Origin: a virus
IMG/VR virus record: IMGVR_UViG_3300025093_000019
Span: 1-64,000 of that record
Length of the DNA stretch: 64,000 bases
Direction: 5' to 3' (one strand)
The translations under genes were made by a program, and so were the position numbers. The notes beneath the pieces are model-generated. The model had not been told where the DNA came from and did no database searches. It saw nothing but the letters and a program-made list of their open reading frames with translations. Each line of letters starts with the position of its first letter. Position 1 is the stretch's first letter. Positions 1 to 64,000 of this stretch are shown here, in pieces.

Positions 1-2
1 GA

Positions 3-701
3 TCTATACTTACTGAGATATCAAATCATGCTTGGTTTGCAGAAATAGAAAAGCCAAATCAAACAGATCCTGAATTTATTACATATGATATAAGCTGCAA
101 TGAAGATTTCGCACTTCATGCAAAGTACTATGATTGGGAGAGAATATTTCAATTTTTTGTTGATCACCCAATTGCCAAAGCAACTCTTGCAACTAAGATA
201 ATACCGGTGAATTTCCTAAGCTTTAACCCAAATAGAAAAGTTAGGATTCGATTTAGTCTAATGCCTCAAAAGATAAAAGATATATTAGAACCAAACACTC
301 CGGATATTATTGATAGGATTAAAGCAATCGATGCATTTATAGAGGCAGGGTACGACGTACATGTTAATTTTAGTCCTGTTGTTATTTATGATGGATGGCA
401 AGAAGACTACAAAGAACTATTCATGATGCTAGATGATTATATCGATGACATGAATAAAGAAATAGTAAAAGCTGAGGTAATATTTCTTACTCATAATGAG
501 GACAAGCATTGGTATAACATGACCAATAATATACCAGGTGAAGATCTATTATGGACACCTGAAATCCAAGAGCTTAAACAGTCTCAATACGGAGGAGAAA
601 ACATTAGATACGAAAGAAAGGTAAAGGCTGAGAAAATTAAAGAGTTCATAGAACTACATGATCAGATTATACCGTGGAATACAATACGTTACATTTTTTA
701 A
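3..701 (+). CDS. Spore photoproduct lyase family radical SAM protein, 5'-truncated by the window edge
   Basis: The frame is open from base 3 (SILTEISNHAWFAEIEKPNQTDPEFITYDISCNEDFALHAKY...ATK...RIRFSLMP...GYDVHVNFSPV..YDGW.EDY..LF...EVIFLTHN). This resembles the C-terminal half of SPL-family proteins; the CxxxCxxC motif would lie upstream of the window. Confidence 0.75.
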   Translation, partial: SILTEISNHAWFAEIEKPNQTDPEFITYDISCNEDFALHAKYYDWERIFQFFVDHPIAKATLATKIIPVNFLSFNPNRKVRIRFSLMPQKIKDILEPNTPDIIDRIKAIDAFIEAGYDVHVNFSPVVIYDGWQEDYKELFMMLDDYIDDMNKEIVKAEVIFLTHNEDKHWYNMTNNIPGEDLLWTPEIQELKQSQYGGENIRYERKVKAEKIKEFIELHDQIIPWNTIRYIF

Positions 702-711
702 AAACAGAGAT

Positions 712-1284
712 ATGGGATTTGATGTATATGGTGTTAACCCAAAAAGAAACACCGAGAAAAAGCCAATTTTATTGAAAGAATATTTTGATCTAAATGAAGA
801 AGAGAGAGAAAAATACATAGAGGAATCTAGAAAATTTGAAAAGGAAAATCCTGGAGAATACTTTAGAAACAATGTATGGTGGTGGAGGCCATTATGGGAT
901 TATGTTTGTCATGTATGCCAGGATGTTATGAGTGAAGAAGATGTTCGAGCAGGACACTACAATGATGGAATCATCATTAACGCAGAAACATGCGATGCAA
1001 TGCTTGAGAAGCTTATGGTAGAACTCGCTACTGATGGACATATAAACTTTGAAAATCAGTACAAGGTTGAACAAGAGAATGCACCATTAATAGATTGTGA
1101 TCTTTGTGAAGGTACAGGTAAAAGAAAGCCTGCACCGAACATTGGAGCAGGAGATGTTCACTGCAACAAATGCGATGGAAAAGGTCAGACAAAACCTTGG
1201 TCATCTAATTATCCTTTTAGCGTGGAAAACGTAGAGGAGTTTGTATCTTTTCTTTCTGAATGTGGAGGAATGCAAATTTGTTAA
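712..1284 (+). CDS. Phage protein with DnaJ-type CxxCxGxG zinc-finger pair
   Basis: Likely start MGFDVYG at 712 (ORF track starts at 658, overlapping the upstream gene); contains YFRNNVWWWRPLW, CDLCEGTG and CNKCDGKG. Confidence 0.7.
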   Translation: MGFDVYGVNPKRNTEKKPILLKEYFDLNEEEREKYIEESRKFEKENPGEYFRNNVWWWRPLWDYVCHVCQDVMSEEDVRAGHYNDGIIINAETCDAMLEKLMVELATDGHINFENQYKVEQENAPLIDCDLCEGTGKRKPAPNIGAGDVHCNKCDGKGQTKPWSSNYPFSVENVEEFVSFLSECGGMQIC

Positions 1285-1285
1285 G

Positions 1286-1444
1286 ATGAAAGAAGTTGTA
1301 ATAATATCGTGGGTGGTTGCTGGCATAGTGGCCGCCTGCGTTTACATAAATAAAGCGTATGAAGCCTGGACGAAAAAAAGGAGTAAAGAACAAGAACACG
1401 ACAAAGATCATCAAGATCCACAAAGAAAAAATGAAAAAGCTTAG
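1286..1444 (+). CDS. Small membrane-anchored hypothetical protein
   Basis: ATG lies 1 nt after the upstream stop; N-terminal hydrophobic segment VVIISWVVAGIVAACVYI. Confidence 0.55.
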   Translation: MKEVVIISWVVAGIVAACVYINKAYEAWTKKRSKEQEHDKDHQDPQRKNEKA

Positions 1445-1446
1445 GG

Positions 1447-1662
1447 ATGAAAGAACCAAATAAATTGCCTTTATGGATATCATGGTTAATGGTAGTTTCA
1501 TTAATGCTGTTCATATATTTTATCGTTAAATTTGAGGTGCAAAAAAAGCATAGAAAGCACCAAGAAAGACTAATTAAAAACTTTTCAAGAATGTCTGATA
1601 GCAAAGAGATCCAGGATGCTTATGAAGAGCTTCATCCTGTAAACCAAAACAAAGATGAGTAA
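1447..1662 (+). CDS. Small single-TM hypothetical protein
   Basis: Tightly packed ORF; hydrophobic helix LWISWLMVVSLMLFIYFIV. Confidence 0.6.
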   Translation: MKEPNKLPLWISWLMVVSLMLFIYFIVKFEVQKKHRKHQERLIKNFSRMSDSKEIQDAYEELHPVNQNKDE

Positions 1663-1831
1663 AGAAGAATTAAAACAACAACTGATTGAAGAAGTTGTAA
1701 AGGATATAAAGTATTCTTTAGAAATGGGATGGGAAGAAGCAATAGAAGAATTACTTTCTTTCACACCTATTGAAAATCTTATTGGATACTTACCTGAAGA
1801 AAGTTGGGAAAAGTATAAACCTTTAAACTAA
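1655..1831 (+). CDS. Hypothetical protein (58 aa, absent from the ORF track)
   Basis: MSKEELKQQLIEEVVKDIKYSLEMGWEEAIEELLSFTPIENLIGYLPEESWEKYKPLN*; fills the gap between genes and is preceded by AAAACAAAG. Confidence 0.7.
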   Translation: MSKEELKQQLIEEVVKDIKYSLEMGWEEAIEELLSFTPIENLIGYLPEESWEKYKPLN

Positions 1832-1838
1832 AACAAAG

Positions 1839-2096
1839 ATGAAAAAGTTATTATACGGAATGGGGGCACTTACTTGGATAGTAATAAACCTAACAATTAT
1901 TTATGGAATAGGAAGAGGAGCTGCTTGGCTTATAACACAGTCACTTGGTAGTTTTTTACTATATCTAGCATTAGGGTTAGGTGGATTATTGCTGCTTATT
2001 GTACTAAGTCTTTTGTCTATAGGACTTATAGGCAGCCTATTTGACGACCATGATAAATGGACAGAAAGACTTGAGAGATGGTTTCCCTTTATGTAA
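1839..2096 (+). CDS. Two-TM membrane protein
   Basis: Two long hydrophobic segments; start context AAAACAAAG-ATG. Confidence 0.65.
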   Translation: MKKLLYGMGALTWIVINLTIIYGIGRGAAWLITQSLGSFLLYLALGLGGLLLLIVLSLLSIGLIGSLFDDHDKWTERLERWFPFM

Positions 2097-2111
2097 TAAA
2101 ACAAAACAAAG

Positions 2112-2423
2112 ATGGCAAAGAAAAGATTAAAGCATAGGTCATTAAATGTAAGTGATGGAACAATGATATCGTTATGTGAAACATGCGTTCATATGCCTCA
2201 AGGATCTGTTCCTCAAAATAATTTTCAAAAGGATGGAGGACATCCGGAGCAGCCGCATATGTATTGTTCTAAGAAAGCATTTTTTCCAGATATCAACTAT
2301 GATAATGATGGTGTACCTTTTTATGACGTGGCAAAGTGTGATGGGTACGATAGATACAATCCTCCTGGAACAAATAAGAAGCCAACACAGAAGCCAAGAA
2401 TAACTAGAGCAAATGAAACTTAA
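2112..2423 (+). CDS. Small Cys-containing (possible Zn-binding) hypothetical protein
   Basis: CETCVH...CSKK...CDGY; start context AAAACAAAG-ATG. Confidence 0.65.
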   Translation: MAKKRLKHRSLNVSDGTMISLCETCVHMPQGSVPQNNFQKDGGHPEQPHMYCSKKAFFPDINYDNDGVPFYDVAKCDGYDRYNPPGTNKKPTQKPRITRANET

Positions 2424-2739
2424 AGGAGTTAAAAGAGTACTGATTAAGCATTATGTATTTGCTACATCAGTAGAAGATTTTGCAGAATTTACAGGACTGC
2501 AACCAAAAAATGGATTTAACCATGTAAAGAGTGACAAAGAGCGTTTTATATGGGTTGAAGTAGTTGAAGACATCAAAAAAGCAGAAAAGAAATATCCATC
2601 TCAAGTAAAGTGGAGATCTTCAATGACAGAAAAGTTCATTAAAGAAAATAGTGATAGCTATTTACAATCAATAAACTTATTCTGCGGAAAAGAAATGGAC
2701 ATGAATAGCATTCCAGAAAGCTTAAAACAATATCTATAA
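2413..2739 (+). CDS. Hypothetical protein
   Basis: Overlaps the upstream stop; last gene before the terminator. Confidence 0.65.
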   Translation: MKLKGVKRVLIKHYVFATSVEDFAEFTGLQPKNGFNHVKSDKERFIWVEVVEDIKKAEKKYPSQVKWRSSMTEKFIKENSDSYLQSINLFCGKEMDMNSIPESLKQYL

Positions 2740-2783
2740 AACACAAAAGGCCGTCTAGTAATAGCTCGGCCTTTAATGTTTTT
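2738..2783. terminator. Bidirectional rho-independent terminator between convergent modules
   Basis: Stem AAAGGCCG (2746-2753) / CGGCCTTT (2767-2774) with an A-run on the left and a T-run on the right; lies between convergent gene blocks. Confidence 0.75.
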
Positions 2784-2829
2784 ACGCTCTCTTTCGAGAA
2801 GAATTCAACACTACAATATAGTGATTAAT

Positions 2830-3537
2830 TTATAATTCTCCTCTATAAGATACACTAAATTTTAGTGTTATATCTTCTCCTGTAGGAGTATTCGCAATAA
2901 GAAGAGTTATGTCTCCATTTGTGTCTATAGCAATAGTCCATGCACCATTGTTTGCAAAAGAAGTTATAGTAGATGTTTGCTCCCAATATACAGTGAAATA
3001 ACTTTTTACACTTGGTCTTGCTCCTACAGGTAAATTTCCTATTGGATCATCTGAATATGCACCTGTTAAGAATGCTTTAGTAATATCACCTCTGAACATT
3101 ACATGCTCTCCTGAAAGACAATACTCTAAAGTTCCAGCCCAACCATTAGTAGCACCAATAGCAAACCAAGAAGTGAAATCTCCACCTGTACCAGGAATAC
3201 CTTGCGGTCCCTGCGGCCCCTGTGGTCCGGCAGGCCCTTGAGGGCCAATTGGACCTTGAGTACCTGGTGTTCCTTGAGGTCCAGCTGGTCCAGCCGGTCC
3301 TTGTGGACCTTGGCTTCCTGTCGATCCATCACCACATGGCCCTTCAGGTCCTTGAAGATTTACCCATGGTCCCCATGATCCATCAGGATTTCTAAACCTA
3401 ATTTGAGTTCCATTCCATTCATGTTCTGGAACATCGCCAACCCCTCCTTGAGGTCCTTGTGGGCCTGTAGGCCCCATTGGTCCCTGTATAGGTTCAGGGC
3501 AATTACATTTATTCTTTTTACAACTTGGACAAGACAT
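2830..3537 (-). CDS. Collagen-like tail/head fibre protein
   Basis: Gly-X-Y repeats (GPQGPAGPAGPQG...), the EHEWNGTQIRFRNPDGSWG spacer typical of phage collagen fibres, a C-terminal receptor-head-like segment (VMFRG...IGNLPVGARP) and a Cys-rich N-terminus. Confidence 0.8.
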   Translation of the reverse strand: MSCPSCKKNKCNCPEPIQGPMGPTGPQGPQGGVGDVPEHEWNGTQIRFRNPDGSWGPWVNLQGPEGPCGDGSTGSQGPQGPAGPAGPQGTPGTQGPIGPQGPAGPQGPQGPQGIPGTGGDFTSWFAIGATNGWAGTLEYCLSGEHVMFRGDITKAFLTGAYSDDPIGNLPVGARPSVKSYFTVYWEQTSTITSFANNGAWTIAIDTNGDITLLIANTPTGEDITLKFSVSYRGEL

Positions 3538-3549
3538 GCTTTCTATTTT

Positions 3550-4518
3550 TTAATTCATTACTTTCATCATCCATGGGAACGCAACAAAGTCTGGTCTGTT
3601 CTCATGAGCTTCACTTGCAGGAGTACCTGATACTGGATCAATTGTAGTAGTTGCTGTAGATCCTGCGTGATTGTGATCACCATTTGGTTGAATAGTTTCC
3701 ATCGCATCGGTATCACCTGTACTTGGACTACTATCAACACTTCTAAAGGAAATTACACCATTAGCAGTACCAGCATCTTTTAATTCTATTGCATCATGAG
3801 AGTGCTGACCATCAGTTACAATATTCAATGATGTTGATGCCGTGTGAGTGTGAGCAGGAACAGCAGTTTGAGCGTCTGTAAGAGTAACACTATTAGCACC
3901 AGCACCTGAACCAATATTTTGGTATTCAGGATCTCCATCATCAAAACCAGCAACAAATTTCTTTCTAAGATCCGGAAGACTAAAGTTCACCCCCGAACCA
4001 CCATAGTTATACCCAATAACTGCAAATAGATCCGGATACAATGTATTATCTAAAGTCTGTCCTTCACACTTCAACCATTTAGCATTTGGAGGAGTTGATA
4101 CAGGATACAAGATCATACTTCCTATAGGCATATTTTCCGTTGCCGCATTTTCTATATTTACAATGTCCCCTTGAATATTAGTTATATCACCTTGAATACT
4201 TGTTATTGTATTCTGAATGATATCAATTGTATTCTGAAAATAAGTAGTAACAGTGTCAAGTGCAGTCTTGATCATTGATGGTCTAACATACAACGCAAAG
4301 CCATTTGCATTATTGTCAATACCATTATCATATTCATTTTGAGTTGCAGTCTCTACAAGACCTTGTTGTGTTTCTGTTGCTGTATCAGATACCTCTACTT
4401 TAAATGTTACTGAATCAGCAAAGTTTCTCATCACCTGTTCCGTCGGCTCATCCTGCGAAAGGAATCGCTCTGTATTCACGGTTGGTGTAAAAAAGTAATT
4501 TCTACTTTGGATAGCCAT
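3550..4518 (-). CDS. Tail fibre protein with phage tail-collar domain
   Basis: MPIGSMILY...WLKCEGQ.L....YPDLFAVIG..YG...FSLPDLR collar motif; ATETQQGLVETAT fibre repeat; HTH/HSH/HNH metal-binding tip motifs; heptad coiled coil. Confidence 0.85.
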   Translation of the reverse strand: MAIQSRNYFFTPTVNTERFLSQDEPTEQVMRNFADSVTFKVEVSDTATETQQGLVETATQNEYDNGIDNNANGFALYVRPSMIKTALDTVTTYFQNTIDIIQNTITSIQGDITNIQGDIVNIENAATENMPIGSMILYPVSTPPNAKWLKCEGQTLDNTLYPDLFAVIGYNYGGSGVNFSLPDLRKKFVAGFDDGDPEYQNIGSGAGANSVTLTDAQTAVPAHTHTASTSLNIVTDGQHSHDAIELKDAGTANGVISFRSVDSSPSTGDTDAMETIQPNGDHNHAGSTATTTIDPVSGTPASEAHENRPDFVAFPWMMKVMN

Positions 4519-4520
4519 GA

Positions 4521-4973
4521 CTAAACAATTTTAAATGGTGGAATACAATCATCATTATTTTCGATACGCATATAGTCGATTCCCTTCCCTATACTTGTAC
4601 CTAATCCAAATACACTGGATAATATACCCTTCATATCAATGCCGTGTTTGCATTTAAAATATTCAGTCATACACTCAAAGCCAAACTGGTCCCAAATCTC
4701 TTTCATAGTAGGAAGCTTGTCTGGACAATCAGTAGCTGTCTCCGGATATATATTCTTTAGCTTTAATTGCTGCTCGTAAAAAGCAATTTGACCATACACA
4801 AACATGTACCACAGATCATTCATCATATCATATGACTCAGTGGCACCATCTTGATTCCCAAATACTTCATAGTTCTCAGCATTACACATAAGATCAGAAA
4901 GCATAGGGTATATCTTGTCCCAATAGTTCTGGAACAAGACATCATTTATTGTTATTTCTTCACAACAGGTCAT
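4521..4973 (-). CDS. Hypothetical structural protein (tail region)
   Basis: Likely start MTCCEE at 4973, just after the upstream stop; located within the virion module. Confidence 0.6.
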   Translation of the reverse strand: MTCCEEITINDVLFQNYWDKIYPMLSDLMCNAENYEVFGNQDGATESYDMMNDLWYMFVYGQIAFYEQQLKLKNIYPETATDCPDKLPTMKEIWDQFGFECMTEYFKCKHGIDMKGILSSVFGLGTSIGKGIDYMRIENNDDCIPPFKIV

Positions 4974-4975
4974 AA

Positions 4976-7387
4976 TTAACAGCTTGAGCAATCACCTCTA
5001 TTAGTCGCAGTGTTCTTCTGCTCCGGACATAGGCAACCGCAGTCCATAATAATATCATGAATCTTAGCAAGGATTGCACATGCATCATGTAAGAAACACA
5101 TGTGATCATCCTGAACTAATTTAGATCCAACAGTGTACAGTTTGTTTCTATAAGCCATTCCAAGATATGTCATATACAATGGAACCAACTTATTAAGAGT
5201 CATTCGTGCAAACTCACGATGTTCTTCTGGTGATCCATCACAACGCTTGCAACAAGGATCTGAACAAGAGCACATTATCTTATCCATAAGGATGTGATAA
5301 CACTCTTGAAGAGCACATGTTTCAAATGCAGAAAAGCTATGAACAACTTCACCTGTTTCAGGATCCTTCATCTCAAAGATGTAAATACCATCTCCAGGTA
5401 ATTCAAATTCAAATGTATTGTCTTGAGACACATCCCATAATACATCATCAATAACAACGTCTTCCGGTGCTCCGCATTCCAATGGTTTTACAGATACCAA
5501 ATATTCTTCTACTTCGCACACTGGAGGACGATGTACATGCCAATTGTTGCATGAGTCTTTGTAAATATCAAAAGGCTCACACACATCAAAGCAAAGGATA
5601 CGCTTGGTGTTGCATCCCGGTAGGCAAACTTCTGCACAATATTTACCAGGAGGAAGACCAGGAACATTGATAATAATAGCATCAAGCTCAGTGTCATTTG
5701 CAACACTATAATCAACAGTAAATACCACTTCTTGAGTGACTTGGTTTACAACTTGGAATGTTATCACTGTTGGGTAAGCAGCAGGATCTATAGTTCCACC
5801 AAGATCAAAAGAGATTACTTCACCAGGTTTAATGCAATCAGGAGCACATGAAGGACCTGTTATGCATATATTGAAATGCGGACAAGCAGGAACTGCTACA
5901 GCACTAAAACAAATATCACACGATATTGTTCCGCATGGTCCAGTAACCTGAAGTTCACATGTTCCTTGTTCAGCTAAAGTAGGAGTGTATTCCAAATCAA
6001 TAACTCCGGAGCCTCCTGCCGGTACATTAATTGGAGAAGAAGAAATGATTGAAAGCCCTGTTGTCGTGCACGATCCTAAAGCAAAGCTAAAGTCATGTGC
6101 ATCTGATCCTGTATTTACGACAGTAACTTGAAACTGGGTAGTGTCTCCAACTAATGTTAAAGGAAGTTCTACCGGACATGTCTCAAGCTCAAAACTTGCA
6201 CAATCTGAACCAACTAATGTAAAAGAATTGACAATCCACTCCGGAGCATTAACACCACAAGATTCTTGAAGAGTAACAGTATAACATCCTGTTAATCCAA
6301 TTGGAACTTCCCCTGTACTTGTAGCACTCATGTTTATTACCTGTCCTATAGCAGTGCTTAAATCAACACCAACTCCATCTTGGACATCCAACAATACTGG
6401 ATCTACTAAAGGATCACAAGGATCTAATCTATAACAATCAAGAGGAGCAGGCTCTTCTGTCCAAATAGACAAAGGAATACTGAGTGCTTCAGACACACTA
6501 TGATTTGGACCACCATCAGTTGTTACATCTATCTGACTAGGAGTAAATGAAATATATCCATTTAAAGGATCATAAAAATGTGCAGCGTCAAGACTAGCTC
6601 CTGATGGGTTTGGTCCTTCTATAAATGTCCATGTAGATCCAGAATCAGTAGATCTTAAAAACTGTTCTCTCGTACCTGTAACCCACATGTTCACTCCATC
6701 TGGCCTCCAAGTTAAGTGATTTAATAGGTCAAGATCAGGATCTGGAGATGAATGAACTATTGGAAAAGTTGTACCTCCATCGGTACTCTTATATATATTG
6801 TTTGCTCCAATAGCTACAATTATCTGTTCATTATCAGAAATGTAGATACCTCCAATTCCACCTTGAAGTCCTGTATATAATAAGGTCCATGAGGATCCAC
6901 CATCTGTAGTTTTCCATACTTCAGATTGAAGTGCACCGAGTTTAGTAACACCTACAACACCAATTAAATCATTTATGAAATGTATTGAACTTGCATCTGC
7001 ATTTAGATCTTCTACACCTCCTGGTGTGGCGTATCCAACAATATTATAGTTATCACCACCATCAACCGATTTAAAAATAGCACCACCCTTTTTTCCCGTT
7101 ACATACGAAATTTGATTATCAACAATCCATATTTCAGGATATTCATCATCGTAAGCAGTTGCATAGTTACCTCCTGCTGCTGTCCAAGTTGCACCAGCAT
7201 CAATTGATTTGTAAATTTGATTGTTTCTACCAACAGCAATCACTTTATCTGGATCCTGTGGAAAAGCCATTACATCTAAAAAACCATCAATTGCTGCTGC
7301 AACAGAAACATCAATCCAGGGAAGCGTAAAATTATCTAATCTTCTAACTTCTCCTGCGGATCTAGTAGTATAATACGTTCTTATCAT
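4976..7387 (-). CDS. Tail-associated protein: BNR/Asp-box beta-propeller plus Cys-rich Ig-like C-terminal region
   Basis: Repeated S/T-x-D-G/A-G-x-T/S-W boxes (KSIDAGATW, KSVDGGDNY, KTTDGGSSW, KSTDGGTTF, RSTDSGSTW); about 37 Cys, all after residue ~315. Confidence 0.75.
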   Translation of the reverse strand: MIRTYYTTRSAGEVRRLDNFTLPWIDVSVAAAIDGFLDVMAFPQDPDKVIAVGRNNQIYKSIDAGATWTAAGGNYATAYDDEYPEIWIVDNQISYVTGKKGGAIFKSVDGGDNYNIVGYATPGGVEDLNADASSIHFINDLIGVVGVTKLGALQSEVWKTTDGGSSWTLLYTGLQGGIGGIYISDNEQIIVAIGANNIYKSTDGGTTFPIVHSSPDPDLDLLNHLTWRPDGVNMWVTGTREQFLRSTDSGSTWTFIEGPNPSGASLDAAHFYDPLNGYISFTPSQIDVTTDGGPNHSVSEALSIPLSIWTEEPAPLDCYRLDPCDPLVDPVLLDVQDGVGVDLSTAIGQVINMSATSTGEVPIGLTGCYTVTLQESCGVNAPEWIVNSFTLVGSDCASFELETCPVELPLTLVGDTTQFQVTVVNTGSDAHDFSFALGSCTTTGLSIISSSPINVPAGGSGVIDLEYTPTLAEQGTCELQVTGPCGTISCDICFSAVAVPACPHFNICITGPSCAPDCIKPGEVISFDLGGTIDPAAYPTVITFQVVNQVTQEVVFTVDYSVANDTELDAIIINVPGLPPGKYCAEVCLPGCNTKRILCFDVCEPFDIYKDSCNNWHVHRPPVCEVEEYLVSVKPLECGAPEDVVIDDVLWDVSQDNTFEFELPGDGIYIFEMKDPETGEVVHSFSAFETCALQECYHILMDKIMCSCSDPCCKRCDGSPEEHREFARMTLNKLVPLYMTYLGMAYRNKLYTVGSKLVQDDHMCFLHDACAILAKIHDIIMDCGCLCPEQKNTATNRGDCSSC

Positions 7388-7389
7388 GT

Positions 7390-7767
7390 CTAATTACAAT
7401 TTGCATTAATATCGCATGTGGTAATCGGATCATTACAAAGAATCCGTATTGTCACATTATTATAGGTACAACTTCCATCATCGATAGTCGCACAAGGGTT
7501 ATAGTTACACGCTACAGGATCTGTACATCCTTCTAGTGTACCATCAGCACAATCAGTACAGCTGCTAAATATTGGACCTACATGAGTAATATTCTCTGTA
7601 GGTCCAGAATATTGAGTATCATCAGTGATTAGAGTAACTTGAAAACAAACGCCAGGATACTCCTGAGTTTGGAAATAGCTACCTAATCCAAGCCCGGAAG
7701 CAGCAAGATCACTTAATGTATAAATGATTTGTGTTCCCGAGCAATCTGTTATTTGATAAATTATCAT
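7390..7767 (-). CDS. Small Cys-rich structural protein with a GCTDPxACNY repeat
   Basis: GCTDPVACNYNPCATIDDGSCTY motif. Confidence 0.65.
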   Translation of the reverse strand: MIIYQITDCSGTQIIYTLSDLAASGLGLGSYFQTQEYPGVCFQVTLITDDTQYSGPTENITHVGPIFSSCTDCADGTLEGCTDPVACNYNPCATIDDGSCTYNNVTIRILCNDPITTCDINANCN

Positions 7768-7778
7768 ATCACATTTCT

Positions 7779-10700
7779 TTATTCCTCACCTTCCGGGATT
7801 ACCTCCCCTACAGCTTTAACAGTTGAACTAAATGGAACTAACCTGTCTATTTCTTGCCAGCTACCAGTTGCAACTTCCCAATATCTTCCTATTGTTTCAA
7901 GTAGTGGAACACTAACTATAGCATCTGCTATTAAAGATGGCTGCCAAAGCATTAAATCTAAAGCTCCATATTTTAATGTTCTTAGGAATCTTGAGTCTGG
8001 AAGTAAGTTTTGTTTTCCTTTCTTATCGTCATCCCAATCTACTTGTGTCAATCCTGCGTAAATGAAAGACATGATAGCAGCTGATACCGTATCGGCCAGT
8101 AAACGTGATACATTATACTTATCTGTTTTAGACATACTCATCCAGGCTTCTTTTCCATTGTACTTGGCCTTTTTAAGTTCTGTAAACAAAGTTGACATAG
8201 ATCTAACCATGCCTTTTGTCATTCTTTGTTCCCAAACATACTCTCCATCTTTTTTGGTCCATTCACCTTCAACAGGAGAGTACTTCTCAACATCAAAGTA
8301 ATTGTATAATTTATCTGGTAAGTAAGAACGATATTGCATAAACAATCTTCCAACAGTACCTCTTGACAGTCTGGTTTGGGTTAGTGCATCCATTGAACCT
8401 ACTATGTATTTGTCAGCTATTGTTTTAAGCTGTCTTTGCATCATAAGTTCATATCCTCGTGGCATAGCCTCATCTACAGAATTCATAAACCCGTCTTCTA
8501 CAAGTCTATTTTTTATGAACTCTTTCATGGCTTGACCATCTTCACCTTCCCATCTTGGATCTAAGTTCTCATCGTATGCTAATTTACCATTTTTAACTGA
8601 ATAAGCAGCAATTGATCCATCTTTTTGCATAGCGGCAACAGCAGCTAATCCTCTAACATAATAGTCAGTAATCCAGTTCGTCCAGTGCATTGTATGACTA
8701 GTGAATAGATTTTTATCCATTACCTTTTTTCTAGGGTTATGCATAAGATCTCTTTCAGTCATGTCTGCAACTTGGTATTCCTCCATTATAGCTTCAAACA
8801 GTTCTCTACCAGTTTTAGAGGCAAGCATATTTAATGCTTTTTGTGCGTCTTTACGCCCATAAACACCAGAACCACTCATGTCATTAGCAATTGCTGTATT
8901 CATGAATTGGTTTGCATTCATTAAAGCAGATGTCATACCTAGAGGTACGTTTAATCCTAAACTAAATGCTGATGTTACTTGTAATGCTTGATTTACAAAC
9001 TTATCTACATTTACAGGGGCCTCCTTAAATGGAAGATTTAAATTGATATCTGTTGTTTCAGCTTGACCTTTAATAACAGAATTAACATAGCTTGTTAGAT
9101 ATTGAATTGATTTTTCCTGATCACCTTCTAGCTTCATTAATTCTGCATTATGAAGTATAGCTTGACCTCCATTGATAATCGGAAGCAATTCAGATTCAAC
9201 TATTCTTTTTCTATTGCTCGAAGACATCATTAAATTCATGATCATTTCGAGGTTTGTACTTAACGATTCATTAGCAAACTGATCAGTGAGAATGTGACCA
9301 CCAATAGCCTTATCAATACCCATTATACTCATTCTAGTATCAGATCCAAATACATCAGATTGTACTCCAGTTTGACTCATGAATATATCACTCATCTCTG
9401 TAAGTATTTTTTTCTTCTTAGAATCTTTTGATTGCTTTACATTTGCCTCATCATAAAGATCATCCATATTTGAAAGCTGATACATAAACTTCTCATATGC
9501 TTGTTTAGCATTTTTAGTATCCATCTTCATGAGCATTTCATTAACTGACTTGGATATCATAGGAACCATACCTTTTCTCCAAATCTTTTCAAGCTGCTCT
9601 CTAGCATCTTGTTCAGTGTACTTATTTTTGAAGTATCTATTTTGATGGATTAAGTTTTTGATCATCTCTTTTTCTAGAGTGTCAACTACAAACTTACCAA
9701 GTTCTACATCCCCAGGTGCTAATGTTCCATCAGCAATAAGCTTTTTAGTTTCTGGATCATTTTTGTCCCAATGTATTTCACCTGAATTTACTTCTACATC
9801 ATTTCCATTGATGTCTTTTATCATTCTAGTTTTAAATAAAGGCTTGAATTTATCACCAGCTAAATTTTGTAAGAAGTTCCATTTTCTTTGGTCCGGATGC
9901 TTCAAGAAATATCTTTCATCATAAGCTCTAAGTAATGGATTAAATTCATTTTTCTGCCATTTACTAATAGTATCAACATTCTTAGATAAAGTCTGATATG
10001 TTTTTTCTTGAACCCAATTTACTATCTCGTGTTCAATATTATGAGTAGTTGCGGTATAAGATGTTATAAGATTCAAGTCATTTGTACTGATTCTTTCAAA
10101 AGCAACAGGTGTTTTTGTAAGCTGCTTTAAAGTAGCACCTAATAAAGCATACTCTCTATCATCTTTTAAAGACTCTGGATTCTTTTGTTTTTCTAACCTA
10201 AGCATATGCCACTTGACCATTTCAAGAATATCCTCTCTACTTCCAACGCCTGATAGATACTCTTCTATCCTAGAGACAGAACCTTTCATAGTTCTAAACT
10301 CCCAAGAATTAGGATTGTCAGTTGAAAGATCTACTTGTCTTTGCTGATACTCTCTTCTTAAAGAGTACAACCAAGGCTGGTCATAGTCCTCCTCATAAAG
10401 AGTATCATCATTTATTACATCTCTGATTTCAGGAGATAAAGCTTCATACAAAGGCTCAATTTCTCTCATTGCCTTTATATTATCCATATAGTTGTCCATC
10501 AATACATAAGATGATTCCACATCGTTAGAGTGGACACCCATAACTTCAACTAGCTTTATTTTTAGTTCTGGATTTGCCTGCTTCATTGCCATGACTTGTA
10601 GAGTCAAAAGCATTCTTCTCATATCCCCTTCATTGTTACCAAAAGAAACACCTTTTTTCATTGCTTCTTTGTCGTCCATGAAGTTTCTAAAGAGGTTTCC

Positions 10701-13700
10701 TTTACCCAAGAACTTTTTACCAAGTCTTAAAGATGTGATATCAAAAATAGATATTGATCTTCCTGCGTCATCAATTGATTTATGGATAACGATAATAGGA
10801 TCATATCCTTCAAAGGCCTCAATATAAGGTATGTGTTGATTTCCACTGTCCTTAAATTCACTATACCTCATAAAGACATCTGTCTTATCATAGTCCATCT
10901 TCTTTTTAACCTCAGCTAAGACATCAGCATTATATCTAGATCTTCTATCTTTTGTAGGGAAAAAGTCTTTTGATATTTCAGGGTTTGTTTCTGCTCCAGA
11001 AGAAAGCCAATCCATCATAGTGTTCTTGTACTTTTGCTCAAACTCTGTGAACTTAGGTACTATCTCTTCTTTAATGAACTGCTTAGATGCCATTTCATCC
11101 ATGTCCTTAAAGTAGAACTTTTCACCGCTATACCAGTAAGTCTTTGTTTTAGGATCTATGTTTGAATAGATCGTATCAATTAATTCATCTACACGATACT
11201 CAGAGAAGTTTTTGATAACACCAGAAGGTTGTAAAGAGTTAATAATGTCTTTACTAACTGCCGCTTCCGGAACATCATATTCAGCTTCTGCTATCATATA
11301 AGATCCTCCTTTAGGATCTATTACAATTTTGTTGTCTTGATTTATATCCATTGCGGACATAAACTCATATTTACCTTCCTGAATAAAGTCATTAGTTATA
11401 CCTATAACTTGATCTAATGCATTGATTTGATTTGGAGTTCCATCACCAAACATAGATTTAATTCCATTCAAGAACTGATTCCAAGCACTACTCAACCATG
11501 ATTTAGCCTCTGTTTCTATTTCAGCTTCAGGAATACCATCGATACCCTTCATGAATTTTTGTAGGTTGTCATTTGTGTACGCCTCAGCAACAAATTCATC
11601 TAGGTTCTTAAATCCATAATTCTCAAATTTAGGATTTCCTTCTGCATCTTTTACATCAGCTTTTGATTTAACATGATCATAAAGCTTTTTGATATCACGT
11701 TGATACTTTAATGCTGATTCAACTCTAGCTCTTTCTGCTGTATTAAACTTACTAAGATCTATATCTTGATCTATGTTTAATGCGTAAACAGTAAAGTTAT
11801 GTAGCATTTCATGTAGGAAAACTCGTTCAGAATACTGACTAGGATCTGATTTATTAACCTTTCCATTATATATAGTGTCAAGATTAATTTTAATCCCCGT
11901 AGTACCCCAATTGAAATACCCTCCAACTGTGGCACCTTGATCTGCTTTTTCCTTAAAGTCAGCGTCTTCATCTGTACGAAGCCAAGAAACTAATCCTTTA
12001 TCAAGCCATCCACTTTCATTTGCTTTTAATAGCAAGTCTGCAATTAGCCTGTGGCCATCATGCTTAGTTCTTTCTTGTATGGCCCTAAGCAATCCTTCTT
12101 TTGTGTCATTTGATCTATACTCATCAATTGCTTTAGCACTAGGGACGTGTGGACGTAAAGTAACAGTATTTCCAACTACACCTCCAGTTCTATCTATATG
12201 CATAGTAGATCCATCTGGCATATAAACTATTCCAGATCTATAAGAAGGTCTATTTTTGAAAGTGATCTTTATTGATTTTCCTTGTCCAGCATCAATGTAA
12301 TTTTGAAGATCACCAAACTTCTTCATTACTTGAGGATATCCTTTTAGAGTAAAGTCACGTCCCCCTTCCCATTTACCAACCATTGTTAGGTTGCTTTCTA
12401 ATGGATTGTAACTATTAAATGTTTGTGCAACTTTTGACATATACATTTCACCAGTGTCACGATCTGTCATTGTAACATGATCTGCTAAACCTTGGCTACG
12501 TTCTAAATTCTTTTTAAAGAACTTAGGTGCAAGCTCCGGATTTTCAGACCATAGTTTTGCTCTAAATTCATAATTCTGAAGAAGAGCTTTATCATCACTA
12601 TTGTATAATGCATCTTGCATAAAGACATCCATCATTCGCTCATAGGATCTACTAACAGTTGTTCCTTCTGGAGTGTTAAGCTTGAAGGTTAGATCTGGAT
12701 TATCAAATATTGCTTCTTCAACGGAATCTAAGAATTCAGAGAATCTAACAAATATCTCATTATCCATAGCTTGGTAAAGAGTATTTGTCTTAAAGTTAAA
12801 ACCATCTTTCATTAACTGATAAGCATAGAACTTTTCTTTTAAGTTTCTTGGTAGCTTTGCAAAGTCAGCCCTCATATCAATAAGCTGACCTTTAGTTAAT
12901 TTACTAGCGTTCTTAATTTCAAGTACGCTATTTATATTGGTATCTCTAATTGTTAAGTTGTCTAAGAAAACATTGTTAGTTAATAACTTTTGTTCTCCTG
13001 AAGGATTGGGACTTCCATAAGCATCTTCTTTAAGCTTCATAACATAAGAAGGGAACTCTGTACCAAACCTATATCTTCCTGTTGTAGTAGAAAGATCGTA
13101 GCTTCCTACTGCTTTTGTACCAGACAAAGGAGGCATTGTAAGTCCAGGTGTGTTCTTGTTGTAATTAGTAGAAAAATACAGAGAAACATTAAACTTATCG
13201 AATTCTTTGAAGAATGAATAGTAAGACTGCTCACTCATCCAATCGTTTAGTTTGTTATCTCTTAGGTACTTTTTCATTAACCCCTGAACGAACTCACTAT
13301 TCTTAATGAAAGTTACATCCATCCACTGAGTCATTTTGTTGACCGCATCCAAATAACTAACAACATGAGGCAGTGCCTTAACAATTCCAGGTATATCGAT
13401 GTAGCTTCTAATTGCTTCTTCTTTTAATCGCAACTTTTCAAGGTCCTCTTCCGGTAAGAATCTTTTTTTAGATTCCCAAAATTTAGGATCTACATTAGTT
13501 CTACCTTTTGTGAAATCATCTATAGTTTGATTTAGGGCATATTCAATTTGACCTAATTGTTGATTTAACTTGTAATCAAATACAGGAATACCCTGGCTAT
13601 CAAACTTAACTACATTGTTTAATCTAATTACAGCTTCACCTAAATGAGACAGATCTTCTAACCTTCCTAGTTGATCTAGTTGTTCTCTAATGTACGGCTC

Positions 13701-16700
13701 CGGATCATTTTCTATGGATTTAAGATTCTCTAACTCATTCTCCATATTAGAAATCATATTCTGTTTGATTTCTTGATATTGTTCAGGAGTATAAGTTTCA
13801 AATCTTTCCGGAAGCCCCATACGATCTGTAACCAACACAACGTATGTACCATCTTCTTTTATTTCTGCTTCTTCAAATATTGGAGGAACAATGCTATCTG
13901 GTTGTGCCAGTGTAGCTTCTATTAGAGCCATTTTATCTTTTATGGCATCCATTTCATCTTGTGCATTTCCTTCTAACGACTCTCTCTGTGCTTCAATAGC
14001 ATCAGCTATAGTCATCTTTTTAAAGCTAGAAACTCTTCTAGAATACTTAATTCTATCAAAGACTTGTCTTACAGAGTCTTGATCAAGCAATGTACTTATT
14101 TGATCATAAGTGTAATTTAACATTGCTGCTGCACCTATGATGTTACTAGACTCAATAGTAGCACCTAAAGTACCAAGGATAAGTTCTTTGGCATTATCGG
14201 TTGCAGCATTCAAGTATCCTTCTAGTCTATCTGCAATTACCTTAGAATCAATGTCTTCTATTGCCAGTCTTTGGTTTAACTGAATGTTCTGAGCTTTTAA
14301 TGTCTCTAAGGCATGTGTAGTATATGAGAAGTTTTTAATGATGTTGGCAAATACACCAATCATTTTATCTCCTTCAAATATGTTGTCATAGTAGAATGCA
14401 TTGGTTCCGAAATCATGATGGTTGTTTTGGAACCTTTCCATTTGTGCTTTTTTGTCCGCAACTTGTCTTCTTAAAGGATTCAAGTTAATAGGACTCATAT
14501 AGATTTTAGCGTTTGAAGGATCTGTATAATACTCATACATTAAATCAAACTGAGAATTCATGTCTCCTTTCACTCCTTTATCTAGAATCCTACCAGTATC
14601 TCCAACAGACTTAAAGAACACGCTCAATGCATCGATATCGTAGTCACCACCATCTAAGATGTTCTTCAATGAACTTGTGTAAACAGTGTTACCATTATCA
14701 TTAATCCATCCAATTGCTTCACCAATAAAACCACCAGAAGCCTTTGATGTAGGTACACGGTTTAATACAAGCTTTGTAGTTTCTCTTAGATTCTGAACAT
14801 AAGCTATTGCTTTTTCAGCACTCTTGTATTTTTGCTGTATGAATGTGTCTCCATTCTTGCCTTCCTCTGATCTATATTGAGATTCAATAAATGTTTTAAG
14901 ATCCTCATCAGAAACCTTTTTCAAGTTTACAAGCTTACCATCTGCTCTTCTAAACATGAATGCATCATTTAATGAGAAGTCAGGGTTCTCTTCAAGGTAT
15001 TCTCTAAATCCAAACTGATCAATATAACTTAACGGAAGAATAATTTCAGCCGGCTTAACATATACATTTTGAGCAGCAACAGCATTATCAAACTCTTCAA
15101 GTGATTCTATTTTAACACCTGGTTGATCAGCATAGTAAAACTCCATAGGACGAAGCTGACGTTGAGTAAGAGGTGTATCACCAAACTCTCCTTTTTCAAC
15201 TTCTTTTTCCATATAGATATTACCATCCTCAGACTCATAAACATCAAAGAAGAATGCAGGAGCTTGACTCATTTTAACTCCATTTGATTTTGGTCTAATT
15301 GCATGCTTAGTTACCTGGTTAATTAACTGCTGTTTAATCTTACCCATGTTAGGTAAGTTCAAGCTAATATTACCATCTAGCCTACTCTTAAATAAAAGCT
15401 CAGTGTATTGAGTTAACTCTCCAACTTGCTCTGCCTGCTGAATTCCTATATCTTTCAACCAATTAGCAAACGCATCAGGATCTAATCCGCCTTCATCAAC
15501 AAATTTTTTCATCATGTTGCTGATTGCATCATCAGATATCTTAGCTTTCAAGCTGTTTATTTGACCTACCCTTTCTATGTTTTGAGATCCAACACCCATT
15601 TCAGCTAAAAGCTGAGTAGGCTGAGATTGCTTATCTGTCTTTTCAACATCTTGTGCTGCATTTAACTGAATACCAAAGAATCTGTTATCAAGAGTTGTTG
15701 ATACATTCCAAACATCATCATCGATATTTTGTATTGCTCTTGCACCTGTCTTCACTCCAGATCTAAATACTGCTTGTCCAAGTATTTCTGAAGCTCTTCC
15801 TGTTGAAATAACTTCTTCTGTAATTTCATCAAGAGTTCTAGTTCCATTTTCCCAAGATCTATACAGCTGCTGAAGAACTGGTCCAGGCATCATCTTTCTG
15901 AAGTAATCTCTTGCTTTTGCAGAGTTCCTTAAAATACCTTCTGTCAATTCAAGACTTGCATACTTTATATACAAGCTATCATTAGTCGCTAAATCTGTTT
16001 TCTTGTAAACAGGTTTACCCATACCTACACCCATGACACCAAGTTCATTACCCCCTAGAGAGTTCTTGAGCAACCTAGTGTATATTGGGTTTTCAAAAGA
16101 CAAACCATCAGTGTCTTCTGTTGTTGATTTGGCATTGAATATAGTTCTTAACTGATCGTATTCTTGAGTTGAAATATCTTCAAGTATCGCAATGTTCGTA
16201 TTCATTCCAACACCTCTTGGAGTACTCGTATCAACAACCCATAAAGGTGCCACGGCACCGGAACCTCTCTTAAAGTAATTGTCAACACCTTTATACTGCA
16301 TAGTATTTCCGTCAACAATCTGGCTTAAATAGAAATCATTAAAGTGATACATATAGAAGAACGACTCTAATGTAGGGTTTACATCCCACCATGTATAACC
16401 TTTAGGAGTTTTCTTAGTCATATCAGGATAGGCCCAATCAGTTTCAGTAATTCTATCAGTAGCTGTTCCTCCTCGTTCTCTCCATAGCTTAACCTCTTTT
16501 TTCAAGTGGTTAGCAGCATCCATATGAGTTCTAAAGAATATTGACTTAATCATTTCATCAACATTCTTGTCTTCTGTAATGCCTTTTTCTTTTAGATCTT
16601 TTTGTAACTGAGATTCAAAGAATACATCTTTTGCAGCATTAAAGTCCAAATCTACTCCTGCTTGTGCAGCAGTATTAATTTCTGCATTAATCTCTTCATC

Positions 16701-19700
16701 ATAAAAACCACCTTCAATAAGTTCTGCAAGATCTCTTTTGGCTTTTGGAACCTCAGCTGATCTTTTTAACCTACTAAAGTTGTTCCAGTTATAGACTCTA
16801 TCAAACTCCATCATAGCACTAGGACCAGCAAAAACATATTCGTTTCCGTCCTCTAGTTTTCTAATTGTATAGTCACTGTCTATTACTAAATCAGATCTCT
16901 TAAATGCATCTACAATATCCAATCGATTAGCACCTGTTTGCAAATCAGCTAAATACCATTTCATAGTATTAGGATCTGCTATAAACGACTCAACAATTTC
17001 ATTGTATTGCTGAGAAGCATTTTGTGCGTCCAGTGTAGTATCATTTATTACTTGATGTAATTTTGTTCCAGGTATATTTCCAATAACGTCAACTATTCTT
17101 GATGCTGACTTTTTTCTCTGGTTGTTAATGATCCTAAAAATGTTGATTACATTATCCTTAATCCATTGACGATCGACACTTATTGATCCATCTTTTAATG
17201 TAAATGGATTGTTAGGTAGTTTTATATCAAATACCGGGACACCAGCTTTGTTTGATGTGTTATGATAAGGAAGTCTAAACGTCGGAATTCTATTTCCTCT
17301 AGCTACATCTTCAACAAAAAGACCATTTATTACGAACTCAGCAAAATCAAGCTCAGTCATTTGTCTTCCGTGTCTAGATCCATTTCTTTCATTTGCTAGA
17401 CCACCCATTCTAACCATGTCAACAACTTCCCAATCTGATTCAGGATTTAGATATGGATTTAAAACTTCTAAGCCATAAGCTCCAGATTCATCTTGTGTTA
17501 GTTCAAAGTTTGGATTGTTTGATAGTTCATCAAAAGTGGTTCTTTCAATAATTGTTTTAACCATTTCTTTCAATCCGGATCCACTATTCTTTCCACTAAT
17601 TTGTGAGTTAGGAAATAGTCGATCGATAGTACTAGCATTAACATTTCGATAAACTTTTTTACCATCAACAGTGTAATACCACATGGCGTTATTTCCAAGC
17701 TCACTATCTGACTGAACTTTACCAAGGTTCTGAGTAAGTCTCCACATGTCAGTAGGCTTATAGAACTCTTCTCCAATTTCGGCACTATCTATTGTTGAGT
17801 CTTCATTTAGTTCATCTAAAGATTCAGTTTTGTATGCATTCTCTTCATAATACTTCTCAAGAAGACTTCTGATAGAGATGCTAGGATCAACAGCTTCTTT
17901 TGCTGTAAGCATCCACATTCCTGCTATCTCTGCAATCTTAGCTTGATCAACTTTTAAGTCTGGATTATCTTGGTCCGTGTCTTCAACAGTGTCCATATAT
18001 CTATTTATGGCATTGTCGTAAACCAGTTTACCAATATTGAAAAGGTTGAACAATGTTTTTATGTCTGAAGTTCTTACATTTTCACCAAGTTCAAATGAAA
18101 CTATTTGAGATTTATTTTTCCCTTTAACAAACTTGATTACTTGCTTATCTGGTGCACCTTTTATTTTAAGTGTAACACCACTTGAAGTTACAGATATATC
18201 ATTGTTCTTACCTACTAACCTCTCTCTTATCCTTTCAGAAACCATAACCTCCCCATCAACAATAGAGAAAAGCGTATTATCTAGTCTCGATTTAATAGAT
18301 TGAGATATGTGAGATCCAATAGCCATAGAAGATTTCTTAGCATTGTAGAACTTGCTAGAAGTAGTAAATGTCTCTCCTGTAACTTCATCAAAATCTGTGT
18401 ATCTTTTTGTATCAGAATACACATCGATAGTACTTCTTGTGGTAACAGATCCAAAGTGAGTAATAATTGCACTTATTAAATTGTCACTTGCTATACCTTT
18501 AGCTTTCACAACATCAGGATCATAACCTAGTATAGCTAAGTTTGATTTACCAGTAGCAACATTAACCATAGATCCCATTCTAAGTTCTTCATGACTTAAA
18601 AGTTTTTTACTTGGATCAGTATATTCACTAACAGCTGTAGGTCCTTGTGCTGCTTCTGTAACCCCAAAGTAATCTTCATAAAAAGATCTAACAGTGTTGT
18701 ACGTCGGTGTACCCACTCCTGCATTATTAAATATCTCTCTTAAATGATACTTCAGTTTTTGAAGATCATTAAATCCTTTTGTGTTTTCATTTTCAAATCT
18801 AGCTTTTTGAGATGCATCCGAAAGAACTTTAAAGATTGTAGGCTCATCAATAGTTCTACCATCTAAATCTACTTCATAAGTGTTTTCATCAGTATAATAT
18901 CTCAAAGGTGTATGCCTAATATGAAGCTTAACCAAATCAGAAAGAGTATCTGTAAAGTTTCTTTCATCAAGGTTGTCCATCATGTTGGTCTGACTTGTCT
19001 CATTTAAAGATTTCAATATTTCATCATCACCCTGAATTTGTTCTGCTAGATATACACCAAGCTTTTTAATCTTTTTATCTGACAAGTTTAGAGAAGGAAC
19101 AGCAGAGTTAATAAAAGATATTAATGCTTCAGTGTTCTTACCAAATGTATATACCGTGTAAAGTAATGGTTGCTGACCTTTTAGTTTACTTGCATTTGTT
19201 CCATTAACATCAGCATATGTTTTTACATCTTTACTACCATCAGAAAGCTCTAAATTAAAATAGTTGTTCTCAATTATCTGTGACTTAGCCTTATACCAGT
19301 TAACAACATTTGCTATTGTATCACTAATACTCATTGCAGGAGTATTGAGATCCCTATTAAAGTTTGAGAACTTAATTATCTGTTGAGCAACATGTTTCTT
19401 AGCTTCGTCTGCTAATCCATGATCACCATAGATGTTTTTAGCAAACTTCATAAAGCTATCTTTTCTTTCTTCCGGATCTTCTAATACATCTGGATTATCT
19501 TCGTTTGTATCAGGGTTATATTCACCATCGTTTTCACTTGCTTCTACTTCAGAGAATGATCTCTTATTTGGATCGATATTGAATTTACCAAGATCTCTCA
19601 AGAAGTCAGAATCAGTTTGATCAACTATACCACCTTTAGAATGAGTGATTGAAGAGACATCAATTTGATCAGTGCCCAAATAGAATCCATAATTGTTTAC

Positions 19701-22700
19701 ATCTTCTGCTCTTGTTAACAATTGTGATTCCTGCTCTGCTTTTACATTTAGCTTCTTGTCCTTACTAGTAAAATCAACAGTCTGAACAATCTTTCCTTTC
19801 ATTATCTTAGAAATCTTCTTGTCCATTATATCTAAGGCAGATTCTAAGGATTTCAATAAAGCGGCAGGAGTGGTTTTTTGATTAACACCACGTAATCCTA
19901 TTTCTGCTTCATTCTTGACATATAAGTGTTCCGCAAGCTCTGGCCATCTTTGATCGAAAGCTTTTGTATCCGGATCTATTAAATATCCTCTGTTTTGCTG
20001 GAACAATTTATATGCTTTAGTTTTTAAAACATCCCTACCAGTGTAAGCAGTTCCCTTTAGATCGTTTAATTCACCCTTAATAAGGTTGTAGTGATTAGAA
20101 TCATATTCAGGACTTTGAAGTATAATAGTACTCTTGTCAAATGCAGGACCTACCTTCCAAACATCTACAGCCCATGTGGCTATCTTTGAAGGTTTACCTT
20201 TAGCGTTTGTTATTGTCTTGTAATTAGTAGTCCAATAAGGAGTTCCTATCTGGAATCCTTTGTCTTTTAGTTTTCCTTTAAGTGCAGTCCAAGATTGCTT
20301 GTATTCCCCATACTGAACAGAACCTTGTCTTAAAGATTTCAGTTTTGCACGACCTACAAACCCTTGCTCCTGTCCAGCACCCTTTGCTCTAAATCCTGCA
20401 AGATCTAAATTAAACGATCTTAGATTCATTTGCGATTGTGCATTCTTATCGCCTTTAAATCCTTCTCTAATCTTTTTAAGTAGATCTTCTACAGCACCTT
20501 TGTCTTTATAGTTAATTGGCTCTCCTGTTTTTAGGCCGCCATCAACTCTTTTTCCAAAGTCTATTTCAGGTTGCGGAAGTGTAGCTATTACATTGTAATT
20601 GTTGTCCTGAATATACTTTAATGCTTGGTCAAAATTCAATTCATTTCCAACGCTCTTACCATAAGAATCAGCATAGAACCTTGCCATCTCACCAAGAGTT
20701 TTTGAGTCTGCCTTGACTAGCAATACATTATTCATTAACTCTGGCTCTCCATCATCATTTAAAAGCTCAATGTTTTCGTGGAATGTTATATTTACAGCAG
20801 GAGCAGCCGTCCCATCATTCAGCCTTGACTTAATTGATTTGATAAACTCATTTTTAAAGTTTACATGATCATTCTGAAGATCCCATCCTCCTCCAATTGT
20901 ACCTTGTTGGCTTTCTTTTTTCGGGTTCTTATCAAAGAATTCAGCTGCCTTTCTGATCTTGTTCAGGTTTCTGGTTCCGTCAGGATGATACTGATTTTTT
21001 GCTGCTAACAATACTTGCTTGGCAGCACCAATAAGACCAGCATGATAATTAGCCGGCTCTGCATCAAAAGGAATTTCTACTGATATCTCCCAATAAGCCG
21101 TTCTTCCTGCTCTGTCTCCAGGTACAACTTCTTGGTATGAAACTCCAGAGATCCTATCATCTTTAATAACTAAAGAGACATATTTAGAGTTTTCGTTAGA
21201 TTTGTTTGGCTCTGTTACAAACGTACCTACAATTGTTTTTTGCTCATCTACATATGAATCATAATTTAAGTTAAACGCTGTAATTCTTTTGTCTGATAGT
21301 TCTGTTCCATACCATTTTTCAAATCCTCTAGATATACCACGGAACGTCAATTCTATTGCGTCGTCAGGAAATACTCCTGTATTTTGAAAAGTCTTTTGTG
21401 GGCTTTGAGATGCATTACCATACGCAAAAGTGTATCCAGCAGCATGCTTCATTGCACCTTCTTTGTAGATTCTTTCAGGGGTTCCGTTTGCTTCGTTCTG
21501 GTTTAAAGTGTCAATACTAGTAACGTCCTGTGTAGAGAACATTTGCTTAAACTCAGTTTCTGTTAATGGACTTTCCTTATCATGATTGATTTCATAAAAA
21601 GTAGTTCCCTTTACATCTTTGTAAACACCGGTAACTTCAACAAGAGTTGTTGGATCATTATTGTTGACAAACATTTGACTTATGTCAGAATGTCCATCGT
21701 CATAGTTTCTAACATTCTTGTCTTTAAATTCAGGCAAGATATTGTTATCAACCATTGATTCTCCATATGCTTTATACTCTGCAAACTCTTGAGAGTCATA
21801 AGGCATAACAATAAAGTCAGTGTCTTCTACTTTAGCGATACTGGCATTATCTTTAATCATGGCTTTCACTACGCCTACATTTCGGATCTTATATTCAGGT
21901 CTTCCAGACTTTTCATCACCCTTTGTAAGTATTCTAGCGTAACCACCCAATTGTGCTAGAGCAGCATTTAGTCCATTATTGAATTTTTGAGATCCATCCG
22001 GCATCTTAATAAACCCTTTTTCAAAAGGATCTGCCTCATTGGTGTCTTCAAAGAATTCGTGACTTCCAGGAGTAAGTGTTTTAAGATCATAAATATCTAG
22101 AACTGGTATTCCATCTTCTATACCAACTACATCTACAATATCAATAGTTCCTGCAACATCATTAATGTAAACAGCAGCAATGGTTTCAGGAAGAGTTCTG
22201 GATCCACCTTTTGTAAGTCTCTGAGCAATTGGTATTGCAACATTTTGAATTACGTCATTAATAAATGGATGATTTTCAAATGTAGAATCAGCATCATCTC
22301 CAATAGGTTCTATTTTAGATAGCTTTGCTTTTTTACTCTTATTGTGCTTATCTACAGCTTCATTATAAGCCTGAATAAGATTTGTAATCTCTTCTTTATC
22401 AGACTTTAAAAACAATTTGTTTCTTCCTGGTGCTTGTCTTGTTAAATAAGCTTCTACTATTTTATGTGCTGCTTGACCTCTTAAAGAGTAGGATCTATCA
22501 TTAAAGTCTTTTGTTGGATTTGTTAGATCTTGGTTCTTTCTTTCTGTTACAGAATAAAGACCTTTTCCATCCATTACATATCTAAACTCAACTCCACCAA
22601 CTTTAAACTTAGCACCTAAATCAGGTGCCTTTTTAAGTTTGCCTTTTTTGTTAGCATTTTTGATTTGATTTCTTATTCCTTTGAATTGATCATCACTAAG

Positions 22701-25700
22701 TTCTTGAAGTTTAGTGTTTTGCTTTGGACCATCTCCTTCATTGTTTCCAGGTGTACCTGTTTCGCCTACTGGATTTGTTTGTGAACCAGTTATAGAAGAA
22801 AGGAAGTTATCCATTCTTTGAATCTGATCATCTGTTGCTGTTGAAGTCTCTACTATTATTGGAGTACCCTCTTCGCTATATCCGGTAGGAGAAAGAACTA
22901 ATGCATATCCAGCTTTAGAATCATCATATTTTTTAGCTCTAGTGGCAGCTGTAAGCATTGCTCTGTTATACAGGTGCTTTGCATCTGCTTTTTCAATAGC
23001 TACAAATATTCTAGGGAACTCTAAACCTTGAACATAGCTTTCACCTTTTTCCATTGTCTTTATAACACTATCCAGATTCAGGTTAGGGTTATTTATTTTT
23101 GACTGAATATATCCTTTTGCTGCATTTTTATCAGCTTCTGTATATACAATCAAGACACTATTTGTTTGCTTAAACTTATCTTGAGAGTTTAGATCATCTG
23201 CAAATCGATCGTACATTTGGCTTTTGCTTCCGGAGAAATATTCTAAACCATTATTTCTTTCAGAATCATAAGTTCCTTTTGGAAGAGTTACCTCTTCACC
23301 ACTAAATATGTTTATTCTAAATGCATTTTGGAAGTTGTTAATGTCAGCGGCACCAGATCTAAATACCTGTGTCGTTGGCATTGTTCTTTCCATTTTTCTT
23401 TCAACAGCTAAAAGCTCTCTTGCCTGCTGATTAATATCTGTCATTTGAGACTGATCACCCAAAAATATAACCTTTGGCTTTGCTACATTCTGGCCTTTTA
23501 ACGCAGCCACTAGTGTTTTAAATTCAGGTGTACTAATACTAGAGGCTTCATCAATAACAATAACGTCAGTATTCTTAAATGATTCTATGTTATTGTTGAT
23601 TCGATCTATTAGCTGATTAATATTGTATCCTTGGTCCGTTCCATTTTGTCTGATAGACATCATATTGCTTGCAAGAGCAGATTGTAACTCAGTACTAGGT
23701 GCTGAAAGATCGATATTCAAGTTTCTTCCCTTGTAACTAGAGTACATTGATAAAGCTGTTTTTATTATCAATGAAGTTTTACCAGTTCCTGCAAAACCAC
23801 GAACAAATAATGACCTACTTAAAAAGTCATTGATCATGTGTCTTGATGTCTTATCAGATTTAGACTGTCCAGTTATAGCCTCCTCTAAATCCATCAACAT
23901 AGCATTGTCAGGATTCACTAATAACCCATACACATGCTTAATAACTTCCATCTGCTCAAAAGAAGGAAGAACTCCAGATTCTTGTCTTATCTGATTTACA
24001 GCTTCTTGGAAGCTAGAATAAAAACTTTTAGAGTCTAGTCTTGCTATATTCTGAATGTAGTTCTGGAAGTAAACTCTTGCAAATTGTTGCTTCGCTCTTA
24101 AACTATCTGTCATTAAACCTTCCGGTGTTGACATAGAAAAAGACTGATAAGTATATGCATCATCATAATTTGCATCTGTAAACTCATCAGCATTTAAGTA
24201 AGTTAACTTTTTCTTTTTAGCACTCTTATACTTTTCAAAGTATAGAGTTAACTCTTTAGCGACCTTTTTAGAGTCTTGACCTTTTAAGAAGTTGTGTAGA
24301 TCCGACTCAATATCAACAATGATTTTATGAGCCTGGTCTAAAGCTTCTATCGGATAATTTCCATTATCTGCATAAAAAGATTCAGCTTCATTTAATAAAT
24401 CTCTAACTCTTGCTTGATTCGCTTCAATACCTTCGTAAACTTCTTTATCAAGATTAGGAAGAGCAGTAATCATATTTATGATGTCATTCTTAATCTTGTA
24501 GTCATTTAGTCTTAGTCTTGACTCTTTATTCTTTTTGTCATTTACATCTAATCCCTGCTTAATTTTTAAAGACTCCAAAAGAATTGCTTTGTCCATTAAC
24601 TCTTCTTGGATTCTTTTTGCCTGAGCATCTGTTATCTCGGCTTCAGCACTTGGCTTTAAGTGTCCAATGTCATGTTGTTTACCAACCTCTGACATGTATC
24701 TACTTGCATTGACAACATATGAGTTATTTCTAATAGAACGCTCTAAAAGCTCAATGTTCTGTAGATCTTCTTCATTAAGTGTTCTTGATGCTAAATCTTT
24801 CAAAGACTCAGTAATCGATATCTCATTACCTTGTCGATCGACATATGTATCATAATAAAGAGACTTGAAATCATCTTCATTGAATTCAACTGGAGATTGA
24901 GGAGTTATTCCTTGTGGTTTCCCATAATGACTTAGTTGAGATAAAGGAATTGCTTCTTCCCTACCTTCAACCATTGCAAACTGCTCTCCGTCAAAATCTT
25001 CAATGCTTTGAACTTTTCTTGGTACTCCAAATTGTTCTTTACCATCTATTTTCCACTGAACATTATCACCAACTTTAACCTCAGAAGAGGCTTCAAAGTT
25101 CTTAATAGTATTGTCTATTTCGTTCAAAAGCTTAAACGCACTGTTTCTTGCGGAACCAGCTGGAGCTTGCTCAAGTTTACCCATCCAGTAATCTTCAGCA
25201 GTCATACCCATTATTTCTTCCTGCTCTTTAAATGCAGCAACTTCTTCTTCAGTCGGTTCTAAAGCAGAGCTATCTGGAATGCTTTCGAGAATTGCCTCTT
25301 TTTCTGCTTGAAGTTCTTTAATTAACTTCTCTCTTCCTGCTTCACTTATTCCAAGATCTGTTGCTTTTCTTTGCAAATCTGCAATCTTACCTAAAGCAGT
25401 GTCGTAATCTCCAATGTCTTCAGCATATTGACCAGAAATATCTGGATCTACCATAAAGTCATCAGCAAGAACTTTTGATTCAAATTCTTTACGCTGCTTT
25501 GATCTTTCTTTTACTTGCTCAATAGTTTCTGCACGTTTTCTATCATATCTTTTATGAACATCATCCATTGCTGTCGCAGGAGGAACATGATTAGATCCAT
25601 CAGGAGCAACCATATATGTATCATTTTCAGCACTGAAATGCTTTAAATGAGTGTTAACCTGATTTTCTTTTACTCTTCGTCCAGAAGTAATCTCTTTTAA

Positions 25701-28268
25701 TTGAAGTGATAGATCTTTTTTCTGTCTTTGTAGATCTTTTAATTGTTCTTCTAACTCAGCAGTTTTTTCAGCATTCCCTACATTTTCAGCCATCTCGTTA
25801 TTTAAGGCTTCTATCTCTCTTTGTAAGCCTTGTGAAAACTTCTGATACTCAAAGGCTTCTCTAAGCAATGCTTTACCTTCCATGTTAGACATCATCTCTT
25901 CAATGATTCTAGGATTAGGCCTTCCATTCTTTTCGCCTTGTCTTGCTATTTCTTTTTTGATGGTTTCAAAAAGCTTTACAGACTCATCAAGCTCTTGCTT
26001 AAATATTCTGTAATTCTCTTCATGAATACTGATTGAGTTCGGATCATTCTCATCTACTAGTTTACCATCACTAGTAACATCTGTAGGACCAAATGTACCC
26101 ATTGTTCCTTGAACCTTCCCAAATGCCTCATCAGCTTTTTTGTAAAGAATATCTTGATTTCCTGAAACAATAAAGTCAGCAATCATACCATCTCTTGTAG
26201 GTCTTGTGCTTGTGTTTCCATTCATGGCATTTGTGATACCTTGAATACTACCCATAAATCCACCACCTATAGCACCAAGCCAAAACTCTTGTGCTATCTC
26301 TCCTTTAGTGTTATTCCAGTAGTTACTAAAGAAACCATCGTTATGATTGTAATAATTAAACATACCGCCTTCTGGTATATTCTCAATCATGTTTACATTT
26401 TTCTCGTAAGTCTCTTTAGATATTTCTCTTCTTTGCTGATGTTTTTTATCCCACTCGTAATACTTACCGTCTTTAGCTTCGTATTTATATCGATCGGCTT
26501 TAATTCTAGCCTCTCTATTTTGAGAGCTAACTATGTAATCATTAATAGTAGTGTAAGCACCTTCAAGTCTTCCTTCTATAACTTCTTCAGTACCTTCTTC
26601 TAAAGCTGCCTTCATAAAGGTTGGCATCTTTTCATAAGCGTATGAACCACCTCTTTTAGTAAGCTCCCATGTTTTCTTTCCTAAGTTTTTACTGTGTCCT
26701 AAAAGCCTATTAACTAACATCTTAGATGCAGCTTTAGTTTCTTCTTCTGTCAACTCCTTAGCTGTTTTTCCAAACGAACCAGCTGCAATATCAATAATTT
26801 CTCTTTTGATAAGTTCGTCAGCATCAGATTTAACTAAAAATCTTTGTAACCCATCATCCAAGATGTTTGGGCCAAACCTTTCAACAGCAAATGCTGTAGC
26901 AAGCATAGGACCATAAAGAAGTGTTTGCTGATCTTCAGTAAGACCTATTTCGTAACCGGTTCTTTTTAAACCGTCAGCAGCTTGAATTGCCATTAATCCT
27001 GCACCAAGTCTTGTTCCAAGTTTTTGAAGCTTATGTAACTTTTCTATATCAGTAACACCCCTAGCTGCTGCCAACTTTGTAGGTAATTTTCTTGTTATAA
27101 CCATTTCTAGAATTTGGCCAATAACAGCACCTGAATGCCATGCCAATGCAGTTCCATTATCATTCCAAGAAACATCTAAAACATCTTGAGGAGTACTTAC
27201 GGAAGCCCAAGAAGCTAAATTCTTAAAATACTTATCGCCTTGATCTAAAAAATCATCATCTCTTCCCGGAACATGATCTATTCCACTAAAAGTGTATATT
27301 CCATATTGTGAATTCGTTCTCTGTAAAACATCATTAATCCAGTCAGTTAAACCAACAATACCAGAAGGTATTTGAGCTAAAGTATTAACTACCACCTGGT
27401 CCCAAAGGTTTTCATACCATGTAGAATACATTGCTTTAGGACCATTTGAAGCAAATATAGCATCAGAATTATACACATCATCATGAGCAGAAACTTCTCT
27501 AGCAACAGGAACACCTTCTCCATCGTAATCGACAATAAGAACTGTATTTGATTCTGGACCTGGAAAAAGACCTGCACCCCAAGGGCCAAACCACTCATCA
27601 CCATCTTTGTCTAAGTCACCAACTCTTATTTCCTGTCCATCTTCTGTGACTATAGTTTTGTAGTTTCGCTTATTAGGATCATAGCCACTATCTTCATCAC
27701 CTTCATTTACAATAGGTAGATAGTAACCCATATCATAGGCTAACTGCTGATCTGTTTTTTGTCTAATAACTTTACCAGTCTGATCAAACCTCCATCTGGT
27801 ATCACGACCAAAAATATTATAAACTCTTGGCTGATGATATCCTCCTGGATCTTTTAATTCAGCCCAAGGTGAAGTCCATGTTCTTAAATGGTCAGTTATA
27901 CCAAGACCATTGTCATAAACACCTTGTTTATAGTTTTTGTATTGATTAGAGTATGTTTCATATCTTTGTTCAAAATCTGCATCACTAGGTTTAATTCCTA
28001 TTTTTTTTGCAGTCTCATTGTAGCTTTTTCTAGCAAATTCTTTATCTCCTAGAGTTACGTTTATTGTTGGATCGTTCATTACCTTTCGGTATATTCTTTC
28101 ATCATCCAACCCATACATTTTGTATGTAAAATAATCACGATCTGAAGATCCAACTAATGCTTCTTGATTTCCTCCGTTTCCACCAGTATTGTTTCCTGCT
28201 GGCGTTGGATTTGTATCACCGCCTCCTTGATAGTTTTTTCTAACTACAATTTCGTTTTTCTTTTTCAT
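7779..28268 (-). CDS. Giant virion polyprotein (6829 aa): SF1 helicase, PD-(D/E)xK nuclease, crAss-type two-barrel virion RNA polymerase and zincin metallopeptidase
   Basis: Uninterrupted 20.5-kb ORF. Motifs: GFAGTGKT, IDEAS, GDQSQ, QGLEF, TAATRAK (helicase); RG..AH..VE, E...GTID...IYDLKT, QL..Y (nuclease); TDG, GVKTG, NRVP, GGDYDID, ATDNAK (RNAP); HEMLH...EFVAE (zincin). Its position downstream of the muzzle and cargo genes matches crAss-like phages. Confidence 0.9.
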   Translation of the reverse strand: MKKKNEIVVRKNYQGGGDTNPTPAGNNTGGNGGNQEALVGSSDRDYFTYKMYGLDDERIYRKVMNDPTINVTLGDKEFARKSYNETAKKIGIKPSDADFEQRYETYSNQYKNYKQGVYDNGLGITDHLRTWTSPWAELKDPGGYHQPRVYNIFGRDTRWRFDQTGKVIRQKTDQQLAYDMGYYLPIVNEGDEDSGYDPNKRNYKTIVTEDGQEIRVGDLDKDGDEWFGPWGAGLFPGPESNTVLIVDYDGEGVPVAREVSAHDDVYNSDAIFASNGPKAMYSTWYENLWDQVVVNTLAQIPSGIVGLTDWINDVLQRTNSQYGIYTFSGIDHVPGRDDDFLDQGDKYFKNLASWASVSTPQDVLDVSWNDNGTALAWHSGAVIGQILEMVITRKLPTKLAAARGVTDIEKLHKLQKLGTRLGAGLMAIQAADGLKRTGYEIGLTEDQQTLLYGPMLATAFAVERFGPNILDDGLQRFLVKSDADELIKREIIDIAAGSFGKTAKELTEEETKAASKMLVNRLLGHSKNLGKKTWELTKRGGSYAYEKMPTFMKAALEEGTEEVIEGRLEGAYTTINDYIVSSQNREARIKADRYKYEAKDGKYYEWDKKHQQRREISKETYEKNVNMIENIPEGGMFNYYNHNDGFFSNYWNNTKGEIAQEFWLGAIGGGFMGSIQGITNAMNGNTSTRPTRDGMIADFIVSGNQDILYKKADEAFGKVQGTMGTFGPTDVTSDGKLVDENDPNSISIHEENYRIFKQELDESVKLFETIKKEIARQGEKNGRPNPRIIEEMMSNMEGKALLREAFEYQKFSQGLQREIEALNNEMAENVGNAEKTAELEEQLKDLQRQKKDLSLQLKEITSGRRVKENQVNTHLKHFSAENDTYMVAPDGSNHVPPATAMDDVHKRYDRKRAETIEQVKERSKQRKEFESKVLADDFMVDPDISGQYAEDIGDYDTALGKIADLQRKATDLGISEAGREKLIKELQAEKEAILESIPDSSALEPTEEEVAAFKEQEEIMGMTAEDYWMGKLEQAPAGSARNSAFKLLNEIDNTIKNFEASSEVKVGDNVQWKIDGKEQFGVPRKVQSIEDFDGEQFAMVEGREEAIPLSQLSHYGKPQGITPQSPVEFNEDDFKSLYYDTYVDRQGNEISITESLKDLASRTLNEEDLQNIELLERSIRNNSYVVNASRYMSEVGKQHDIGHLKPSAEAEITDAQAKRIQEELMDKAILLESLKIKQGLDVNDKKNKESRLRLNDYKIKNDIINMITALPNLDKEVYEGIEANQARVRDLLNEAESFYADNGNYPIEALDQAHKIIVDIESDLHNFLKGQDSKKVAKELTLYFEKYKSAKKKKLTYLNADEFTDANYDDAYTYQSFSMSTPEGLMTDSLRAKQQFARVYFQNYIQNIARLDSKSFYSSFQEAVNQIRQESGVLPSFEQMEVIKHVYGLLVNPDNAMLMDLEEAITGQSKSDKTSRHMINDFLSRSLFVRGFAGTGKTSLIIKTALSMYSSYKGRNLNIDLSAPSTELQSALASNMMSIRQNGTDQGYNINQLIDRINNNIESFKNTDVIVIDEASSISTPEFKTLVAALKGQNVAKPKVIFLGDQSQMTDINQQARELLAVERKMERTMPTTQVFRSGAADINNFQNAFRINIFSGEEVTLPKGTYDSERNNGLEYFSGSKSQMYDRFADDLNSQDKFKQTNSVLIVYTEADKNAAKGYIQSKINNPNLNLDSVIKTMEKGESYVQGLEFPRIFVAIEKADAKHLYNRAMLTAATRAKKYDDSKAGYALVLSPTGYSEEGTPIIVETSTATDDQIQRMDNFLSSITGSQTNPVGETGTPGNNEGDGPKQNTKLQELSDDQFKGIRNQIKNANKKGKLKKAPDLGAKFKVGGVEFRYVMDGKGLYSVTERKNQDLTNPTKDFNDRSYSLRGQAAHKIVEAYLTRQAPGRNKLFLKSDKEEITNLIQAYNEAVDKHNKSKKAKLSKIEPIGDDADSTFENHPFINDVIQNVAIPIAQRLTKGGSRTLPETIAAVYINDVAGTIDIVDVVGIEDGIPVLDIYDLKTLTPGSHEFFEDTNEADPFEKGFIKMPDGSQKFNNGLNAALAQLGGYARILTKGDEKSGRPEYKIRNVGVVKAMIKDNASIAKVEDTDFIVMPYDSQEFAEYKAYGESMVDNNILPEFKDKNVRNYDDGHSDISQMFVNNNDPTTLVEVTGVYKDVKGTTFYEINHDKESPLTETEFKQMFSTQDVTSIDTLNQNEANGTPERIYKEGAMKHAAGYTFAYGNASQSPQKTFQNTGVFPDDAIELTFRGISRGFEKWYGTELSDKRITAFNLNYDSYVDEQKTIVGTFVTEPNKSNENSKYVSLVIKDDRISGVSYQEVVPGDRAGRTAYWEISVEIPFDAEPANYHAGLIGAAKQVLLAAKNQYHPDGTRNLNKIRKAAEFFDKNPKKESQQGTIGGGWDLQNDHVNFKNEFIKSIKSRLNDGTAAPAVNITFHENIELLNDDGEPELMNNVLLVKADSKTLGEMARFYADSYGKSVGNELNFDQALKYIQDNNYNVIATLPQPEIDFGKRVDGGLKTGEPINYKDKGAVEDLLKKIREGFKGDKNAQSQMNLRSFNLDLAGFRAKGAGQEQGFVGRAKLKSLRQGSVQYGEYKQSWTALKGKLKDKGFQIGTPYWTTNYKTITNAKGKPSKIATWAVDVWKVGPAFDKSTIILQSPEYDSNHYNLIKGELNDLKGTAYTGRDVLKTKAYKLFQQNRGYLIDPDTKAFDQRWPELAEHLYVKNEAEIGLRGVNQKTTPAALLKSLESALDIMDKKISKIMKGKIVQTVDFTSKDKKLNVKAEQESQLLTRAEDVNNYGFYLGTDQIDVSSITHSKGGIVDQTDSDFLRDLGKFNIDPNKRSFSEVEASENDGEYNPDTNEDNPDVLEDPEERKDSFMKFAKNIYGDHGLADEAKKHVAQQIIKFSNFNRDLNTPAMSISDTIANVVNWYKAKSQIIENNYFNLELSDGSKDVKTYADVNGTNASKLKGQQPLLYTVYTFGKNTEALISFINSAVPSLNLSDKKIKKLGVYLAEQIQGDDEILKSLNETSQTNMMDNLDERNFTDTLSDLVKLHIRHTPLRYYTDENTYEVDLDGRTIDEPTIFKVLSDASQKARFENENTKGFNDLQKLKYHLREIFNNAGVGTPTYNTVRSFYEDYFGVTEAAQGPTAVSEYTDPSKKLLSHEELRMGSMVNVATGKSNLAILGYDPDVVKAKGIASDNLISAIITHFGSVTTRSTIDVYSDTKRYTDFDEVTGETFTTSSKFYNAKKSSMAIGSHISQSIKSRLDNTLFSIVDGEVMVSERIRERLVGKNNDISVTSSGVTLKIKGAPDKQVIKFVKGKNKSQIVSFELGENVRTSDIKTLFNLFNIGKLVYDNAINRYMDTVEDTDQDNPDLKVDQAKIAEIAGMWMLTAKEAVDPSISIRSLLEKYYEENAYKTESLDELNEDSTIDSAEIGEEFYKPTDMWRLTQNLGKVQSDSELGNNAMWYYTVDGKKVYRNVNASTIDRLFPNSQISGKNSGSGLKEMVKTIIERTTFDELSNNPNFELTQDESGAYGLEVLNPYLNPESDWEVVDMVRMGGLANERNGSRHGRQMTELDFAEFVINGLFVEDVARGNRIPTFRLPYHNTSNKAGVPVFDIKLPNNPFTLKDGSISVDRQWIKDNVINIFRIINNQRKKSASRIVDVIGNIPGTKLHQVINDTTLDAQNASQQYNEIVESFIADPNTMKWYLADLQTGANRLDIVDAFKRSDLVIDSDYTIRKLEDGNEYVFAGPSAMMEFDRVYNWNNFSRLKRSAEVPKAKRDLAELIEGGFYDEEINAEINTAAQAGVDLDFNAAKDVFFESQLQKDLKEKGITEDKNVDEMIKSIFFRTHMDAANHLKKEVKLWRERGGTATDRITETDWAYPDMTKKTPKGYTWWDVNPTLESFFYMYHFNDFYLSQIVDGNTMQYKGVDNYFKRGSGAVAPLWVVDTSTPRGVGMNTNIAILEDISTQEYDQLRTIFNAKSTTEDTDGLSFENPIYTRLLKNSLGGNELGVMGVGMGKPVYKKTDLATNDSLYIKYASLELTEGILRNSAKARDYFRKMMPGPVLQQLYRSWENGTRTLDEITEEVISTGRASEILGQAVFRSGVKTGARAIQNIDDDVWNVSTTLDNRFFGIQLNAAQDVEKTDKQSQPTQLLAEMGVGSQNIERVGQINSLKAKISDDAISNMMKKFVDEGGLDPDAFANWLKDIGIQQAEQVGELTQYTELLFKSRLDGNISLNLPNMGKIKQQLINQVTKHAIRPKSNGVKMSQAPAFFFDVYESEDGNIYMEKEVEKGEFGDTPLTQRQLRPMEFYYADQPGVKIESLEEFDNAVAAQNVYVKPAEIILPLSYIDQFGFREYLEENPDFSLNDAFMFRRADGKLVNLKKVSDEDLKTFIESQYRSEEGKNGDTFIQQKYKSAEKAIAYVQNLRETTKLVLNRVPTSKASGGFIGEAIGWINDNGNTVYTSSLKNILDGGDYDIDALSVFFKSVGDTGRILDKGVKGDMNSQFDLMYEYYTDPSNAKIYMSPINLNPLRRQVADKKAQMERFQNNHHDFGTNAFYYDNIFEGDKMIGVFANIIKNFSYTTHALETLKAQNIQLNQRLAIEDIDSKVIADRLEGYLNAATDNAKELILGTLGATIESSNIIGAAAMLNYTYDQISTLLDQDSVRQVFDRIKYSRRVSSFKKMTIADAIEAQRESLEGNAQDEMDAIKDKMALIEATLAQPDSIVPPIFEEAEIKEDGTYVVLVTDRMGLPERFETYTPEQYQEIKQNMISNMENELENLKSIENDPEPYIREQLDQLGRLEDLSHLGEAVIRLNNVVKFDSQGIPVFDYKLNQQLGQIEYALNQTIDDFTKGRTNVDPKFWESKKRFLPEEDLEKLRLKEEAIRSYIDIPGIVKALPHVVSYLDAVNKMTQWMDVTFIKNSEFVQGLMKKYLRDNKLNDWMSEQSYYSFFKEFDKFNVSLYFSTNYNKNTPGLTMPPLSGTKAVGSYDLSTTTGRYRFGTEFPSYVMKLKEDAYGSPNPSGEQKLLTNNVFLDNLTIRDTNINSVLEIKNASKLTKGQLIDMRADFAKLPRNLKEKFYAYQLMKDGFNFKTNTLYQAMDNEIFVRFSEFLDSVEEAIFDNPDLTFKLNTPEGTTVSRSYERMMDVFMQDALYNSDDKALLQNYEFRAKLWSENPELAPKFFKKNLERSQGLADHVTMTDRDTGEMYMSKVAQTFNSYNPLESNLTMVGKWEGGRDFTLKGYPQVMKKFGDLQNYIDAGQGKSIKITFKNRPSYRSGIVYMPDGSTMHIDRTGGVVGNTVTLRPHVPSAKAIDEYRSNDTKEGLLRAIQERTKHDGHRLIADLLLKANESGWLDKGLVSWLRTDEDADFKEKADQGATVGGYFNWGTTGIKINLDTIYNGKVNKSDPSQYSERVFLHEMLHNFTVYALNIDQDIDLSKFNTAERARVESALKYQRDIKKLYDHVKSKADVKDAEGNPKFENYGFKNLDEFVAEAYTNDNLQKFMKGIDGIPEAEIETEAKSWLSSAWNQFLNGIKSMFGDGTPNQINALDQVIGITNDFIQEGKYEFMSAMDINQDNKIVIDPKGGSYMIAEAEYDVPEAAVSKDIINSLQPSGVIKNFSEYRVDELIDTIYSNIDPKTKTYWYSGEKFYFKDMDEMASKQFIKEEIVPKFTEFEQKYKNTMMDWLSSGAETNPEISKDFFPTKDRRSRYNADVLAEVKKKMDYDKTDVFMRYSEFKDSGNQHIPYIEAFEGYDPIIVIHKSIDDAGRSISIFDITSLRLGKKFLGKGNLFRNFMDDKEAMKKGVSFGNNEGDMRRMLLTLQVMAMKQANPELKIKLVEVMGVHSNDVESSYVLMDNYMDNIKAMREIEPLYEALSPEIRDVINDDTLYEEDYDQPWLYSLRREYQQRQVDLSTDNPNSWEFRTMKGSVSRIEEYLSGVGSREDILEMVKWHMLRLEKQKNPESLKDDREYALLGATLKQLTKTPVAFERISTNDLNLITSYTATTHNIEHEIVNWVQEKTYQTLSKNVDTISKWQKNEFNPLLRAYDERYFLKHPDQRKWNFLQNLAGDKFKPLFKTRMIKDINGNDVEVNSGEIHWDKNDPETKKLIADGTLAPGDVELGKFVVDTLEKEMIKNLIHQNRYFKNKYTEQDAREQLEKIWRKGMVPMISKSVNEMLMKMDTKNAKQAYEKFMYQLSNMDDLYDEANVKQSKDSKKKKILTEMSDIFMSQTGVQSDVFGSDTRMSIMGIDKAIGGHILTDQFANESLSTNLEMIMNLMMSSSNRKRIVESELLPIINGGQAILHNAELMKLEGDQEKSIQYLTSYVNSVIKGQAETTDINLNLPFKEAPVNVDKFVNQALQVTSAFSLGLNVPLGMTSALMNANQFMNTAIANDMSGSGVYGRKDAQKALNMLASKTGRELFEAIMEEYQVADMTERDLMHNPRKKVMDKNLFTSHTMHWTNWITDYYVRGLAAVAAMQKDGSIAAYSVKNGKLAYDENLDPRWEGEDGQAMKEFIKNRLVEDGFMNSVDEAMPRGYELMMQRQLKTIADKYIVGSMDALTQTRLSRGTVGRLFMQYRSYLPDKLYNYFDVEKYSPVEGEWTKKDGEYVWEQRMTKGMVRSMSTLFTELKKAKYNGKEAWMSMSKTDKYNVSRLLADTVSAAIMSFIYAGLTQVDWDDDKKGKQNLLPDSRFLRTLKYGALDLMLWQPSLIADAIVSVPLLETIGRYWEVATGSWQEIDRLVPFSSTVKAVGEVIPEGEE
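11560..11930 (-). other. Zincin-like metallopeptidase domain within the giant polyprotein
   Basis: GGYF...GIKINL...VFLHEMLH (11799-11813)...NLDEFVAEAYTN, the pattern of the MPTase domains of phage polyvalent proteins. Confidence 0.8.
14150..16300 (-). other. Catalytic core of the virion RNA polymerase (double-psi beta-barrel type)
   Basis: Metal-binding GGDYDID (DYDID at 14631-14645), preceded by NRVP and followed by ATDNAK; upstream TEDTDG and GVKTG motifs. Resembles the DFDID-type crAss/phi14:2 gp66 polymerase. Confidence 0.85.
21880..22500 (-). other. PD-(D/E)xK (RecB/Cas4-like) nuclease domain within the polyprotein
   Basis: RGQAAHKIVE...PE...AGTIDIV...IYDLKT...AQLGGY. Confidence 0.75.
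22900..23830 (-). other. Superfamily 1 (RecD/Dda-like) helicase domain within the polyprotein
   Basis: Walker A GFAGTGKT (23775-23798), motif Ia SAPS, Walker B IDEAS, motif III GDQSQ, motif IV VFRS, motif V QGLEF, motif VI TAATRAK. Confidence 0.8.
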
Positions 28269-28277
28269 TCTTAAAGA

Positions 28278-30191
28278 TTATGGCATTGTTGCTTGTTGAT
28301 CTATTCCTTCATCGCTACCCAACATGTCCTTAACCGTTCTCATTTGTCTAGCGTAATCTCCTGTTGATGTAACTATGTTTATATCAGCACCTTTAGCTCT
28401 ACTAGCATTTGGATTTGCTAAATCAGCATAATGCATTGAATTTGTCATATTAGAACCTAGATTGATTTCTAGCCACTCACGCTTCCATTCTTGACCTTCT
28501 TTTGGAAGAGTTATACCATAAGATCCTTCAAGCTCATCTTGTAATCTCCAGTTAATTAAATGAGCTGCAAAATCTTCACCATGAGATGTTTGCCCACTAA
28601 CTATAGGTCTTATTTCTCCAACACCTTCAGTACCATCAAAAGCCATGAGCTTTCCACCCTCTACTAGATCATCGTCTTCATTGATTAAGACTTTCCAGTT
28701 TGCCACCCACTCTTGTTTTTTCACACGATTACCAAGATCATTTGTAGTCCATTCATCGCCATTCATCAAGGTAAGGTTATTAACACCGACAACTCTCATT
28801 CGCTTTAACTCGTCTGCTGTATATTCTGTCCACAATCCATCTAAATTTAACTGACCATTTTGTGCTAAATCGTACATTGTTGTAGTTCCATCCTCCTTAA
28901 CAAAAGCGTCTTGAAATTGCTGTAAATACGGTCCAAAGTTTTGCCAATTATACTGATCAGTTTTATAAGCATCTTTAAGTACTATCTCTTTTCCATTTAC
29001 ATATTCACCACTCTCAGTATAGTTATTTACACCAACTTGATCTGTCTCTGGTCCTGCCCCTTCCGAAATATTAGCATACATAAATTGACTTTGATCTTGA
29101 AGAACTTGACCAGTTTTAGGATCATAATTTTGATAAGCCCACTCATCTCTCTTTTTTGATTCTGTCTTCTTTTGTTTTAGTTTTTCTGCATAGTCACCAA
29201 CTCTAGAAGCAAAATAAAACTCTTCAGCAACTTGAATTTTATCAGGATCATTTAGTTCATCAAATGTAAACTTTCTATTTTCTAAAACTAGTTGTCCATT
29301 TTCATCTCTATAATAACTACCATCATCATTTAGTTTAGGCATTGAAAATGAACGATTTCTATGATACGCATCAAACATTTCTTGACGCAGAAAGTATTCA
29401 TGATTTTCATCTAGTCCATATTTTCTTATATAGTCAACAGCCGCTTTAACTTGTTCATAGTTGTTTGCTGTAAGTCCTCCTGATTGATGAAGCTCACCTA
29501 ATCCAAAGCCAAAACTTGATGTATTGTCTTGGGTTACCTTTGTTATATTGTCCCAAGCACTACTATTAATACCACGATCGCTAAAGTAAGCATTCATCAT
29601 GGCGTTAAACTTATCCATATCCCCAGTTCCTTCATCATAATCAATAGGCATTAAACCTACTGTTCCATCATCATGATATCCTAGATTAGGGTTATTTACT
29701 CTTTGCTCTAAGTATTCCTTTTTTGTAGTACCAGTAATTTTTCCTTTATCGTCCTGATTCCACTGCTTCATCATATAGTTACCACCACCAACATCCCTCA
29801 GTTCATACTGGCCTTGTTGCTGCCCGGAACCATAAGTTCTTAAAGCAATATCTCTAGCTTTTGTTAACTCTAAATTTCTAGTTAAGGCTTGTTTATTGTA
29901 AGCATAATAGTTTTGAGTTCCTGCCAATTGCCTATATTTAGGATCTGCTTGAACCCAATCCATTTCACCTCCATACTGACTATAAAGAGACTTTAGTCCT
30001 GTTTGATAGTTTAGTTGATTTTGATACATCCATTGACCATCTCCCGGAAGACCTTCAACTTCCAGGTCGGGCATACCAGGCATAGCGTCTTGTGGCTTTT
30101 TATATCTTGTAAAACCTAAAGGCTGTCTAGCCCTAGCTCTTTGATAAGCCATTGTCCCAGGTGCATCACCCATGTAATTTACTAACGCCAT
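28278..30191 (-). CDS. Putative virion cargo/ejection protein
   Basis: 637 aa between the cargo genes and the vRNAP polyprotein; call rests on position only, no motif recognised. Confidence 0.55.
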   Translation of the reverse strand: MALVNYMGDAPGTMAYQRARARQPLGFTRYKKPQDAMPGMPDLEVEGLPGDGQWMYQNQLNYQTGLKSLYSQYGGEMDWVQADPKYRQLAGTQNYYAYNKQALTRNLELTKARDIALRTYGSGQQQGQYELRDVGGGNYMMKQWNQDDKGKITGTTKKEYLEQRVNNPNLGYHDDGTVGLMPIDYDEGTGDMDKFNAMMNAYFSDRGINSSAWDNITKVTQDNTSSFGFGLGELHQSGGLTANNYEQVKAAVDYIRKYGLDENHEYFLRQEMFDAYHRNRSFSMPKLNDDGSYYRDENGQLVLENRKFTFDELNDPDKIQVAEEFYFASRVGDYAEKLKQKKTESKKRDEWAYQNYDPKTGQVLQDQSQFMYANISEGAGPETDQVGVNNYTESGEYVNGKEIVLKDAYKTDQYNWQNFGPYLQQFQDAFVKEDGTTTMYDLAQNGQLNLDGLWTEYTADELKRMRVVGVNNLTLMNGDEWTTNDLGNRVKKQEWVANWKVLINEDDDLVEGGKLMAFDGTEGVGEIRPIVSGQTSHGEDFAAHLINWRLQDELEGSYGITLPKEGQEWKREWLEINLGSNMTNSMHYADLANPNASRAKGADINIVTSTGDYARQMRTVKDMLGSDEGIDQQATMP

Positions 30192-30196
30192 AACCT

Positions 30197-30204
30197 CAAA
30201 GTTA
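30197..30204 (-). promoter_or_regulatory. Candidate Bacteroidota sigma70 -7 box (TAACTTTG)
   Basis: The minus strand reads ttttTAACTTTGaggttATG, matching TAnnTTTG 5 nt upstream of the 30191 start; no clear -33 box seen. Confidence 0.35.
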
Positions 30205-30209
30205 AAAAA

Positions 30210-32066
30210 TTAAGATGAATATAATTCGCCTAGCTGTCTTCTTTCGTCTTCAGTCATTTTCATGTAGTCTGAAAAAGATAAATACCCACTTTTTGGATTG
30301 TTAGGATCTTTTCCTGCCATCATTTTAGCTTTGTCTAAAGATTTATAATCCATGTATGCAATATCCATATCCATAGAAGACTTTTCATTAATCAATCCTT
30401 GATCTCTGTATAGTCCAGCTTCTTCTGCGTCAAATATCTCACGAACATTTCCTGCAATCTTCTCACCTTTGTCTGCTGCAAACGCAGATCTAGCAGCTTC
30501 ATTTTGCATATCTCTTTGCATCTTCTGACCAAGCCAAGTAGAATTGTATTGATCTTCTCTTACTCTGTCTTGATTTAATTGCTGGTTTTGCATTGTCCAT
30601 AAAGAAGACGCTATCTTGTTTTGAGAGTCCATCTGATTTGCACTAATGCCTGTAGTACCAACTGGAGATCCCCCCATTTGCTTATTGATATAGTGAGCCA
30701 ATCTAGCTTGCTTACTTACGTCTGCTTCAGCATCTTGTTTCATTGTCTCATAGTCCATCCTTGTAGATGAAGGACGAACTCGAATTGGATCAGGAAGATC
30801 TTTGTATTGACGACTAAGATTCCAAAGCCCCATCCCTGCATTTGCCAATTGCTCTCTTTGAGTCAAAGCTTCACTTCTCTCCATTAACCCAGCCAAAGCT
30901 TTTTCTTCTGGACTTTGTTCTTCAAATTTAGATGTATCTCTAGGATCTGTTGGATCTTTAAATTCGGCATCTAATTCCGGATCGTATAGTTCATGACCCT
31001 CTGGAAACTTTCCACCTGGATAATTATTACGATTAGTGAATGCATCGTCAGAAAGGCGTAATGGCTGTCCTGTTTTTTCCTCCCATGTTGGAAGAGATGC
31101 AGGCATCTGCATGTGATATGGATCCAAATCTTTACCAACGATATAGTTGATTGGATTATCAGGATCTCTCAAATCGAAACCACGCTTACCAGCTCGTATC
31201 TGTTCCTTTTGACGCTCAATCTCTTCAGGAGATAATCCAGACCATCCGCCTCCAATAGTAGACCAATCAAGATCATCGATATTGTCAGCGTTGTAAACTC
31301 CTGGAATCATGTTTCCTGCAATACTTGGATCTCCAGTTCCCATGGTAGGAGTATTGGCATTTACTCCAGCTGCACCCACTCCTTCTCCTTCAGCTACTTC
31401 TTCTGATGTTGGTGATATTGGTGATGTTGGTGATGTTGAAGTATTTTGATATTGAGCCATTATTGATGGATCCATTTCTAAAAACTGGTATTGACTATTT
31501 CCTTGTAGATATTTAGGCCATTCTCTTCCAGCTAATTTATGAGCACCTTCAACTGCACCATCAGTAAGATCGTTGTCTCCATACATATTTTGTATTAATG
31601 CAGCTACAAACTCTAATGGAACGTCTGTTCCACCACCATTTTGATACGAAGGATACTGATTATTGTTATTCATCATCAGCCCATATAATTTACTATCTAC
31701 CATATCCTTTACTTGTTTAGTGGTTCCACCTTTTACTCTTTTGTTGTATGGAGAATTTGGAGAAAGAGCTTCTGGATCTATTCCCAATTCATTTTGCATT
31801 CTATCAACTTGTTCTTGATTCAGGAAATACTCTTTAGATGAAATATTAATATCCATTCCGGATCCTCCGCCTTGGTTCATGCTAACTTTTTGATTTGGAT
31901 CATAACCTAATGCAGCAACAATCTTTTTAACTGATTCAACATTCTCGTGAGGCACAACATGCCCCGGACCAGCATTCATTTGTTTATCGTCTGCTTTAGG
32001 ATTTCCATTCCCCGGAACAATTCCGTAAGAACCACGTTTAGTCATATTTCCAAATAGAGATCCCAT
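30210..32066 (-). CDS. Putative virion cargo/ejection protein
   Basis: Likely start MGSLFG at 32066 (TAATG overlap); Q/N/M-rich, helical C-terminus, YQNGG and NQGG motifs. Confidence 0.6.
   Translation of the reverse strand: MGSLFGNMTKRGSYGIVPGNGNPKADDKQMNAGPGHVVPHENVESVKKIVAALGYDPNQKVSMNQGGGSGMDINISSKEYFLNQEQVDRMQNELGIDPEALSPNSPYNKRVKGGTTKQVKDMVDSKLYGLMMNNNNQYPSYQNGGGTDVPLEFVAALIQNMYGDNDLTDGAVEGAHKLAGREWPKYLQGNSQYQFLEMDPSIMAQYQNTSTSPTSPISPTSEEVAEGEGVGAAGVNANTPTMGTGDPSIAGNMIPGVYNADNIDDLDWSTIGGGWSGLSPEEIERQKEQIRAGKRGFDLRDPDNPINYIVGKDLDPYHMQMPASLPTWEEKTGQPLRLSDDAFTNRNNYPGGKFPEGHELYDPELDAEFKDPTDPRDTSKFEEQSPEEKALAGLMERSEALTQREQLANAGMGLWNLSRQYKDLPDPIRVRPSSTRMDYETMKQDAEADVSKQARLAHYINKQMGGSPVGTTGISANQMDSQNKIASSLWTMQNQQLNQDRVREDQYNSTWLGQKMQRDMQNEAARSAFAADKGEKIAGNVREIFDAEEAGLYRDQGLINEKSSMDMDIAYMDYKSLDKAKMMAGKDPNNPKSGYLSFSDYMKMTEDERRQLGELYSS
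31404..31438. repeat. 9-bp tandem repeat (about 4 copies) encoding TSP/ISP
   Basis: tgatgttgg tgatattgg tgatgttgg tgatgttg. Confidence 0.7.
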
Positions 32067-33565
32067 TAGCACCAACCTTTTTTAGTCATTCCACCTTTCT
32101 TATACGGCATCTTTCCACCAGACATCATTCCAAGCATATTCTGTTCTTCAAAATTAGGGCTAGAGTTTAGAGAAGGTCTAAACATATTCCCATCAGGCAA
32201 CGGAACTGTAACAGTTGGAATATTACTTCCCGGAGTCTTTTCTTTTGTAAGTCCACCATCTTCAAAAGAAGGAACATTGGCCTCTGCCATAAAATCTTTT
32301 GTTTTTACTCTTTTGAATTGGCCATAGTCAACGCCTTGAGAATCAACATAACCTTGTCTGATTCTTTGATTAACCATTCTTTTAATCTCTCTTGCACCTT
32401 TTCTGTCTCTAGACATTGCCGGCTGGTAGTTTCCTTCAGGACGAGTATCTTTACTATCCCAATATTCACCCCATTCAACTCTTTCAGATCTTGGAACTCT
32501 ATCAGCTGGAGTCATTCCCCCTGCTCGATAGTTCATCATATTAGTTAAGTTATTGTTTTGTTTCATTTTTCCTGGAATTGCTGCACCATCTTTTGCTGAA
32601 TATACACTTCCTTGGTTTGCGTAAACAGAACCTCTTTGTTGTTGTTGATCATGTAAACCTTCAGCTATTTGCTCTTGTCTTACCATTTCTCTTCTTGCAG
32701 AGCGTTTACCTATAAAATGATCTGCAAGCATAAGTCCTGCACCTATAACATCTCCTGATTTAACTTTATCAAAAGCACCTTTAGCTGCATCACCTGTACT
32801 ATTTGCATCTTGTTCTGCTTGCATTTGCTCCAACTGCTGAGTTTCAGTGTTTACAACTTGCTCCATTTGACTCTCTTGACCAGGCATAGGCTCTCCTAAG
32901 TTTTGAGATTGTGCTCCCATTGCAGCAGGAGATCCTAAAACTTTAGGCCCTTGATTTGCACCCAACTCAGGAACAACATTACCTGTTGCTTCAGGAGCTT
33001 GGCCAAAGTTTTCTGGTAATTGTATTTCTGATTGCTCTGCACCCTGAACTGCATTTTGTATGCCTTGAGTGTCAGCATAATTCATTGTCTGTCCAGCATT
33101 TTGAAGTCCTTGACCTGTAAGTTTTCCTAGATAATCAAAAAACTCCGGACTTATTCCGCCCATCTGATAAGAAGGTTTTTTAATCTTTCCTCCTCTAGCA
33201 ACATTCATTGTTTCGGTTGCTGTTTGATTTCCTAAGTACTGATTAGCCGGTGTAGATCTCTGTGCTGTATGGCCTTGGTTTTTGTTTTTTTGCATCATTC
33301 CCATGACACTTTTACCAATTTGAGGAATCATTTTTGACATACCTCCTCCACCACCAGAGCCACCTCCGCCCATCATTCCACCCATCTTGGACATAAGGCC
33401 TCCGCCTCCGCCTCCACCCATGAGTCCACTTAACATTCCACCACCACCGGCTGCTCCACCGGCTGCTCCTGCGGCTCCTGCTCCTGCGGCTCCACCGGCA
33501 GCCCCTGCTGCGGCTCCGCCTGCTAATACTTTTCCTGCTATTGCTGCTATTGCTGGCCAAGGCAT
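32066..33565 (-). CDS. Putative virion cargo/ejection protein with Gly/Ala/Met-rich N-terminus
   Basis: MPWPAIAAIAGKVLAGGAAAGAAGG... low-complexity N-terminus; multiple xxGG motifs; directly downstream of the muzzle gene. Confidence 0.65.
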   Translation of the reverse strand: MPWPAIAAIAGKVLAGGAAAGAAGGAAGAGAAGAAGGAAGGGGMLSGLMGGGGGGGLMSKMGGMMGGGGSGGGGGMSKMIPQIGKSVMGMMQKNKNQGHTAQRSTPANQYLGNQTATETMNVARGGKIKKPSYQMGGISPEFFDYLGKLTGQGLQNAGQTMNYADTQGIQNAVQGAEQSEIQLPENFGQAPEATGNVVPELGANQGPKVLGSPAAMGAQSQNLGEPMPGQESQMEQVVNTETQQLEQMQAEQDANSTGDAAKGAFDKVKSGDVIGAGLMLADHFIGKRSARREMVRQEQIAEGLHDQQQQRGSVYANQGSVYSAKDGAAIPGKMKQNNNLTNMMNYRAGGMTPADRVPRSERVEWGEYWDSKDTRPEGNYQPAMSRDRKGAREIKRMVNQRIRQGYVDSQGVDYGQFKRVKTKDFMAEANVPSFEDGGLTKEKTPGSNIPTVTVPLPDGNMFRPSLNSSPNFEEQNMLGMMSGGKMPYKKGGMTKKGWC

Positions 33566-33577
33566 AATTTCTAATTT

Positions 33578-36500
33578 TTAGTTGTGCGACTGTCTAAAAT
33601 GAGTCAACACTGATTTGATAAAGATACGACTTTTTGTTTTCCATTCTATTCGAATTTTGATCCACCTACCACGGAATCTACTGTCAACGTCGTATATATT
33701 ATTTGTAGGATTTTGTAAGTCTTGAGTTCTTATTATTGGAAGCTTCCATAAATTTTCAGTATATGCAGGATCTCTCCAATAACTAGCTTCTGTTCCTTCT
33801 ATCCAAGGAAAGTGTTCTGATATCTGATGTTGTGTTTCGTAAACAACACGATAAATGTTATCTGAGCTTGTACTTAGTTCTAGATTGTCAAACACCTTTG
33901 TAATATCTGCTGCTTCATTAACTACGAATTCCACAAAACATAAATCCGGATCATCATTGTCAAAGAATGTAGTTGCATTTTCGTTTCCTGCAATTTCATA
34001 GATGTCTTTCAAATAACCAACTGATGTTATAATTGGATCCGGATTCATACTAGGAAATGACAATTTACCAAACGCAAAGAAGTCTTCATTGATTGTAAAC
34101 CTCATTGCTGAATCAGCTGTTCTTTCACCATGGAAAGCTCCTTGAAGTTCATTAAATACTATTGTTCTTCCAACATCTTTTATAGAGCAATCATCTAGTC
34201 TTTCAGGGCTTCCATATATCCAAGTGAAATATATGTCTTGATGTTTTCTATCGTACACACTAGTAATACCAGTTCTACAAACTGGGTTATCTAAAAAGAA
34301 TTCAACACGATCACTTTCGTCATTATTAAACTCACAAAGCTCGTGGAGTGTCGATCGATAACCTTGCATGTCGGACAATACCTCCATTTGCATATTACCT
34401 TTCATTCTCCAAATCTTTCTCTTATTAAAGTCAACACCATATATTGCAATCTCTGTTGAAACAATTGACCACTGATGCTGAGATCCAACATAGTCTGTTA
34501 AGTTCTGATGTTTAGAATCCAGTATATCCCCAGTACCAAGTAATAACTCACCTGTAGATGATCCTTGATTAAGTACAGCTTTTTCGTTTACAAAATGCCT
34601 GTTAACCCCTTCTTCTTGAATAGAAAACAATGCATTATTTAAAACCTGTAGAGATTTTATTTCACCCATTCTATAATCATACTCTTTCAGTGCAGATAAA
34701 TCGATAACACGATATGCATCTAAGAATGATCCTGGTCTATGCTTATTGCTAAACATAATACCAACAGGTTTGTTTTCCGGGAAGAAAGGTACCTCTAAAT
34801 CTATACCATTATAAAACTTGCTTGACAGAACTTTATTATAACCCGGATTAAGCAACTCAGACTCTCTTTCAATGTCTTTTACAGCTTGCTCGTAAACATC
34901 TGCATATGAACCTGGATAAAACTTATTGATGAAATCATCCAATCTCATCTCAGTATTTATTTTGTTTTCAGATATAAAAGAGTAGCAAACACCAAAAGAA
35001 TATAGTCTTTCTCCAATTAAGCCATCAAACAATCCAATGTCTATACCACCAGCAGCTATATTTCCTCCGTCGTCTTTTACTCCTGGTCCATACTTAGGAT
35101 TGTACATTTGCTTGTGCCATGTTCTTTGCAAAAAGCAATCTCCTTTGTAGAATATTTGATCATTAATCAGTCCATTATTAGCTTGAACGTCAGCTATACG
35201 ATAATACTTTGATATCTTAAAGTAAGTTGTTGCTTTTACATCATACAAGTCTGTTATATCAAAACTAGCAGGATCTACACTTGTGTTATACAAGTTAATC
35301 ATTCTATAGTCGTATTGAATGTCTGCATCTATGCCTATATAGCTCATATATGCCGATTCAAGATTAATCAACTCAATAAACTTGGTATCAGCTAAATTTT
35401 CTGCTAAAAAGTAATACATTGAATCGAAATCATTTCTTGATCCTTGATTAAAATAAGATGTATAGCTATTGTTGTTGGCTTGTTCCCATGGTGCTATATT
35501 ATGAACATCATGAAGATATTTTATCCCAGTACTAAAATTATATGTTTGATCTTGATAAAAATAATCCTCTTTACTGGGATCTATATCAGTAAATCTTTGA
35601 AAATCAATTGTTCCAAATGGATAAACTAGTGCTTTTGGTATCCCAAGTGTTTTTACAAAGAAATGATCAGATGAATGAAAGCCCCATTTGCCTTCTACCT
35701 GTTGAGTGTGTCTTTTAATGTGGTTGACAAAAGTGAACACCTGAGTAAACAGGTCACTAAAGTCATACTTTGTTTGATAAGGAAAAGAAGCTATTCTATT
35801 AGGTTGATTTAATATTCCTTTTTCTTCTTCAAACATTGGAACTACATCCTCATTTCTTTTTTCTATTTGTGGATATTCACCAATCAAAAAGTAAAGACCT
35901 CTTGATGAGGCACCATCAGCTGCATTATAGCATGGTAATGTAAATCCTTGATAAAGAAGTGTTTCTTGACGCTCTGCTCTTACAATATAGAATCCGGTTA
36001 CATTATCTAAAATGTATTGTGGTATAGATGCAAAAGCATTTGTAACGTCAAACTGAACACCCATTACATTAATTAAGTTTCCAGAAACTGTTGGAGACAC
36101 GTTGATGTTCGGAAATCTATAAACACCACTTGTGTTTGGCGTACCACCTAGATTCCAATCATCACGACCAGCAATTGGGAATGCCTGTGTCTCTCTTCCG
36201 TTCTTTAAAACATAGACAATGCCATAAGCATACGCTTCACCTCTAAAATATCCAGTTCTATTATAGACATTTATTTCGTTGTTATAGATTCCTACATCTC
36301 CATTTCCATTTCTATGCTGTAACTGCAAAGTAGCATTGTGACTTGGAACAATCAGTTGAGCAAAATTAAATAGATCTGTTATTGCTTCGTCACCATAGTC
36401 TGTAGTATCAAAAAGATTTCCTGCAAAGTATCTGTTCTCTAATTGAGTGTGCGTTAAAGCACCATCATACTGAGGTTTGGTTTTTATTATTTCATCTAAT

Positions 36501-37501
36501 CCAGTTTCAAAAGTTCCTTCGTATCCTGTAATCTCTATATCAAGAGTAGATAAATTTGGATCTATTGAATAAAGCTTATCTATGATTCCATATTCAACTG
36601 TGTCACTAAAGTAGTACATGTAGCCTATCTCTAGATAAGAATATGTTGTATCAATATTTGAATACCTAAGCTTTATACTTTTGTTGGTTTCTTTGCCGCC
36701 TTCATCACCATGATGTCTAATACCTTCAGACAAATAAGTTCCTTGAGTTATTTGTATTGCATTTGTCTCAGTGAAAAAAGAAGTCTTGTCAAAGTTTTCT
36801 GTTGAGTATCTAGCAAAAAATATCCAGTTTCCTGCACGAGTTTTTCCAGCCTGTCCAAGGCCTTGAAAAGAAACATCAGCATGTATATCAGATTCATGCA
36901 AAAGGTTTACTGCATTTGGAAATGAGTTGTCCCAATACCTTCTTTTGAATGATGTACAATTTCCATCTTGATCAAAACCAGTATTGTAAACTCTAACCGG
37001 CAATCCTTTCTGAGCCATATATAAGCTTACAGATCCATCGTAATCCTCTCTTGCAAATATCTCAACTTGATTTTCACAATCAAAACCTAGCAAATCTGTT
37101 CTAAAGTATTGAGATAGTGAGTTCTCATCTCTAGGTGTATTTGGTCCTGTAAAATTAAAGAGTGGGGAATATTGTTTTGCAGTTCCCCATCCCGAGAAAG
37201 AACAATCTTGATTTACCAATGCTAATGGTGCAGGATAGCATCCTATTTCACTTTGACCAGTACTAGGGTTTGTTGATGCTATATAGGCAACACCGTTATA
37301 CTCACAAACTCCAACAGGAACAAAACCATCTTCTAAACTAAATTTTGCTTCGGATCCACCGACATTAGTAAGAACGGCAGTTTTTCCATCAACCTCAATA
37401 TAACGCATGTTTTGGATTCTCCTAGAAGTATCCTTTGGTATGATCAATAAATCAAGATCTCTATTATCTCCTTTATGAAACTCGTTTATACTAGTTGGCA
37501 T
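33578..37501 (-). CDS. Tail stabilisation/muzzle protein (P22 gp10-like, crAss type)
   Basis: 1307 aa; N-terminal NEFHKG...D.D...QNMR, internal YFRGEAYAYGIV, GDCF, GSQHQWS, and C-terminal SRFRGRWIKI; position as in crAss-like tails. Confidence 0.8.
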   Translation of the reverse strand: MPTSINEFHKGDNRDLDLLIIPKDTSRRIQNMRYIEVDGKTAVLTNVGGSEAKFSLEDGFVPVGVCEYNGVAYIASTNPSTGQSEIGCYPAPLALVNQDCSFSGWGTAKQYSPLFNFTGPNTPRDENSLSQYFRTDLLGFDCENQVEIFAREDYDGSVSLYMAQKGLPVRVYNTGFDQDGNCTSFKRRYWDNSFPNAVNLLHESDIHADVSFQGLGQAGKTRAGNWIFFARYSTENFDKTSFFTETNAIQITQGTYLSEGIRHHGDEGGKETNKSIKLRYSNIDTTYSYLEIGYMYYFSDTVEYGIIDKLYSIDPNLSTLDIEITGYEGTFETGLDEIIKTKPQYDGALTHTQLENRYFAGNLFDTTDYGDEAITDLFNFAQLIVPSHNATLQLQHRNGNGDVGIYNNEINVYNRTGYFRGEAYAYGIVYVLKNGRETQAFPIAGRDDWNLGGTPNTSGVYRFPNINVSPTVSGNLINVMGVQFDVTNAFASIPQYILDNVTGFYIVRAERQETLLYQGFTLPCYNAADGASSRGLYFLIGEYPQIEKRNEDVVPMFEEEKGILNQPNRIASFPYQTKYDFSDLFTQVFTFVNHIKRHTQQVEGKWGFHSSDHFFVKTLGIPKALVYPFGTIDFQRFTDIDPSKEDYFYQDQTYNFSTGIKYLHDVHNIAPWEQANNNSYTSYFNQGSRNDFDSMYYFLAENLADTKFIELINLESAYMSYIGIDADIQYDYRMINLYNTSVDPASFDITDLYDVKATTYFKISKYYRIADVQANNGLINDQIFYKGDCFLQRTWHKQMYNPKYGPGVKDDGGNIAAGGIDIGLFDGLIGERLYSFGVCYSFISENKINTEMRLDDFINKFYPGSYADVYEQAVKDIERESELLNPGYNKVLSSKFYNGIDLEVPFFPENKPVGIMFSNKHRPGSFLDAYRVIDLSALKEYDYRMGEIKSLQVLNNALFSIQEEGVNRHFVNEKAVLNQGSSTGELLLGTGDILDSKHQNLTDYVGSQHQWSIVSTEIAIYGVDFNKRKIWRMKGNMQMEVLSDMQGYRSTLHELCEFNNDESDRVEFFLDNPVCRTGITSVYDRKHQDIYFTWIYGSPERLDDCSIKDVGRTIVFNELQGAFHGERTADSAMRFTINEDFFAFGKLSFPSMNPDPIITSVGYLKDIYEIAGNENATTFFDNDDPDLCFVEFVVNEAADITKVFDNLELSTSSDNIYRVVYETQHQISEHFPWIEGTEASYWRDPAYTENLWKLPIIRTQDLQNPTNNIYDVDSRFRGRWIKIRIEWKTKSRIFIKSVLTHFRQSHN

Positions 37502-37512
37502 TTTTTAATAGT

Positions 37513-40500
37513 TTATTTAAATCCAGCACCTCCAAACATTTTTTGCATCTGCATATAGTTTATCAATCCACGTTCACCAGGACTTTGAACTGCATCAGTA
37601 TTTACACTTGCAGACTGTACTTTTTGTTGTTCTGCTGGTTGTTCTTCAACAGGAACTTCTTCTCCCTTGCTTTCTGCAATTGTTTGAGATCCAGCCCTTG
37701 TTGCCGTTTTTTGTGCGGCAACTTTTTCAGCCTGAATAAGAGTAGGAGTGATTAAGCTTCCTGCTGAAATATCATCAATTGATCGACTACCTATTGCAGT
37801 AAATTCGTCAAGTTTTCTTGGTAACAAATACTCTCCAGTATTAAACATGTTTCTTCCTAAAGCGTCTTTAAGACCAGGATTTACAATTTTATTGTCTATT
37901 TGGAGTAATGAGTTTTGCCAATAATTTTGAGGTTGAGAAACCATTTGATTTACATTTATTCTCTGGTTTAAAGGCAAACTTAAATAGTGTTTTCTAAATT
38001 CAGGATTACTCATCATTTCTGCTCTTGACGGAATAGATTTTGTTGCAGCGTCTTCTACAGCTTCTCTTGTAATTCCTGTCGGAAGACTTTTTCCTTTATT
38101 TGCACGAGTCATTAAATTTCCTAAGCTGTACTGAGATGCTGCGGCCTCTGTTAAAGGAGTTGCTTGATACATTAAATTATCTCCATATTGAGATGCGTAT
38201 TTAGCAAGTTCATCATTATTTTTTAATGCTTGTTGCCACATTGCATCAGAAGGATTAAATTGTCCACTAGCTATTCTATCTTTTAATTCTTGTAATGATT
38301 CTTTTCCTGTAAGTCTAACAAGATCTTTTCTTTTAAATAATTGACTAGGTTTAGCAACTCCTCTTAAAACTTGATTTACTCCAAGCTCTTTAGCTGTTGC
38401 ATAACCAAGCATTTTTGACGCTCCTGTAAGTTCACTAGCACCAGTAATACCACCAATAAGGTTAGCACCGGCATATCCTAAATCTTTTAATCCTTCAGCG
38501 TATTCACCTTTGTCAAAATCATCAGCAGCATCACTCATACTAACGCCTGCTTGAGTTGCATAATGTAATGGATTAAATACTTTAAAAGCGTCATTTATCC
38601 ATGACTCTGAATCTCCAGAAATATCATATAGATCTTGAGTAGTTACTCCATATCTGTCTGCAACCTGTTGTGCTTTCTCTGGATCACTAAGCCAAGCTTC
38701 TTGACCAACCATTGCACCTTCTCCTTGCATCCATTGAGATCCTGTTAATATAGGATCATCCATAAATGCTACAACTTGCTGTCCAGCTTTTTTGTACCAT
38801 GGCATATCATCCCATATCTTTTGCTCTTGTGCCTGGAAGTTTTGTATTTTTTTCTGTTGCATTTCTGGTGCGTACATAGCTTGAACCAATGCAACATCGT
38901 CATAATCTCCTGTTTCCGGATTAATAAAATCATCTCTACTCAGCCCTAATTCATCTTCCCACAAAACTCTATTTGTGTAATACTCATTCATTGCACTTCG
39001 AACAAATGCCTGTTGTTCAGCTCTAACTTGTTGGGGTGTTTTAATTTGAAAATCAAATGTATTATCAAAACTGCTATCAACAATGTTTGTCACGTCTGTT
39101 GATTCTGCAACTACAGGCATTGAATCATAACCTAATTCTATATTAGGCTGCTGATCACGTTGCTGCTCTCTTTCAATCCTGTCTGCCTCTTCCAAGAGTT
39201 TAGCACCTTCAATAGTTGGACCTCCAGCATAAGCTTCATCCCTTAGTTGTTGAGCAGTTTTTGAATCGGTTCTAGTAAGTAATGGCGGGGCTGGAGCAGT
39301 GTAGGTTTCTTCACCTGTTTCTTGTTCTTTTTGACGTTGCATAAGATCTCTAGCTGCTCTTTCTGCTGCTAGTTTTCTACTGGCTATTCCTTCAGCACGT
39401 TCACCAAATATTCTTTCAAGACCTTCTTCTGTTCCAAAATTAGATTTTATGAGTTCATTGAATGCACCTGATTTAGTAAAGCCCATATCCATGTACTCTT
39501 GAATCTTTCTCATGCCTCTCTCATCATATTTTGCTTGATGATAGTCATATACAGGCTGGAACATTTCATCTATTCTAGCACGATCTGCACCGGTTATTTC
39601 AGCAAGTTTGTTACCTCTATATCCATGTTGCATTATTCCTTCAGATATGTCAGCAACTTCATAGGCACTCAAGGATCCGTCTTCATTCATTACAGGGAAA
39701 TAATTCATATCCCTATACTCATTGAATATCTGATCCATAAAAGGAACTTCACCAGTATATCCTGATTCGTATTCTGCTAGTTGATCTTTTGTAAATGTAA
39801 TCTTAGGCTTAATTTTACCGCCATCTTGAAAGTTGAACCGAGCTCTTATCCCTGGCTTTATTTTGTTTATTCCTTTTTGATTTTTGCCATCAGCTATATT
39901 GTAAGTTCCAGTTAACCCTACAGAAAATTTAGGGAAGTTTTTTGATATACCTCCGAAAGCTTCTCCTTTCCAATATTTATTTGGCTGATAAGGAATAATA
40001 GCTCCAATATTTCCTTCTAAACCAGATGGAATATGTCCTGCACCCATTAAACCAAAGATTCCTTCTGGATTTGGATTAGCAAACATGTATTTGTACATAT
40101 TACTTTCTTTACCTCCTCCAAACTGGTGATTTAACCCAATGTCTATTGGAGTCCTTTCTTCAGGTAAGTTGGCCTTAGTATTTAAAAGTACATTCTTTAT
40201 ATTCTGTTTTGGAGGATCTGTTGGTCCACCATCTTCCATATAAACTTTACCACCAAACTTCCATCCTTCTTGAGGTTGTTCAAGTTCTGGCTGTTTGCGA
40301 TAATCAACTGTAATTTCTTCTCCTGCTCCAATCTTATCAATTGGCATAATAAAATGCTTGTTACCAATTTTTGTAACCCTAGCATTTGGTGTCTCGGAAT
40401 GATTATAGTTTTGTCCTAAATCTGTTGTTGGCCAATTGTCCTCATGGGTAGTTCCGAAAAATCCATCATTTACTGATAGATCTTCACCAGCAAACAATCC

Positions 40501-40551
40501 ATTTCCATGAATTTGAGAAGGTCCTACATATGTCTTTGTTCCCTTTTTCAT
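37513..40551 (-). CDS. Multidomain putative virion cargo protein with an N-terminal SET (lysine methyltransferase) domain
   Basis: SQIHGNGLFA...YNHSETPNA...IGAGEEITVDY covers the SET signature motifs; followed by WKFGG, MEDGG and FQDGG motifs and a Gly/Ala hydrophobic segment. Confidence 0.8.
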   Translation of the reverse strand: MKKGTKTYVGPSQIHGNGLFAGEDLSVNDGFFGTTHEDNWPTTDLGQNYNHSETPNARVTKIGNKHFIMPIDKIGAGEEITVDYRKQPELEQPQEGWKFGGKVYMEDGGPTDPPKQNIKNVLLNTKANLPEERTPIDIGLNHQFGGGKESNMYKYMFANPNPEGIFGLMGAGHIPSGLEGNIGAIIPYQPNKYWKGEAFGGISKNFPKFSVGLTGTYNIADGKNQKGINKIKPGIRARFNFQDGGKIKPKITFTKDQLAEYESGYTGEVPFMDQIFNEYRDMNYFPVMNEDGSLSAYEVADISEGIMQHGYRGNKLAEITGADRARIDEMFQPVYDYHQAKYDERGMRKIQEYMDMGFTKSGAFNELIKSNFGTEEGLERIFGERAEGIASRKLAAERAARDLMQRQKEQETGEETYTAPAPPLLTRTDSKTAQQLRDEAYAGGPTIEGAKLLEEADRIEREQQRDQQPNIELGYDSMPVVAESTDVTNIVDSSFDNTFDFQIKTPQQVRAEQQAFVRSAMNEYYTNRVLWEDELGLSRDDFINPETGDYDDVALVQAMYAPEMQQKKIQNFQAQEQKIWDDMPWYKKAGQQVVAFMDDPILTGSQWMQGEGAMVGQEAWLSDPEKAQQVADRYGVTTQDLYDISGDSESWINDAFKVFNPLHYATQAGVSMSDAADDFDKGEYAEGLKDLGYAGANLIGGITGASELTGASKMLGYATAKELGVNQVLRGVAKPSQLFKRKDLVRLTGKESLQELKDRIASGQFNPSDAMWQQALKNNDELAKYASQYGDNLMYQATPLTEAAASQYSLGNLMTRANKGKSLPTGITREAVEDAATKSIPSRAEMMSNPEFRKHYLSLPLNQRINVNQMVSQPQNYWQNSLLQIDNKIVNPGLKDALGRNMFNTGEYLLPRKLDEFTAIGSRSIDDISAGSLITPTLIQAEKVAAQKTATRAGSQTIAESKGEEVPVEEQPAEQQKVQSASVNTDAVQSPGERGLINYMQMQKMFGGAGFK

Positions 40552-41303
40552 TATGCAACATTTCTAGACATTTTTACTTTAGGAACAATGTTATGTAGGA
40601 GCATGCTTATTTCGTTCATGTCGTCACGAGAAACATCTCTAAAGTTTCCTTTTGCTTTTGCAACATAGTGACCTAATCGATCGTTCAAGTACATATATCT
40701 TCCATCTGGAATCAATCCATTCATATAGTCCTCAAAATAAAGTTTAGTCATGCAATACCAAAAGCAAGCTTCTTGATGTCCATCTCTAATCATTGGAAGA
40801 CCTTCGTGATCTACAGCTACTCCTATGTAGTCTATATCAACAGTGTATTCTTGACTGAATGTTCCAGGATCATCAAGGTTAAATCGAAGATAAGCTCCAT
40901 CCCAATCATATTTTGGAACAGAACACTTATTTCTATAAACACTCAAGATCCTATAAATGTTACAAGGTAGATATGCTTTATTATGCTTCACAGTAACTTT
41001 TACATTTCTGTACTTCACAAAAGCATCATACATTGCTATCTCATCTGTCTCACATTCACCACACCATTCCGCAATATCATATATGTCAAACTCTTTACCT
41101 TTGACGTTTCTAGATATTCTTGCGGCTACATTTCTTACAGAGACATATTTACCTGAGTTAATATGCTCTACAGCTTCAGCAGAAAAACTCTTTTGAGAGC
41201 AATCTCCTGTACCGGGAACATTAATATCACAACTGCTTGCAGATTGTCCAGTGACATTTAAGTTTACCGTGTTGGCTGGATTATTGAAACTACTATGACT
41301 CAT
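40551..41303 (-). CDS. Tail tubular/ring protein (P22 gp4-like)
   Basis: Likely start MSHSS at 41303; KAYLPCN..RI...IDY.G..VD.EGLPMI...EACFWY pattern of crAss Ttub-like ring proteins; position fits. Confidence 0.65.
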   Translation of the reverse strand: MSHSSFNNPANTVNLNVTGQSASSCDINVPGTGDCSQKSFSAEAVEHINSGKYVSVRNVAARISRNVKGKEFDIYDIAEWCGECETDEIAMYDAFVKYRNVKVTVKHNKAYLPCNIYRILSVYRNKCSVPKYDWDGAYLRFNLDDPGTFSQEYTVDIDYIGVAVDHEGLPMIRDGHQEACFWYCMTKLYFEDYMNGLIPDGRYMYLNDRLGHYVAKAKGNFRDVSRDDMNEISMLLHNIVPKVKMSRNVA

Positions 41304-41304
41304 A

Positions 41305-41757
41305 CTATTCGTATTTATGACCACTCTTTATTAAATGGTACATTTTTGTTCTTAACCTAGTATTAAATCTTAGACGATAATGCTTCTTGTTTCTTTTTGT
41401 TATTTCTTGGTTTATCTTTAATCTTGGAGTAAAGACTCTACCATCAGATTCAATATCATAAATATAATCAGAACGATTTTCATTTGCTGTATTCGATACT
41501 TTTAAATAACCAAATCCAGGAGATGGAAAAACAAATATTTCATTGTTCTCAATCAGATCTGTAGATAGTTTACTTAAAAAAGAATTGAACACATGTGTTG
41601 CAATACTCTTTGCTTCTGATTCTGTTTTTGTTCCTAATAGATCTTTATATGAACTGAAGGATCTCTTTTTAAAGTTGTCTAAACTTAAAACATCAGACAA
41701 GCTATTTATCTTGTATGCATAAGTAGCATCATCATTGACAAATTGCTCATATCTCAT
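41305..41757 (-). CDS. IHF/HU-like DNA-binding protein (crAss type)
   Basis: Likely start MRYEQF at 41757; helix then LIEN..F.FP..GFGYLKV, an HU/IHF-like pattern; basic C-terminus; located next to the tail tubular gene. Confidence 0.5.
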   Translation of the reverse strand: MRYEQFVNDDATYAYKINSLSDVLSLDNFKKRSFSSYKDLLGTKTESEAKSIATHVFNSFLSKLSTDLIENNEIFVFPSPGFGYLKVSNTANENRSDYIYDIESDGRVFTPRLKINQEITKRNKKHYRLRFNTRLRTKMYHLIKSGHKYE

Positions 41758-41758
41758 A

Positions 41759-42151
41759 TTAATGTTTAAATCGATCGGTAGGCTGAATTTCACTTGCTGT
41801 CTTCCAGATTTGATTTGGATCCGGATGTGCAACTATCTCTGAAAAGTCAGTACCTGGGTTTAAATGTTGATCTCTTCTTGCTACATCAAAGTCTTGGCTT
41901 TCTTTTGGAATCGCTACGTTTGTCTCTACTACATACTTTTGATCTACATAAAATATGTTTCCAGAAACACAAACACCATAGTGTTTAACTATAGCTTTTT
42001 TTGTTCCTCCACATCCACAACCAATTTCTAACCAAACAATCCTATCAAATTCATATTGATGATTTATCTTAAACAGATGACCACCCATGTACAATCTATT
42101 TTGAAAAGTAACATGGCCACATACATCTTCTTGTCTAACGATATTCGGCAT
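41759..42151 (-). CDS. Hypothetical protein (GCGCGG motif)
   Basis: Tightly packed in the operon. Confidence 0.6.
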   Translation of the reverse strand: MPNIVRQEDVCGHVTFQNRLYMGGHLFKINHQYEFDRIVWLEIGCGCGGTKKAIVKHYGVCVSGNIFYVDQKYVVETNVAIPKESQDFDVARRDQHLNPGTDFSEIVAHPDPNQIWKTASEIQPTDRFKH

Positions 42152-42816
42152 TATTCAATTCTACTTGGTTTATTTAATTGATCCGGACTTTCATCTCTAG
42201 CATTATTGCCTTCGTCTGGACCTATCTGGATTGTGCTCATAAACTGCTGTATAGCCAATAACTCTAACTTGTGTATTAAATGTCTAGCAATAGGGAATGG
42301 ATCATCTTCATTACAAATGTCTCTAGGATCTTCAAGAACACCAATCAAACAAACAAATTTCAAACCATGAGTAGGAAGGTTTTTTAATATCGCTTTATCA
42401 TCAACCAGTGTAAATGATGGAGCTTTACCTGTATATTTCTCATGATCAGAATATAAAAACCCTTGGAAGCTTGTTCTTCTAAATGGATTTCTTTTGTCAA
42501 CTGTTCCTAAATACTTAATAGCATCATAGCCAACCGACGATTCTACTTTAGGTATTTTTATGTAATATTCTTTTACTCCAGAGTTATATCCATTACAATG
42601 AATAACATCACACTCTACTTCTAAGCAACACTCAGTTGTATAGTCTTGATCATTTAATTTTCTGAACTTTCTGTATTCTTCTTTCAAAAGCAGAGATCTA
42701 ATATCCCAACACTTATCATAAACAAGTTGAATATCAATGCGTTCATCATCAGTAGGATAATATCCTTTAATTTGATTCCTGATGCTGTAACCTATTTCTG
42801 CTAATGTTTTTGACAT
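42151..42816 (-). CDS. Putative tail ring protein
   Basis: Likely start MSKTL at 42816; pattern EIGYSI...DD.RI....V......R..L...GVLEDP...D.FPI resembles crAss ring proteins. Confidence 0.55.
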   Translation of the reverse strand: MSKTLAEIGYSIRNQIKGYYPTDDERIDIQLVYDKCWDIRSLLLKEEYRKFRKLNDQDYTTECCLEVECDVIHCNGYNSGVKEYYIKIPKVESSVGYDAIKYLGTVDKRNPFRRTSFQGFLYSDHEKYTGKAPSFTLVDDKAILKNLPTHGLKFVCLIGVLEDPRDICNEDDPFPIARHLIHKLELLAIQQFMSTIQIGPDEGNNARDESPDQLNKPSRIE

Positions 42817-42817
42817 C

Positions 42818-43147
42818 TTAAAGCCCAATTAATTTATTCCTCAAAACCCACATTACAGTATTAATGTACGAAGAACTGACACATGAAAAAACCCATAGAA
42901 GATATGTTCTTGCGTCTTTAAAATCTACATTACAATAATATGCTACTAAAAAGTAGATTATCGTACCCCAAAAACTTGACATGCATGCACAACAAACAAT
43001 TACTGGTTTCATCACCCATACAGGTGTGTTGTTTACAAACCAAGATCTAATAGGATATCCGATTCTGCCCCCATCTACGTCGTCAGTAATCTCACGCAGA
43101 CCGAGGCAGAAAATAGATATCATTGTTATTGTCCAAACAATACTCAT
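42818..43147 (-). CDS. Small membrane protein with CxxC (DUF1360-like)
   Basis: Three hydrophobic segments and KPVIVCCACMSSFWG. Confidence 0.55.
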   Translation of the reverse strand: MSIVWTITMISIFCLGLREITDDVDGGRIGYPIRSWFVNNTPVWVMKPVIVCCACMSSFWGTIIYFLVAYYCNVDFKDARTYLLWVFSCVSSSYINTVMWVLRNKLIGL

Positions 43148-43917
43148 TATAGAGTACCACCATTTGCAACTGGAATCAATCCTGCAATAGGAGTATCAAA
43201 CGCTGCAAAGTTTGGATCATTTGCACGAACATAGAAGTAAACTTCTTTTTCGTACTCATTGTAATGGTTTGCTCCATCCACATCCTGAACGTCTTCTAGT
43301 CCACGGATCGTAAAGTGATACTCACAATAGTCATCTCCTAGAACTGGGATGTTAGGTTGTGCACCTTGCATACCCCAACGGATTGGGAACAATCTACTCA
43401 TGTACTCAGAATCAAGAACCGCTTTCACGTAAGCAACTGTTTCAGTCACTGTTCCTGATGCAGTGTAAGCATTGAAGTTTACACCTGGTTTCCCAGTAAG
43501 TGTAATCACAGTACCTACAACTGATGCAGTAACACATGCAAACGGATCTGCGTTGATTGAAGCTGCGATTGCAGCAGCTGTATCGGCAGCAGTTGGTGTT
43601 CCACCAGCAGGATCCTCATAGCAGTAAGTGCGGATTGCAGGGAATGTTGTTTGAACTTCATAGTTCTGAAGGTTCGGCAAACATTCAACTGTCATGCACC
43701 ACTCGTAAGGACACTCGCATGATGTTGGAATAGCTACATCTACTTCAACCTCTTTTGGAGTTTCAGCAGAAGTACAAGTCTTGTGAGACTCGATTTGGTT
43801 TGCAGCAGTTAGAATGCCATAGCCTTCCACTGTTGCTGTAACATTAGGTGTTACATTCGTAATAATTGCCGGATCAATGTTGTTGATTAAGATCCTATCG
43901 GCTGCTCTTCTTAACAT
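43147..43917 (-). CDS. Putative auxiliary capsid/decoration protein
   Basis: Beta-rich and T/A/V-rich (TAAAIAASINAD...ITLTGK); near the major capsid gene. Confidence 0.5.
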   Translation of the reverse strand: MLRRAADRILINNIDPAIITNVTPNVTATVEGYGILTAANQIESHKTCTSAETPKEVEVDVAIPTSCECPYEWCMTVECLPNLQNYEVQTTFPAIRTYCYEDPAGGTPTAADTAAAIAASINADPFACVTASVVGTVITLTGKPGVNFNAYTASGTVTETVAYVKAVLDSEYMSRLFPIRWGMQGAQPNIPVLGDDYCEYHFTIRGLEDVQDVDGANHYNEYEKEVYFYVRANDPNFAAFDTPIAGLIPVANGGTL

Positions 43918-43945
43918 TTTCTTTCTTTTTTAGAATGTTTAAAAC

Positions 43946-44668
43946 TTATGTAATTGACTGAGAATCTTCTGCGATCTTTTGCTGGTATCTTGGTGACTCA
44001 TATATGCCTAACTTTTTACGGATAGCTACATCTACAATCTCCTCTCTAATATGTAGCGGAAGTTCACAAGGAATATCCACATTAGACTGAGGAGTTGGAA
44101 CTTGGATTCTTCTCGGATACCTAAGATAATCTATCAAGGCATATACCGCATAAGAATCCGTTCCTGTTTTGCATCTTATAGTATTTCCAAGCATCTTGTA
44201 ATACAACCTATCATTTGTTGGCTTGTTGTAAGGATCTTTTGCAATAGCATATTCCTTATCAGCCCTTAATGGTTTAGCTGCAATAGGATCAGAAATACCA
44301 GTTCTTCCGCATTTATCGTTTATGTACTCAATCTTAAAAGCAACATTCAACAAGAACATATACCCATTGTTGTCGCCATTAGGATTTCCAGGAGTAGTAA
44401 CGAAACTATTTGGACTATAAGGCAGTTCAAATATTTCTCCTCCCGGCTCAGTAACGCCTACATTTACAAGTTCATCACGGCACTCAATGATTCTAAGATC
44501 ATCAATTCTCTTCTGAGTTTTCTCGACTTCTGTGTATTTGTTTTTAACTAACTCGTCTTGCGACCAATTAATTAATCGATTAAACTCATCTGGAGTAACT
44601 GTGCCAGTGTGTTCCTTGTTAATTCCATCAAGGAATTCTGTAAACATATTTTGAGCAGTTACAAACAT
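43946..44668 (-). CDS. Putative head-tail connector/ring protein
   Basis: N.SQ.E.V...E.TQKRIDDLR...YLRYP...CELP...EEIVD.A pattern of the conserved crAss structural gene. Confidence 0.6.
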   Translation of the reverse strand: MFVTAQNMFTEFLDGINKEHTGTVTPDEFNRLINWSQDELVKNKYTEVEKTQKRIDDLRIIECRDELVNVGVTEPGGEIFELPYSPNSFVTTPGNPNGDNNGYMFLLNVAFKIEYINDKCGRTGISDPIAAKPLRADKEYAIAKDPYNKPTNDRLYYKMLGNTIRCKTGTDSYAVYALIDYLRYPRRIQVPTPQSNVDIPCELPLHIREEIVDVAIRKKLGIYESPRYQQKIAEDSQSIT

Positions 44669-44671
44669 CTA

Positions 44672-45550
44672 TTAGTCTTTTTTCGCACCAGCTTTAGCTC
44701 TAGGCTTTCTAGCAGGCTTTGATTCTTTGTCGTTTTCTTCTTTTTTAGAAGCTGTTTCTGAAGCAGGCTTAACTTGTTCCATCTCTTGGATTCTTGGTTC
44801 TGCCGGACCAGACTTCATCATTTTATGCCACTGGGTAACAATTGATGAGTTTAGAGGATCCTTCAACCACTGAATAGCATAATCTTCATTGATACCAATC
44901 AAGTCTTTACCATTCATGTATCTACCATTATCCAAATAGATAACATGATTCTCAAGAAGCTTTTTCAAGAAGATCTTATGTTTTAGATCCTTATCATTGC
45001 TTACATCAAGAATTTGCTGAGGTTTTTCTTCTGCAATTTCATAAAGAACACTTTCAATTTGAGTCCCTGACAAGTTCGTAGTGTACTTACCAAGTATTCT
45101 TGAGTAGTTCATCATTTCCTCCATTGACAATGAAGCAATGGTAGCAAACGCTTTACCTTTCAATTTACTCTTACTGATAGTAGCAGTTGCCTCTTTCTCT
45201 TTGTCTTCAATGTAAAATCTATGACGATCCGGGTTGATCCCGTTTTTGTCGTGAGCAACCATTGGATCATCTTTAATAACCTCAAACAGAAGTGCATCAT
45301 TTGGATTGTCCAAGTCAAAAACTTGCAAATGATAGGCACGTACAGTTAGTTCATCAATTACATTATCGTCACGATCTCTTTTTGGTTCCAGTGTGATTGT
45401 TACTCTTTCCTGTAACTCTGGAGTCAATCTTGACTTGTAATCAATAACCTGTCGTGTTGAGGGATCTTCTTTAGGTGCTATAAACACCGGAGCCTCGTGA
45501 TATCTTTTATCTATGGCTACCAACCTTTTTTTATTTGAAACAGTTTCCAT
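44672..45550 (-). CDS. Conserved crAss-like protein downstream of the major capsid gene
   Basis: FDLDNPND...RFYIED.EKEA pattern; position fits. Confidence 0.55.
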   Translation of the reverse strand: METVSNKKRLVAIDKRYHEAPVFIAPKEDPSTRQVIDYKSRLTPELQERVTITLEPKRDRDDNVIDELTVRAYHLQVFDLDNPNDALLFEVIKDDPMVAHDKNGINPDRHRFYIEDKEKEATATISKSKLKGKAFATIASLSMEEMMNYSRILGKYTTNLSGTQIESVLYEIAEEKPQQILDVSNDKDLKHKIFLKKLLENHVIYLDNGRYMNGKDLIGINEDYAIQWLKDPLNSSIVTQWHKMMKSGPAEPRIQEMEQVKPASETASKKEENDKESKPARKPRAKAGAKKD

Positions 45551-45594
45551 TTTTTTCTAGTTTCTTAGTTCTTAATTCTTATTCTATGATCTTA

Positions 45595-47061
45595 TTAAAC
45601 TCCTGGCTTATAGAGTTCAGCAAATCCAAATGGATTTTTCAAGCAAAGACCTGTCTCAGACAGAACTTGTACTTGGTATCCATCAACTGAATTTGAAGCA
45701 AATTCTCTACGTCCAGTTCCTCCTGGAGAAGCCATACCATCGATCACTTTCTTCACATATCGACGATCATCTGATCCGTTTCCAAGTGCGATTAGATCTA
45801 CGTTTGCATCTCCACCAATTGTGTTTCCAAGTGAAACAAAGAATCCACGGTAAGACTCAAGGTTTGTTCCATAGATGTCTTTTTGTTGTGGTCGCCATGC
45901 AGCGTCCATTGCTTTGTTCCAAGCTACAACAATACGAACACCAGCCATTTCATAGCTGTTAAACGCAACTTTCACACCTTTTTCTTGATCACCTTTTGAC
46001 ACAAACAATGGCTCAGGATTGTACTTGAACACATCACGCATCAATCTCTGGAAGTTCCAGATAAATGCTTGACCTCCCATTACAAACACCTCAGTCATTC
46101 CGTCATTGTTTGCAAGAAGCTGCATATTCTGCATAATGTTCTCAATTGTCTTGATGTTCAAGTTGTTATACTGGAACTTCAATGAAGCATCCCCTTGAGC
46201 AACAAGTCCATCACCTTGAACGATCTCACGGCCTTTAAGGTCACGAAGATATACGTTCTCATTTGCATCGATGGAAGCACGTCCAAAGATCAATTGGTTC
46301 TCACGAGCATAAGCCCAACGACGCAACATTTCCATTTCTTGTTGCTTGAACCATAATTTCTGACCATTGTGCTCAACCCACAATACTGTGTTTTGTGCAG
46401 ATCCAGAAATTGAGAATTGCATACGCTGAATTGTCATGTAGTTCGTATGCCACTCAGGATAAGTATTTTTCTCATATCCTGTTTCAGAAAGCTCAGGAAA
46501 CGCTGTATAGCTGAAACCAACTTCTTTACCAACATCTAGTAAAGATGGATCAACAAAAGCTCCAACAACATTGCTAACAAGCTTACACTTGTACACCCAT
46601 TGTCCGCTTGTGTTTTCAACTGGATACTCATCCATGATTTGGATGATTGTTCTTCTATCTCCAAGCTCTAACGTATCGTTAGGAGAGAAGAAGTTTGTAT
46701 CCAAAGTCAACAAGAAAACAGATCCTCCTGTTGCAGTGATGATTCCTGGTGTTGACGTTGCAGCACCGGAAGCGTCAGTTACAGCAGCAGTGATTGTTCC
46801 TTTACGGAAAGGATAACCTTTCAATGCCCATTGGAATTTCCTGTTACCAATTACCTTGAAGTCTGATGTTTCCATTCCAGGCTTCAATCCTTTTTTCTGA
46901 TACCCTCTACGGGCAAGATAAGACGAAAACGCTGTGAAGTTATCCTCGAAAAGATTCACGACGTTTGTTGCAATCTCGGGGCGAGTCAATAAAGCTGCCG
47001 CAAGAGAGTTCGTCATTGTAGTCCTATTAGCATCATATGTGCCAGTACCAATAATTTTCAT
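45595..47061 (-). CDS. Major capsid protein (crAss-like, HK97 fold)
   Basis: 488 aa after portal and scaffold; FPELSE.G, N.MTI.R, GDGL..Q, SNSVDGY...LSE.G...NPF pattern. Confidence 0.8.
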   Translation of the reverse strand: MKIIGTGTYDANRTTMTNSLAAALLTRPEIATNVVNLFEDNFTAFSSYLARRGYQKKGLKPGMETSDFKVIGNRKFQWALKGYPFRKGTITAAVTDASGAATSTPGIITATGGSVFLLTLDTNFFSPNDTLELGDRRTIIQIMDEYPVENTSGQWVYKCKLVSNVVGAFVDPSLLDVGKEVGFSYTAFPELSETGYEKNTYPEWHTNYMTIQRMQFSISGSAQNTVLWVEHNGQKLWFKQQEMEMLRRWAYARENQLIFGRASIDANENVYLRDLKGREIVQGDGLVAQGDASLKFQYNNLNIKTIENIMQNMQLLANNDGMTEVFVMGGQAFIWNFQRLMRDVFKYNPEPLFVSKGDQEKGVKVAFNSYEMAGVRIVVAWNKAMDAAWRPQQKDIYGTNLESYRGFFVSLGNTIGGDANVDLIALGNGSDDRRYVKKVIDGMASPGGTGRREFASNSVDGYQVQVLSETGLCLKNPFGFAELYKPGV

Positions 47062-47088
47062 TTTCTCTTTTTTTTAAATAAAGTTTAA

Positions 47089-48195
47089 CTAGAAGCCACC
47101 AAATCTTTCTGGAGCCGCTAGTGCGTCAAAATCTATTTGAGAAGGATCATTTTCAGCACCACCCTTTCTTGGTCCGTTAGGCTTTTTGTCAAGCTTATTT
47201 AGAATTGCATCTTTTCCGGATTCTTTTGCATCAGTTAACGCTGCTCTAATTTTTTCATCACCTTTCCACAGCATCATTGCTACTTTTACTAGCGTTTCGT
47301 TGCTTTGCAACATTTGCATCATTGGAGCTGATCCTGTTTCATCTGGCGTAACAAGCTTTGAAAAATAATTTCCGAACTCCTGTTTTTCGCTTGGCGTTAT
47401 TGGAAGTCCGTACACATCTTCTGCTTGATTAATTAGGCTAAGAGACTCTTTAATTTGTTTGTCTCTTTCTAAGTTAATTGATTTCGTTTGCTCTTCATAA
47501 TTAGCTTGATCTTGTTCAGCTTGTTGTCTCAATTGAGTTTGCTGCTGTTCATTGATCTGATTTCTCAATTTGCCTGCTTCTATTTCTAGCATGCCGGCAT
47601 TGTCTAATTTGTCAAGAACTTGGTTGACTTTTTTATCATCCCAATCCTTATAATGATGCTGATAGTTTGCAGCAAGCAATTCTCTGTCACTCATCGCAGA
47701 AACATTGTCTCTTTGTTGCATTGACTTCATTACTTGTTCAAAACTAGCACCAGTATTTAAAGCCTCTTGCATAGCTACTAATTCAGGATGAAACTCCTGC
47801 TGTTCACTTTGTTGAGGTGTTAGTACCTTCTGAAGAACATCTATATAGTTTTCTTCATTGATACCTTCCGGGATCTCCCACTCAGGATTAGCCTCTTTGA
47901 GTTGTTCAAATGGCTTCATCCAGTAGTGATCTTGTACATCGGATTGAGTTGATGTATTATCAACTGTTTGATCTTGACTGTTGTTTTGATCTAATTCTTG
48001 GTTCTGATTTGAAACATCCTCGTCTAGGTTAGGAAGATTCTCAGGAATGCCATCACCACCTGGAGGATTATCCGGATCAGCATTTTCAGCTGGAAATAGT
48101 ACCGGATCATAATTTCCTTCAGGTGCAGATAATGCATCCAAGTTTACTTCTAAACCTTCTGAATTATTTTCAGTATTTTGATTATTCTCTGTCAT
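47089..48195 (-). CDS. Putative scaffolding protein
   Basis: Acidic disordered N-terminus, coiled-coil Q/E-rich body; sits between portal and MCP; L/FDAL(S/A)APE motif at both ends. Confidence 0.6.
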   Translation of the reverse strand: MTENNQNTENNSEGLEVNLDALSAPEGNYDPVLFPAENADPDNPPGGDGIPENLPNLDEDVSNQNQELDQNNSQDQTVDNTSTQSDVQDHYWMKPFEQLKEANPEWEIPEGINEENYIDVLQKVLTPQQSEQQEFHPELVAMQEALNTGASFEQVMKSMQQRDNVSAMSDRELLAANYQHHYKDWDDKKVNQVLDKLDNAGMLEIEAGKLRNQINEQQQTQLRQQAEQDQANYEEQTKSINLERDKQIKESLSLINQAEDVYGLPITPSEKQEFGNYFSKLVTPDETGSAPMMQMLQSNETLVKVAMMLWKGDEKIRAALTDAKESGKDAILNKLDKKPNGPRKGGAENDPSQIDFDALAAPERFGGF

Positions 48196-48237
48196 AACAT
48201 TGTTTTTATTTCTGTGATCTTTTTTTCTCTTTCTCTA

Positions 48238-48250
48238 GCAAATATAAGAA
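48238..48250 (-). promoter_or_regulatory. Bacteroidota sigma70 -7 promoter box upstream of scaffold/MCP
   Basis: The minus strand reads ttctTATATTTGc (TAnnTTTG) in the intergenic gap, 43 nt upstream of the scaffold ATG. Confidence 0.55.
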
Positions 48251-48263
48251 ATTCAACTTTTAA

Positions 48264-50789
48264 TTAAGTATCCTTTACTTTCTCTTTCTTTTGTCCAGCT
48301 TTAACTAACTGATCCTGTGTAGCTTCAGCACCCTGTATAGCAAGGTCTGCTTTAGCCATTACAAAGTCCATATTTGTTGCACGTTTCTGCTCGTCAAGAT
48401 AAGCCATCTCAACATCTCTTTCAGTATCGATTTGCTTATTGTCAGTCGTGTTTTCAATATTAAGTTTTTGCTGTTCAAATTGTTGTTGCATTCCAAACTT
48501 CTGCATTTCCCAATTAAGTTTAGCTTGCTCAATTTGAGCCATCATATTTTTAGCATCATCAGCTTGTTTGTCAAGAGCCATTTTTAACTCAGCATCCATC
48601 TGCTTCATCTGTGTTTCATGATCCCTTGTTGCTTGATTATTCTGCTCTACTCTTTGCATTGCAAGTTCTTCATACTGCTCTACTTTTGCTTCTAACTCTC
48701 TCAAGTTATCTACGTTGTAAAGCTTAACAAGGTTTCCAAAAGTTAACATTCCTTCTTGATGTTTTGCAAAAGCCATTTGCTTTATATCTTGAAGTGCTCT
48801 TTCTTCTTTACCACTATCTGTAGTAAAGATCATGTAATCTGCTCTGTCTAAAGTTTCTTGCGGAACATCTAATAACTCTTGTGCAAAGTCACCTAAAATG
48901 TAGGATCCCTTTTTACCTTTTTTCCATGCTTTTCTACACAGGTTAATCACTCTGTTCAAAACTTTTCTTTTTACTTGTTCGTGATCATAGAATATAATTT
49001 CAGTAACAAGTGCTGAGTTTTTAATCGATTGTTCTGTTGTTCCTACTTGATCTGTTGGTGCAATATCCCCCATACGCTGAGGTGATACACCAGTAATACT
49101 TGAAGCCAACTGTTCAAGGTGTTGAAGCATTTGAAGCAAGTATTGAATACCTGGCCCCATTGAATCATCAAAGTTTTGGAATTGATTAAAAGATGGCTGA
49201 CGATTCATTCCTGACCTCACCGACTGAATCCAACCAACTCCCATCTTGCGTTGATACATCCACTCTTTCAAGGACATTCCTTCTGGAACTTGAGACTTAT
49301 CCATAATAAATCCTTTTACTCCTGACAAAGCAAGCCATAATTCTTTATGATAGTGAATAAGGTTGTATAGTATTTGAACATCTTTAGCCGCCCAAACAAG
49401 TGAGTATGGTTTTCTCGTGTACATGTTGTGTGCACGCCCAACATATGGAAGCTCAACTCTTCCGTAATTGTCTTGAGATCTTACTACACTTTTCTTTCTG
49501 CAATCGACATAAATATCTTGATCAATAAGAACACCTTGGTATATGTCATTCTTGTATCCGACAACTTCTTTTTCTCCTTTGTCTGTTCTTGCAGATTCAG
49601 ACTCAGACATCATATGAGTAAAATAACTTCCTTCTCTGTGTGGGTTTGGAGATTTTTTAGCTCTTAGTTTTGTAGGTGATTGCCAATAGCAGCGAGCAAC
49701 ACGGATAACATTAGCGTAGTCTTCAGAACCAGCATAAAGAGTATCGGGTCCGCAACCATCAACATTATTATTTCCATACTCACCTCCGTTAACTGAATAG
49801 TTATATCCATAATATCCATAGCCATATCCAGTTTGAGTGTTTATATAAGAAGATCTACTTTTTAGCTTCTCGATATCTTGAAAGCTCATCTTATCACCAA
49901 ACTCATCGATGATTTGATTTATACTCATAAATCTTTCTTCCATACACCACTCAGAATCACCAACCCAATCAACTTGGCTATCACCAGCATAATAGAATCC
50001 CATTGGATTTACTTTTCTGATAACAGGATCTTCTGACTGATCACTCTCTTCCCAATCAGCAAAATAGTATTCTTTATCAACTATCAGTTTATCTTCAAAT
50101 CCAAGATTAAAGAGATCTCTTAGATTTTGAGTGGCTATTAGATATTTCAATCCTTTCTCAGCCATAATCTCTAAGAAGTCCTTGAACTTATATTTGAAGT
50201 AAAGCTCAATATCTTTTAGCTCATCTTCATTAATCAAATTTTCATGGGATATAACATATCTACCCATTGTCAATTGATTCTCAGCAGCTTTTAATTGCAT
50301 TTCCAATTCTGGTGGAACTTGCCCTCCCTCTTCTGCGGCTTGTTGTCTTGCTTGGTTTATTTGTTGCTGAATCATATCCAAGTTTTCTAAAGCTTGCTTG
50401 TAAGCTAAAGAAACTTGCATTTTCTTTTGAGACATTATTGAAACAATCTTCTCAAATTTCTTTTGATTCTTGTCGTTAACAGAATTACTATCGATACTAA
50501 AGACTCTCCAGTTGAAAGGTCTTTTAGTTTCTTCTGCTCTTAACCTGTCAAATTTTGGGCGAAGTAATGGAACGAATCTAATCTTTGCAGGGTATTCATA
50601 GTCGCCAACTTTTCTTAGATAATCAAAGTCTTGGTCATTTTGAATACCATTATACATGTCATAGCAGAACTTATCTTTTGCCTTACTGATCTTGCTGGTA
50701 AATGACATTTTTACAATTGCACTTACGCATCGTTTCATCCATTCTTTGTTCTTGGAACTTTCAGGTATATTTTGATTCGGTAACGGCAT
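48264..50789 (-). CDS. Portal protein
   Basis: 841 aa directly after TerL; P.Q.IP...K..EW, YPAKI, L..EE.KRPF, ITGVS.QR.G.I, coiled-coil C-terminus. Confidence 0.85.
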   Translation of the reverse strand: MPLPNQNIPESSKNKEWMKRCVSAIVKMSFTSKISKAKDKFCYDMYNGIQNDQDFDYLRKVGDYEYPAKIRFVPLLRPKFDRLRAEETKRPFNWRVFSIDSNSVNDKNQKKFEKIVSIMSQKKMQVSLAYKQALENLDMIQQQINQARQQAAEEGGQVPPELEMQLKAAENQLTMGRYVISHENLINEDELKDIELYFKYKFKDFLEIMAEKGLKYLIATQNLRDLFNLGFEDKLIVDKEYYFADWEESDQSEDPVIRKVNPMGFYYAGDSQVDWVGDSEWCMEERFMSINQIIDEFGDKMSFQDIEKLKSRSSYINTQTGYGYGYYGYNYSVNGGEYGNNNVDGCGPDTLYAGSEDYANVIRVARCYWQSPTKLRAKKSPNPHREGSYFTHMMSESESARTDKGEKEVVGYKNDIYQGVLIDQDIYVDCRKKSVVRSQDNYGRVELPYVGRAHNMYTRKPYSLVWAAKDVQILYNLIHYHKELWLALSGVKGFIMDKSQVPEGMSLKEWMYQRKMGVGWIQSVRSGMNRQPSFNQFQNFDDSMGPGIQYLLQMLQHLEQLASSITGVSPQRMGDIAPTDQVGTTEQSIKNSALVTEIIFYDHEQVKRKVLNRVINLCRKAWKKGKKGSYILGDFAQELLDVPQETLDRADYMIFTTDSGKEERALQDIKQMAFAKHQEGMLTFGNLVKLYNVDNLRELEAKVEQYEELAMQRVEQNNQATRDHETQMKQMDAELKMALDKQADDAKNMMAQIEQAKLNWEMQKFGMQQQFEQQKLNIENTTDNKQIDTERDVEMAYLDEQKRATNMDFVMAKADLAIQGAEATQDQLVKAGQKKEKVKDT

Positions 50790-50793
50790 TTTT

Positions 50794-52665
50794 TTAAAAA
50801 TTTTGCATTAGTTTTCCTCCACTACTTTTAAAATGAAAAAACTCTTCTTTTTGCGTTTTATATTGATCTTTATTGATCTTAATATTGACGTTATCTTTTG
50901 CATGGCAAATAGCTAAAGAAGAAGATATTGTGATGTCACAGTTGTATCCTTTTTCATTTCTAAATTTAATTGCTCTTTCAACTTGGTATGAATCATACAT
51001 AACTTCAGAATAATCTTCAATGTAATCTCTATACATTACAAGCCATTCATTCTTTGTTCCTGGATCCACACCATACTTGTTGTTTACTTTACTATCTTTT
51101 ACGTTTGCATAAGCAATGGCCGGTCTTAATTTTAAGTATCCTTCAAATCCATTATTCTTATACCAGTTAAAGATAGCGATATTTGACCACTCGATTAGAT
51201 TTGGTGCTCGATAGTACATACATAGTTTTGCAGTTTCTTCGTAAAACTTTTCAGCTGTGGCTGGTCTGTCTGTGTATCTAGCAACAAACATATTTGAAGT
51301 TGAATCTACATCTTTAAACATCTTATACATAGAACAAGATCCTTTTGAGTCTGATGTCTGTGCTTCATCTTTGTCGTAAGAATCTGTTCCTGCGACATAT
51401 AAGTTTAAGAACACTTCATCGTTCTGATCTTTTTCCGGATGCTCCATTATTAGCAAGCTTCCATTTTCATCATGAACAAATCTGACATCAATGATTTTAC
51501 CAAGTTCATTTTTAATCCATTCAAGTCTTCCTCTGTCTGGTAAGTTTAAAAGTGCTTTATTGTTTCTTAGTCTAGCAAACTGCTGATTAAGTAAAGCTTG
51601 ATTAAACATATTACCACCGGTCCTCATAAATGCTTCACTCGGAACAATCGGATCCTGTGTAATCGTGTTTACAAAGTCATCTACCTTTTTAGACTTTCTT
51701 GCTGCTTCTCTTTTTTCATTGATAAAATCAAGGCTCTCTTGTTTTAATGAGTTCCCTTCCTTGTCAACCATCTTGAATTTCCAAGCAGGACAGAAGTATC
51801 CGACCTTATCTTCTCCTCCATCCTCTTCGTATTCATTCTCAAAGGCCATCATATCATAGGCCTCTGGAAAATAGAACATTTGCTCAAGTTCGGCAGCACC
51901 CTTTTCCATGTCTCCACCAGTACCAACAATAATTGCAAATCCTGTCTTTTCACCACCCTCTGCTTCGAGTGCTGGTTGAATATACTTGAATGAATCAATT
52001 AGTCCTGGGAACTTACCGGCCTCTTCAAAGATTATCAATGAAGGAGACTTACCGATAGTTGCTTGCGGATTGTTTTTAGATGTAATGTTATAGATTTCAC
52101 TATGTATCCCTTTCCAATATGGAACACCTCCTTCAATAACTTTATATCTAGCTTGGATATACTCAAGAGTGTCTGGCTGTCTTCTTTTGTAAAACTCAGT
52201 TTCTTTTAAAGAGTTTAGACCACGGACACACATCCTCATAGTTGCATTAGAATACTTTTCTTCTCCAGCAGTAATAATTGTTTGAGAGTGAGGAAAGAAT
52301 GTGAATTCTTTACCCATTAGTGCAGCATGCTTTTCAGAAAATCCTTTCTGACGAGCTTTTACAACACACAAATGTTTTCCTGCACTTCTTGCTTTTTCTA
52401 CAGCTAAGAAATACTCAAGATCCATGTCGATAAATCTAGGAGGTATTAATGTTTTCCTTCCTGTAGTTTTATCCTTACCACGAATCTTCCAAAAGTTTAA
52501 GTACCAGTAATAATCGCCAGGGATATAAATTCCTCCGACTTCATAACCCTCTATGCATCTTCTTTTTTGCTCCATCCACCACTCACGATATTCATAAGAA
52601 AGTGGATTAGCATTAGTAATGCCATCCATTATTACTGGTGAAAAGTATTCTGTATTCACCAACAT
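50794..52665 (-). CDS. terL: Terminase large subunit
   Basis: Likely start MLVNTE at 52665; Walker A KARQKGFS, Walker B IIFEEAG, coupling motif GTGG, RNase H-like AGTDSY...YNCD. Confidence 0.9.
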   Translation of the reverse strand: MLVNTEYFSPVIMDGITNANPLSYEYREWWMEQKRRCIEGYEVGGIYIPGDYYWYLNFWKIRGKDKTTGRKTLIPPRFIDMDLEYFLAVEKARSAGKHLCVVKARQKGFSEKHAALMGKEFTFFPHSQTIITAGEEKYSNATMRMCVRGLNSLKETEFYKRRQPDTLEYIQARYKVIEGGVPYWKGIHSEIYNITSKNNPQATIGKSPSLIIFEEAGKFPGLIDSFKYIQPALEAEGGEKTGFAIIVGTGGDMEKGAAELEQMFYFPEAYDMMAFENEYEEDGGEDKVGYFCPAWKFKMVDKEGNSLKQESLDFINEKREAARKSKKVDDFVNTITQDPIVPSEAFMRTGGNMFNQALLNQQFARLRNNKALLNLPDRGRLEWIKNELGKIIDVRFVHDENGSLLIMEHPEKDQNDEVFLNLYVAGTDSYDKDEAQTSDSKGSCSMYKMFKDVDSTSNMFVARYTDRPATAEKFYEETAKLCMYYRAPNLIEWSNIAIFNWYKNNGFEGYLKLRPAIAYANVKDSKVNNKYGVDPGTKNEWLVMYRDYIEDYSEVMYDSYQVERAIKFRNEKGYNCDITISSSLAICHAKDNVNIKINKDQYKTQKEEFFHFKSSGGKLMQNF

Positions 52666-52713
52666 AATAACGCCAATAAGCAAAGAACGATCAATAGATC
52701 TTTCTTCTTGTTT

Positions 52714-53370
52714 CTAAAACTCTCTCAATAAACAGTAAGTAACAAATTTTTGCTTACCACTGTTTAATGCATCTTCATACCATTCCATTTGATCAAGATA
52801 TTCTTCTCTTTCATTTGTGACCTGGCATCCAGCACTCCAACCTCCAATTGTCCAAATTGTTTTGTCTAGATTTGCATCAGAAAAATCATAAGTGTTCATA
52901 TGATAGTTGATTCCATACCAACCAGATATTGGTTCTCCTAATTCTTCTGATTTACCATCCATGTCGCCATCACGATAAACAATAACCTCTGCACCTCTCT
53001 GACGAAGAGCAGGCATTCTTCCTCTGTGCATTCCATACTTCCAAACATTGTAATACCACATATTTGACTTTAATACAGCTGCTCCTTTTGGATTGAAAGA
53101 CTTAAAACCTCCTTTAAGGATTTTTATTCCTGGATTTGTCGTACCGGTTAATACCCGAATGAAAAGCATTTTACTAGTATCCATAGTAAATTCTTCTCCA
53201 ATGTTTTCATATTCATAAAACTTATCATCATATACATTTGAAGTATCCTCTTGGGATCTTACTCCAATGATGAATCGACCTTTAGGAAATCCTTTAAATC
53301 CTTCTACAAGCATAGATCCTTCAAGAAGATCTCTGTCTGTATATTTTCTAACTGCTGTGTGTTCTGACAT
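52714..53370 (-). CDS. Putative endolysin with an L,D-transpeptidase (YkuD)-like catalytic motif
   Basis: GINYH...IGGWSAGCQV (H...SxGC), TTNPG, VYRDGDMDG; adjacent to lipoprotein and holin-like genes. Confidence 0.6.
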   Translation of the reverse strand: MSEHTAVRKYTDRDLLEGSMLVEGFKGFPKGRFIIGVRSQEDTSNVYDDKFYEYENIGEEFTMDTSKMLFIRVLTGTTNPGIKILKGGFKSFNPKGAAVLKSNMWYYNVWKYGMHRGRMPALRQRGAEVIVYRDGDMDGKSEELGEPISGWYGINYHMNTYDFSDANLDKTIWTIGGWSAGCQVTNEREEYLDQMEWYEDALNSGKQKFVTYCLLREF

Positions 53371-53371
53371 T

Positions 53372-53797
53372 TTATCTCTGTTTTCTAAATTGTAATACAA
53401 AGTAAAGCACTGCTAAAATAAACAATGCAATTAATATCCATTTTACTGACGACATCCATTCTGGTGTCTTTTCAAAATATCGTACAGGAACTACTCTTTC
53501 TTCAACCATAACCGTATCTCTACATTGACCTTCAATGTAAACAGAATCTCTAACTCTATATACTTTTACTTCTAATCTGTCGTGGTTTACATGTATTGTA
53601 TCAAGAAGTTCTCTGATGTGAGTAACAGTATCATGCTCTACCTTTGGAACATAAACTGAATCAGTAATGTAGAGTGTGTCTTGCTCATGGACATAGGGAA
53701 ACCTGTCAACTAATCGTTGATGTCTTTTAATTGGATCACAAGAAGTAGATCCAAAGAAAACAATAAGCAAAATCGATATGCTAATTGCTACCCTCAT
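53372..53797 (-). CDS. Lipoprotein with C-terminal TM helix (unimolecular-spanin-like)
   Basis: Signal peptide ending FFGSTSC (lipobox), DT/DS-rich beta region, C-terminal TM WILIALFILAVLYFVL. Confidence 0.6.
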   Translation of the reverse strand: MRVAISISILLIVFFGSTSCDPIKRHQRLVDRFPYVHEQDTLYITDSVYVPKVEHDTVTHIRELLDTIHVNHDRLEVKVYRVRDSVYIEGQCRDTVMVEERVVPVRYFEKTPEWMSSVKWILIALFILAVLYFVLQFRKQR

Positions 53798-54029
53798 TTT
53801 TCTCTTTGTCTATTCTAGTTTTTCTTATGTCTTGCCAAACGGCAACACCAAGCATAACACAAACAAACCCCAAAAGTATTTCAAGCACTGTTACATAATT
53901 TTTAGAACCAGTAAATCTAATAACCACATATATAACTAAAGCAAAAGTCAAAAGAGCTAAAAATCTTTTAGATGAGTCTGGAGAATCAGACTTAACTATA
54001 CTACCAAGATATTTCCAGATCTTATTCAT
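53781..54029 (-). CDS. Holin-like two-TM protein
   Basis: SSKRF then two TM helices and a charged C-terminus; within the lysis cassette. Confidence 0.6.
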   Translation of the reverse strand: MNKIWKYLGSIVKSDSPDSSKRFLALLTFALVIYVVIRFTGSKNYVTVLEILLGFVCVMLGVAVWQDIRKTRIDKEKNEGSN

Positions 54030-54367
54030 TTTAACTTATCTATTGCGGCTGTAATTTTTTCAACTATCCTAAGTTCCATTTGAGCAATAGCTGTTTCTAG
54101 TTTGCTATGTCCAGTGCTCATTTCTTTTTGAATGTCTTGAATAACATTGTTTTGATCGTCAATACGTTTGTGTAATGCGGTATTCATTTCTTTTTTACGT
54201 TCTCGAACATCTTGAAGCTCTTTTTCCTGTTCCTCATTTTTAGCTTCTTGTAAATCAAGACGTGCTTTTAATTTATAGTATGCTCCCATAGCACCAAGGA
54301 TTCCTGATCCGGCCCCAATTAAAACATCCAATCCTATTTGCATTTCGTTCAAAGCGGCAAGTATCAT
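54026..54367 (-). CDS. TM plus coiled-coil protein (lysis cassette)
   Basis: N-terminal hydrophobic helix, then a coiled coil. Confidence 0.55.
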   Translation of the reverse strand: MILAALNEMQIGLDVLIGAGSGILGAMGAYYKLKARLDLQEAKNEEQEKELQDVRERKKEMNTALHKRIDDQNNVIQDIQKEMSTGHSKLETAIAQMELRIVEKITAAIDKLK

Positions 54368-54891
54368 TTTTGGTTTTTCTTAAATATATACAACTCGTAA
54401 GCTGCAATACAATGATCTTCATGTTTAAAGTCCAACCTACTTAAAACATTAGATATTAGTATCCCAGTTTTATTTAGTTTTCCCCTCTTTTTAAGATCAC
54501 CTAAAGCAGCACTTATTGTAATATCGCCCTCTCCAAAATATGTACATTCTTCTGATGTAACTAGATCTTCTATTAATTCGCCAATCAAAACATTTCCTAG
54601 CAAATCAATCAAAAATCCAACAAATAAGAAACCTCTTCTTATTACTACCCAACATTGATATAACACATTAAGACACCATCTACCGATTCTTTTCAATCTT
54701 TCTGGCCAACTTCTTTTTCTATAATCATAAAAAGGTTTTGAGAAAGTATAGACTATTCCTAATGGAAATAGTCCTACCGGGATAATGTCCCATATCCAGA
54801 ACCATGGTAACGCTAAAGCAACAGCCAAAAATGCCACTAGTAGCGTACCAAATTCTTTAAGAATGAAATTTATTGTTTTCATCTTATTCAC
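54364..54891 (-). CDS. Phage membrane protein
   Basis: Hydrophobic segments; D.LGN...FG....TISAALG...HC motif common in phage membrane proteins. Confidence 0.55.
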   Translation of the reverse strand: MNKMKTINFILKEFGTLLVAFLAVALALPWFWIWDIIPVGLFPLGIVYTFSKPFYDYRKRSWPERLKRIGRWCLNVLYQCWVVIRRGFLFVGFLIDLLGNVLIGELIEDLVTSEECTYFGEGDITISAALGDLKKRGKLNKTGILISNVLSRLDFKHEDHCIAAYELYIFKKNQK

Positions 54892-55192
54892 TTTTCATAC
54901 CTTCAACATCATCTTGGAAAACCAAGATGTCTTCATGAATCACTCCCCATCTACTTGCTTTAACATACCCTTTTAAGTTGTCTGCGTCATTATCTTCAAA
55001 CTTAATTAGGTCATTAGTATTTGGAGCAGCTTCTACTGCTTTCATGATTCTCAATCTTTTCCTCATTTCAGATGGAGATATACCTCCTTGAGGAACAGCA
55101 TTTAATGCTACCGCAATAAGATCTGCATAAACTGCATTTGTTTCTCCGTCTGGATTCTTTAGCGTTGTTTCTTTGTTCTGTAAAACTTTCAT
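54884..55192 (-). CDS. Hypothetical protein (possible fibre assembly chaperone)
   Basis: Follows the fibre genes; call based on position only. Confidence 0.5.
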   Translation of the reverse strand: MKVLQNKETTLKNPDGETNAVYADLIAVALNAVPQGGISPSEMRKRLRIMKAVEAAPNTNDLIKFEDNDADNLKGYVKASRWGVIHEDILVFQDDVEGMKSE

Positions 55193-55221
55193 CTTATTAT
55201 TATTTATTGGTTACACTATTT

Positions 55222-56751
55222 TTAAAAACTAATTTCTTTTTCAAAAACATTTTGCACCAAAATACCTACTGCACCTTCAATCGTCCAATCTGCGTTTGAT
55301 ACATTTTCTAATGCAAAATAAAAACCGCCTAAAACAAAAGGATCATTAGCAGATGCTGTATAGGTTACAAAAACGTGCTGTTGCCCTGTTATACCACTTG
55401 TACTATCATATCTTTGAACAGGTATAGCAGAACCAATTACACTGTCATCTTCATATCTACGAAGTTGTAAGTTTGCATATTTAACTGCTCCCGTATTTAC
55501 ATTAAAGTTTACTCTGATATAATGTTGTATTCTTGTATTAAAATAAGGTTTACCTGTATACGGTATTAATAAGTGGTCAGGCACAGGTGTACTTCCACCC
55601 GTAAACTCTTGTACTATATTACCACTTAAATCTCCCGTCAAATTAGTAATAGTCATATTTATTAAATTAGCTCTTGAAGAACAAAATCTTAATCTACCAT
55701 CAGCACCACTTCCTAAAGCAAAAAGCCTAATATTTAATGCGTTTAATGCCGCTTCGTGTGTTGCAACAAAATCACTAGCAGTTGTAAACTCATCAGTGTT
55801 AAAAGTCACTAAATAATTAGTAACCCCTCCGTCAAAAGAAACATTAGCAGTACCCCCAACAGTTTGAGTTAACTGTATTGAAAGTCCGTAAGCAATATTG
55901 TACTCATCATAAGGTGTAGTACCAGCAGAATACATTGTTAAAGTTGCTGTCTCATTATCTGAAGCACCTCCTCCTTGAACTATTGTAACTACATCTCCTT
56001 CTGTATAATTATTACCTTTATCGTTTATTGTAATTGAAGTGATATCCCCACCTACTGCAACTATGTCAAATGTCAAACCTACTCCTGTACCACCTGTTGT
56101 AGGAACATTGTTTGCAGTAACATAACCTGTACCAACAACTCCATCTAAAGTTGCAGATTCTACAACAGGGTTTACCTTATCACTTGCTAAATCTGTTACA
56201 GTTGCAGTTTCATCATCAGATGCTCCACCACCTTGTACAATAGTAATAACATCATTTAAAGTATATCCAAAACCTGGATTATTTATTGTTACTGAAGTAA
56301 CATCTCCACCACCATCTGCTACAATATCGACCGTCATTCCTGTACCACTACCTGTTGTTGTAGTTGCAACTCCATTAGCTGTTACATAACCTGTTCCTGT
56401 TACACCTCCTAAAGTTAATTCAGAAGCGTATAAGTCATCTCTAAAAAACGTAAGTCCATTTGCAGTTGCTCCTGTTAATAAAACAGTTGCAGGTGAAGTT
56501 TTTTCCCATTGTGTAGATGAAATATTGTATGCATTTGTGCTTGCTCCACCAGAAGAAACTTCTTTCCATACAGCTGCACCTGTTCCGGAGTCAGCACAAA
56601 GAAATACTTTGTTTAGTGTTGTATTAACCCAAACTGATCCTTCTTCGTATCCTGATGTATTGTCATCTCCAACAGCTGGATTTACAGTTGCTGACAGATT
56701 GTTTTTTGTCGGAAACTCCGCATTGCTATCTATATTACCAAATCTTCCCAT
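55222..56751 (-). CDS. Structural fibre/spike protein with an internal ~75-aa tandem duplication
   Basis: P.V.DD...GY..GS.W.N...F.C.D...GAAVW N-terminal fibre motif; two copies of GTGYVTAN...T.DIVA.GG..TS.TIN..G..YT..DV.TIVQGGGASD.ETAT. Confidence 0.7.
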   Translation of the reverse strand: MGRFGNIDSNAEFPTKNNLSATVNPAVGDDNTSGYEEGSVWVNTTLNKVFLCADSGTGAAVWKEVSSGGASTNAYNISSTQWEKTSPATVLLTGATANGLTFFRDDLYASELTLGGVTGTGYVTANGVATTTTGSGTGMTVDIVADGGGDVTSVTINNPGFGYTLNDVITIVQGGGASDDETATVTDLASDKVNPVVESATLDGVVGTGYVTANNVPTTGGTGVGLTFDIVAVGGDITSITINDKGNNYTEGDVVTIVQGGGASDNETATLTMYSAGTTPYDEYNIAYGLSIQLTQTVGGTANVSFDGGVTNYLVTFNTDEFTTASDFVATHEAALNALNIRLFALGSGADGRLRFCSSRANLINMTITNLTGDLSGNIVQEFTGGSTPVPDHLLIPYTGKPYFNTRIQHYIRVNFNVNTGAVKYANLQLRRYEDDSVIGSAIPVQRYDSTSGITGQQHVFVTYTASANDPFVLGGFYFALENVSNADWTIEGAVGILVQNVFEKEISF

Positions 56752-56775
56752 TTTAATAAATTTTATGTAAGTTCA

Positions 56776-58299
56776 TTATAAAATAATATTAACAGATCTT
56801 AGGTCTGAAAGCAAAGTACCAACAACGTCTGCAAGCTCATCTAGTGATGTAGAGTTTGCATCATATGCACGATCAGTTGTTACGTTTGTTTCAGTGTATG
56901 TTTGACCTGTTTCGTAAGTCGATATATCAGAAAGAAAAGCAATTGTTCCAGACGCATCTTGCAATGTTGCTGTATGAACTGCGGTTTGAGTTGCTGGAAC
57001 AATATCAATTCTTCCAGCCCACGTATCATTTCCAAATCTTAATAATGGAACATCTCCTCCGCTAGGAGTTAGGTAAACCCCTCCGTTTGGAAGAAGCTTA
57101 ACACCAAATTCATTTACTCCGTCATCTGCGAATTTACCGATGATCAAGCCATCTGTATTTCTAAATGCAGTTGCATCTGATATTACATTTGCTTGTTTAA
57201 AGTATCCTTTTACAGTTGAAAAATTATCCAGGAAAGATAAATTTTGACCTCCAGAAATATGAATTGGATTTGGTCCAGTTACATATCCAACAGCTAGAAC
57301 ATCTTGTAATGATGATGCTACAATATCAGAAAGTAGTGCAAATGTTCCTGTCTGATCAGGAAGGGTCCAGAATTGATTTCCTGTTAGGCTTGTTGGATCC
57401 AGGGTTCCAAAGAATCCATCTTGCTCAAATCTTAATTGAACAGAACTATCTATGTCGATATAAGATGTTCCACCATTTGATTCAAACTTAAACCTTTTAT
57501 ATCCAACGTCATCTAAAGTTATGAAGTGACTATCAGGACCTTCTCCTGGTTGAGTGTATCCAATTGATGCCAGGCCTTCTTGGAAGAATGCATATCCTCC
57601 ACTATTTACAATTCCAGCACCTAATCTAAGAATAGCTATTCCATCGGAACCAGCACCCCCATCTTCAAAATCTATGAAGAATCTATTGTTTGATGTTGCA
57701 TTGTTTGTCCAGATCTTTCTGTTTCCTGACACTTCTGTACTCATTATAATATCATGAGCACCAGTAAAGTTTCCTTCGTTTAAAGTAACTTCAAGATTCT
57801 CTACTGCAAAGAAAGCAGATGCAAGAACATTATATTTATCATAAGAAGATCCATTCCATCTACAAAAAACAAGAGTATCTGTTAGTTGAATGTCTGATAT
57901 AGGAAGTCCACAAATATCCCATAGATATGCAAAGTCATTCATATCGACAGCTGAATCTGGAATTGGAACACCTCCACTACTACCTCCTGATAAAACAAGG
58001 TTGTCTCCTACTCTTGTTAAAAGTTGATCATTAGTATCAATTCCTGCACCTCCAAATAACTCCCAATTAGCTATATCAGCATTAAAGTCTTCTGAAGCTG
58101 TATGATCTACAAGACATCTGTAGTAATTTCCGTCTGGTGCAAGAACCTCTCTTCCTGCGTCGTATTCAAATCTTTGTGACCACGGTGGAATATCTCCAGG
58201 TCTTAGTCCGTGATAATTGTCTCCGGCACCTTGGCCGCCTCCTTCGGCTTTCGATTGTTTGCCAAATAATTTTGATTCAGGTCCAAATAAATTTGCCAT
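56776..58299 (-). CDS. Head/tail fibre protein with an N-terminal carbohydrate-binding-module-like segment
   Basis: W....Y..G..V...G.YYRC...HTAS..F...W (CBM5/12-like); repeated L...L..G..TG and TL.D..GT.A.LSDI fibre motifs; C-terminal L...VGTL.SDL helix. Confidence 0.65.
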   Translation of the reverse strand: MANLFGPESKLFGKQSKAEGGGQGAGDNYHGLRPGDIPPWSQRFEYDAGREVLAPDGNYYRCLVDHTASEDFNADIANWELFGGAGIDTNDQLLTRVGDNLVLSGGSSGGVPIPDSAVDMNDFAYLWDICGLPISDIQLTDTLVFCRWNGSSYDKYNVLASAFFAVENLEVTLNEGNFTGAHDIIMSTEVSGNRKIWTNNATSNNRFFIDFEDGGAGSDGIAILRLGAGIVNSGGYAFFQEGLASIGYTQPGEGPDSHFITLDDVGYKRFKFESNGGTSYIDIDSSVQLRFEQDGFFGTLDPTSLTGNQFWTLPDQTGTFALLSDIVASSLQDVLAVGYVTGPNPIHISGGQNLSFLDNFSTVKGYFKQANVISDATAFRNTDGLIIGKFADDGVNEFGVKLLPNGGVYLTPSGGDVPLLRFGNDTWAGRIDIVPATQTAVHTATLQDASGTIAFLSDISTYETGQTYTETNVTTDRAYDANSTSLDELADVVGTLLSDLRSVNIIL

Positions 58300-58304
58300 A
58301 GCTC

Positions 58305-58601
58305 TTAATCATTGCAGCATTGCTCACCGAATGCCATATTACTAATTAGAATGTTTCTTAGGTTTCTACCCCAAATAGTAGAATAAAAAGCATTCATTTT
58401 GAATCCGCCTGCCGGAAGCTGTCCAGCTGCTTCAGTCACACAACATGCTGAAGATTTTGGATCAGGCTTTGCTTTTGCTACTTGCGGAATATCATTTCCA
58501 AAAATAGTTCTTTTTTCTTTTCCGTTTTTTAAATCGGAAAACATGGATCCAGAACTGAACCCTTTAAACATATCGTTACTTGCTGAATAATCTGGTATCA
58601 T
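58305..58601 (-). CDS. Hypothetical protein
   Basis: Packed in the operon; Cys pairs. Confidence 0.5.
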   Translation of the reverse strand: MIPDYSASNDMFKGFSSGSMFSDLKNGKEKRTIFGNDIPQVAKAKPDPKSSACCVTEAAGQLPAGGFKMNAFYSTIWGRNLRNILISNMAFGEQCCND

Positions 58602-58612
58602 AATTTTTTAAT

Positions 58613-59092
58613 TTAATTTGGACAAGGCCCTAAAAATTCAAAACTTAAACCTGGGAAGGTTATACACGCTAGTGCTTGGCATCCTACAGGATTAATTAAA
58701 ATATTGCTGTTTCCGTCAACATCTATTGACCACTCCTCCGCACAGAAATCTATTATATAACCTCCTTTAACATCTGGAACAATATATGATTGTGGATTTC
58801 CGGCTTCATCTATCCATGTTACATTATATGCTGCCGTAACACCGCTACCTACATTCATTCTGTATTGAACAATATTAGGCACTTCAAAGTCTTCTAATTC
58901 TACTGGATCGTAAACAGGTTCTGCTGGTTCACATGAAGTTGGGCTAGTTGGGCTTTGAGGATTGTCTTCTATTGCACATGGACAATCAAGACCTTTTTCA
59001 TCATCATTCGTAAAAAGCGATTTCTCTTCCTCTATTGAAGAATCAGGGAAGAACCCCCTGCTGTTACCACTCTTTGCGAAAAAACTTCCCAT
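58613..59092 (-). CDS. Hypothetical Cys-containing protein
   Basis: Packed in the operon (TAATG overlap with the upstream gene). Confidence 0.55.
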   Translation of the reverse strand: MGSFFAKSGNSRGFFPDSSIEEEKSLFTNDDEKGLDCPCAIEDNPQSPTSPTSCEPAEPVYDPVELEDFEVPNIVQYRMNVGSGVTAAYNVTWIDEAGNPQSYIVPDVKGGYIIDFCAEEWSIDVDGNSNILINPVGCQALACITFPGLSFEFLGPCPN

Positions 59093-59613
59093 TATCCGTC
59101 TTCAAACATTTTAGACTCACCACCACCAACTTGCCTGGCCAGTGCTTCTTTGTTTACTTTTTGTTCAAGCTTGTCGTAATAGTCAAATAGTTCTTCACAT
59201 CCTTTAACCATTGATCGATAAACTTTTTCGTTCTTTTCGCTGATTTCCATTGTGTCGAAATAATCAATGTATTCATCGATTTTTTTCTTACACCCATGAA
59301 GCAACCTCTCTGTGTGAGAGTATTGTATTTCATTTAGTTTCTCAACAATTAATTGAAATTGGTCGCTTTGTTCTGCTTTCTTCCAATAGTCTTTCTCTCC
59401 AACAACATCAGCTGATACTAGCTTCTGCCTGTCATGGATTTCCATTGCTTGATAGATTGATCTTTTATCATAGACACTAAAAACATACGATGCCAACTTG
59501 TGAAATCTTGCTTTGTTTTTAGAGTGATCTTGATCATATAAATCTTTTATCGCCTTGTTCAGAAGACCTTGGTCTGTGACAACAACCTTCCCATTTTTCA
59601 ATTCAAAGAACAT
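59092..59613 (-). CDS. Conserved crAss-like helical protein (possible packaging accessory or small terminase)
   Basis: LY..D.SK.K......YVF..YD.RS.Y pattern; C-terminal GGGE...FED. Function inferred weakly. Confidence 0.4.
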   Translation of the reverse strand: MFFELKNGKVVVTDQGLLNKAIKDLYDQDHSKNKARFHKLASYVFSVYDKRSIYQAMEIHDRQKLVSADVVGEKDYWKKAEQSDQFQLIVEKLNEIQYSHTERLLHGCKKKIDEYIDYFDTMEISEKNEKVYRSMVKGCEELFDYYDKLEQKVNKEALARQVGGGESKMFEDG

Positions 59614-59615
59614 AA

Positions 59616-59942
59616 CTAGGAAACTTCTTGTGATGGTATCTCTTTTGGGAATGAGTCTTTTTGCGGATTCAACTTTTGTTTCTTTCCAAATGGTATTAAT
59701 TCCATCGTAAGAAATCTTCCACGATCATATCTACCATCTTTGTCGAACCAGTGGCATTCAATTCCAACTGTAAAAGTCTTTGGAACCTTATTGCCTTTTT
59801 CATCTATTAGAACCTCAGTCTTTTTGAGAATATCATCAACAATCATTTTCCTTTCCGGAAACTCCCTATGTGCCACAGGCACACCAGGCTTAATCCAGTA
59901 CTTGCTGTCTCTCTGTTCTATTTGGCTCTGTTTGTCTGACAT
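59616..59942 (-). CDS. DUF2158/YodC-like small beta-barrel protein
   Basis: KPG..V......M.V...ECHWFD..G....F...EL pattern. Confidence 0.55.
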   Translation of the reverse strand: MSDKQSQIEQRDSKYWIKPGVPVAHREFPERKMIVDDILKKTEVLIDEKGNKVPKTFTVGIECHWFDKDGRYDRGRFLTMELIPFGKKQKLNPQKDSFPKEIPSQEVS

Positions 59943-59950
59943 CTTCGACG

Positions 59951-59966
59951 CTAAGTTACAAATTTA
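59951..59966 (-). promoter_or_regulatory. Promoter-like motif TAAATTTGTAACTTAG
   Basis: Contains TAnnTTTG plus TAACTTAG; the 12-mer TTTGTAACTTAG recurs at 61388-61399, also intergenic and upstream of a minus-strand start. Confidence 0.5.
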
Positions 59967-59970
59967 TTTC

Positions 59971-60429
59971 TTAAAAAATAGATATTAAAACACCAGGGTT
60001 ATTTTTATCTACTTCGTACTCTAAAAAGTATGGTCTGACATTTACACAATCGTCATCTTCAATCCATCCATGCTTTACCATCATGTCTTGAACTATCTGT
60101 GCTGCGTTTATGTAATCAAACTTTCTTTTTGTCTTTCGGAAAAACTTAAAACAGATTCTGTAGGGCGGCTCGAAATTTTTCACGAGTTCTTTGAACTCCT
60201 TTTTGTTTGCTGCATACTCCCACTCCCTTTCCTTGATATATCTCTTGGTTGCCTTAGAGCTATTAAGATTTAGTCTCACCGGCATGTATGCACCATTCTT
60301 CAAATGATATATACTAGACTTAGATCCCTTCTTCATGTAAAGAAACCCTATTTCTTTTGAGTTCTTCGATGAGGGTACTTCTCCCGGCATAAAAATGCCT
60401 CTCTCTATGATCTGCTGTTCTGTACTCAT
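59971..60429 (-). CDS. RusA-like Holliday junction resolvase
   Basis: GEVPSSKN...F.F.R...RKFDYIN..Q...D.M...WIEDDD...PGV.I, a RusA-type acidic motif arrangement. Confidence 0.7.
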   Translation of the reverse strand: MSTEQQIIERGIFMPGEVPSSKNSKEIGFLYMKKGSKSSIYHLKNGAYMPVRLNLNSSKATKRYIKEREWEYAANKKEFKELVKNFEPPYRICFKFFRKTKRKFDYINAAQIVQDMMVKHGWIEDDDCVNVRPYFLEYEVDKNNPGVLISIF

Positions 60430-60586
60430 TGTTCAAAATATTTATCTTCCCCCATGACAAGCAAAGAGGACAATCGTCAATGTAATCTTCTTTCTTAAAA
60501 ACTTTGTTTCTAAAAACAATGCGTTCAAATTTAACAAATCCTTTTCCGATGCAACACGGACATTCTTCTTTTTTAATCACCATCAT
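60320..60586 (-). CDS. Small zinc-finger protein (CPCCIGKG / CPLCLSWG)
   Basis: Two CxxC motifs; the 3' end overlaps the RusA-like gene by 110 nt. Confidence 0.45.
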   Translation of the reverse strand: MMVIKKEECPCCIGKGFVKFERIVFRNKVFKKEDYIDDCPLCLSWGKINILNNEYRTADHRERHFYAGRSTLIEELKRNRVSLHEEGI

Positions 60587-61163
60587 TATTATCTTTTGAT
60601 CTTTCTTCCATTATTTTATCTGTAGTGAGATTGCTCTCTGGTATATCTCTATAATCAGGATCCATCTTAACCATGTCCTCTTTTGTTTCCGGATACTTTC
60701 CAGGATTCTCTACAGAGATCCTTCTAAGTTGTGCTCCCAAATAACAGATCGATGTTTCCATGTGGTCAATTGCTCTATCGATCGACCTCATACCAAGCAA
60801 CTGGAACTTAGGTGTAGGTATTGGAGATCTCTGCATTCTTATCGATACAATTTTTGCCATGATCATATCCAAGCTTCTTATTAAAAACTTGATATGTTTC
60901 ACGTCTGAAAAATCGTCGTTCACTTCCACCAGGGAAGTGTCCACCTTATCAACATCCAATTCTATGATCTCATTTCTTTCATCATACATATTCGGATACG
61001 GATTATTACTTCCAGAATAAAACGCATACCTACCCATTGCCATCCTAGCTTCAACTAAATTCTGAAAGGCATTCCTTAAATTAATTTCTTCCAATGATAA
61101 GCTTTTGGACATGTACTCTAAACCATAATCGATTTCGATTCTTATTTCACTTCCTCCATACAT
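60573..61163 (-). CDS. Hypothetical protein
   Basis: 196-aa ORF in the operon. Confidence 0.6.
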   Translation of the reverse strand: MYGGSEIRIEIDYGLEYMSKSLSLEEINLRNAFQNLVEARMAMGRYAFYSGSNNPYPNMYDERNEIIELDVDKVDTSLVEVNDDFSDVKHIKFLIRSLDMIMAKIVSIRMQRSPIPTPKFQLLGMRSIDRAIDHMETSICYLGAQLRRISVENPGKYPETKEDMVKMDPDYRDIPESNLTTDKIMEERSKDNNDGD

Positions 61164-61166
61164 AAT

Positions 61167-61370
61167 TCACAATTGATTGTTAATAAATATACTATTCTTT
61201 ACTTCCTCACTTAAACCATCAATAACTAGTTCCTTGATTGAATTAGGCAATACGTTAAGCTCAGAGATAAGTCCGTCTATAGAAAGGGTGCGAAGAGGAG
61301 CCTCGGCATACCCCCCTTCAGAGAGTGCACCCCAGTTAACATCAAAGTCTAATGTGATTTCTTCAAACAT
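61167..61370 (-). CDS. Hypothetical protein (first gene of the late module)
   Basis: Acidic 67-aa ORF downstream of a promoter-like motif. Confidence 0.45.
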   Translation of the reverse strand: MFEEITLDFDVNWGALSEGGYAEAPLRTLSIDGLISELNVLPNSIKELVIDGLSEEVKNSIFINNQL

Positions 61371-61387
61371 CTGCCGAGATATTTATA

Positions 61388-61399
61388 CTAAGTTACAAA
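61388..61399 (-). promoter_or_regulatory. Promoter-like motif TTTGTAACTTAG at the head of the late module
   Basis: Identical 12-mer at 59951-59962; variant of the Bacteroidota -7 box TAnnTTTG. Confidence 0.5.
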
Positions 61400-61582
61400 A
61401 AAAGCCGGAGGAGAACAAGCGTTCACTTAACCAAACACAAAGCAGATCCCCCCGGCCTTTTGATGGTGACTCCAAATATATATAACACCCCCCATACTTC
61501 CAAATAGTTTGCGACTATATACTCCTGAAGTACCACCACTGTATCCCCCCTACCTTTCAACATATCAAAATAGTTAAATGTT

Positions 61583-61921
61583 ATGAAACAAAACATCTTA
61601 AAACTTAAAGATGTCGTTGCACAAGCAAAGCGTTTGTTAGCGGGCGACATTGAGGCGGAACCACAGGATGTGGTTATCACTCGAACTATTGACTACAAGA
61701 ACGGGAAGACTAAGCGTGATTCTCAGTGGCAGGGCTACATGATGCAGTTCAGCGAAACTGATAAGGGCAAGGTCGAAGTTCCTGTGTCTGCTGGTCTTCT
61801 ACTCACTATCGCTGAGGAGAACGACAAGGTGAACGAAGTGTTCACTCAGCACAAAGACGGTAGCATGACACTCAAGCATTTGAAGTGGGGTGTGAAGGAT
61901 GGTCAGTTTATCTTAGGATAG
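61583..61921 (+). CDS. Hypothetical protein, first gene of the divergent (probably early) block
   Basis: 112 aa; visibly more GC-rich than its neighbours; followed by hairpins. Confidence 0.75.
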   Translation: MKQNILKLKDVVAQAKRLLAGDIEAEPQDVVITRTIDYKNGKTKRDSQWQGYMMQFSETDKGKVEVPVSAGLLLTIAEENDKVNEVFTQHKDGSMTLKHLKWGVKDGQFILG

Positions 61922-61927
61922 ACTGAT

Positions 61928-61944
61928 CGGCCTTCGGCCGTTTT
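61928..61944 (+). terminator. Hairpin plus U-tract (possible terminator)
   Basis: CGGCC-TTC-GGCCG followed by TTTT, 6 nt after the stop. Confidence 0.45.
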
Positions 61945-62063
61945 GATTCTATCTCCCAATACAGGGAGTATTGTTTAACCAAAGATTGTCCGTTTGTGTA
62001 CGGGGCTGAGAAGATCTGCAAGCCAATACACTTCTCTTTTTATTTACTTAAAACCAATACATC

Positions 62064-62264
62064 GTGAAGAAGATACTTATACTTTTCGCAGCAGGATTAT
62101 TAATCACATCATGTGCTCCAGTACAGAAGGATGTGAAACCAGGTACATTAGAAATCTGGACTGATGATCAAGGAGATATTCATCGTGAATTTAAAGGTGA
62201 CGATGGATCTTATTCTCATTTGGTGAATGGCGTGCTTGTTGAACTCAAAGTGGTTCGCAAGTAG
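62064..62264 (+). CDS. Small lipoprotein
   Basis: MKKILILFAAGLLITSC signal peptide with lipobox. Confidence 0.7.
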   Translation: MKKILILFAAGLLITSCAPVQKDVKPGTLEIWTDDQGDIHREFKGDDGSYSHLVNGVLVELKVVRK

Positions 62265-62280
62265 GCCACGCCTATTTATT

Positions 62281-62450
62281 TACAACTGTATTCTAAATAC
62301 TAGTTAATCCAACAAATAAAGAGTAATAAATATGTGTTTATCTAAATACATTACTTAATATACTCTACTATGTTGTATTACTTAATTATGATACAGAGTA
62401 AATTGGTTTAAGTAATTTGTATTAAGTAACTTGTTTTCTACAACTGTATT
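62281..62450. repeat. AT-rich non-coding region with direct and inverted repeats
   Basis: TACAACTGTATT x2 (62281, 62439), TCTAAATAC x2 (62292, 62341), TTACTTAA x2 forward (62351, 62378) and x2 inverted (62408, 62422). Confidence 0.7.
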
Positions 62451-62515
62451 AAGACGAAGTTATATACAATAAAAGAGAAATTCAACTTATCTTTTAAACA
62501 ATAAAATGTTAACAA

Positions 62516-62716
62516 GTGAAAAATCGTGGGAATTTTGGAGCTTTAGAACCATATTATGGGTATAAAGTGACCGTAAAGGATATATTTGGGGACATCAAAT
62601 CATTTAAGATTTTGGCTCGATCAGAATACGAAGCTCGTGAAAGAGTATATGCTAAATTCATGCAGTTTCAACCTGATTTACAAGAATACTCATTTGGTGT
62701 AAGAACTTTAATTTAA
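62516..62716 (+). CDS. Hypothetical protein
   Basis: 66-aa ORF with GTG start after an A-rich leader; Y.V.V......F.I.A.SE.EA pattern common in small phage proteins. Confidence 0.6.
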   Translation: MKNRGNFGALEPYYGYKVTVKDIFGDIKSFKILARSEYEARERVYAKFMQFQPDLQEYSFGVRTLI

Positions 62717-62797
62717 TTGGCACTGTAGATCGTGTCACCGGGGAAGGGAGCATCCGGTAATCACACTCTCATTTTTTTACGCTTAAATTCAACAAAA

Positions 62798-63304
62798 GTG
62801 AAAAATCAAACTCAATTAAAAGCTGGCTTAATAGCCTTTATCTTGTCTTTATTTGCAATACAATATTTGCATGGACAAGGTGACATGTTTACTGCACATA
62901 ATCTTAATTCATCTCCTGAGATTGAAAAAGAAATGATGCAACCGTACATTACTATTTATGGTGATGTAATTAACTCTGATGTTCGTAGAGACAAAGTGGA
63001 CATACAAGTATTTATGCTTGATGACTCTACATGTACTTGGCAAAAGATCGAACATTACACTGACAATGAATTCTATTTATTACTTGAACGTGGTAAAGAA
63101 TATCAAGTCTGGTTTGACAATGGATCTAAATACAAAATACTATACGTGGATCCTGGTTACATTGGAAACTATGCTTATCGCATCAATGCTAATTTTACCA
63201 AAGATGGATGTGCTAGAATGACACCAACTGAATCAGGTAAGAAATATTTTGTTGATTACATTAGTCACAGTGAGCTTAAATCACTTGCCTATAATAGTAA
63301 TTAG
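62798..63304 (+). CDS. Secreted/periplasmic protein with signal peptide
   Basis: Likely GTG start at 62798 (ORF track starts at 62732); KAGLIAFILSLFAIQYLHG signal peptide, then a beta-rich domain. Confidence 0.6.
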   Translation: MKNQTQLKAGLIAFILSLFAIQYLHGQGDMFTAHNLNSSPEIEKEMMQPYITIYGDVINSDVRRDKVDIQVFMLDDSTCTWQKIEHYTDNEFYLLLERGKEYQVWFDNGSKYKILYVDPGYIGNYAYRINANFTKDGCARMTPTESGKKYFVDYISHSELKSLAYNSN

Positions 63305-63739
63305 ATGAAAAGGAGAAAGGTAGATGTATCGCTTACTCACAATACGGGTAAGCGGTACACTGGTAAACGGAAACCAGTTAGTCCACTTCCTCTTCCATTG
63401 CGTAACATGCTTAGACAATTTTGTAGTGACAATGGTATCTTTATGGATCCACAAGGTCAATACATTATGTTGTTTGATAATGTTAATGGTAAAGGTAAAA
63501 TGAAAGAGATCAAATTTTATCTTAATTACCATAAGACTCAAGATAAACATTATGAAAACTCATCTGGTATTGAATTAAACATACCAGGACGTGAGTACAT
63601 CATTGCATCTAATCATCGAATGCAAAAGCAAGTAAATGTCACTCGTTTGATGGCACATACATTTGCTTTTGATAAAGCCGTGTCAAACACTAACTTTGAT
63701 GATAAAATGAAACAGTTCATCTTAAACTTGACACAATGA
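63305..63739 (+). CDS. Hypothetical protein
   Basis: Starts immediately after the upstream stop. Confidence 0.6.
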   Translation: MKRRKVDVSLTHNTGKRYTGKRKPVSPLPLPLRNMLRQFCSDNGIFMDPQGQYIMLFDNVNGKGKMKEIKFYLNYHKTQDKHYENSSGIELNIPGREYIIASNHRMQKQVNVTRLMAHTFAFDKAVSNTNFDDKMKQFILNLTQ

Positions 63740-63903
63740 TCAGATTTTTTAGAATACATAAGTTCAGGCCAACAGCAGGAATAATCACTAATGATTTTGT
63801 GTTATTAGGATTTGGTTACAGCGGTGGTTATAATGCACTCCTATTTTGTGTGTTTAACCTGTATGTTGGCCTGAGCATAACTCGTAAATTCAATAAGAAG
63901 TGA
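63736..63903 (+). CDS. Small hydrophobic protein (55 aa, absent from the ORF track)
   Basis: ATGA overlap upstream and GTGA overlap downstream; MIRFFRIHKFRPTAGIITNDFVLLGFGYSGGYNALLFCVFNLYVGLSITRKFNKK*. Confidence 0.5.
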   Translation: MIRFFRIHKFRPTAGIITNDFVLLGFGYSGGYNALLFCVFNLYVGLSITRKFNKK

Positions 63904-64000
63904 AAATATCAGAACAACCTTTGGAGAAGTTATTTGAAACATTTCAGCGTGATATGGTTAAAATGACTCAAGACACTTTTAATAGTATGTATCCTAATAG
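63900..64000 (+). CDS. Hypothetical protein, 3'-truncated by the window edge
   Basis: GTG start overlapping the previous stop; open to the window end (MKISEQPLEKLFETFQRDMVKMTQDTFNSMYPN). Confidence 0.45.
   Translation, partial: MKISEQPLEKLFETFQRDMVKMTQDTFNSMYPN

Follow-up and report, generated by a model that had tools for sequence, protein, structure and literature searches.

A conserved [YFMW]xxGG motif in proteins encoded around the muzzle gene of a crAss-like phage

Genes around the muzzle gene

We analysed a 64,000-nucleotide window from the genome, complete at 79 kb, of an uncultured crAss-like phage. The genes lie in the order ring protein 1, SET-domain protein (1012 aa), muzzle protein, proteins of 499, 621 and 637 aa, and a giant of 6829 aa (Table 1). 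Common to the 1012-, 499- and 621-aa proteins is a motif comprising an aromatic residue or Met, two further residues and Gly-Gly ([YFMW]xxGG), found at module joints and protein ends. These three floppy proteins are probably cargo inside the phage particle, judged by gene order and disorder; homology to cargo proteins of known kind is not the basis for this assignment.

The SET module of the 1012-aa protein is borderline in Pfam (SET, 22.0 bits), with PF00856 present in relatives P0044–P0047, and the gene position is retained in L004 and L005. The 499-aa protein occupies the position of cargo protein 1 without detectable homology to it; comparison with crAss001 gp45 by hhalign gave a probability of 0.3%, and crAss_CARG1 gave no match. 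Linkers had been predicted as the location of the motifs, which holds for the 499-aa protein, where AlphaFold2 pLDDT is <50 at each one. The 621-aa protein consists of a strongly conserved N-domain without an assigned fold, the motif, and a helical C-terminal part, and its true start is probably the ATG at 32064–32066, which overlaps the upstream stop (TAATG).

Table 1. Features of the window, in order of position
Feature	Position	Strand	Remarks
Zincin-like stretch of giant	11379..11822	-	HEMLH aa 5486-5490; conserved Glu-containing segment ~70 residues further
YQGGG of giant	28218..28232	-	Residues 13-17; coordinates exact
N-terminal peptide of 637-aa protein	30144..30179	-	N-Y-M-G-D-A-P-G...; comparison with orthologues
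621-aa protein	30210..32075	-	Alignment A2; model me62e31bd5b29
YQNGG	31632..31646	-	Asn-rich linker of 621-aa protein; alignment A2
MNQGG	31866..31880	-	Folded N-domain of 621-aa protein; alignment A2
499-aa protein	32066..33565	-	Gly-rich, almost wholly disordered, directly downstream of muzzle; AlphaFold2 mean pLDDT 37.8
MMSGG, three residues, YKKGG	32090..32128 (YKKGG 32090-32104)	-	C-terminal double motif; short basic tail after, last residue Cys
FEDGG	32252..32266	-	Right border of ~100-aa mobile module; alignment A1
YRAGG	32516..32530	-	Left border of same module; invariant GG, alignment A1
VARGG, six residues, YQMGG	33155..33202 (YQMGG 33155-33169)	-	Double motif conserved in relatives
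Muzzle protein	33578..37501	-	Pfam crAss_MUZ 4e-48; context only
1012-aa protein	37513..40551	-	Between ring protein 1 and muzzle; N-terminal SET-like module aa 1-93, then motif-bounded modules
KMFGG	37528..37542	-	Conserved GG four residues from C-terminus of 1012-aa protein; outside strict pattern
FQDGG	39817..39831	-	Right edge of insert; conserved site
Insert module, ~140 aa	39832..40254	-	aa 100-240 of 1012-aa protein; alignment A4
MEDGG, then P-T-D-P-P	40225..40239	-	Second half of double motif, left edge of insert; alignment A4
WKFGG	40249..40263	-	First half of double motif, directly after SET module; coordinates exact

Motif counts in the genome and in relatives

All nine motif positions given by the original prediction were exact, and all lie on the minus strand. 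After the poly-G stretch at the head of the 499-aa protein was masked, 10 motifs were counted in the three proteins against 2.5 expected (Poisson 2.8e-4); three of the eight matches in the 499-aa protein are poly-G overlaps. [YFMW]xxGG ranks first among the 400 possible [YFMW]xx-dipeptide patterns, with a corrected value of ~0.1. Y, F, M or W occupies position -3 at 10 of 20 GG sites in the three proteins, against a background of 12%, and no other offset stands out. Across the whole genome, a residue of this class stands at -3 in 10 of the 28 GG runs that the three proteins contain and in 10 of 114 (9%) in all other ORFs (Fisher 9e-4). The absence of clustering in capsid, portal and TerL was correctly called, with chance-level counts of 1 in MCP, 0 in the portal and 2 in TerL, and the muzzle protein is also at chance (1 versus 1.1 expected).

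Decisive support, at the level of sequence comparison, that the motif exceeds chance comes from the relatives, where 39 non-redundant family members hold 123 motifs against 29.0 expected by local shuffling, and the sites themselves are kept. Judged by this conservation, the motif is a real, conserved short peptide, as the claim of a shared short linear motif had it. The data support a selected, shared motif that is specific to the products of genes around the muzzle gene and lies in disordered regions and close to termini; in relatives, successive cargo genes encode it within the first 25 residues of their products. We found no published description of it.

Module boundaries and site conservation

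Conservation at domain boundaries was borne out in relatives, where whole modules are gained or lost precisely at copies of the motif. In the 1012-aa protein, a ~140-aa indel has motif copies at both ends (alignment A4), the insert being present in the window and P0039 and missing from P0040 (95% identical in the aligned part) and P0041. A motif after the SET module is also found in P0039, P0041, P0043, P0046 and P0047, and the FQDGG site is kept in P0039–P0042 as FQEGG, YQNGG, YQDGG or LQNGG. VARGG and KMFGG fall outside the [YFMW]xxGG pattern, yet GG is conserved at both.

In the 499-aa family, no column of alignment A1 is invariant except Met1, G349 and G350, the last two being the GG of YRAGG, and the ~100-aa mobile module recurs at differing positions in proteins of 168–889 aa. 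Relatives as distant as 32–35% identity keep the VARGG/YQMGG pair as GGKI[KR] then [YM]Q[MN]GG, and tails resembling the basic, Cys-ending one occur in P0010, P0019 and P0042. At the YQNGG site of the 621-aa protein, G148 is invariant in 19 sequences and Y or F is retained, with YQDAG in six, while P0025–P0027 carry a ~140-aa insert between two motif copies (alignment A2). MNQGG, also proposed as a copy, was rejected, since it belongs to the conserved folded N-domain, in which M66 and Q68 are kept and the second G varies.

The giant protein and possible roles of the motif

Four motif-bearing proteins had been proposed, which stands for the 1012-, 499- and 621-aa proteins but not for the giant, where 2 motifs against 3.7 expected give no enrichment and the interior of the supposed 'polyprotein' lacks such punctuation. 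Its N-terminal YQGGG is present as predicted but recurs in some relatives only: L006 has the same tag and L007 has MQDGG at residues 6–10, with none in L004 or L005. In the orthologues of the 637-aa protein from L008, L010 and L011, residues 6–12 form a Y-M-Q-D-G-G-P tag, of which the N-terminal peptide of the window's protein is a decayed counterpart.

That the motif is a putative protease site appears rather unlikely. The only candidate peptidase seen is the zincin-like stretch of the giant, which matches phi14:2 g065 (aa 242–354) by BLASTP with an E of 3e-6 and the HExxH aligned; this stretch had no match to Pfam MPTase-PolyVal, a search for a GG-specific or prohead protease family found none, and Pro directly after the GG is not avoided. 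A passive seam, at which modules would simply join, is less likely again, and a host-directed role is improbable. We tentatively favour, as a possibility, a putative docking or loading handle. Among the modules gained or lost at motif copies are a SET methyltransferase in the window and, in relatives, lysozyme or transglycosylase modules, and this turnover fits the idea of varied effector modules strung on the motif.

Gene neighbourhood of the motif-bearing proteins

The window covers 64 kb at the start of a 79,289 bp virus record that has direct terminal repeats. Its structural genes lie on the minus strand (coordinates in the table below), as does a gene for ring protein 2, while the ORF between the portal and major capsid protein genes matched no family. 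These genes identify a divergent crAss-like phage, whose muzzle protein is only 22–26% identical to that of any GenBank phage. The gene for the 1012-aa protein sits between those for ring protein 1 and the muzzle, and 3′ of the muzzle gene are encoded, in order, the 499-, 621-, 637- and 6829-aa proteins. This gene order is conserved across eight related loci, and the position of the 499-aa gene immediately downstream of the crAss_MUZ gene is kept in four of these (L004, L005, L006 and L010). Scanning viral contigs with one protein at a time (the muzzle protein and the relatives P0004, P0044 and P0045) found no further related loci, and a tblastn search of GenBank phages with the 499-aa protein gave no match.

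Coordinates of features in the window
Feature	Position	Strand	Annotation
TerL	50794-52683	minus	PHROG
Portal	48264-50789	minus	PHROG
Crassvirus major capsid protein	45595-47061	minus	
Ring protein 1	40551-41324	minus	
SET-like lysine methyltransferase module	40273-40551	minus	N-terminus of the 1012-aa protein
Insert in the 1012-aa protein	39832-40254	minus	aa 100-240
Crassvirus muzzle protein	33578-37501	minus	Pfam crAss_MUZ, 4e-48
C-terminus of the 499-aa protein	32069-32104	minus	motif, short basic tail, terminal Cys (G-W-C)
TTG start listed by the ORF tool for the 621-aa gene	32075		
TAATG	32064-32068		499-aa stop codon overlapping an ATG
N-domain of the 621-aa protein	31725-32066	minus	aa 4-117
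ORF of the 6829-aa giant protein	7779-28268	minus	
Zincin-like stretch of the giant	11379-11822	minus	aa 5483-5630

The original prediction regarded four of these proteins as putative cargo that would be loaded into the head. We use the label on the basis of the position beside the muzzle gene, the predicted disorder and the giant's similarity to two virion proteins, gp49 of crAss001 and g065 of phi14:2, and from gene order we infer that these proteins are packaged. The position beside the muzzle agrees with the label, whereas sequence homology to known cargo does not: the portal-binding domain crAss_CARG1 (PF25725) had no match anywhere in the genome with an E-value limit of 1, and hhalign gave a probability of 0.3% for the 499-aa family alignment against crAss001 gp45 and of 0.1% each for the 621-aa family alignment against crAss001 gp46 and phi14:2 g068.

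Enrichment and conservation of the motif

The motif [YFMW]xxGG (an aromatic residue or Met, any two residues, then Gly-Gly) occurs eight times in the 499-aa protein, where composition predicts 1.7 (three of the eight overlap a poly-G run), twice in the 621-aa protein (0.7 expected), three times in the 1012-aa protein (1.1 expected) and twice in the giant (3.7 expected). All nine coordinates in the original prediction were exact. With the poly-G head masked, the 1012-, 499- and 621-aa proteins hold 10 copies against 2.5 expected, making this the top pattern of its class. Tyr, Phe, Met or Trp precedes Gly-Gly at position -3 in 10 of 20 sites, compared with a background of 12%, and -3 is the sole enriched offset. 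Across the genome, such a residue stands at -3 of 10 of the 28 GG runs in these three ORFs and 10 of the 114 elsewhere (Fisher 9e-4), so that the enrichment within the genome is limited to the three. Copies in the capsid protein, portal and TerL are all at chance level, in agreement with the statement that the motif does not cluster there.

After correction for pattern choice, the significance of the enrichment in the window on its own is ~0.1, which is suggestive; this value and the copies overlapping poly-G are what speaks for the motif being a by-product of Gly-rich sequence. Against this, enrichment over Gly content, proposed as a check on the motif, is clear in the relatives, with 123 motifs against 29.0 expected from shuffles within 40-residue blocks in 39 non-redundant members of the three families. 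This four-fold excess over local composition, the conservation of individual sites and the restriction to a single offset make chance a very improbable explanation.

The unforced positions of the sequence logo give the consensus P-x-[F/Y/M]-[Q/E]-[D/N]-G-G-x-[T/I/V], which is often present as two copies 8–10 residues apart. Thirteen pairs of copies are spaced 6–12 residues apart and form a double motif, represented in the window by WKFGG-KVY-MEDGG and MMSGG-KMP-YKKGG, and this pairing suggests bivalent recognition. Codons vary between sites, so what is selected is the peptide rather than a sequence in the DNA; a DNA-level recombination site was ruled out on these grounds.

The 499-aa family has 16 representatives among 1.8 billion proteins, and the motif is enriched in every member. 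In the family alignment, which extends down to 32–35% identity, the only invariant columns are the two Gly residues of YRAGG and Met1. The site of YQMGG persists in the form [YM]Q[MN]GG. The 621-aa family carries YQNGG in an Asn-rich linker, with Tyr or Phe kept at the first position and the last Gly (G148) invariant in 19 sequences; six of the 19 have YQDAG, and Ala is the only substitution allowed for the first Gly. MNQGG, which had also been listed as a copy, does not belong with the others: it is part of the conserved, folded N-domain of the 621-aa protein, and its second Gly varies. In the 1012-aa family, an N-terminal SET module is always followed by a copy. In an AlphaFold2 model the 499-aa protein is nearly all disordered (mean pLDDT 37.8), and the stretches that hold the motifs all score below 50. 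The fixed aromatic residue, the Gln or Glu, the Asp or Asn and the β-branched residue at +2 would be superfluous in a simple hinge, and their conservation in drifting disorder argues for a recognised signal.

Several copies coincide with the borders of modules, and it is precisely there that whole modules have been gained or lost. An insert of ~140 aa, present in the window's 1012-aa protein and its relative P0039, runs from motif to motif, and is absent from P0040 (95% identical elsewhere) and P0041. In the 621-aa family, P0025–P0027 hold an insert of ~140 aa between AYQNGG and [T/H/A]FQ[N/D]GG, and P0001 has an additional stretch between YKNGG and its C-terminal tail. A module of ~100 aa bounded by YRAGG and FEDGG is found at varied places in proteins that range in length from 168 to 889 aa, the shortest of which, P0015, stands alone and keeps both flanking copies. 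The motif is missing from P0044, a fusion of SET and transglycosylase from another lineage, which indicates that it is lineage-specific and not a general need of such fusions.

Two of these modules have features of their own. The insert in the 1012-aa protein has an alternating, strand-like sequence with a terminal aromatic residue, somewhat like an outer-membrane β-strand, and the C-terminus of P0043 resembles it. The SET-like module falls just short of the Pfam cut-off (22.0 against 22.4 bits), while relatives carry PF00856; in other genomes the SET module lies at the C-terminus, joined to modules of the transglycosylase or lysozyme type.

The motif also occurs near protein ends. In the related loci, 17 ORFs are orthologous to the 621-, 637- and 6829-aa genes, and nine of them have a copy among their first 25 residues, compared with one of 38 other ORFs; these loci are related and not independent. 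The giant of locus L007 has MQDGG at residues 6–10, and 637-aa orthologues in L008, L010 and L011 have Y-M-Q-D-G-G-P at residues 6–12, which in the window's own 637-aa protein has decayed to Y-M-G-D-A-P-G. The N-terminal copy of the window's 621-aa protein has likewise decayed. Within the window only the giant has a copy in its first 25 residues, most copies being internal. The excess at termini across the wider protein set is modest (12 against 6.8 expected at the N-terminus, 10 against 6.0 at the C-terminus). Beyond the C-terminal copies the chain continues as a short basic tail, which in several cases ends in Cys.

The C-terminus of the 499-aa protein has this arrangement, and P0010, P0019 and P0042 end in the same manner, with a basic tail and Cys. 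By analogy with the disulfide-stabilised tails of crAss001, the terminal Cys of the 499-aa protein may anchor the protein.

The motif is therefore an enriched and conserved short linear motif, selected at the protein level and located in stretches predicted to be disordered, at the joints of modules and close to protein ends. To this extent the proposal of a shared short linear motif is borne out. The further claim that the motif punctuates the giant as a polyprotein did not hold, since the giant has one internal copy against 3.7 expected and its N-terminal copy is absent from the giants of L004 and L005.

Candidate functions and known counterparts

Tags and maturation sites on packaged proteins are already known, whereas what is new here is the motif itself, together with its lineage and its placement at junctions and termini. 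The T4 capsid targeting sequence, which is N-terminal only, addresses proteins to the prohead, is portable to foreign proteins and is cut off after Glu by the prohead protease gp21. The N-terminal copies described here may be comparable short peptides on presumably packaged proteins, but our motif is also internal and C-terminal and differs in sequence, and no S77 protease was found in the genome. Adenovirus, with sites of the form GG-X and (M,I,L)XGG-X cut by adenain, and African swine fever virus mature their packaged core proteins at such sites, and the C-terminal peptide of adenovirus pVI is short and basic and has a Cys. The likeness lies in Gly-Gly near both ends and between parts, and in the pVI-like tails; the differences are a hydrophobic residue one position further from GG, tolerance of Pro after GG, and a genome with no clan-CE peptidase match. 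Similar in kind are the cargo-loading peptides of encapsulins, in which short peptides at protein ends, containing Gly and borne on flexible linkers, dock varied cargo to the inside of an HK97-fold shell; their consensus is different, and each cargo protein has one copy. In crAss001 the cargo mass is near the portal and does not line the shell (PMC10172136). The proteins described here share with the polyvalent proteins of Iyer et al. (PMC5512222) their strings of unrelated enzymatic modules, and putatively their delivery by the virion. Modules of the polyvalent type are SET in the window, SET with SLT or lysozyme in relatives, and in the giant a helicase of SF1. Full-text searches found no description of the motif, and neither the crAss001 papers nor the polyvalent-protein paper contained one: the crAss001 cargo paper mentions neither the motif nor cleavage (PMC10172136), and the polyvalent-protein paper has zero occurrences of 'linker' or 'glycine' (PMC5512222).

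The nearest positional counterparts are gp45 and gp46 (C1 and C2) of the Bacteroides phage crAss001 (Bayfield et al. 2023, PMC10172136), which are likewise encoded directly 3′ of the muzzle gene, Gly-rich and mostly disordered, with a basic C-terminal tail, but in which the motif is far less dense. Three copies occur in gp45 (residues 17–21, 260–264 and 559–563) against 1.4 expected, a weak enrichment. Residues 214–245 and 425–552 of gp45 are resolved in the virion, on the tail barrel and the portal, respectively (PMC10172136), and two of the copies follow shortly after these two segments. In phi14:2, g070 has two copies against 0.3 expected and g069 has one, where the enrichment is again weak.

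We consider the motif most likely to be a docking or loading handle, a tentative assignment that falls somewhat short of an even chance. It would serve to collect, retain or arrange cargo modules and proteins within the particle, with each exchangeable module bringing its own copy and large cargo proteins needing one near the N-terminus. We infer that the motif is bound: through it, cargo modules and proteins would dock non-covalently to a virion or assembly component or to each other. Copies at termini, with no module beyond, fit a recognised signal and not a plain joint, and P0015, which keeps its copies with nothing adjoining, supports a handle. The gp45 copies just outside the segments resolved in the virion also count in its favour, while the modest terminal enrichment, the decay of N-terminal copies in the window's own 621- and 637-aa proteins, their absence from the giants of two relatives and the weak enrichment in crAss001 and phi14:2 count against it.

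The positional pattern fits a handle and a processing site equally. Processing, in which the cargo would be cut into modules and its ends trimmed at the motif by the giant's zincin-like domain or a host protease, much as at the adenovirus and African swine fever virus sites or the T4 targeting sequence, is possible but on balance unlikely. Copies lie at module borders, 5–17 residues from N-termini and 5–20 residues from C-termini with basic tails, and the two fixed positions accept only small residues, GG being replaced by AG in 6 of 19 sequences while the last Gly is invariant. Most endopeptidases do not cut before Pro, however, and Pro at +1 of GG is not depleted (8% against a background of 5.7%, as in MEDGG-P and YMQDGG-P). 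Adenain and PLpro sites have a hydrophobic residue at P4, whereas here it is at P5. If both members of a pair spaced by 8 residues were cut, the products would include octapeptides of no use, and the giant, the protein most in need of cutting, is the one poor in internal copies. No match was found in the genome, at E up to 1, to Peptidase_C48 (PF02902) or C5 (PF00770), although a very divergent enzyme could escape, nor to C39 (PF03412), MPTase-PolyVal or the prohead protease families S77 and, as in HK97-like phages, S78. A double-glycine leader of the kind cut by Peptidase_C39 is further opposed by most copies being internal. A candidate enzyme is the zincin-like stretch of the giant, whose HExxH and conserved Glu-containing segment are shared with phi14:2 g065, and Iyer et al. 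proposed in 2017 that MPTase-type peptidases process packaged polyvalent proteins (PMC5512222). A cut at residue 264 of gp45 would part its tail-resident and head-resident pieces. The crAss001 virion bands near 150, 270 and >300 kDa, however, are those expected of uncut gp49, gp47 and gp50 (PMC6235969), in keeping with RNA-polymerase cargo that stays whole, though these three hold few or no motifs; the crAss001 papers report no cleavage and do not assign gp45 to a band.

There are two further readings. The motif could be a passive seam with no specific reader, a flexible joint made of a [D/N]-G turn and an aromatic cap that is kept for in-frame module swapping and for unfolded threading through the tail. 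Asn-Gly and Asp-Gly are classic formers of tight turns, four whole-module indels end exactly at copies of the motif, the copies lie in predicted disorder, and neither a partner nor a protease was found. This reading is nonetheless unlikely, because some copies stand at the very ends of proteins, with no module to connect, and because the aromatic residue, the Gln or Glu and the +2 residue are conserved at 30–35% identity while the flanks drift. The absence of the motif from the multi-domain interior of the giant and from the SET fusion of the other lineage also argues against a seam, as do the unconserved codons, which leave no recombination site in the DNA. Alternatively, the motif could be host-directed, engaging a component of the envelope or cytoplasm after ejection, or self-associating to build a channel or a gel. 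Colicin translocation domains engage host components through short epitopes embedded in Gly-rich disorder, and the disorder here is rich in Gly, Gln, Asn and Met, with regularly placed aromatic residues and basic flanks. In crAss001, gp45 and gp46 are expected to form a trans-envelope channel (PMC10172136). Yet the motif recurs in phages whose hosts are probably diverse, and single N-terminal copies on large enzymes fit addressing better, so that we regard a host-directed role as quite improbable.

A more far-reaching reading is that the motif, single or as a double of 13–15 residues, is a portable label that on its own would bring any protein into crAss-like particles and lead to its injection into the host; that the motif is such a label, or else the site at which C1-type cargo is cut into tail-resident and head-resident pieces, we consider doubtful. 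Few viruses of the gut and of marine Bacteroidota are as abundant as the crAss-like phages, whose particles carry megadaltons of protein cargo. A conserved peptide at cargo ends and joints offers a mutable handle on how this cargo is selected, packed and released, and crAss001 gp45 and phi14:2 g070, which have a few copies at informative positions, allow a test. A loading tag could also be used to package proteins of choice in phage particles, whereas a cut site would require revision of the model in which a single gp45 chain spans the crAss001 portal.

The giant and the N-domain of the 621-aa protein

The ORF of the giant appears to fuse functions that belong to separate genes in crAss001 and phi14:2. 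Its only Pfam match is an SF1 helicase (aa ~1485–1780), and RNA polymerase models gave no match to it. Residues 6631–6749 resemble crAss001 gp49. The zincin-like stretch contains HEMLH, followed ~70 residues on by the conserved Glu-containing segment, and aligns with aa 242–354 of the virion protein g065 of phi14:2 at 25% identity; this stretch was undetected by Pfam and PHROGs. In phi14:2, g070, encoded directly 3′ of the muzzle gene, has HExxH at aa 234 and 461, and judging from these sequences some proteins at the C1 position may themselves be zincin-like.

The N-domain of the 621-aa protein has 35 invariant residues in 19 relatives that are otherwise 30–80% identical, and these include D29, D30, H39, S79, S80 and E82. 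AlphaFold2 predicts a small α/β domain (pLDDT 77). Foldseek found no similar fold in the PDB at E up to 0.001 and none in BFVD, a wide VIA-align search gave a best Z of 3.1, and the ESM Atlas returned only unnamed viral clusters. From its conservation and model, the domain could be an enzyme or a key interface. A predicted complex of this domain (aa 12–135 of the 621-aa protein) with a motif-bearing stretch of the 499-aa protein (aa 325–370) scored 0.02, against a mark of 0.32, a score that counts neither for nor against an interaction.

The ATG within the TAATG is the start codon in all homologues of the 621-aa protein, and the upstream TTG is probably wrong as the start of this gene. With the stop codon of one overlapping the start codon of the other, the 499-aa and 621-aa genes look translationally coupled.

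Follow-up and report, generated by a model that had tools for sequence, protein, structure and literature searches.

Why should a gene lying among the tail genes of a phage begin with what looks like a protein lysine methyltransferase, and might such an enzyme travel in the virion? The question is raised by one gene in a window of 64,000 nucleotides (the whole stretch of DNA analysed here, positions 1 to 64,000 of IMG/VR record IMGVR_UViG_3300025093_000019), the contig being that of a crAss-like phage of the podovirus type. The SET motifs and the two GG motifs pointed out in a preliminary description of this DNA were all recovered on the minus strand of a single ORF, far beyond chance; its product is designated P0001 (Table 1). 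The same description had set the gene between tail tubular and muzzle genes, and homology searches agree: the upstream gene matches crAss001 gp43, annotated there as 'tail tubular', and the downstream gene is a homologue of gp44, which places P0001 within the ring/muzzle block of the tail module. The first letter of the P0001 ATG is also the last A of the Ring-1 TAA stop; this TAATG overlap couples translation of P0001 to that of a late tail gene. A spacer of 11 nt separates the stop of P0001 from the muzzle gene.

Table 1. Coordinates of the SET-headed gene, its parts and its neighbours in the window. Conservation is counted over 157 family representatives (50%-identity clusters) unless body homologues are named.
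Feature	Residues	Position	Strand	Observation
Downstream neighbour, muzzle protein homologue (crAss001 gp44-like)		33578..37501	(-)	match to gp44, 3e-12
Whole SET-headed gene (P0001)		37513..40551	(-)	single ORF, 1012 aa
Conserved body	246-1012	37516..39816	(-)	common to P0002-P0006; predicted mostly alpha-helical, low-confidence model
QDGG junction	242-245	39817..39828	(-)	Q242, G244, G245 invariant in 6/6 body homologues
Optional Gly-rich module	110-241	39829..40224	(-)	in P0001 and P0002 only; absent from P0003 and P0004
Double-GG linker KFGGKVYMEDGG	98-109	40225..40260	(-)	WKFGG (GG aa 100-101), MEDGG (GG aa 108-109)
Minimal SET domain	1-98	40258..40551	(-)	SET-N and SET-C blocks, SET-I almost absent, no Cys-rich pre/post-SET
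Family-specific C-terminal tail QPELEQPQEGW	87-97	40261..40293	(-)	L90, Q92, P93 (near-)invariant
GEEITVDY (ELxF/YDY motif)	77-84	40300..40323	(-)	E79 and catalytic-position Y84 invariant, 157/157
NHSETPN (NHSxxPN motif, Asn/His of SAM pocket and pseudoknot)	50-56	40384..40404	(-)	N50, H51 invariant, 157/157
IHGNGLFA (GxG SAM-pocket motif)	14-21	40489..40512	(-)	G18 157/157; G16 143/145 aligned
Upstream neighbour, crAss tail ring protein 1 (crAss001 gp43-like)		40551..41324	(-)	Pfam CrAss_Ring_1, 1.2e-22

The assignment of the N-terminus to the SET family, first made from its motifs, was borne out by profile and structure searches. Residues 1-110 scored 26 bits against Pfam SET (PF00856; E 1.3e-5), above the cut-off of 22.4, while the whole of P0001 scored 22.0 bits, slightly below it; 32 of 35 relatives matched the same profile, the best at 2.8e-17. 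In a single-sequence search with the SET part the best PDB match was chlorovirus vSET, and a profile built from 27 short homologues matched 154 solved SET chains, with MLL1 (5e-13) as the best and vSET at 6.9e-11. The AF2 model of this part (pLDDT 79, pTM 0.71) gave 54 Foldseek matches at E<=1e-3, the top ones being SET domains with vSET first, and VIA-align superposed it on MLL1 with a Z of 11.1 (rmsd 2.6 Å over 93 residues) and on vSET with a Z of 10.3 (2.0 Å over 80 residues). The beta-fold of SET domains is hence present in the predicted structure, and the kinship with vSET that had been suspected is the closest found by both single-sequence and Foldseek searches. The domain is as small as had been proposed, at about 98 residues. 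The SET-I insert amounts to about 9 residues in the profile alignment versus about 40 in MLL1, which marks a minimal variant and does not exclude the domain from the SET family, since the insert of vSET is short as well. A Cys-rich post-SET Zn site is a feature of many SET families, not of all; residues 1-110 of P0001 contain no Cys. Taken together, the profile matches and the modelled fold indicate that residues 1-98 are a genuine, stripped-down SET domain of the lysine methyltransferase type.

Would such a small domain be active? The segment HGNGLFA (aa 15-21) aligns with the MLL1 motif IHGRGLF, and position 82 carries a small residue (V/T), where MLL1 has Tyr and vSET Ile. Downstream of the catalytic Tyr, the QPELEQP-aromatic tail occupies the place of the post-SET region, being aligned over the MLL1 post-SET range, and the standalone homologues have their C-terminus just past its aromatic residue. 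The SET-I insert and the post-SET region help to shape the substrate groove in canonical enzymes. Their absence here, together with a tail conserved as strictly as the catalytic motifs, would suit a fold that is retained for a structural or binding role without catalysis, for instance to plug the tail barrel or muzzle or to serve there as an adaptor. We hold this to be very improbable: in a pseudoenzyme one would not expect every SAM-pocket and catalytic residue tested (G18, N50, H51, E79 and Y84) to be invariant in 157 divergent representatives. Moreover, vSET is of comparable size and is active, and the domain is found in non-structural contexts too.

The comparison with vSET (PBCV-1 A612L; PDB 1n3j and 3kma) extends to origin and size, as both are virus-encoded, span about 100-120 residues and lack a Zn-cluster pre- or post-SET, and to a common GEEIT-x-x-Y motif in which the second position ahead of the Tyr is a small residue. 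The phage domain differs in being about 20 residues shorter between the GxG and NHS motifs and in having its own QPELEQP-aromatic tail. vSET is, moreover, a free, histone-directed protein of a eukaryotic virus, which is reportedly packaged in the virion and methylates host H3K27, whereas the phage domain is fused to a body of about 900 residues and would have a non-histone target.

The domain belongs to a large family, with 601 cluster representatives matching at E<=1e-3. It was found on at least 118 viral contigs, whereas 185,579 species genomes yielded only 2 MAG contigs; the family is thus essentially restricted to viruses. Prokaryote-associated SET lysine methyltransferases include RomA/LegAS4 of Legionella, NUE of Chlamydia and Go1-SET of Methanosarcina; some are effectors delivered into another cell, and Go1-SET methylates a nucleoid protein. 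Those are cellular genes whose products are secreted by T3SS or T4SS or act in cis, unlike the phage subfamily, which is almost absent from cellular genomes and is borne by phage structural-module proteins. The match to phages already on record is slight: a tblastn search of 50,697 phage records with full-length P0001 gave no match, and the SET part gave five weak ones, none from a cultured phage. A full-text literature search, of incomplete coverage, returned no publication that deals with SET domains in virion or cargo proteins of phages.

Among the representatives, 112 of 157 carry the SET domain at the N-terminus; the remaining architectures include internal and C-terminal SET domains and standalone proteins of about 100 residues, and in some phages the family members stand beside primase or DNA-methyltransferase genes. 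Virion delivery is hence not inherent to the domain, which can evidently work without it. It follows that P0001 might be active but unpackaged, as an ordinary intracellular effector or an enzyme fused to a non-virion protein, and be encoded in the structural block by chance. Besides the family members in DNA-metabolism neighbourhoods, this explanation could call on the lack of homology to known cargo proteins and of any convincing transmembrane helix in P0001, where the highest Kyte-Doolittle value of any 19-mer is 0.87. It is quite unlikely in our judgement, given the position between two tail genes with a stop/start overlap, conserved in sister phages, the muzzle-like gene adjoining the SET gene in more than 20 other crAss-like contigs, and the fusion partners found in relatives. 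These partners are Phage_lysozyme, Phage tail lysozyme, SLT, Amidase_2, YkuD, PG_binding_1 and ART-PolyVal, a set that we take to mark phage proteins as ejected or polyvalent.

The polyvalent proteins encoded by phages and conjugative elements are long mosaics of unrelated effector modules, delivered together with the DNA (Iyer et al. 2017, PMC5512222). Some SET-headed relatives resemble them in combining ART-PolyVal with cell-wall hydrolases and in having their modules reshuffled between phages, but P0001 has one recognisable catalytic domain only, plus modules with no family assignment. A whole-word search of the main text of that survey found no SET among the modules listed (PMC5512222).

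The genomic position itself recurs. Four syntenic sister phages, with MCPs 86-89% identical, have a SET-headed gene at exactly the same site; these genes encode 109-708 residues, with tails that are unrelated to that of P0001 or absent, and in one of them (L008) the locus holds only a 109-residue SET, which has no evident packaging module. Of 80 IMG/VR loci, no fewer than 22 encode a protein of 0.9-1.8 kaa with SET at its N-terminus next to a muzzle-like structural gene of 1.5-3.2 kaa; in these more distant crAss-like contigs (at least 22) the SET-headed gene comes immediately after the muzzle-like gene and lies downstream of a Ring-2 homologue. An unrelated podovirus of 42.8 kb has its SET gene immediately after a 'stabilization protein' gene.

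The free SET of L008, at the same late locus, also bears on the time at which the enzyme would act. An active SET could work late in the producing cell, methylating lysines of virion proteins (capsid, tail, cargo or its own body) during assembly, for example for stabilisation or protection against proteases, with action after injection unneeded. Coupling to a late tail gene agrees with this, the producing cell contains SAM and so poses no transport problem, and versions that stand alone or occur in non-structural contexts would find a natural place. Left unexplained are the N-terminal bias in very large mosaics with ART-PolyVal and cell-wall hydrolases and the repeated placement in the position of gp45, and a conserved candidate substrate was not found; we therefore rate late action as unlikely. 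The targets suggested in the preliminary description, namely host nucleoid, RNAP, ribosomal or defence proteins or virion proteins, are guesses; among the last it named the product of the neighbouring gene at 41305-41757, described there as IHF-like. That label found no confirmation: the protein matched neither Pfam nor PDB and gave no HU/IHF signal, and a comparison with crAss001 gp42 gave no significant match, which leaves its position before Ring 1 as the sole support for the name.

In crAss001, the N-terminus of gp45 (cargo protein C1) lies within the tail barrel and has been proposed to be the first to exit (PMC10172136). The N-terminal bias of the SET domain fits this N-to-C order of exit by analogy. 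Like gp45 and gp46 (C1 and C2), P0001 is large, mostly helical and encoded in the ring/muzzle part of the tail module, and the distant SET-headed proteins that follow a muzzle-like gene (on at least 22 contigs) occupy the very slot of gp45. The gene for P0001, in contrast, precedes the muzzle gene. A TM helix is predicted in gp45, which lacks any enzymatic domain; P0001 shows no strong TM segment. A blastp comparison of P0001 with crAss001 gp45 and gp46 found nothing, and hhalign of the body profile against them gave probabilities of 0.4% and 0.6%, respectively. This lowers the case for membership in the same family but not for analogy, because cargo proteins are poorly conserved.

The remainder of P0001 is built in a modular fashion. 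A GG lies within 10 residues of the EQP in 84 of 123 family representatives, as against about 8% expected. Within P0001 itself, [FYMW]xxGG occurs three times versus 1.0 expected (p ~0.055, marginal); the strong GG signal is a family-wide property of the SET boundary and not an enrichment internal to P0001. That modules are exchanged at these boundaries, as the preliminary description had supposed, is evidenced by homologue P0006, which has a different, non-SET N-terminal module ahead of the invariant Q-x-G-G junction, by P0003 and P0004, which lack the insert of aa 104-238, and by the unrelated tails in the sister phages. These GG motifs could act as flexible hinges, or as sites at which processing releases the SET module; a scan of 20 ORFs or ORF halves of the window gave no peptidase match in Pfam for a phage protease that might cut at GG, although one may nevertheless be encoded. 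The Gly-rich module had no Pfam match and was modelled with low confidence. For the full length, AF2 (6 sequences) reached a mean pLDDT of 45, of which only the mostly helical nature of the body is usable; the regions around aa 250-410, 510-570 and 800-900 are better defined than the rest. Full-length P0001 had no match among PDB sequences, and the body (aa 246-1012) obtained ESM Atlas scores of only 0.82-0.84, which is chance level.

On balance we lean, with modest conviction, towards P0001 being a virion-internal cargo or ejection protein headed by a catalytically competent minimal SET methyltransferase that acts at the start of infection. Its location between Ring-1 and muzzle, the TAATG overlap and the retention of the site in sister phages support this reading at the level of sequence; the recurrent gp45-slot placement in distant crAss-like contigs and fusion partners of the ejected-protein type support it by analogy, and make injection plausible. 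Enzymatic activity, packaging, exit order and target are what we infer, as follows. P0001 would be made alongside the late tail proteins, its GG-rich linker joining the SET domain to the large, mostly helical body; the SET head would be placed in or near the tail barrel as the first part out of the particle, and would arrive in the cytoplasm, the sole compartment with SAM, where it could methylate host proteins or co-injected phage proteins at the onset of infection.

Several observations count against this virion-cargo reading. The body shows no detectable likeness to gp45/gp46 or to solved structures, and the family takes other forms elsewhere, including those in primase and DNA-methyltransferase contexts, the standalone proteins and the 109-aa SET of L008. 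The SET fold is pseudoknotted, so that passage through the tail channel would need unfolding and refolding. Injection of an enzyme is further argued against by the peptidoglycan hydrolases fused in relatives, whose site of action, the periplasm, contains no SAM. A wider conjecture is possible but doubtful: the virus-restricted minimal SETs, with no metal site or SET-I, would be the leading 'warhead' of ejected proteins, first out of a crAss-type tail and methylating a host protein (e.g. a defence, nucleoid, transcription or translation factor) before phage gene expression, with the aromatic-x-x-GG boundaries as processing or hinge sites for polyprotein-like swapping and release of modules.

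Overall, the minimal SET domains emerge from this work as a large family, usually N-terminal in mosaic structural-module proteins and recurring around the crAss-like muzzle gene. With about 98 residues and no metal site, the domain should be easy to express and test. Known injected phage enzymes include RNA polymerases, ADP-ribosyltransferases, cell-wall hydrolases and anti-restriction proteins; to our knowledge, no role of protein lysine methylation as a weapon of phages has been established. If delivered by the virion, SET domains would add a kind of chemistry that is new to the first seconds of an infection, and the family would offer a way into the cargo proteins of the Crassvirales, which are poorly understood.

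The N-terminal domain of P0001, a 1012-aa product encoded by a single ORF whose ATG overlaps by one base the TAA codon ending the gene before it (TAATG), is a SET domain, as indicated by four independent lines of evidence. All of the motifs that the preliminary description had ascribed to this protein were found at their claimed positions, and the Pfam SET check proposed there gave a match to residues 1–110 above the cut-off (26 vs. 22.4 bits); the full-length protein scored 22.0 bits, slightly below it. Chlorovirus vSET was the top PDB match by single sequence, and when 1.84 billion cluster representatives were searched exhaustively with phmmer, 601 relatives passed E ≤ 1e-3 and 173 passed E ≤ 1e-10. 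Profile A1, built from 27 short relatives, matched 154 solved SET chains, with E-values of 5e-13 for MLL1 and 6.9e-11 for vSET. An AF2 model of residues 1–105 (pLDDT 79, pTM 0.71) returned SET domains as the top rows in Foldseek, vSET being first, and was superposed by VIA-align on MLL1 (Z 11.1, rmsd 2.6 Å, 93 residues) and vSET (Z 10.3, rmsd 2.0 Å, 80 residues); the full-length model was of low confidence. Across 157 family representatives G18, N50, H51, E79, Y84, and Q92 are invariant and G16, P93, and L90 nearly so. Conservation of this strictness argues for an active enzyme, and we regard a non-catalytic structural module as very improbable.

Features of the SET-headed gene, its neighborhood and the corresponding genes of sister phages
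Feature	Nucleotide position	Strand	Residues or length	Match or remark
CrAss_Ring_2	42151-42828			Pfam
ORF adjoining the gp42-position ORF	41759-42151	minus	130 aa
ORF in the gp42 position	41305-41757	minus
CrAss_Ring_1	40551-41324	minus		Pfam
P0001	37513-40551	minus	1012 aa	SET domain at N-terminus
IHGNGLFA		minus	P0001 aa 14-21
NHSETPN	40384-40404	minus	P0001 aa 50-56
GEEITVDY	40300-40323	minus	P0001 aa 77-84
WKFGG + MEDGG		minus	P0001 aa 97-109
Gly-rich module	39829-40224	minus	P0001 aa 110-241
Muzzle homolog	33578-37501	minus		crAss001 gp44, 3e-12
xxGG-rich protein	32066-33565	minus	499 aa
Giant ORF	7779-28268	minus	6829 aa
L005 SET-headed gene	6674-7708		344 aa	tail 244 residues
L006 SET-headed gene	9992-12118		708 aa	tail 608 residues
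L007 SET-headed gene	9989-11854		621 aa	tail 521 residues
L008 SET-headed gene	7752-8081		109 aa	tail 0 residues

The alignment of A1 to SET chains splits into two blocks, SET-N and SET-C, and where MLL1 carries a SET-I insert of ~40 residues, the P0001 family has only ~9 by profile alignment. The P0001 domain contains no cysteine and therefore no Zn post-SET. Instead, the DY is followed by a family-specific tail, R-x-Q-P-E-L-E-Q-P-x-x-aromatic, which is as strictly conserved as the catalytic motifs and, when aligned, coincides with the post-SET region of MLL1. Standalone homologs of ~100 aa stop directly behind the aromatic residue of this tail, placing the SET domain at aa 1 to ~98. Two positions before the catalytic Tyr, the residue is V/T in the family, Tyr in MLL1, and Ile in vSET; by analogy with the F/Y switch, in which a small residue at this position should permit multiple methylation, the P0001 domain would be predicted to be capable of it.

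The contig encoding P0001 (79,289 bp, GC 36%) ends in the same 127 bases with which it begins, a terminal overlap that makes a complete genome, assembled as a circle, probable. The phage is distantly Crassvirales-like: besides the ring and muzzle genes tabulated above, its TerL, portal, and MCP have PHROG matches, and the portal is 23–28% identical to crAss phage portals. All structural and cargo genes are encoded on the minus strand; a block of the opposite orientation begins at ~61.2 kb. The gene order of crAss001 is gp43 (ring), gp44 (muzzle), gp45 (cargo C1), gp46 (C2), and RNAP (PMC10172136); whereas gp44 follows gp43 there, the SET gene is inserted here between the ring and muzzle genes. 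The neighbor labeled IHF-like in the preliminary description showed no sign of HU/IHF in Pfam, in a phmmer search of PDB, or in BLAST against gp42; the label is supported by position, this ORF standing where crAss001 has its HU/IHF-like gp42. The adjoining 130-aa ORF matched gp42 only at E 0.26. Late methylation of virion proteins inside the producing cell is an alternative role for the P0001 SET domain, to which we assign a low probability.

Two other ORFs downstream of the muzzle gene were noted. The 6829-aa ORF contains an SF1 helicase core at aa ~1483–1780 (Pfam AAA_30, Viral_helicase1, UvrD_C_2), and its C-terminus (aa 6631–6749) resembles the RNAP-associated gp49 of crAss001 (E 3e-8); it appears to be a giant fusion protein of virion RNAP and helicase. 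The 499-aa protein encoded behind the muzzle gene, the only ORF of the genome clearly enriched in [FYMW]xxGG motifs, has 8 against 1.5 expected from shuffles (0/200 reached 8); it had no Pfam or PHROG match and no homolog in the sister loci.

Relatives P0002–P0005 share both the SET domain and the body (aa 246–1012) with P0001, though P0003 and P0004 are without aa 104–238. The Gly-rich module, which ends in RARFNF immediately before QDGG, occurs only in P0001 and P0002 and is precisely missing from P0003 and P0004, marking it as an optional GG-bounded cassette; it had no family match and its model was of low confidence. In P0006 the body homolog stands behind an invariant Q-x-G-G junction and a different N-terminal module (aa 1–120), bearing D-P-K-G-Q-W-N-H-x-G-K, replaces SET. 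The same module lies directly behind SET in P0018 (aa 95–160) and is a further exchangeable head.

Four syntenic sister phages from IMG/VR (L005–L008; identities to the window of 86–89% for MCP, 68–75% for Ring 1, and 60–63% for muzzle) all keep a SET-headed gene at exactly the P0001 locus, with SET domains merely 50–74% identical to that of P0001. Their tails show no relationship to one another or to the proteins of the P0001 genome; each has modules in common with SET proteins of other phages; that of L006 carries F-N-K-G-G-S-[IL]-Y-x-M-M three times, once at the C-terminus. The SET head is thus the constant part of these proteins, and the remainder mosaic. Module swapping at the xxGG boundary, for which the preliminary description proposed a test, is supported by P0006, by the insert missing from P0003 and P0004, and by the sister tails. 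A GG lies within 10 residues of EQP in 84 of the 123 representatives with a downstream extension (~8% expected from downstream GG density; consensus E-[DE]-F-x-[KN]-G-G), and gains and losses of modules map to such sites, which may be hinges or cleavage sites. None of the window ORFs scanned matched a peptidase domain.

SET is N-terminal in 112 of the 157 representatives, C-terminal in 18, internal in 11, and standalone in 16. The domains that share a polypeptide with SET are Phage_lysozyme, Phage tail lysozyme, SLT, Amidase_2, YkuD, PG_binding_1, and ART-PolyVal. In at least 22 of 80 IMG/VR loci, a SET-headed protein of 0.9–1.8 kaa occupies the gp45 slot, starting at the stop codon of a gene for a muzzle-like virion protein (1.5–3.2 kaa), downstream of a Ring-2 homolog; in a 42.8-kb podovirus (GenBank) the gene, already annotated as vSET-like, directly follows that of a "stabilization protein." Cellular genomes almost lack the QPELEQ-type subfamily: 118 viral contigs were found against 2 MAG contigs (L085, Aenigmatarchaeota; L086, Phycisphaerales) among 185,579 species genomes, and these two may be mis-binned viral DNA.

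Virus-encoded SET domains are already known from vSET, and a few phage proteins have been labeled SET by database annotators, PHROGs listing the phage families as "unknown function." A full-text literature search returned no publication dealing with SET domains in the virion or cargo proteins of phages, and the main text of a polyvalent-protein survey (PMC5512222) does not list SET among its modules.

Several observations speak against P0001 being cargo. It has no detectable homology to gp45/gp46 and no convincing TM helix, a bare 109-aa SET stands at the same locus in L008, and members of the family are found in non-structural surroundings too: at L061 (1189–5276) and L079 (7507–10639), proteins of 750–1040 aa with internal or C-terminal SET are encoded directly after a gene for DNA primase or DNA methyltransferase, a setting of replication or early functions rather than of the virion. 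An unpackaged intracellular effector would accommodate these contexts, but we consider it rather unlikely. The reading that we favor, with somewhat better than even confidence, is that the domain would be an active minimal lysine methyltransferase, produced along with the tail proteins, packaged in the particle at the head of a cargo or ejection protein, and acting in the host cytoplasm as infection begins. Being small and free of metal, it would be suited to unfold and refold on passing the tail channel, and with exit in the N-to-C direction, which has been proposed for gp45 (PMC10172136), an N-terminal SET would reach deepest into the cell.
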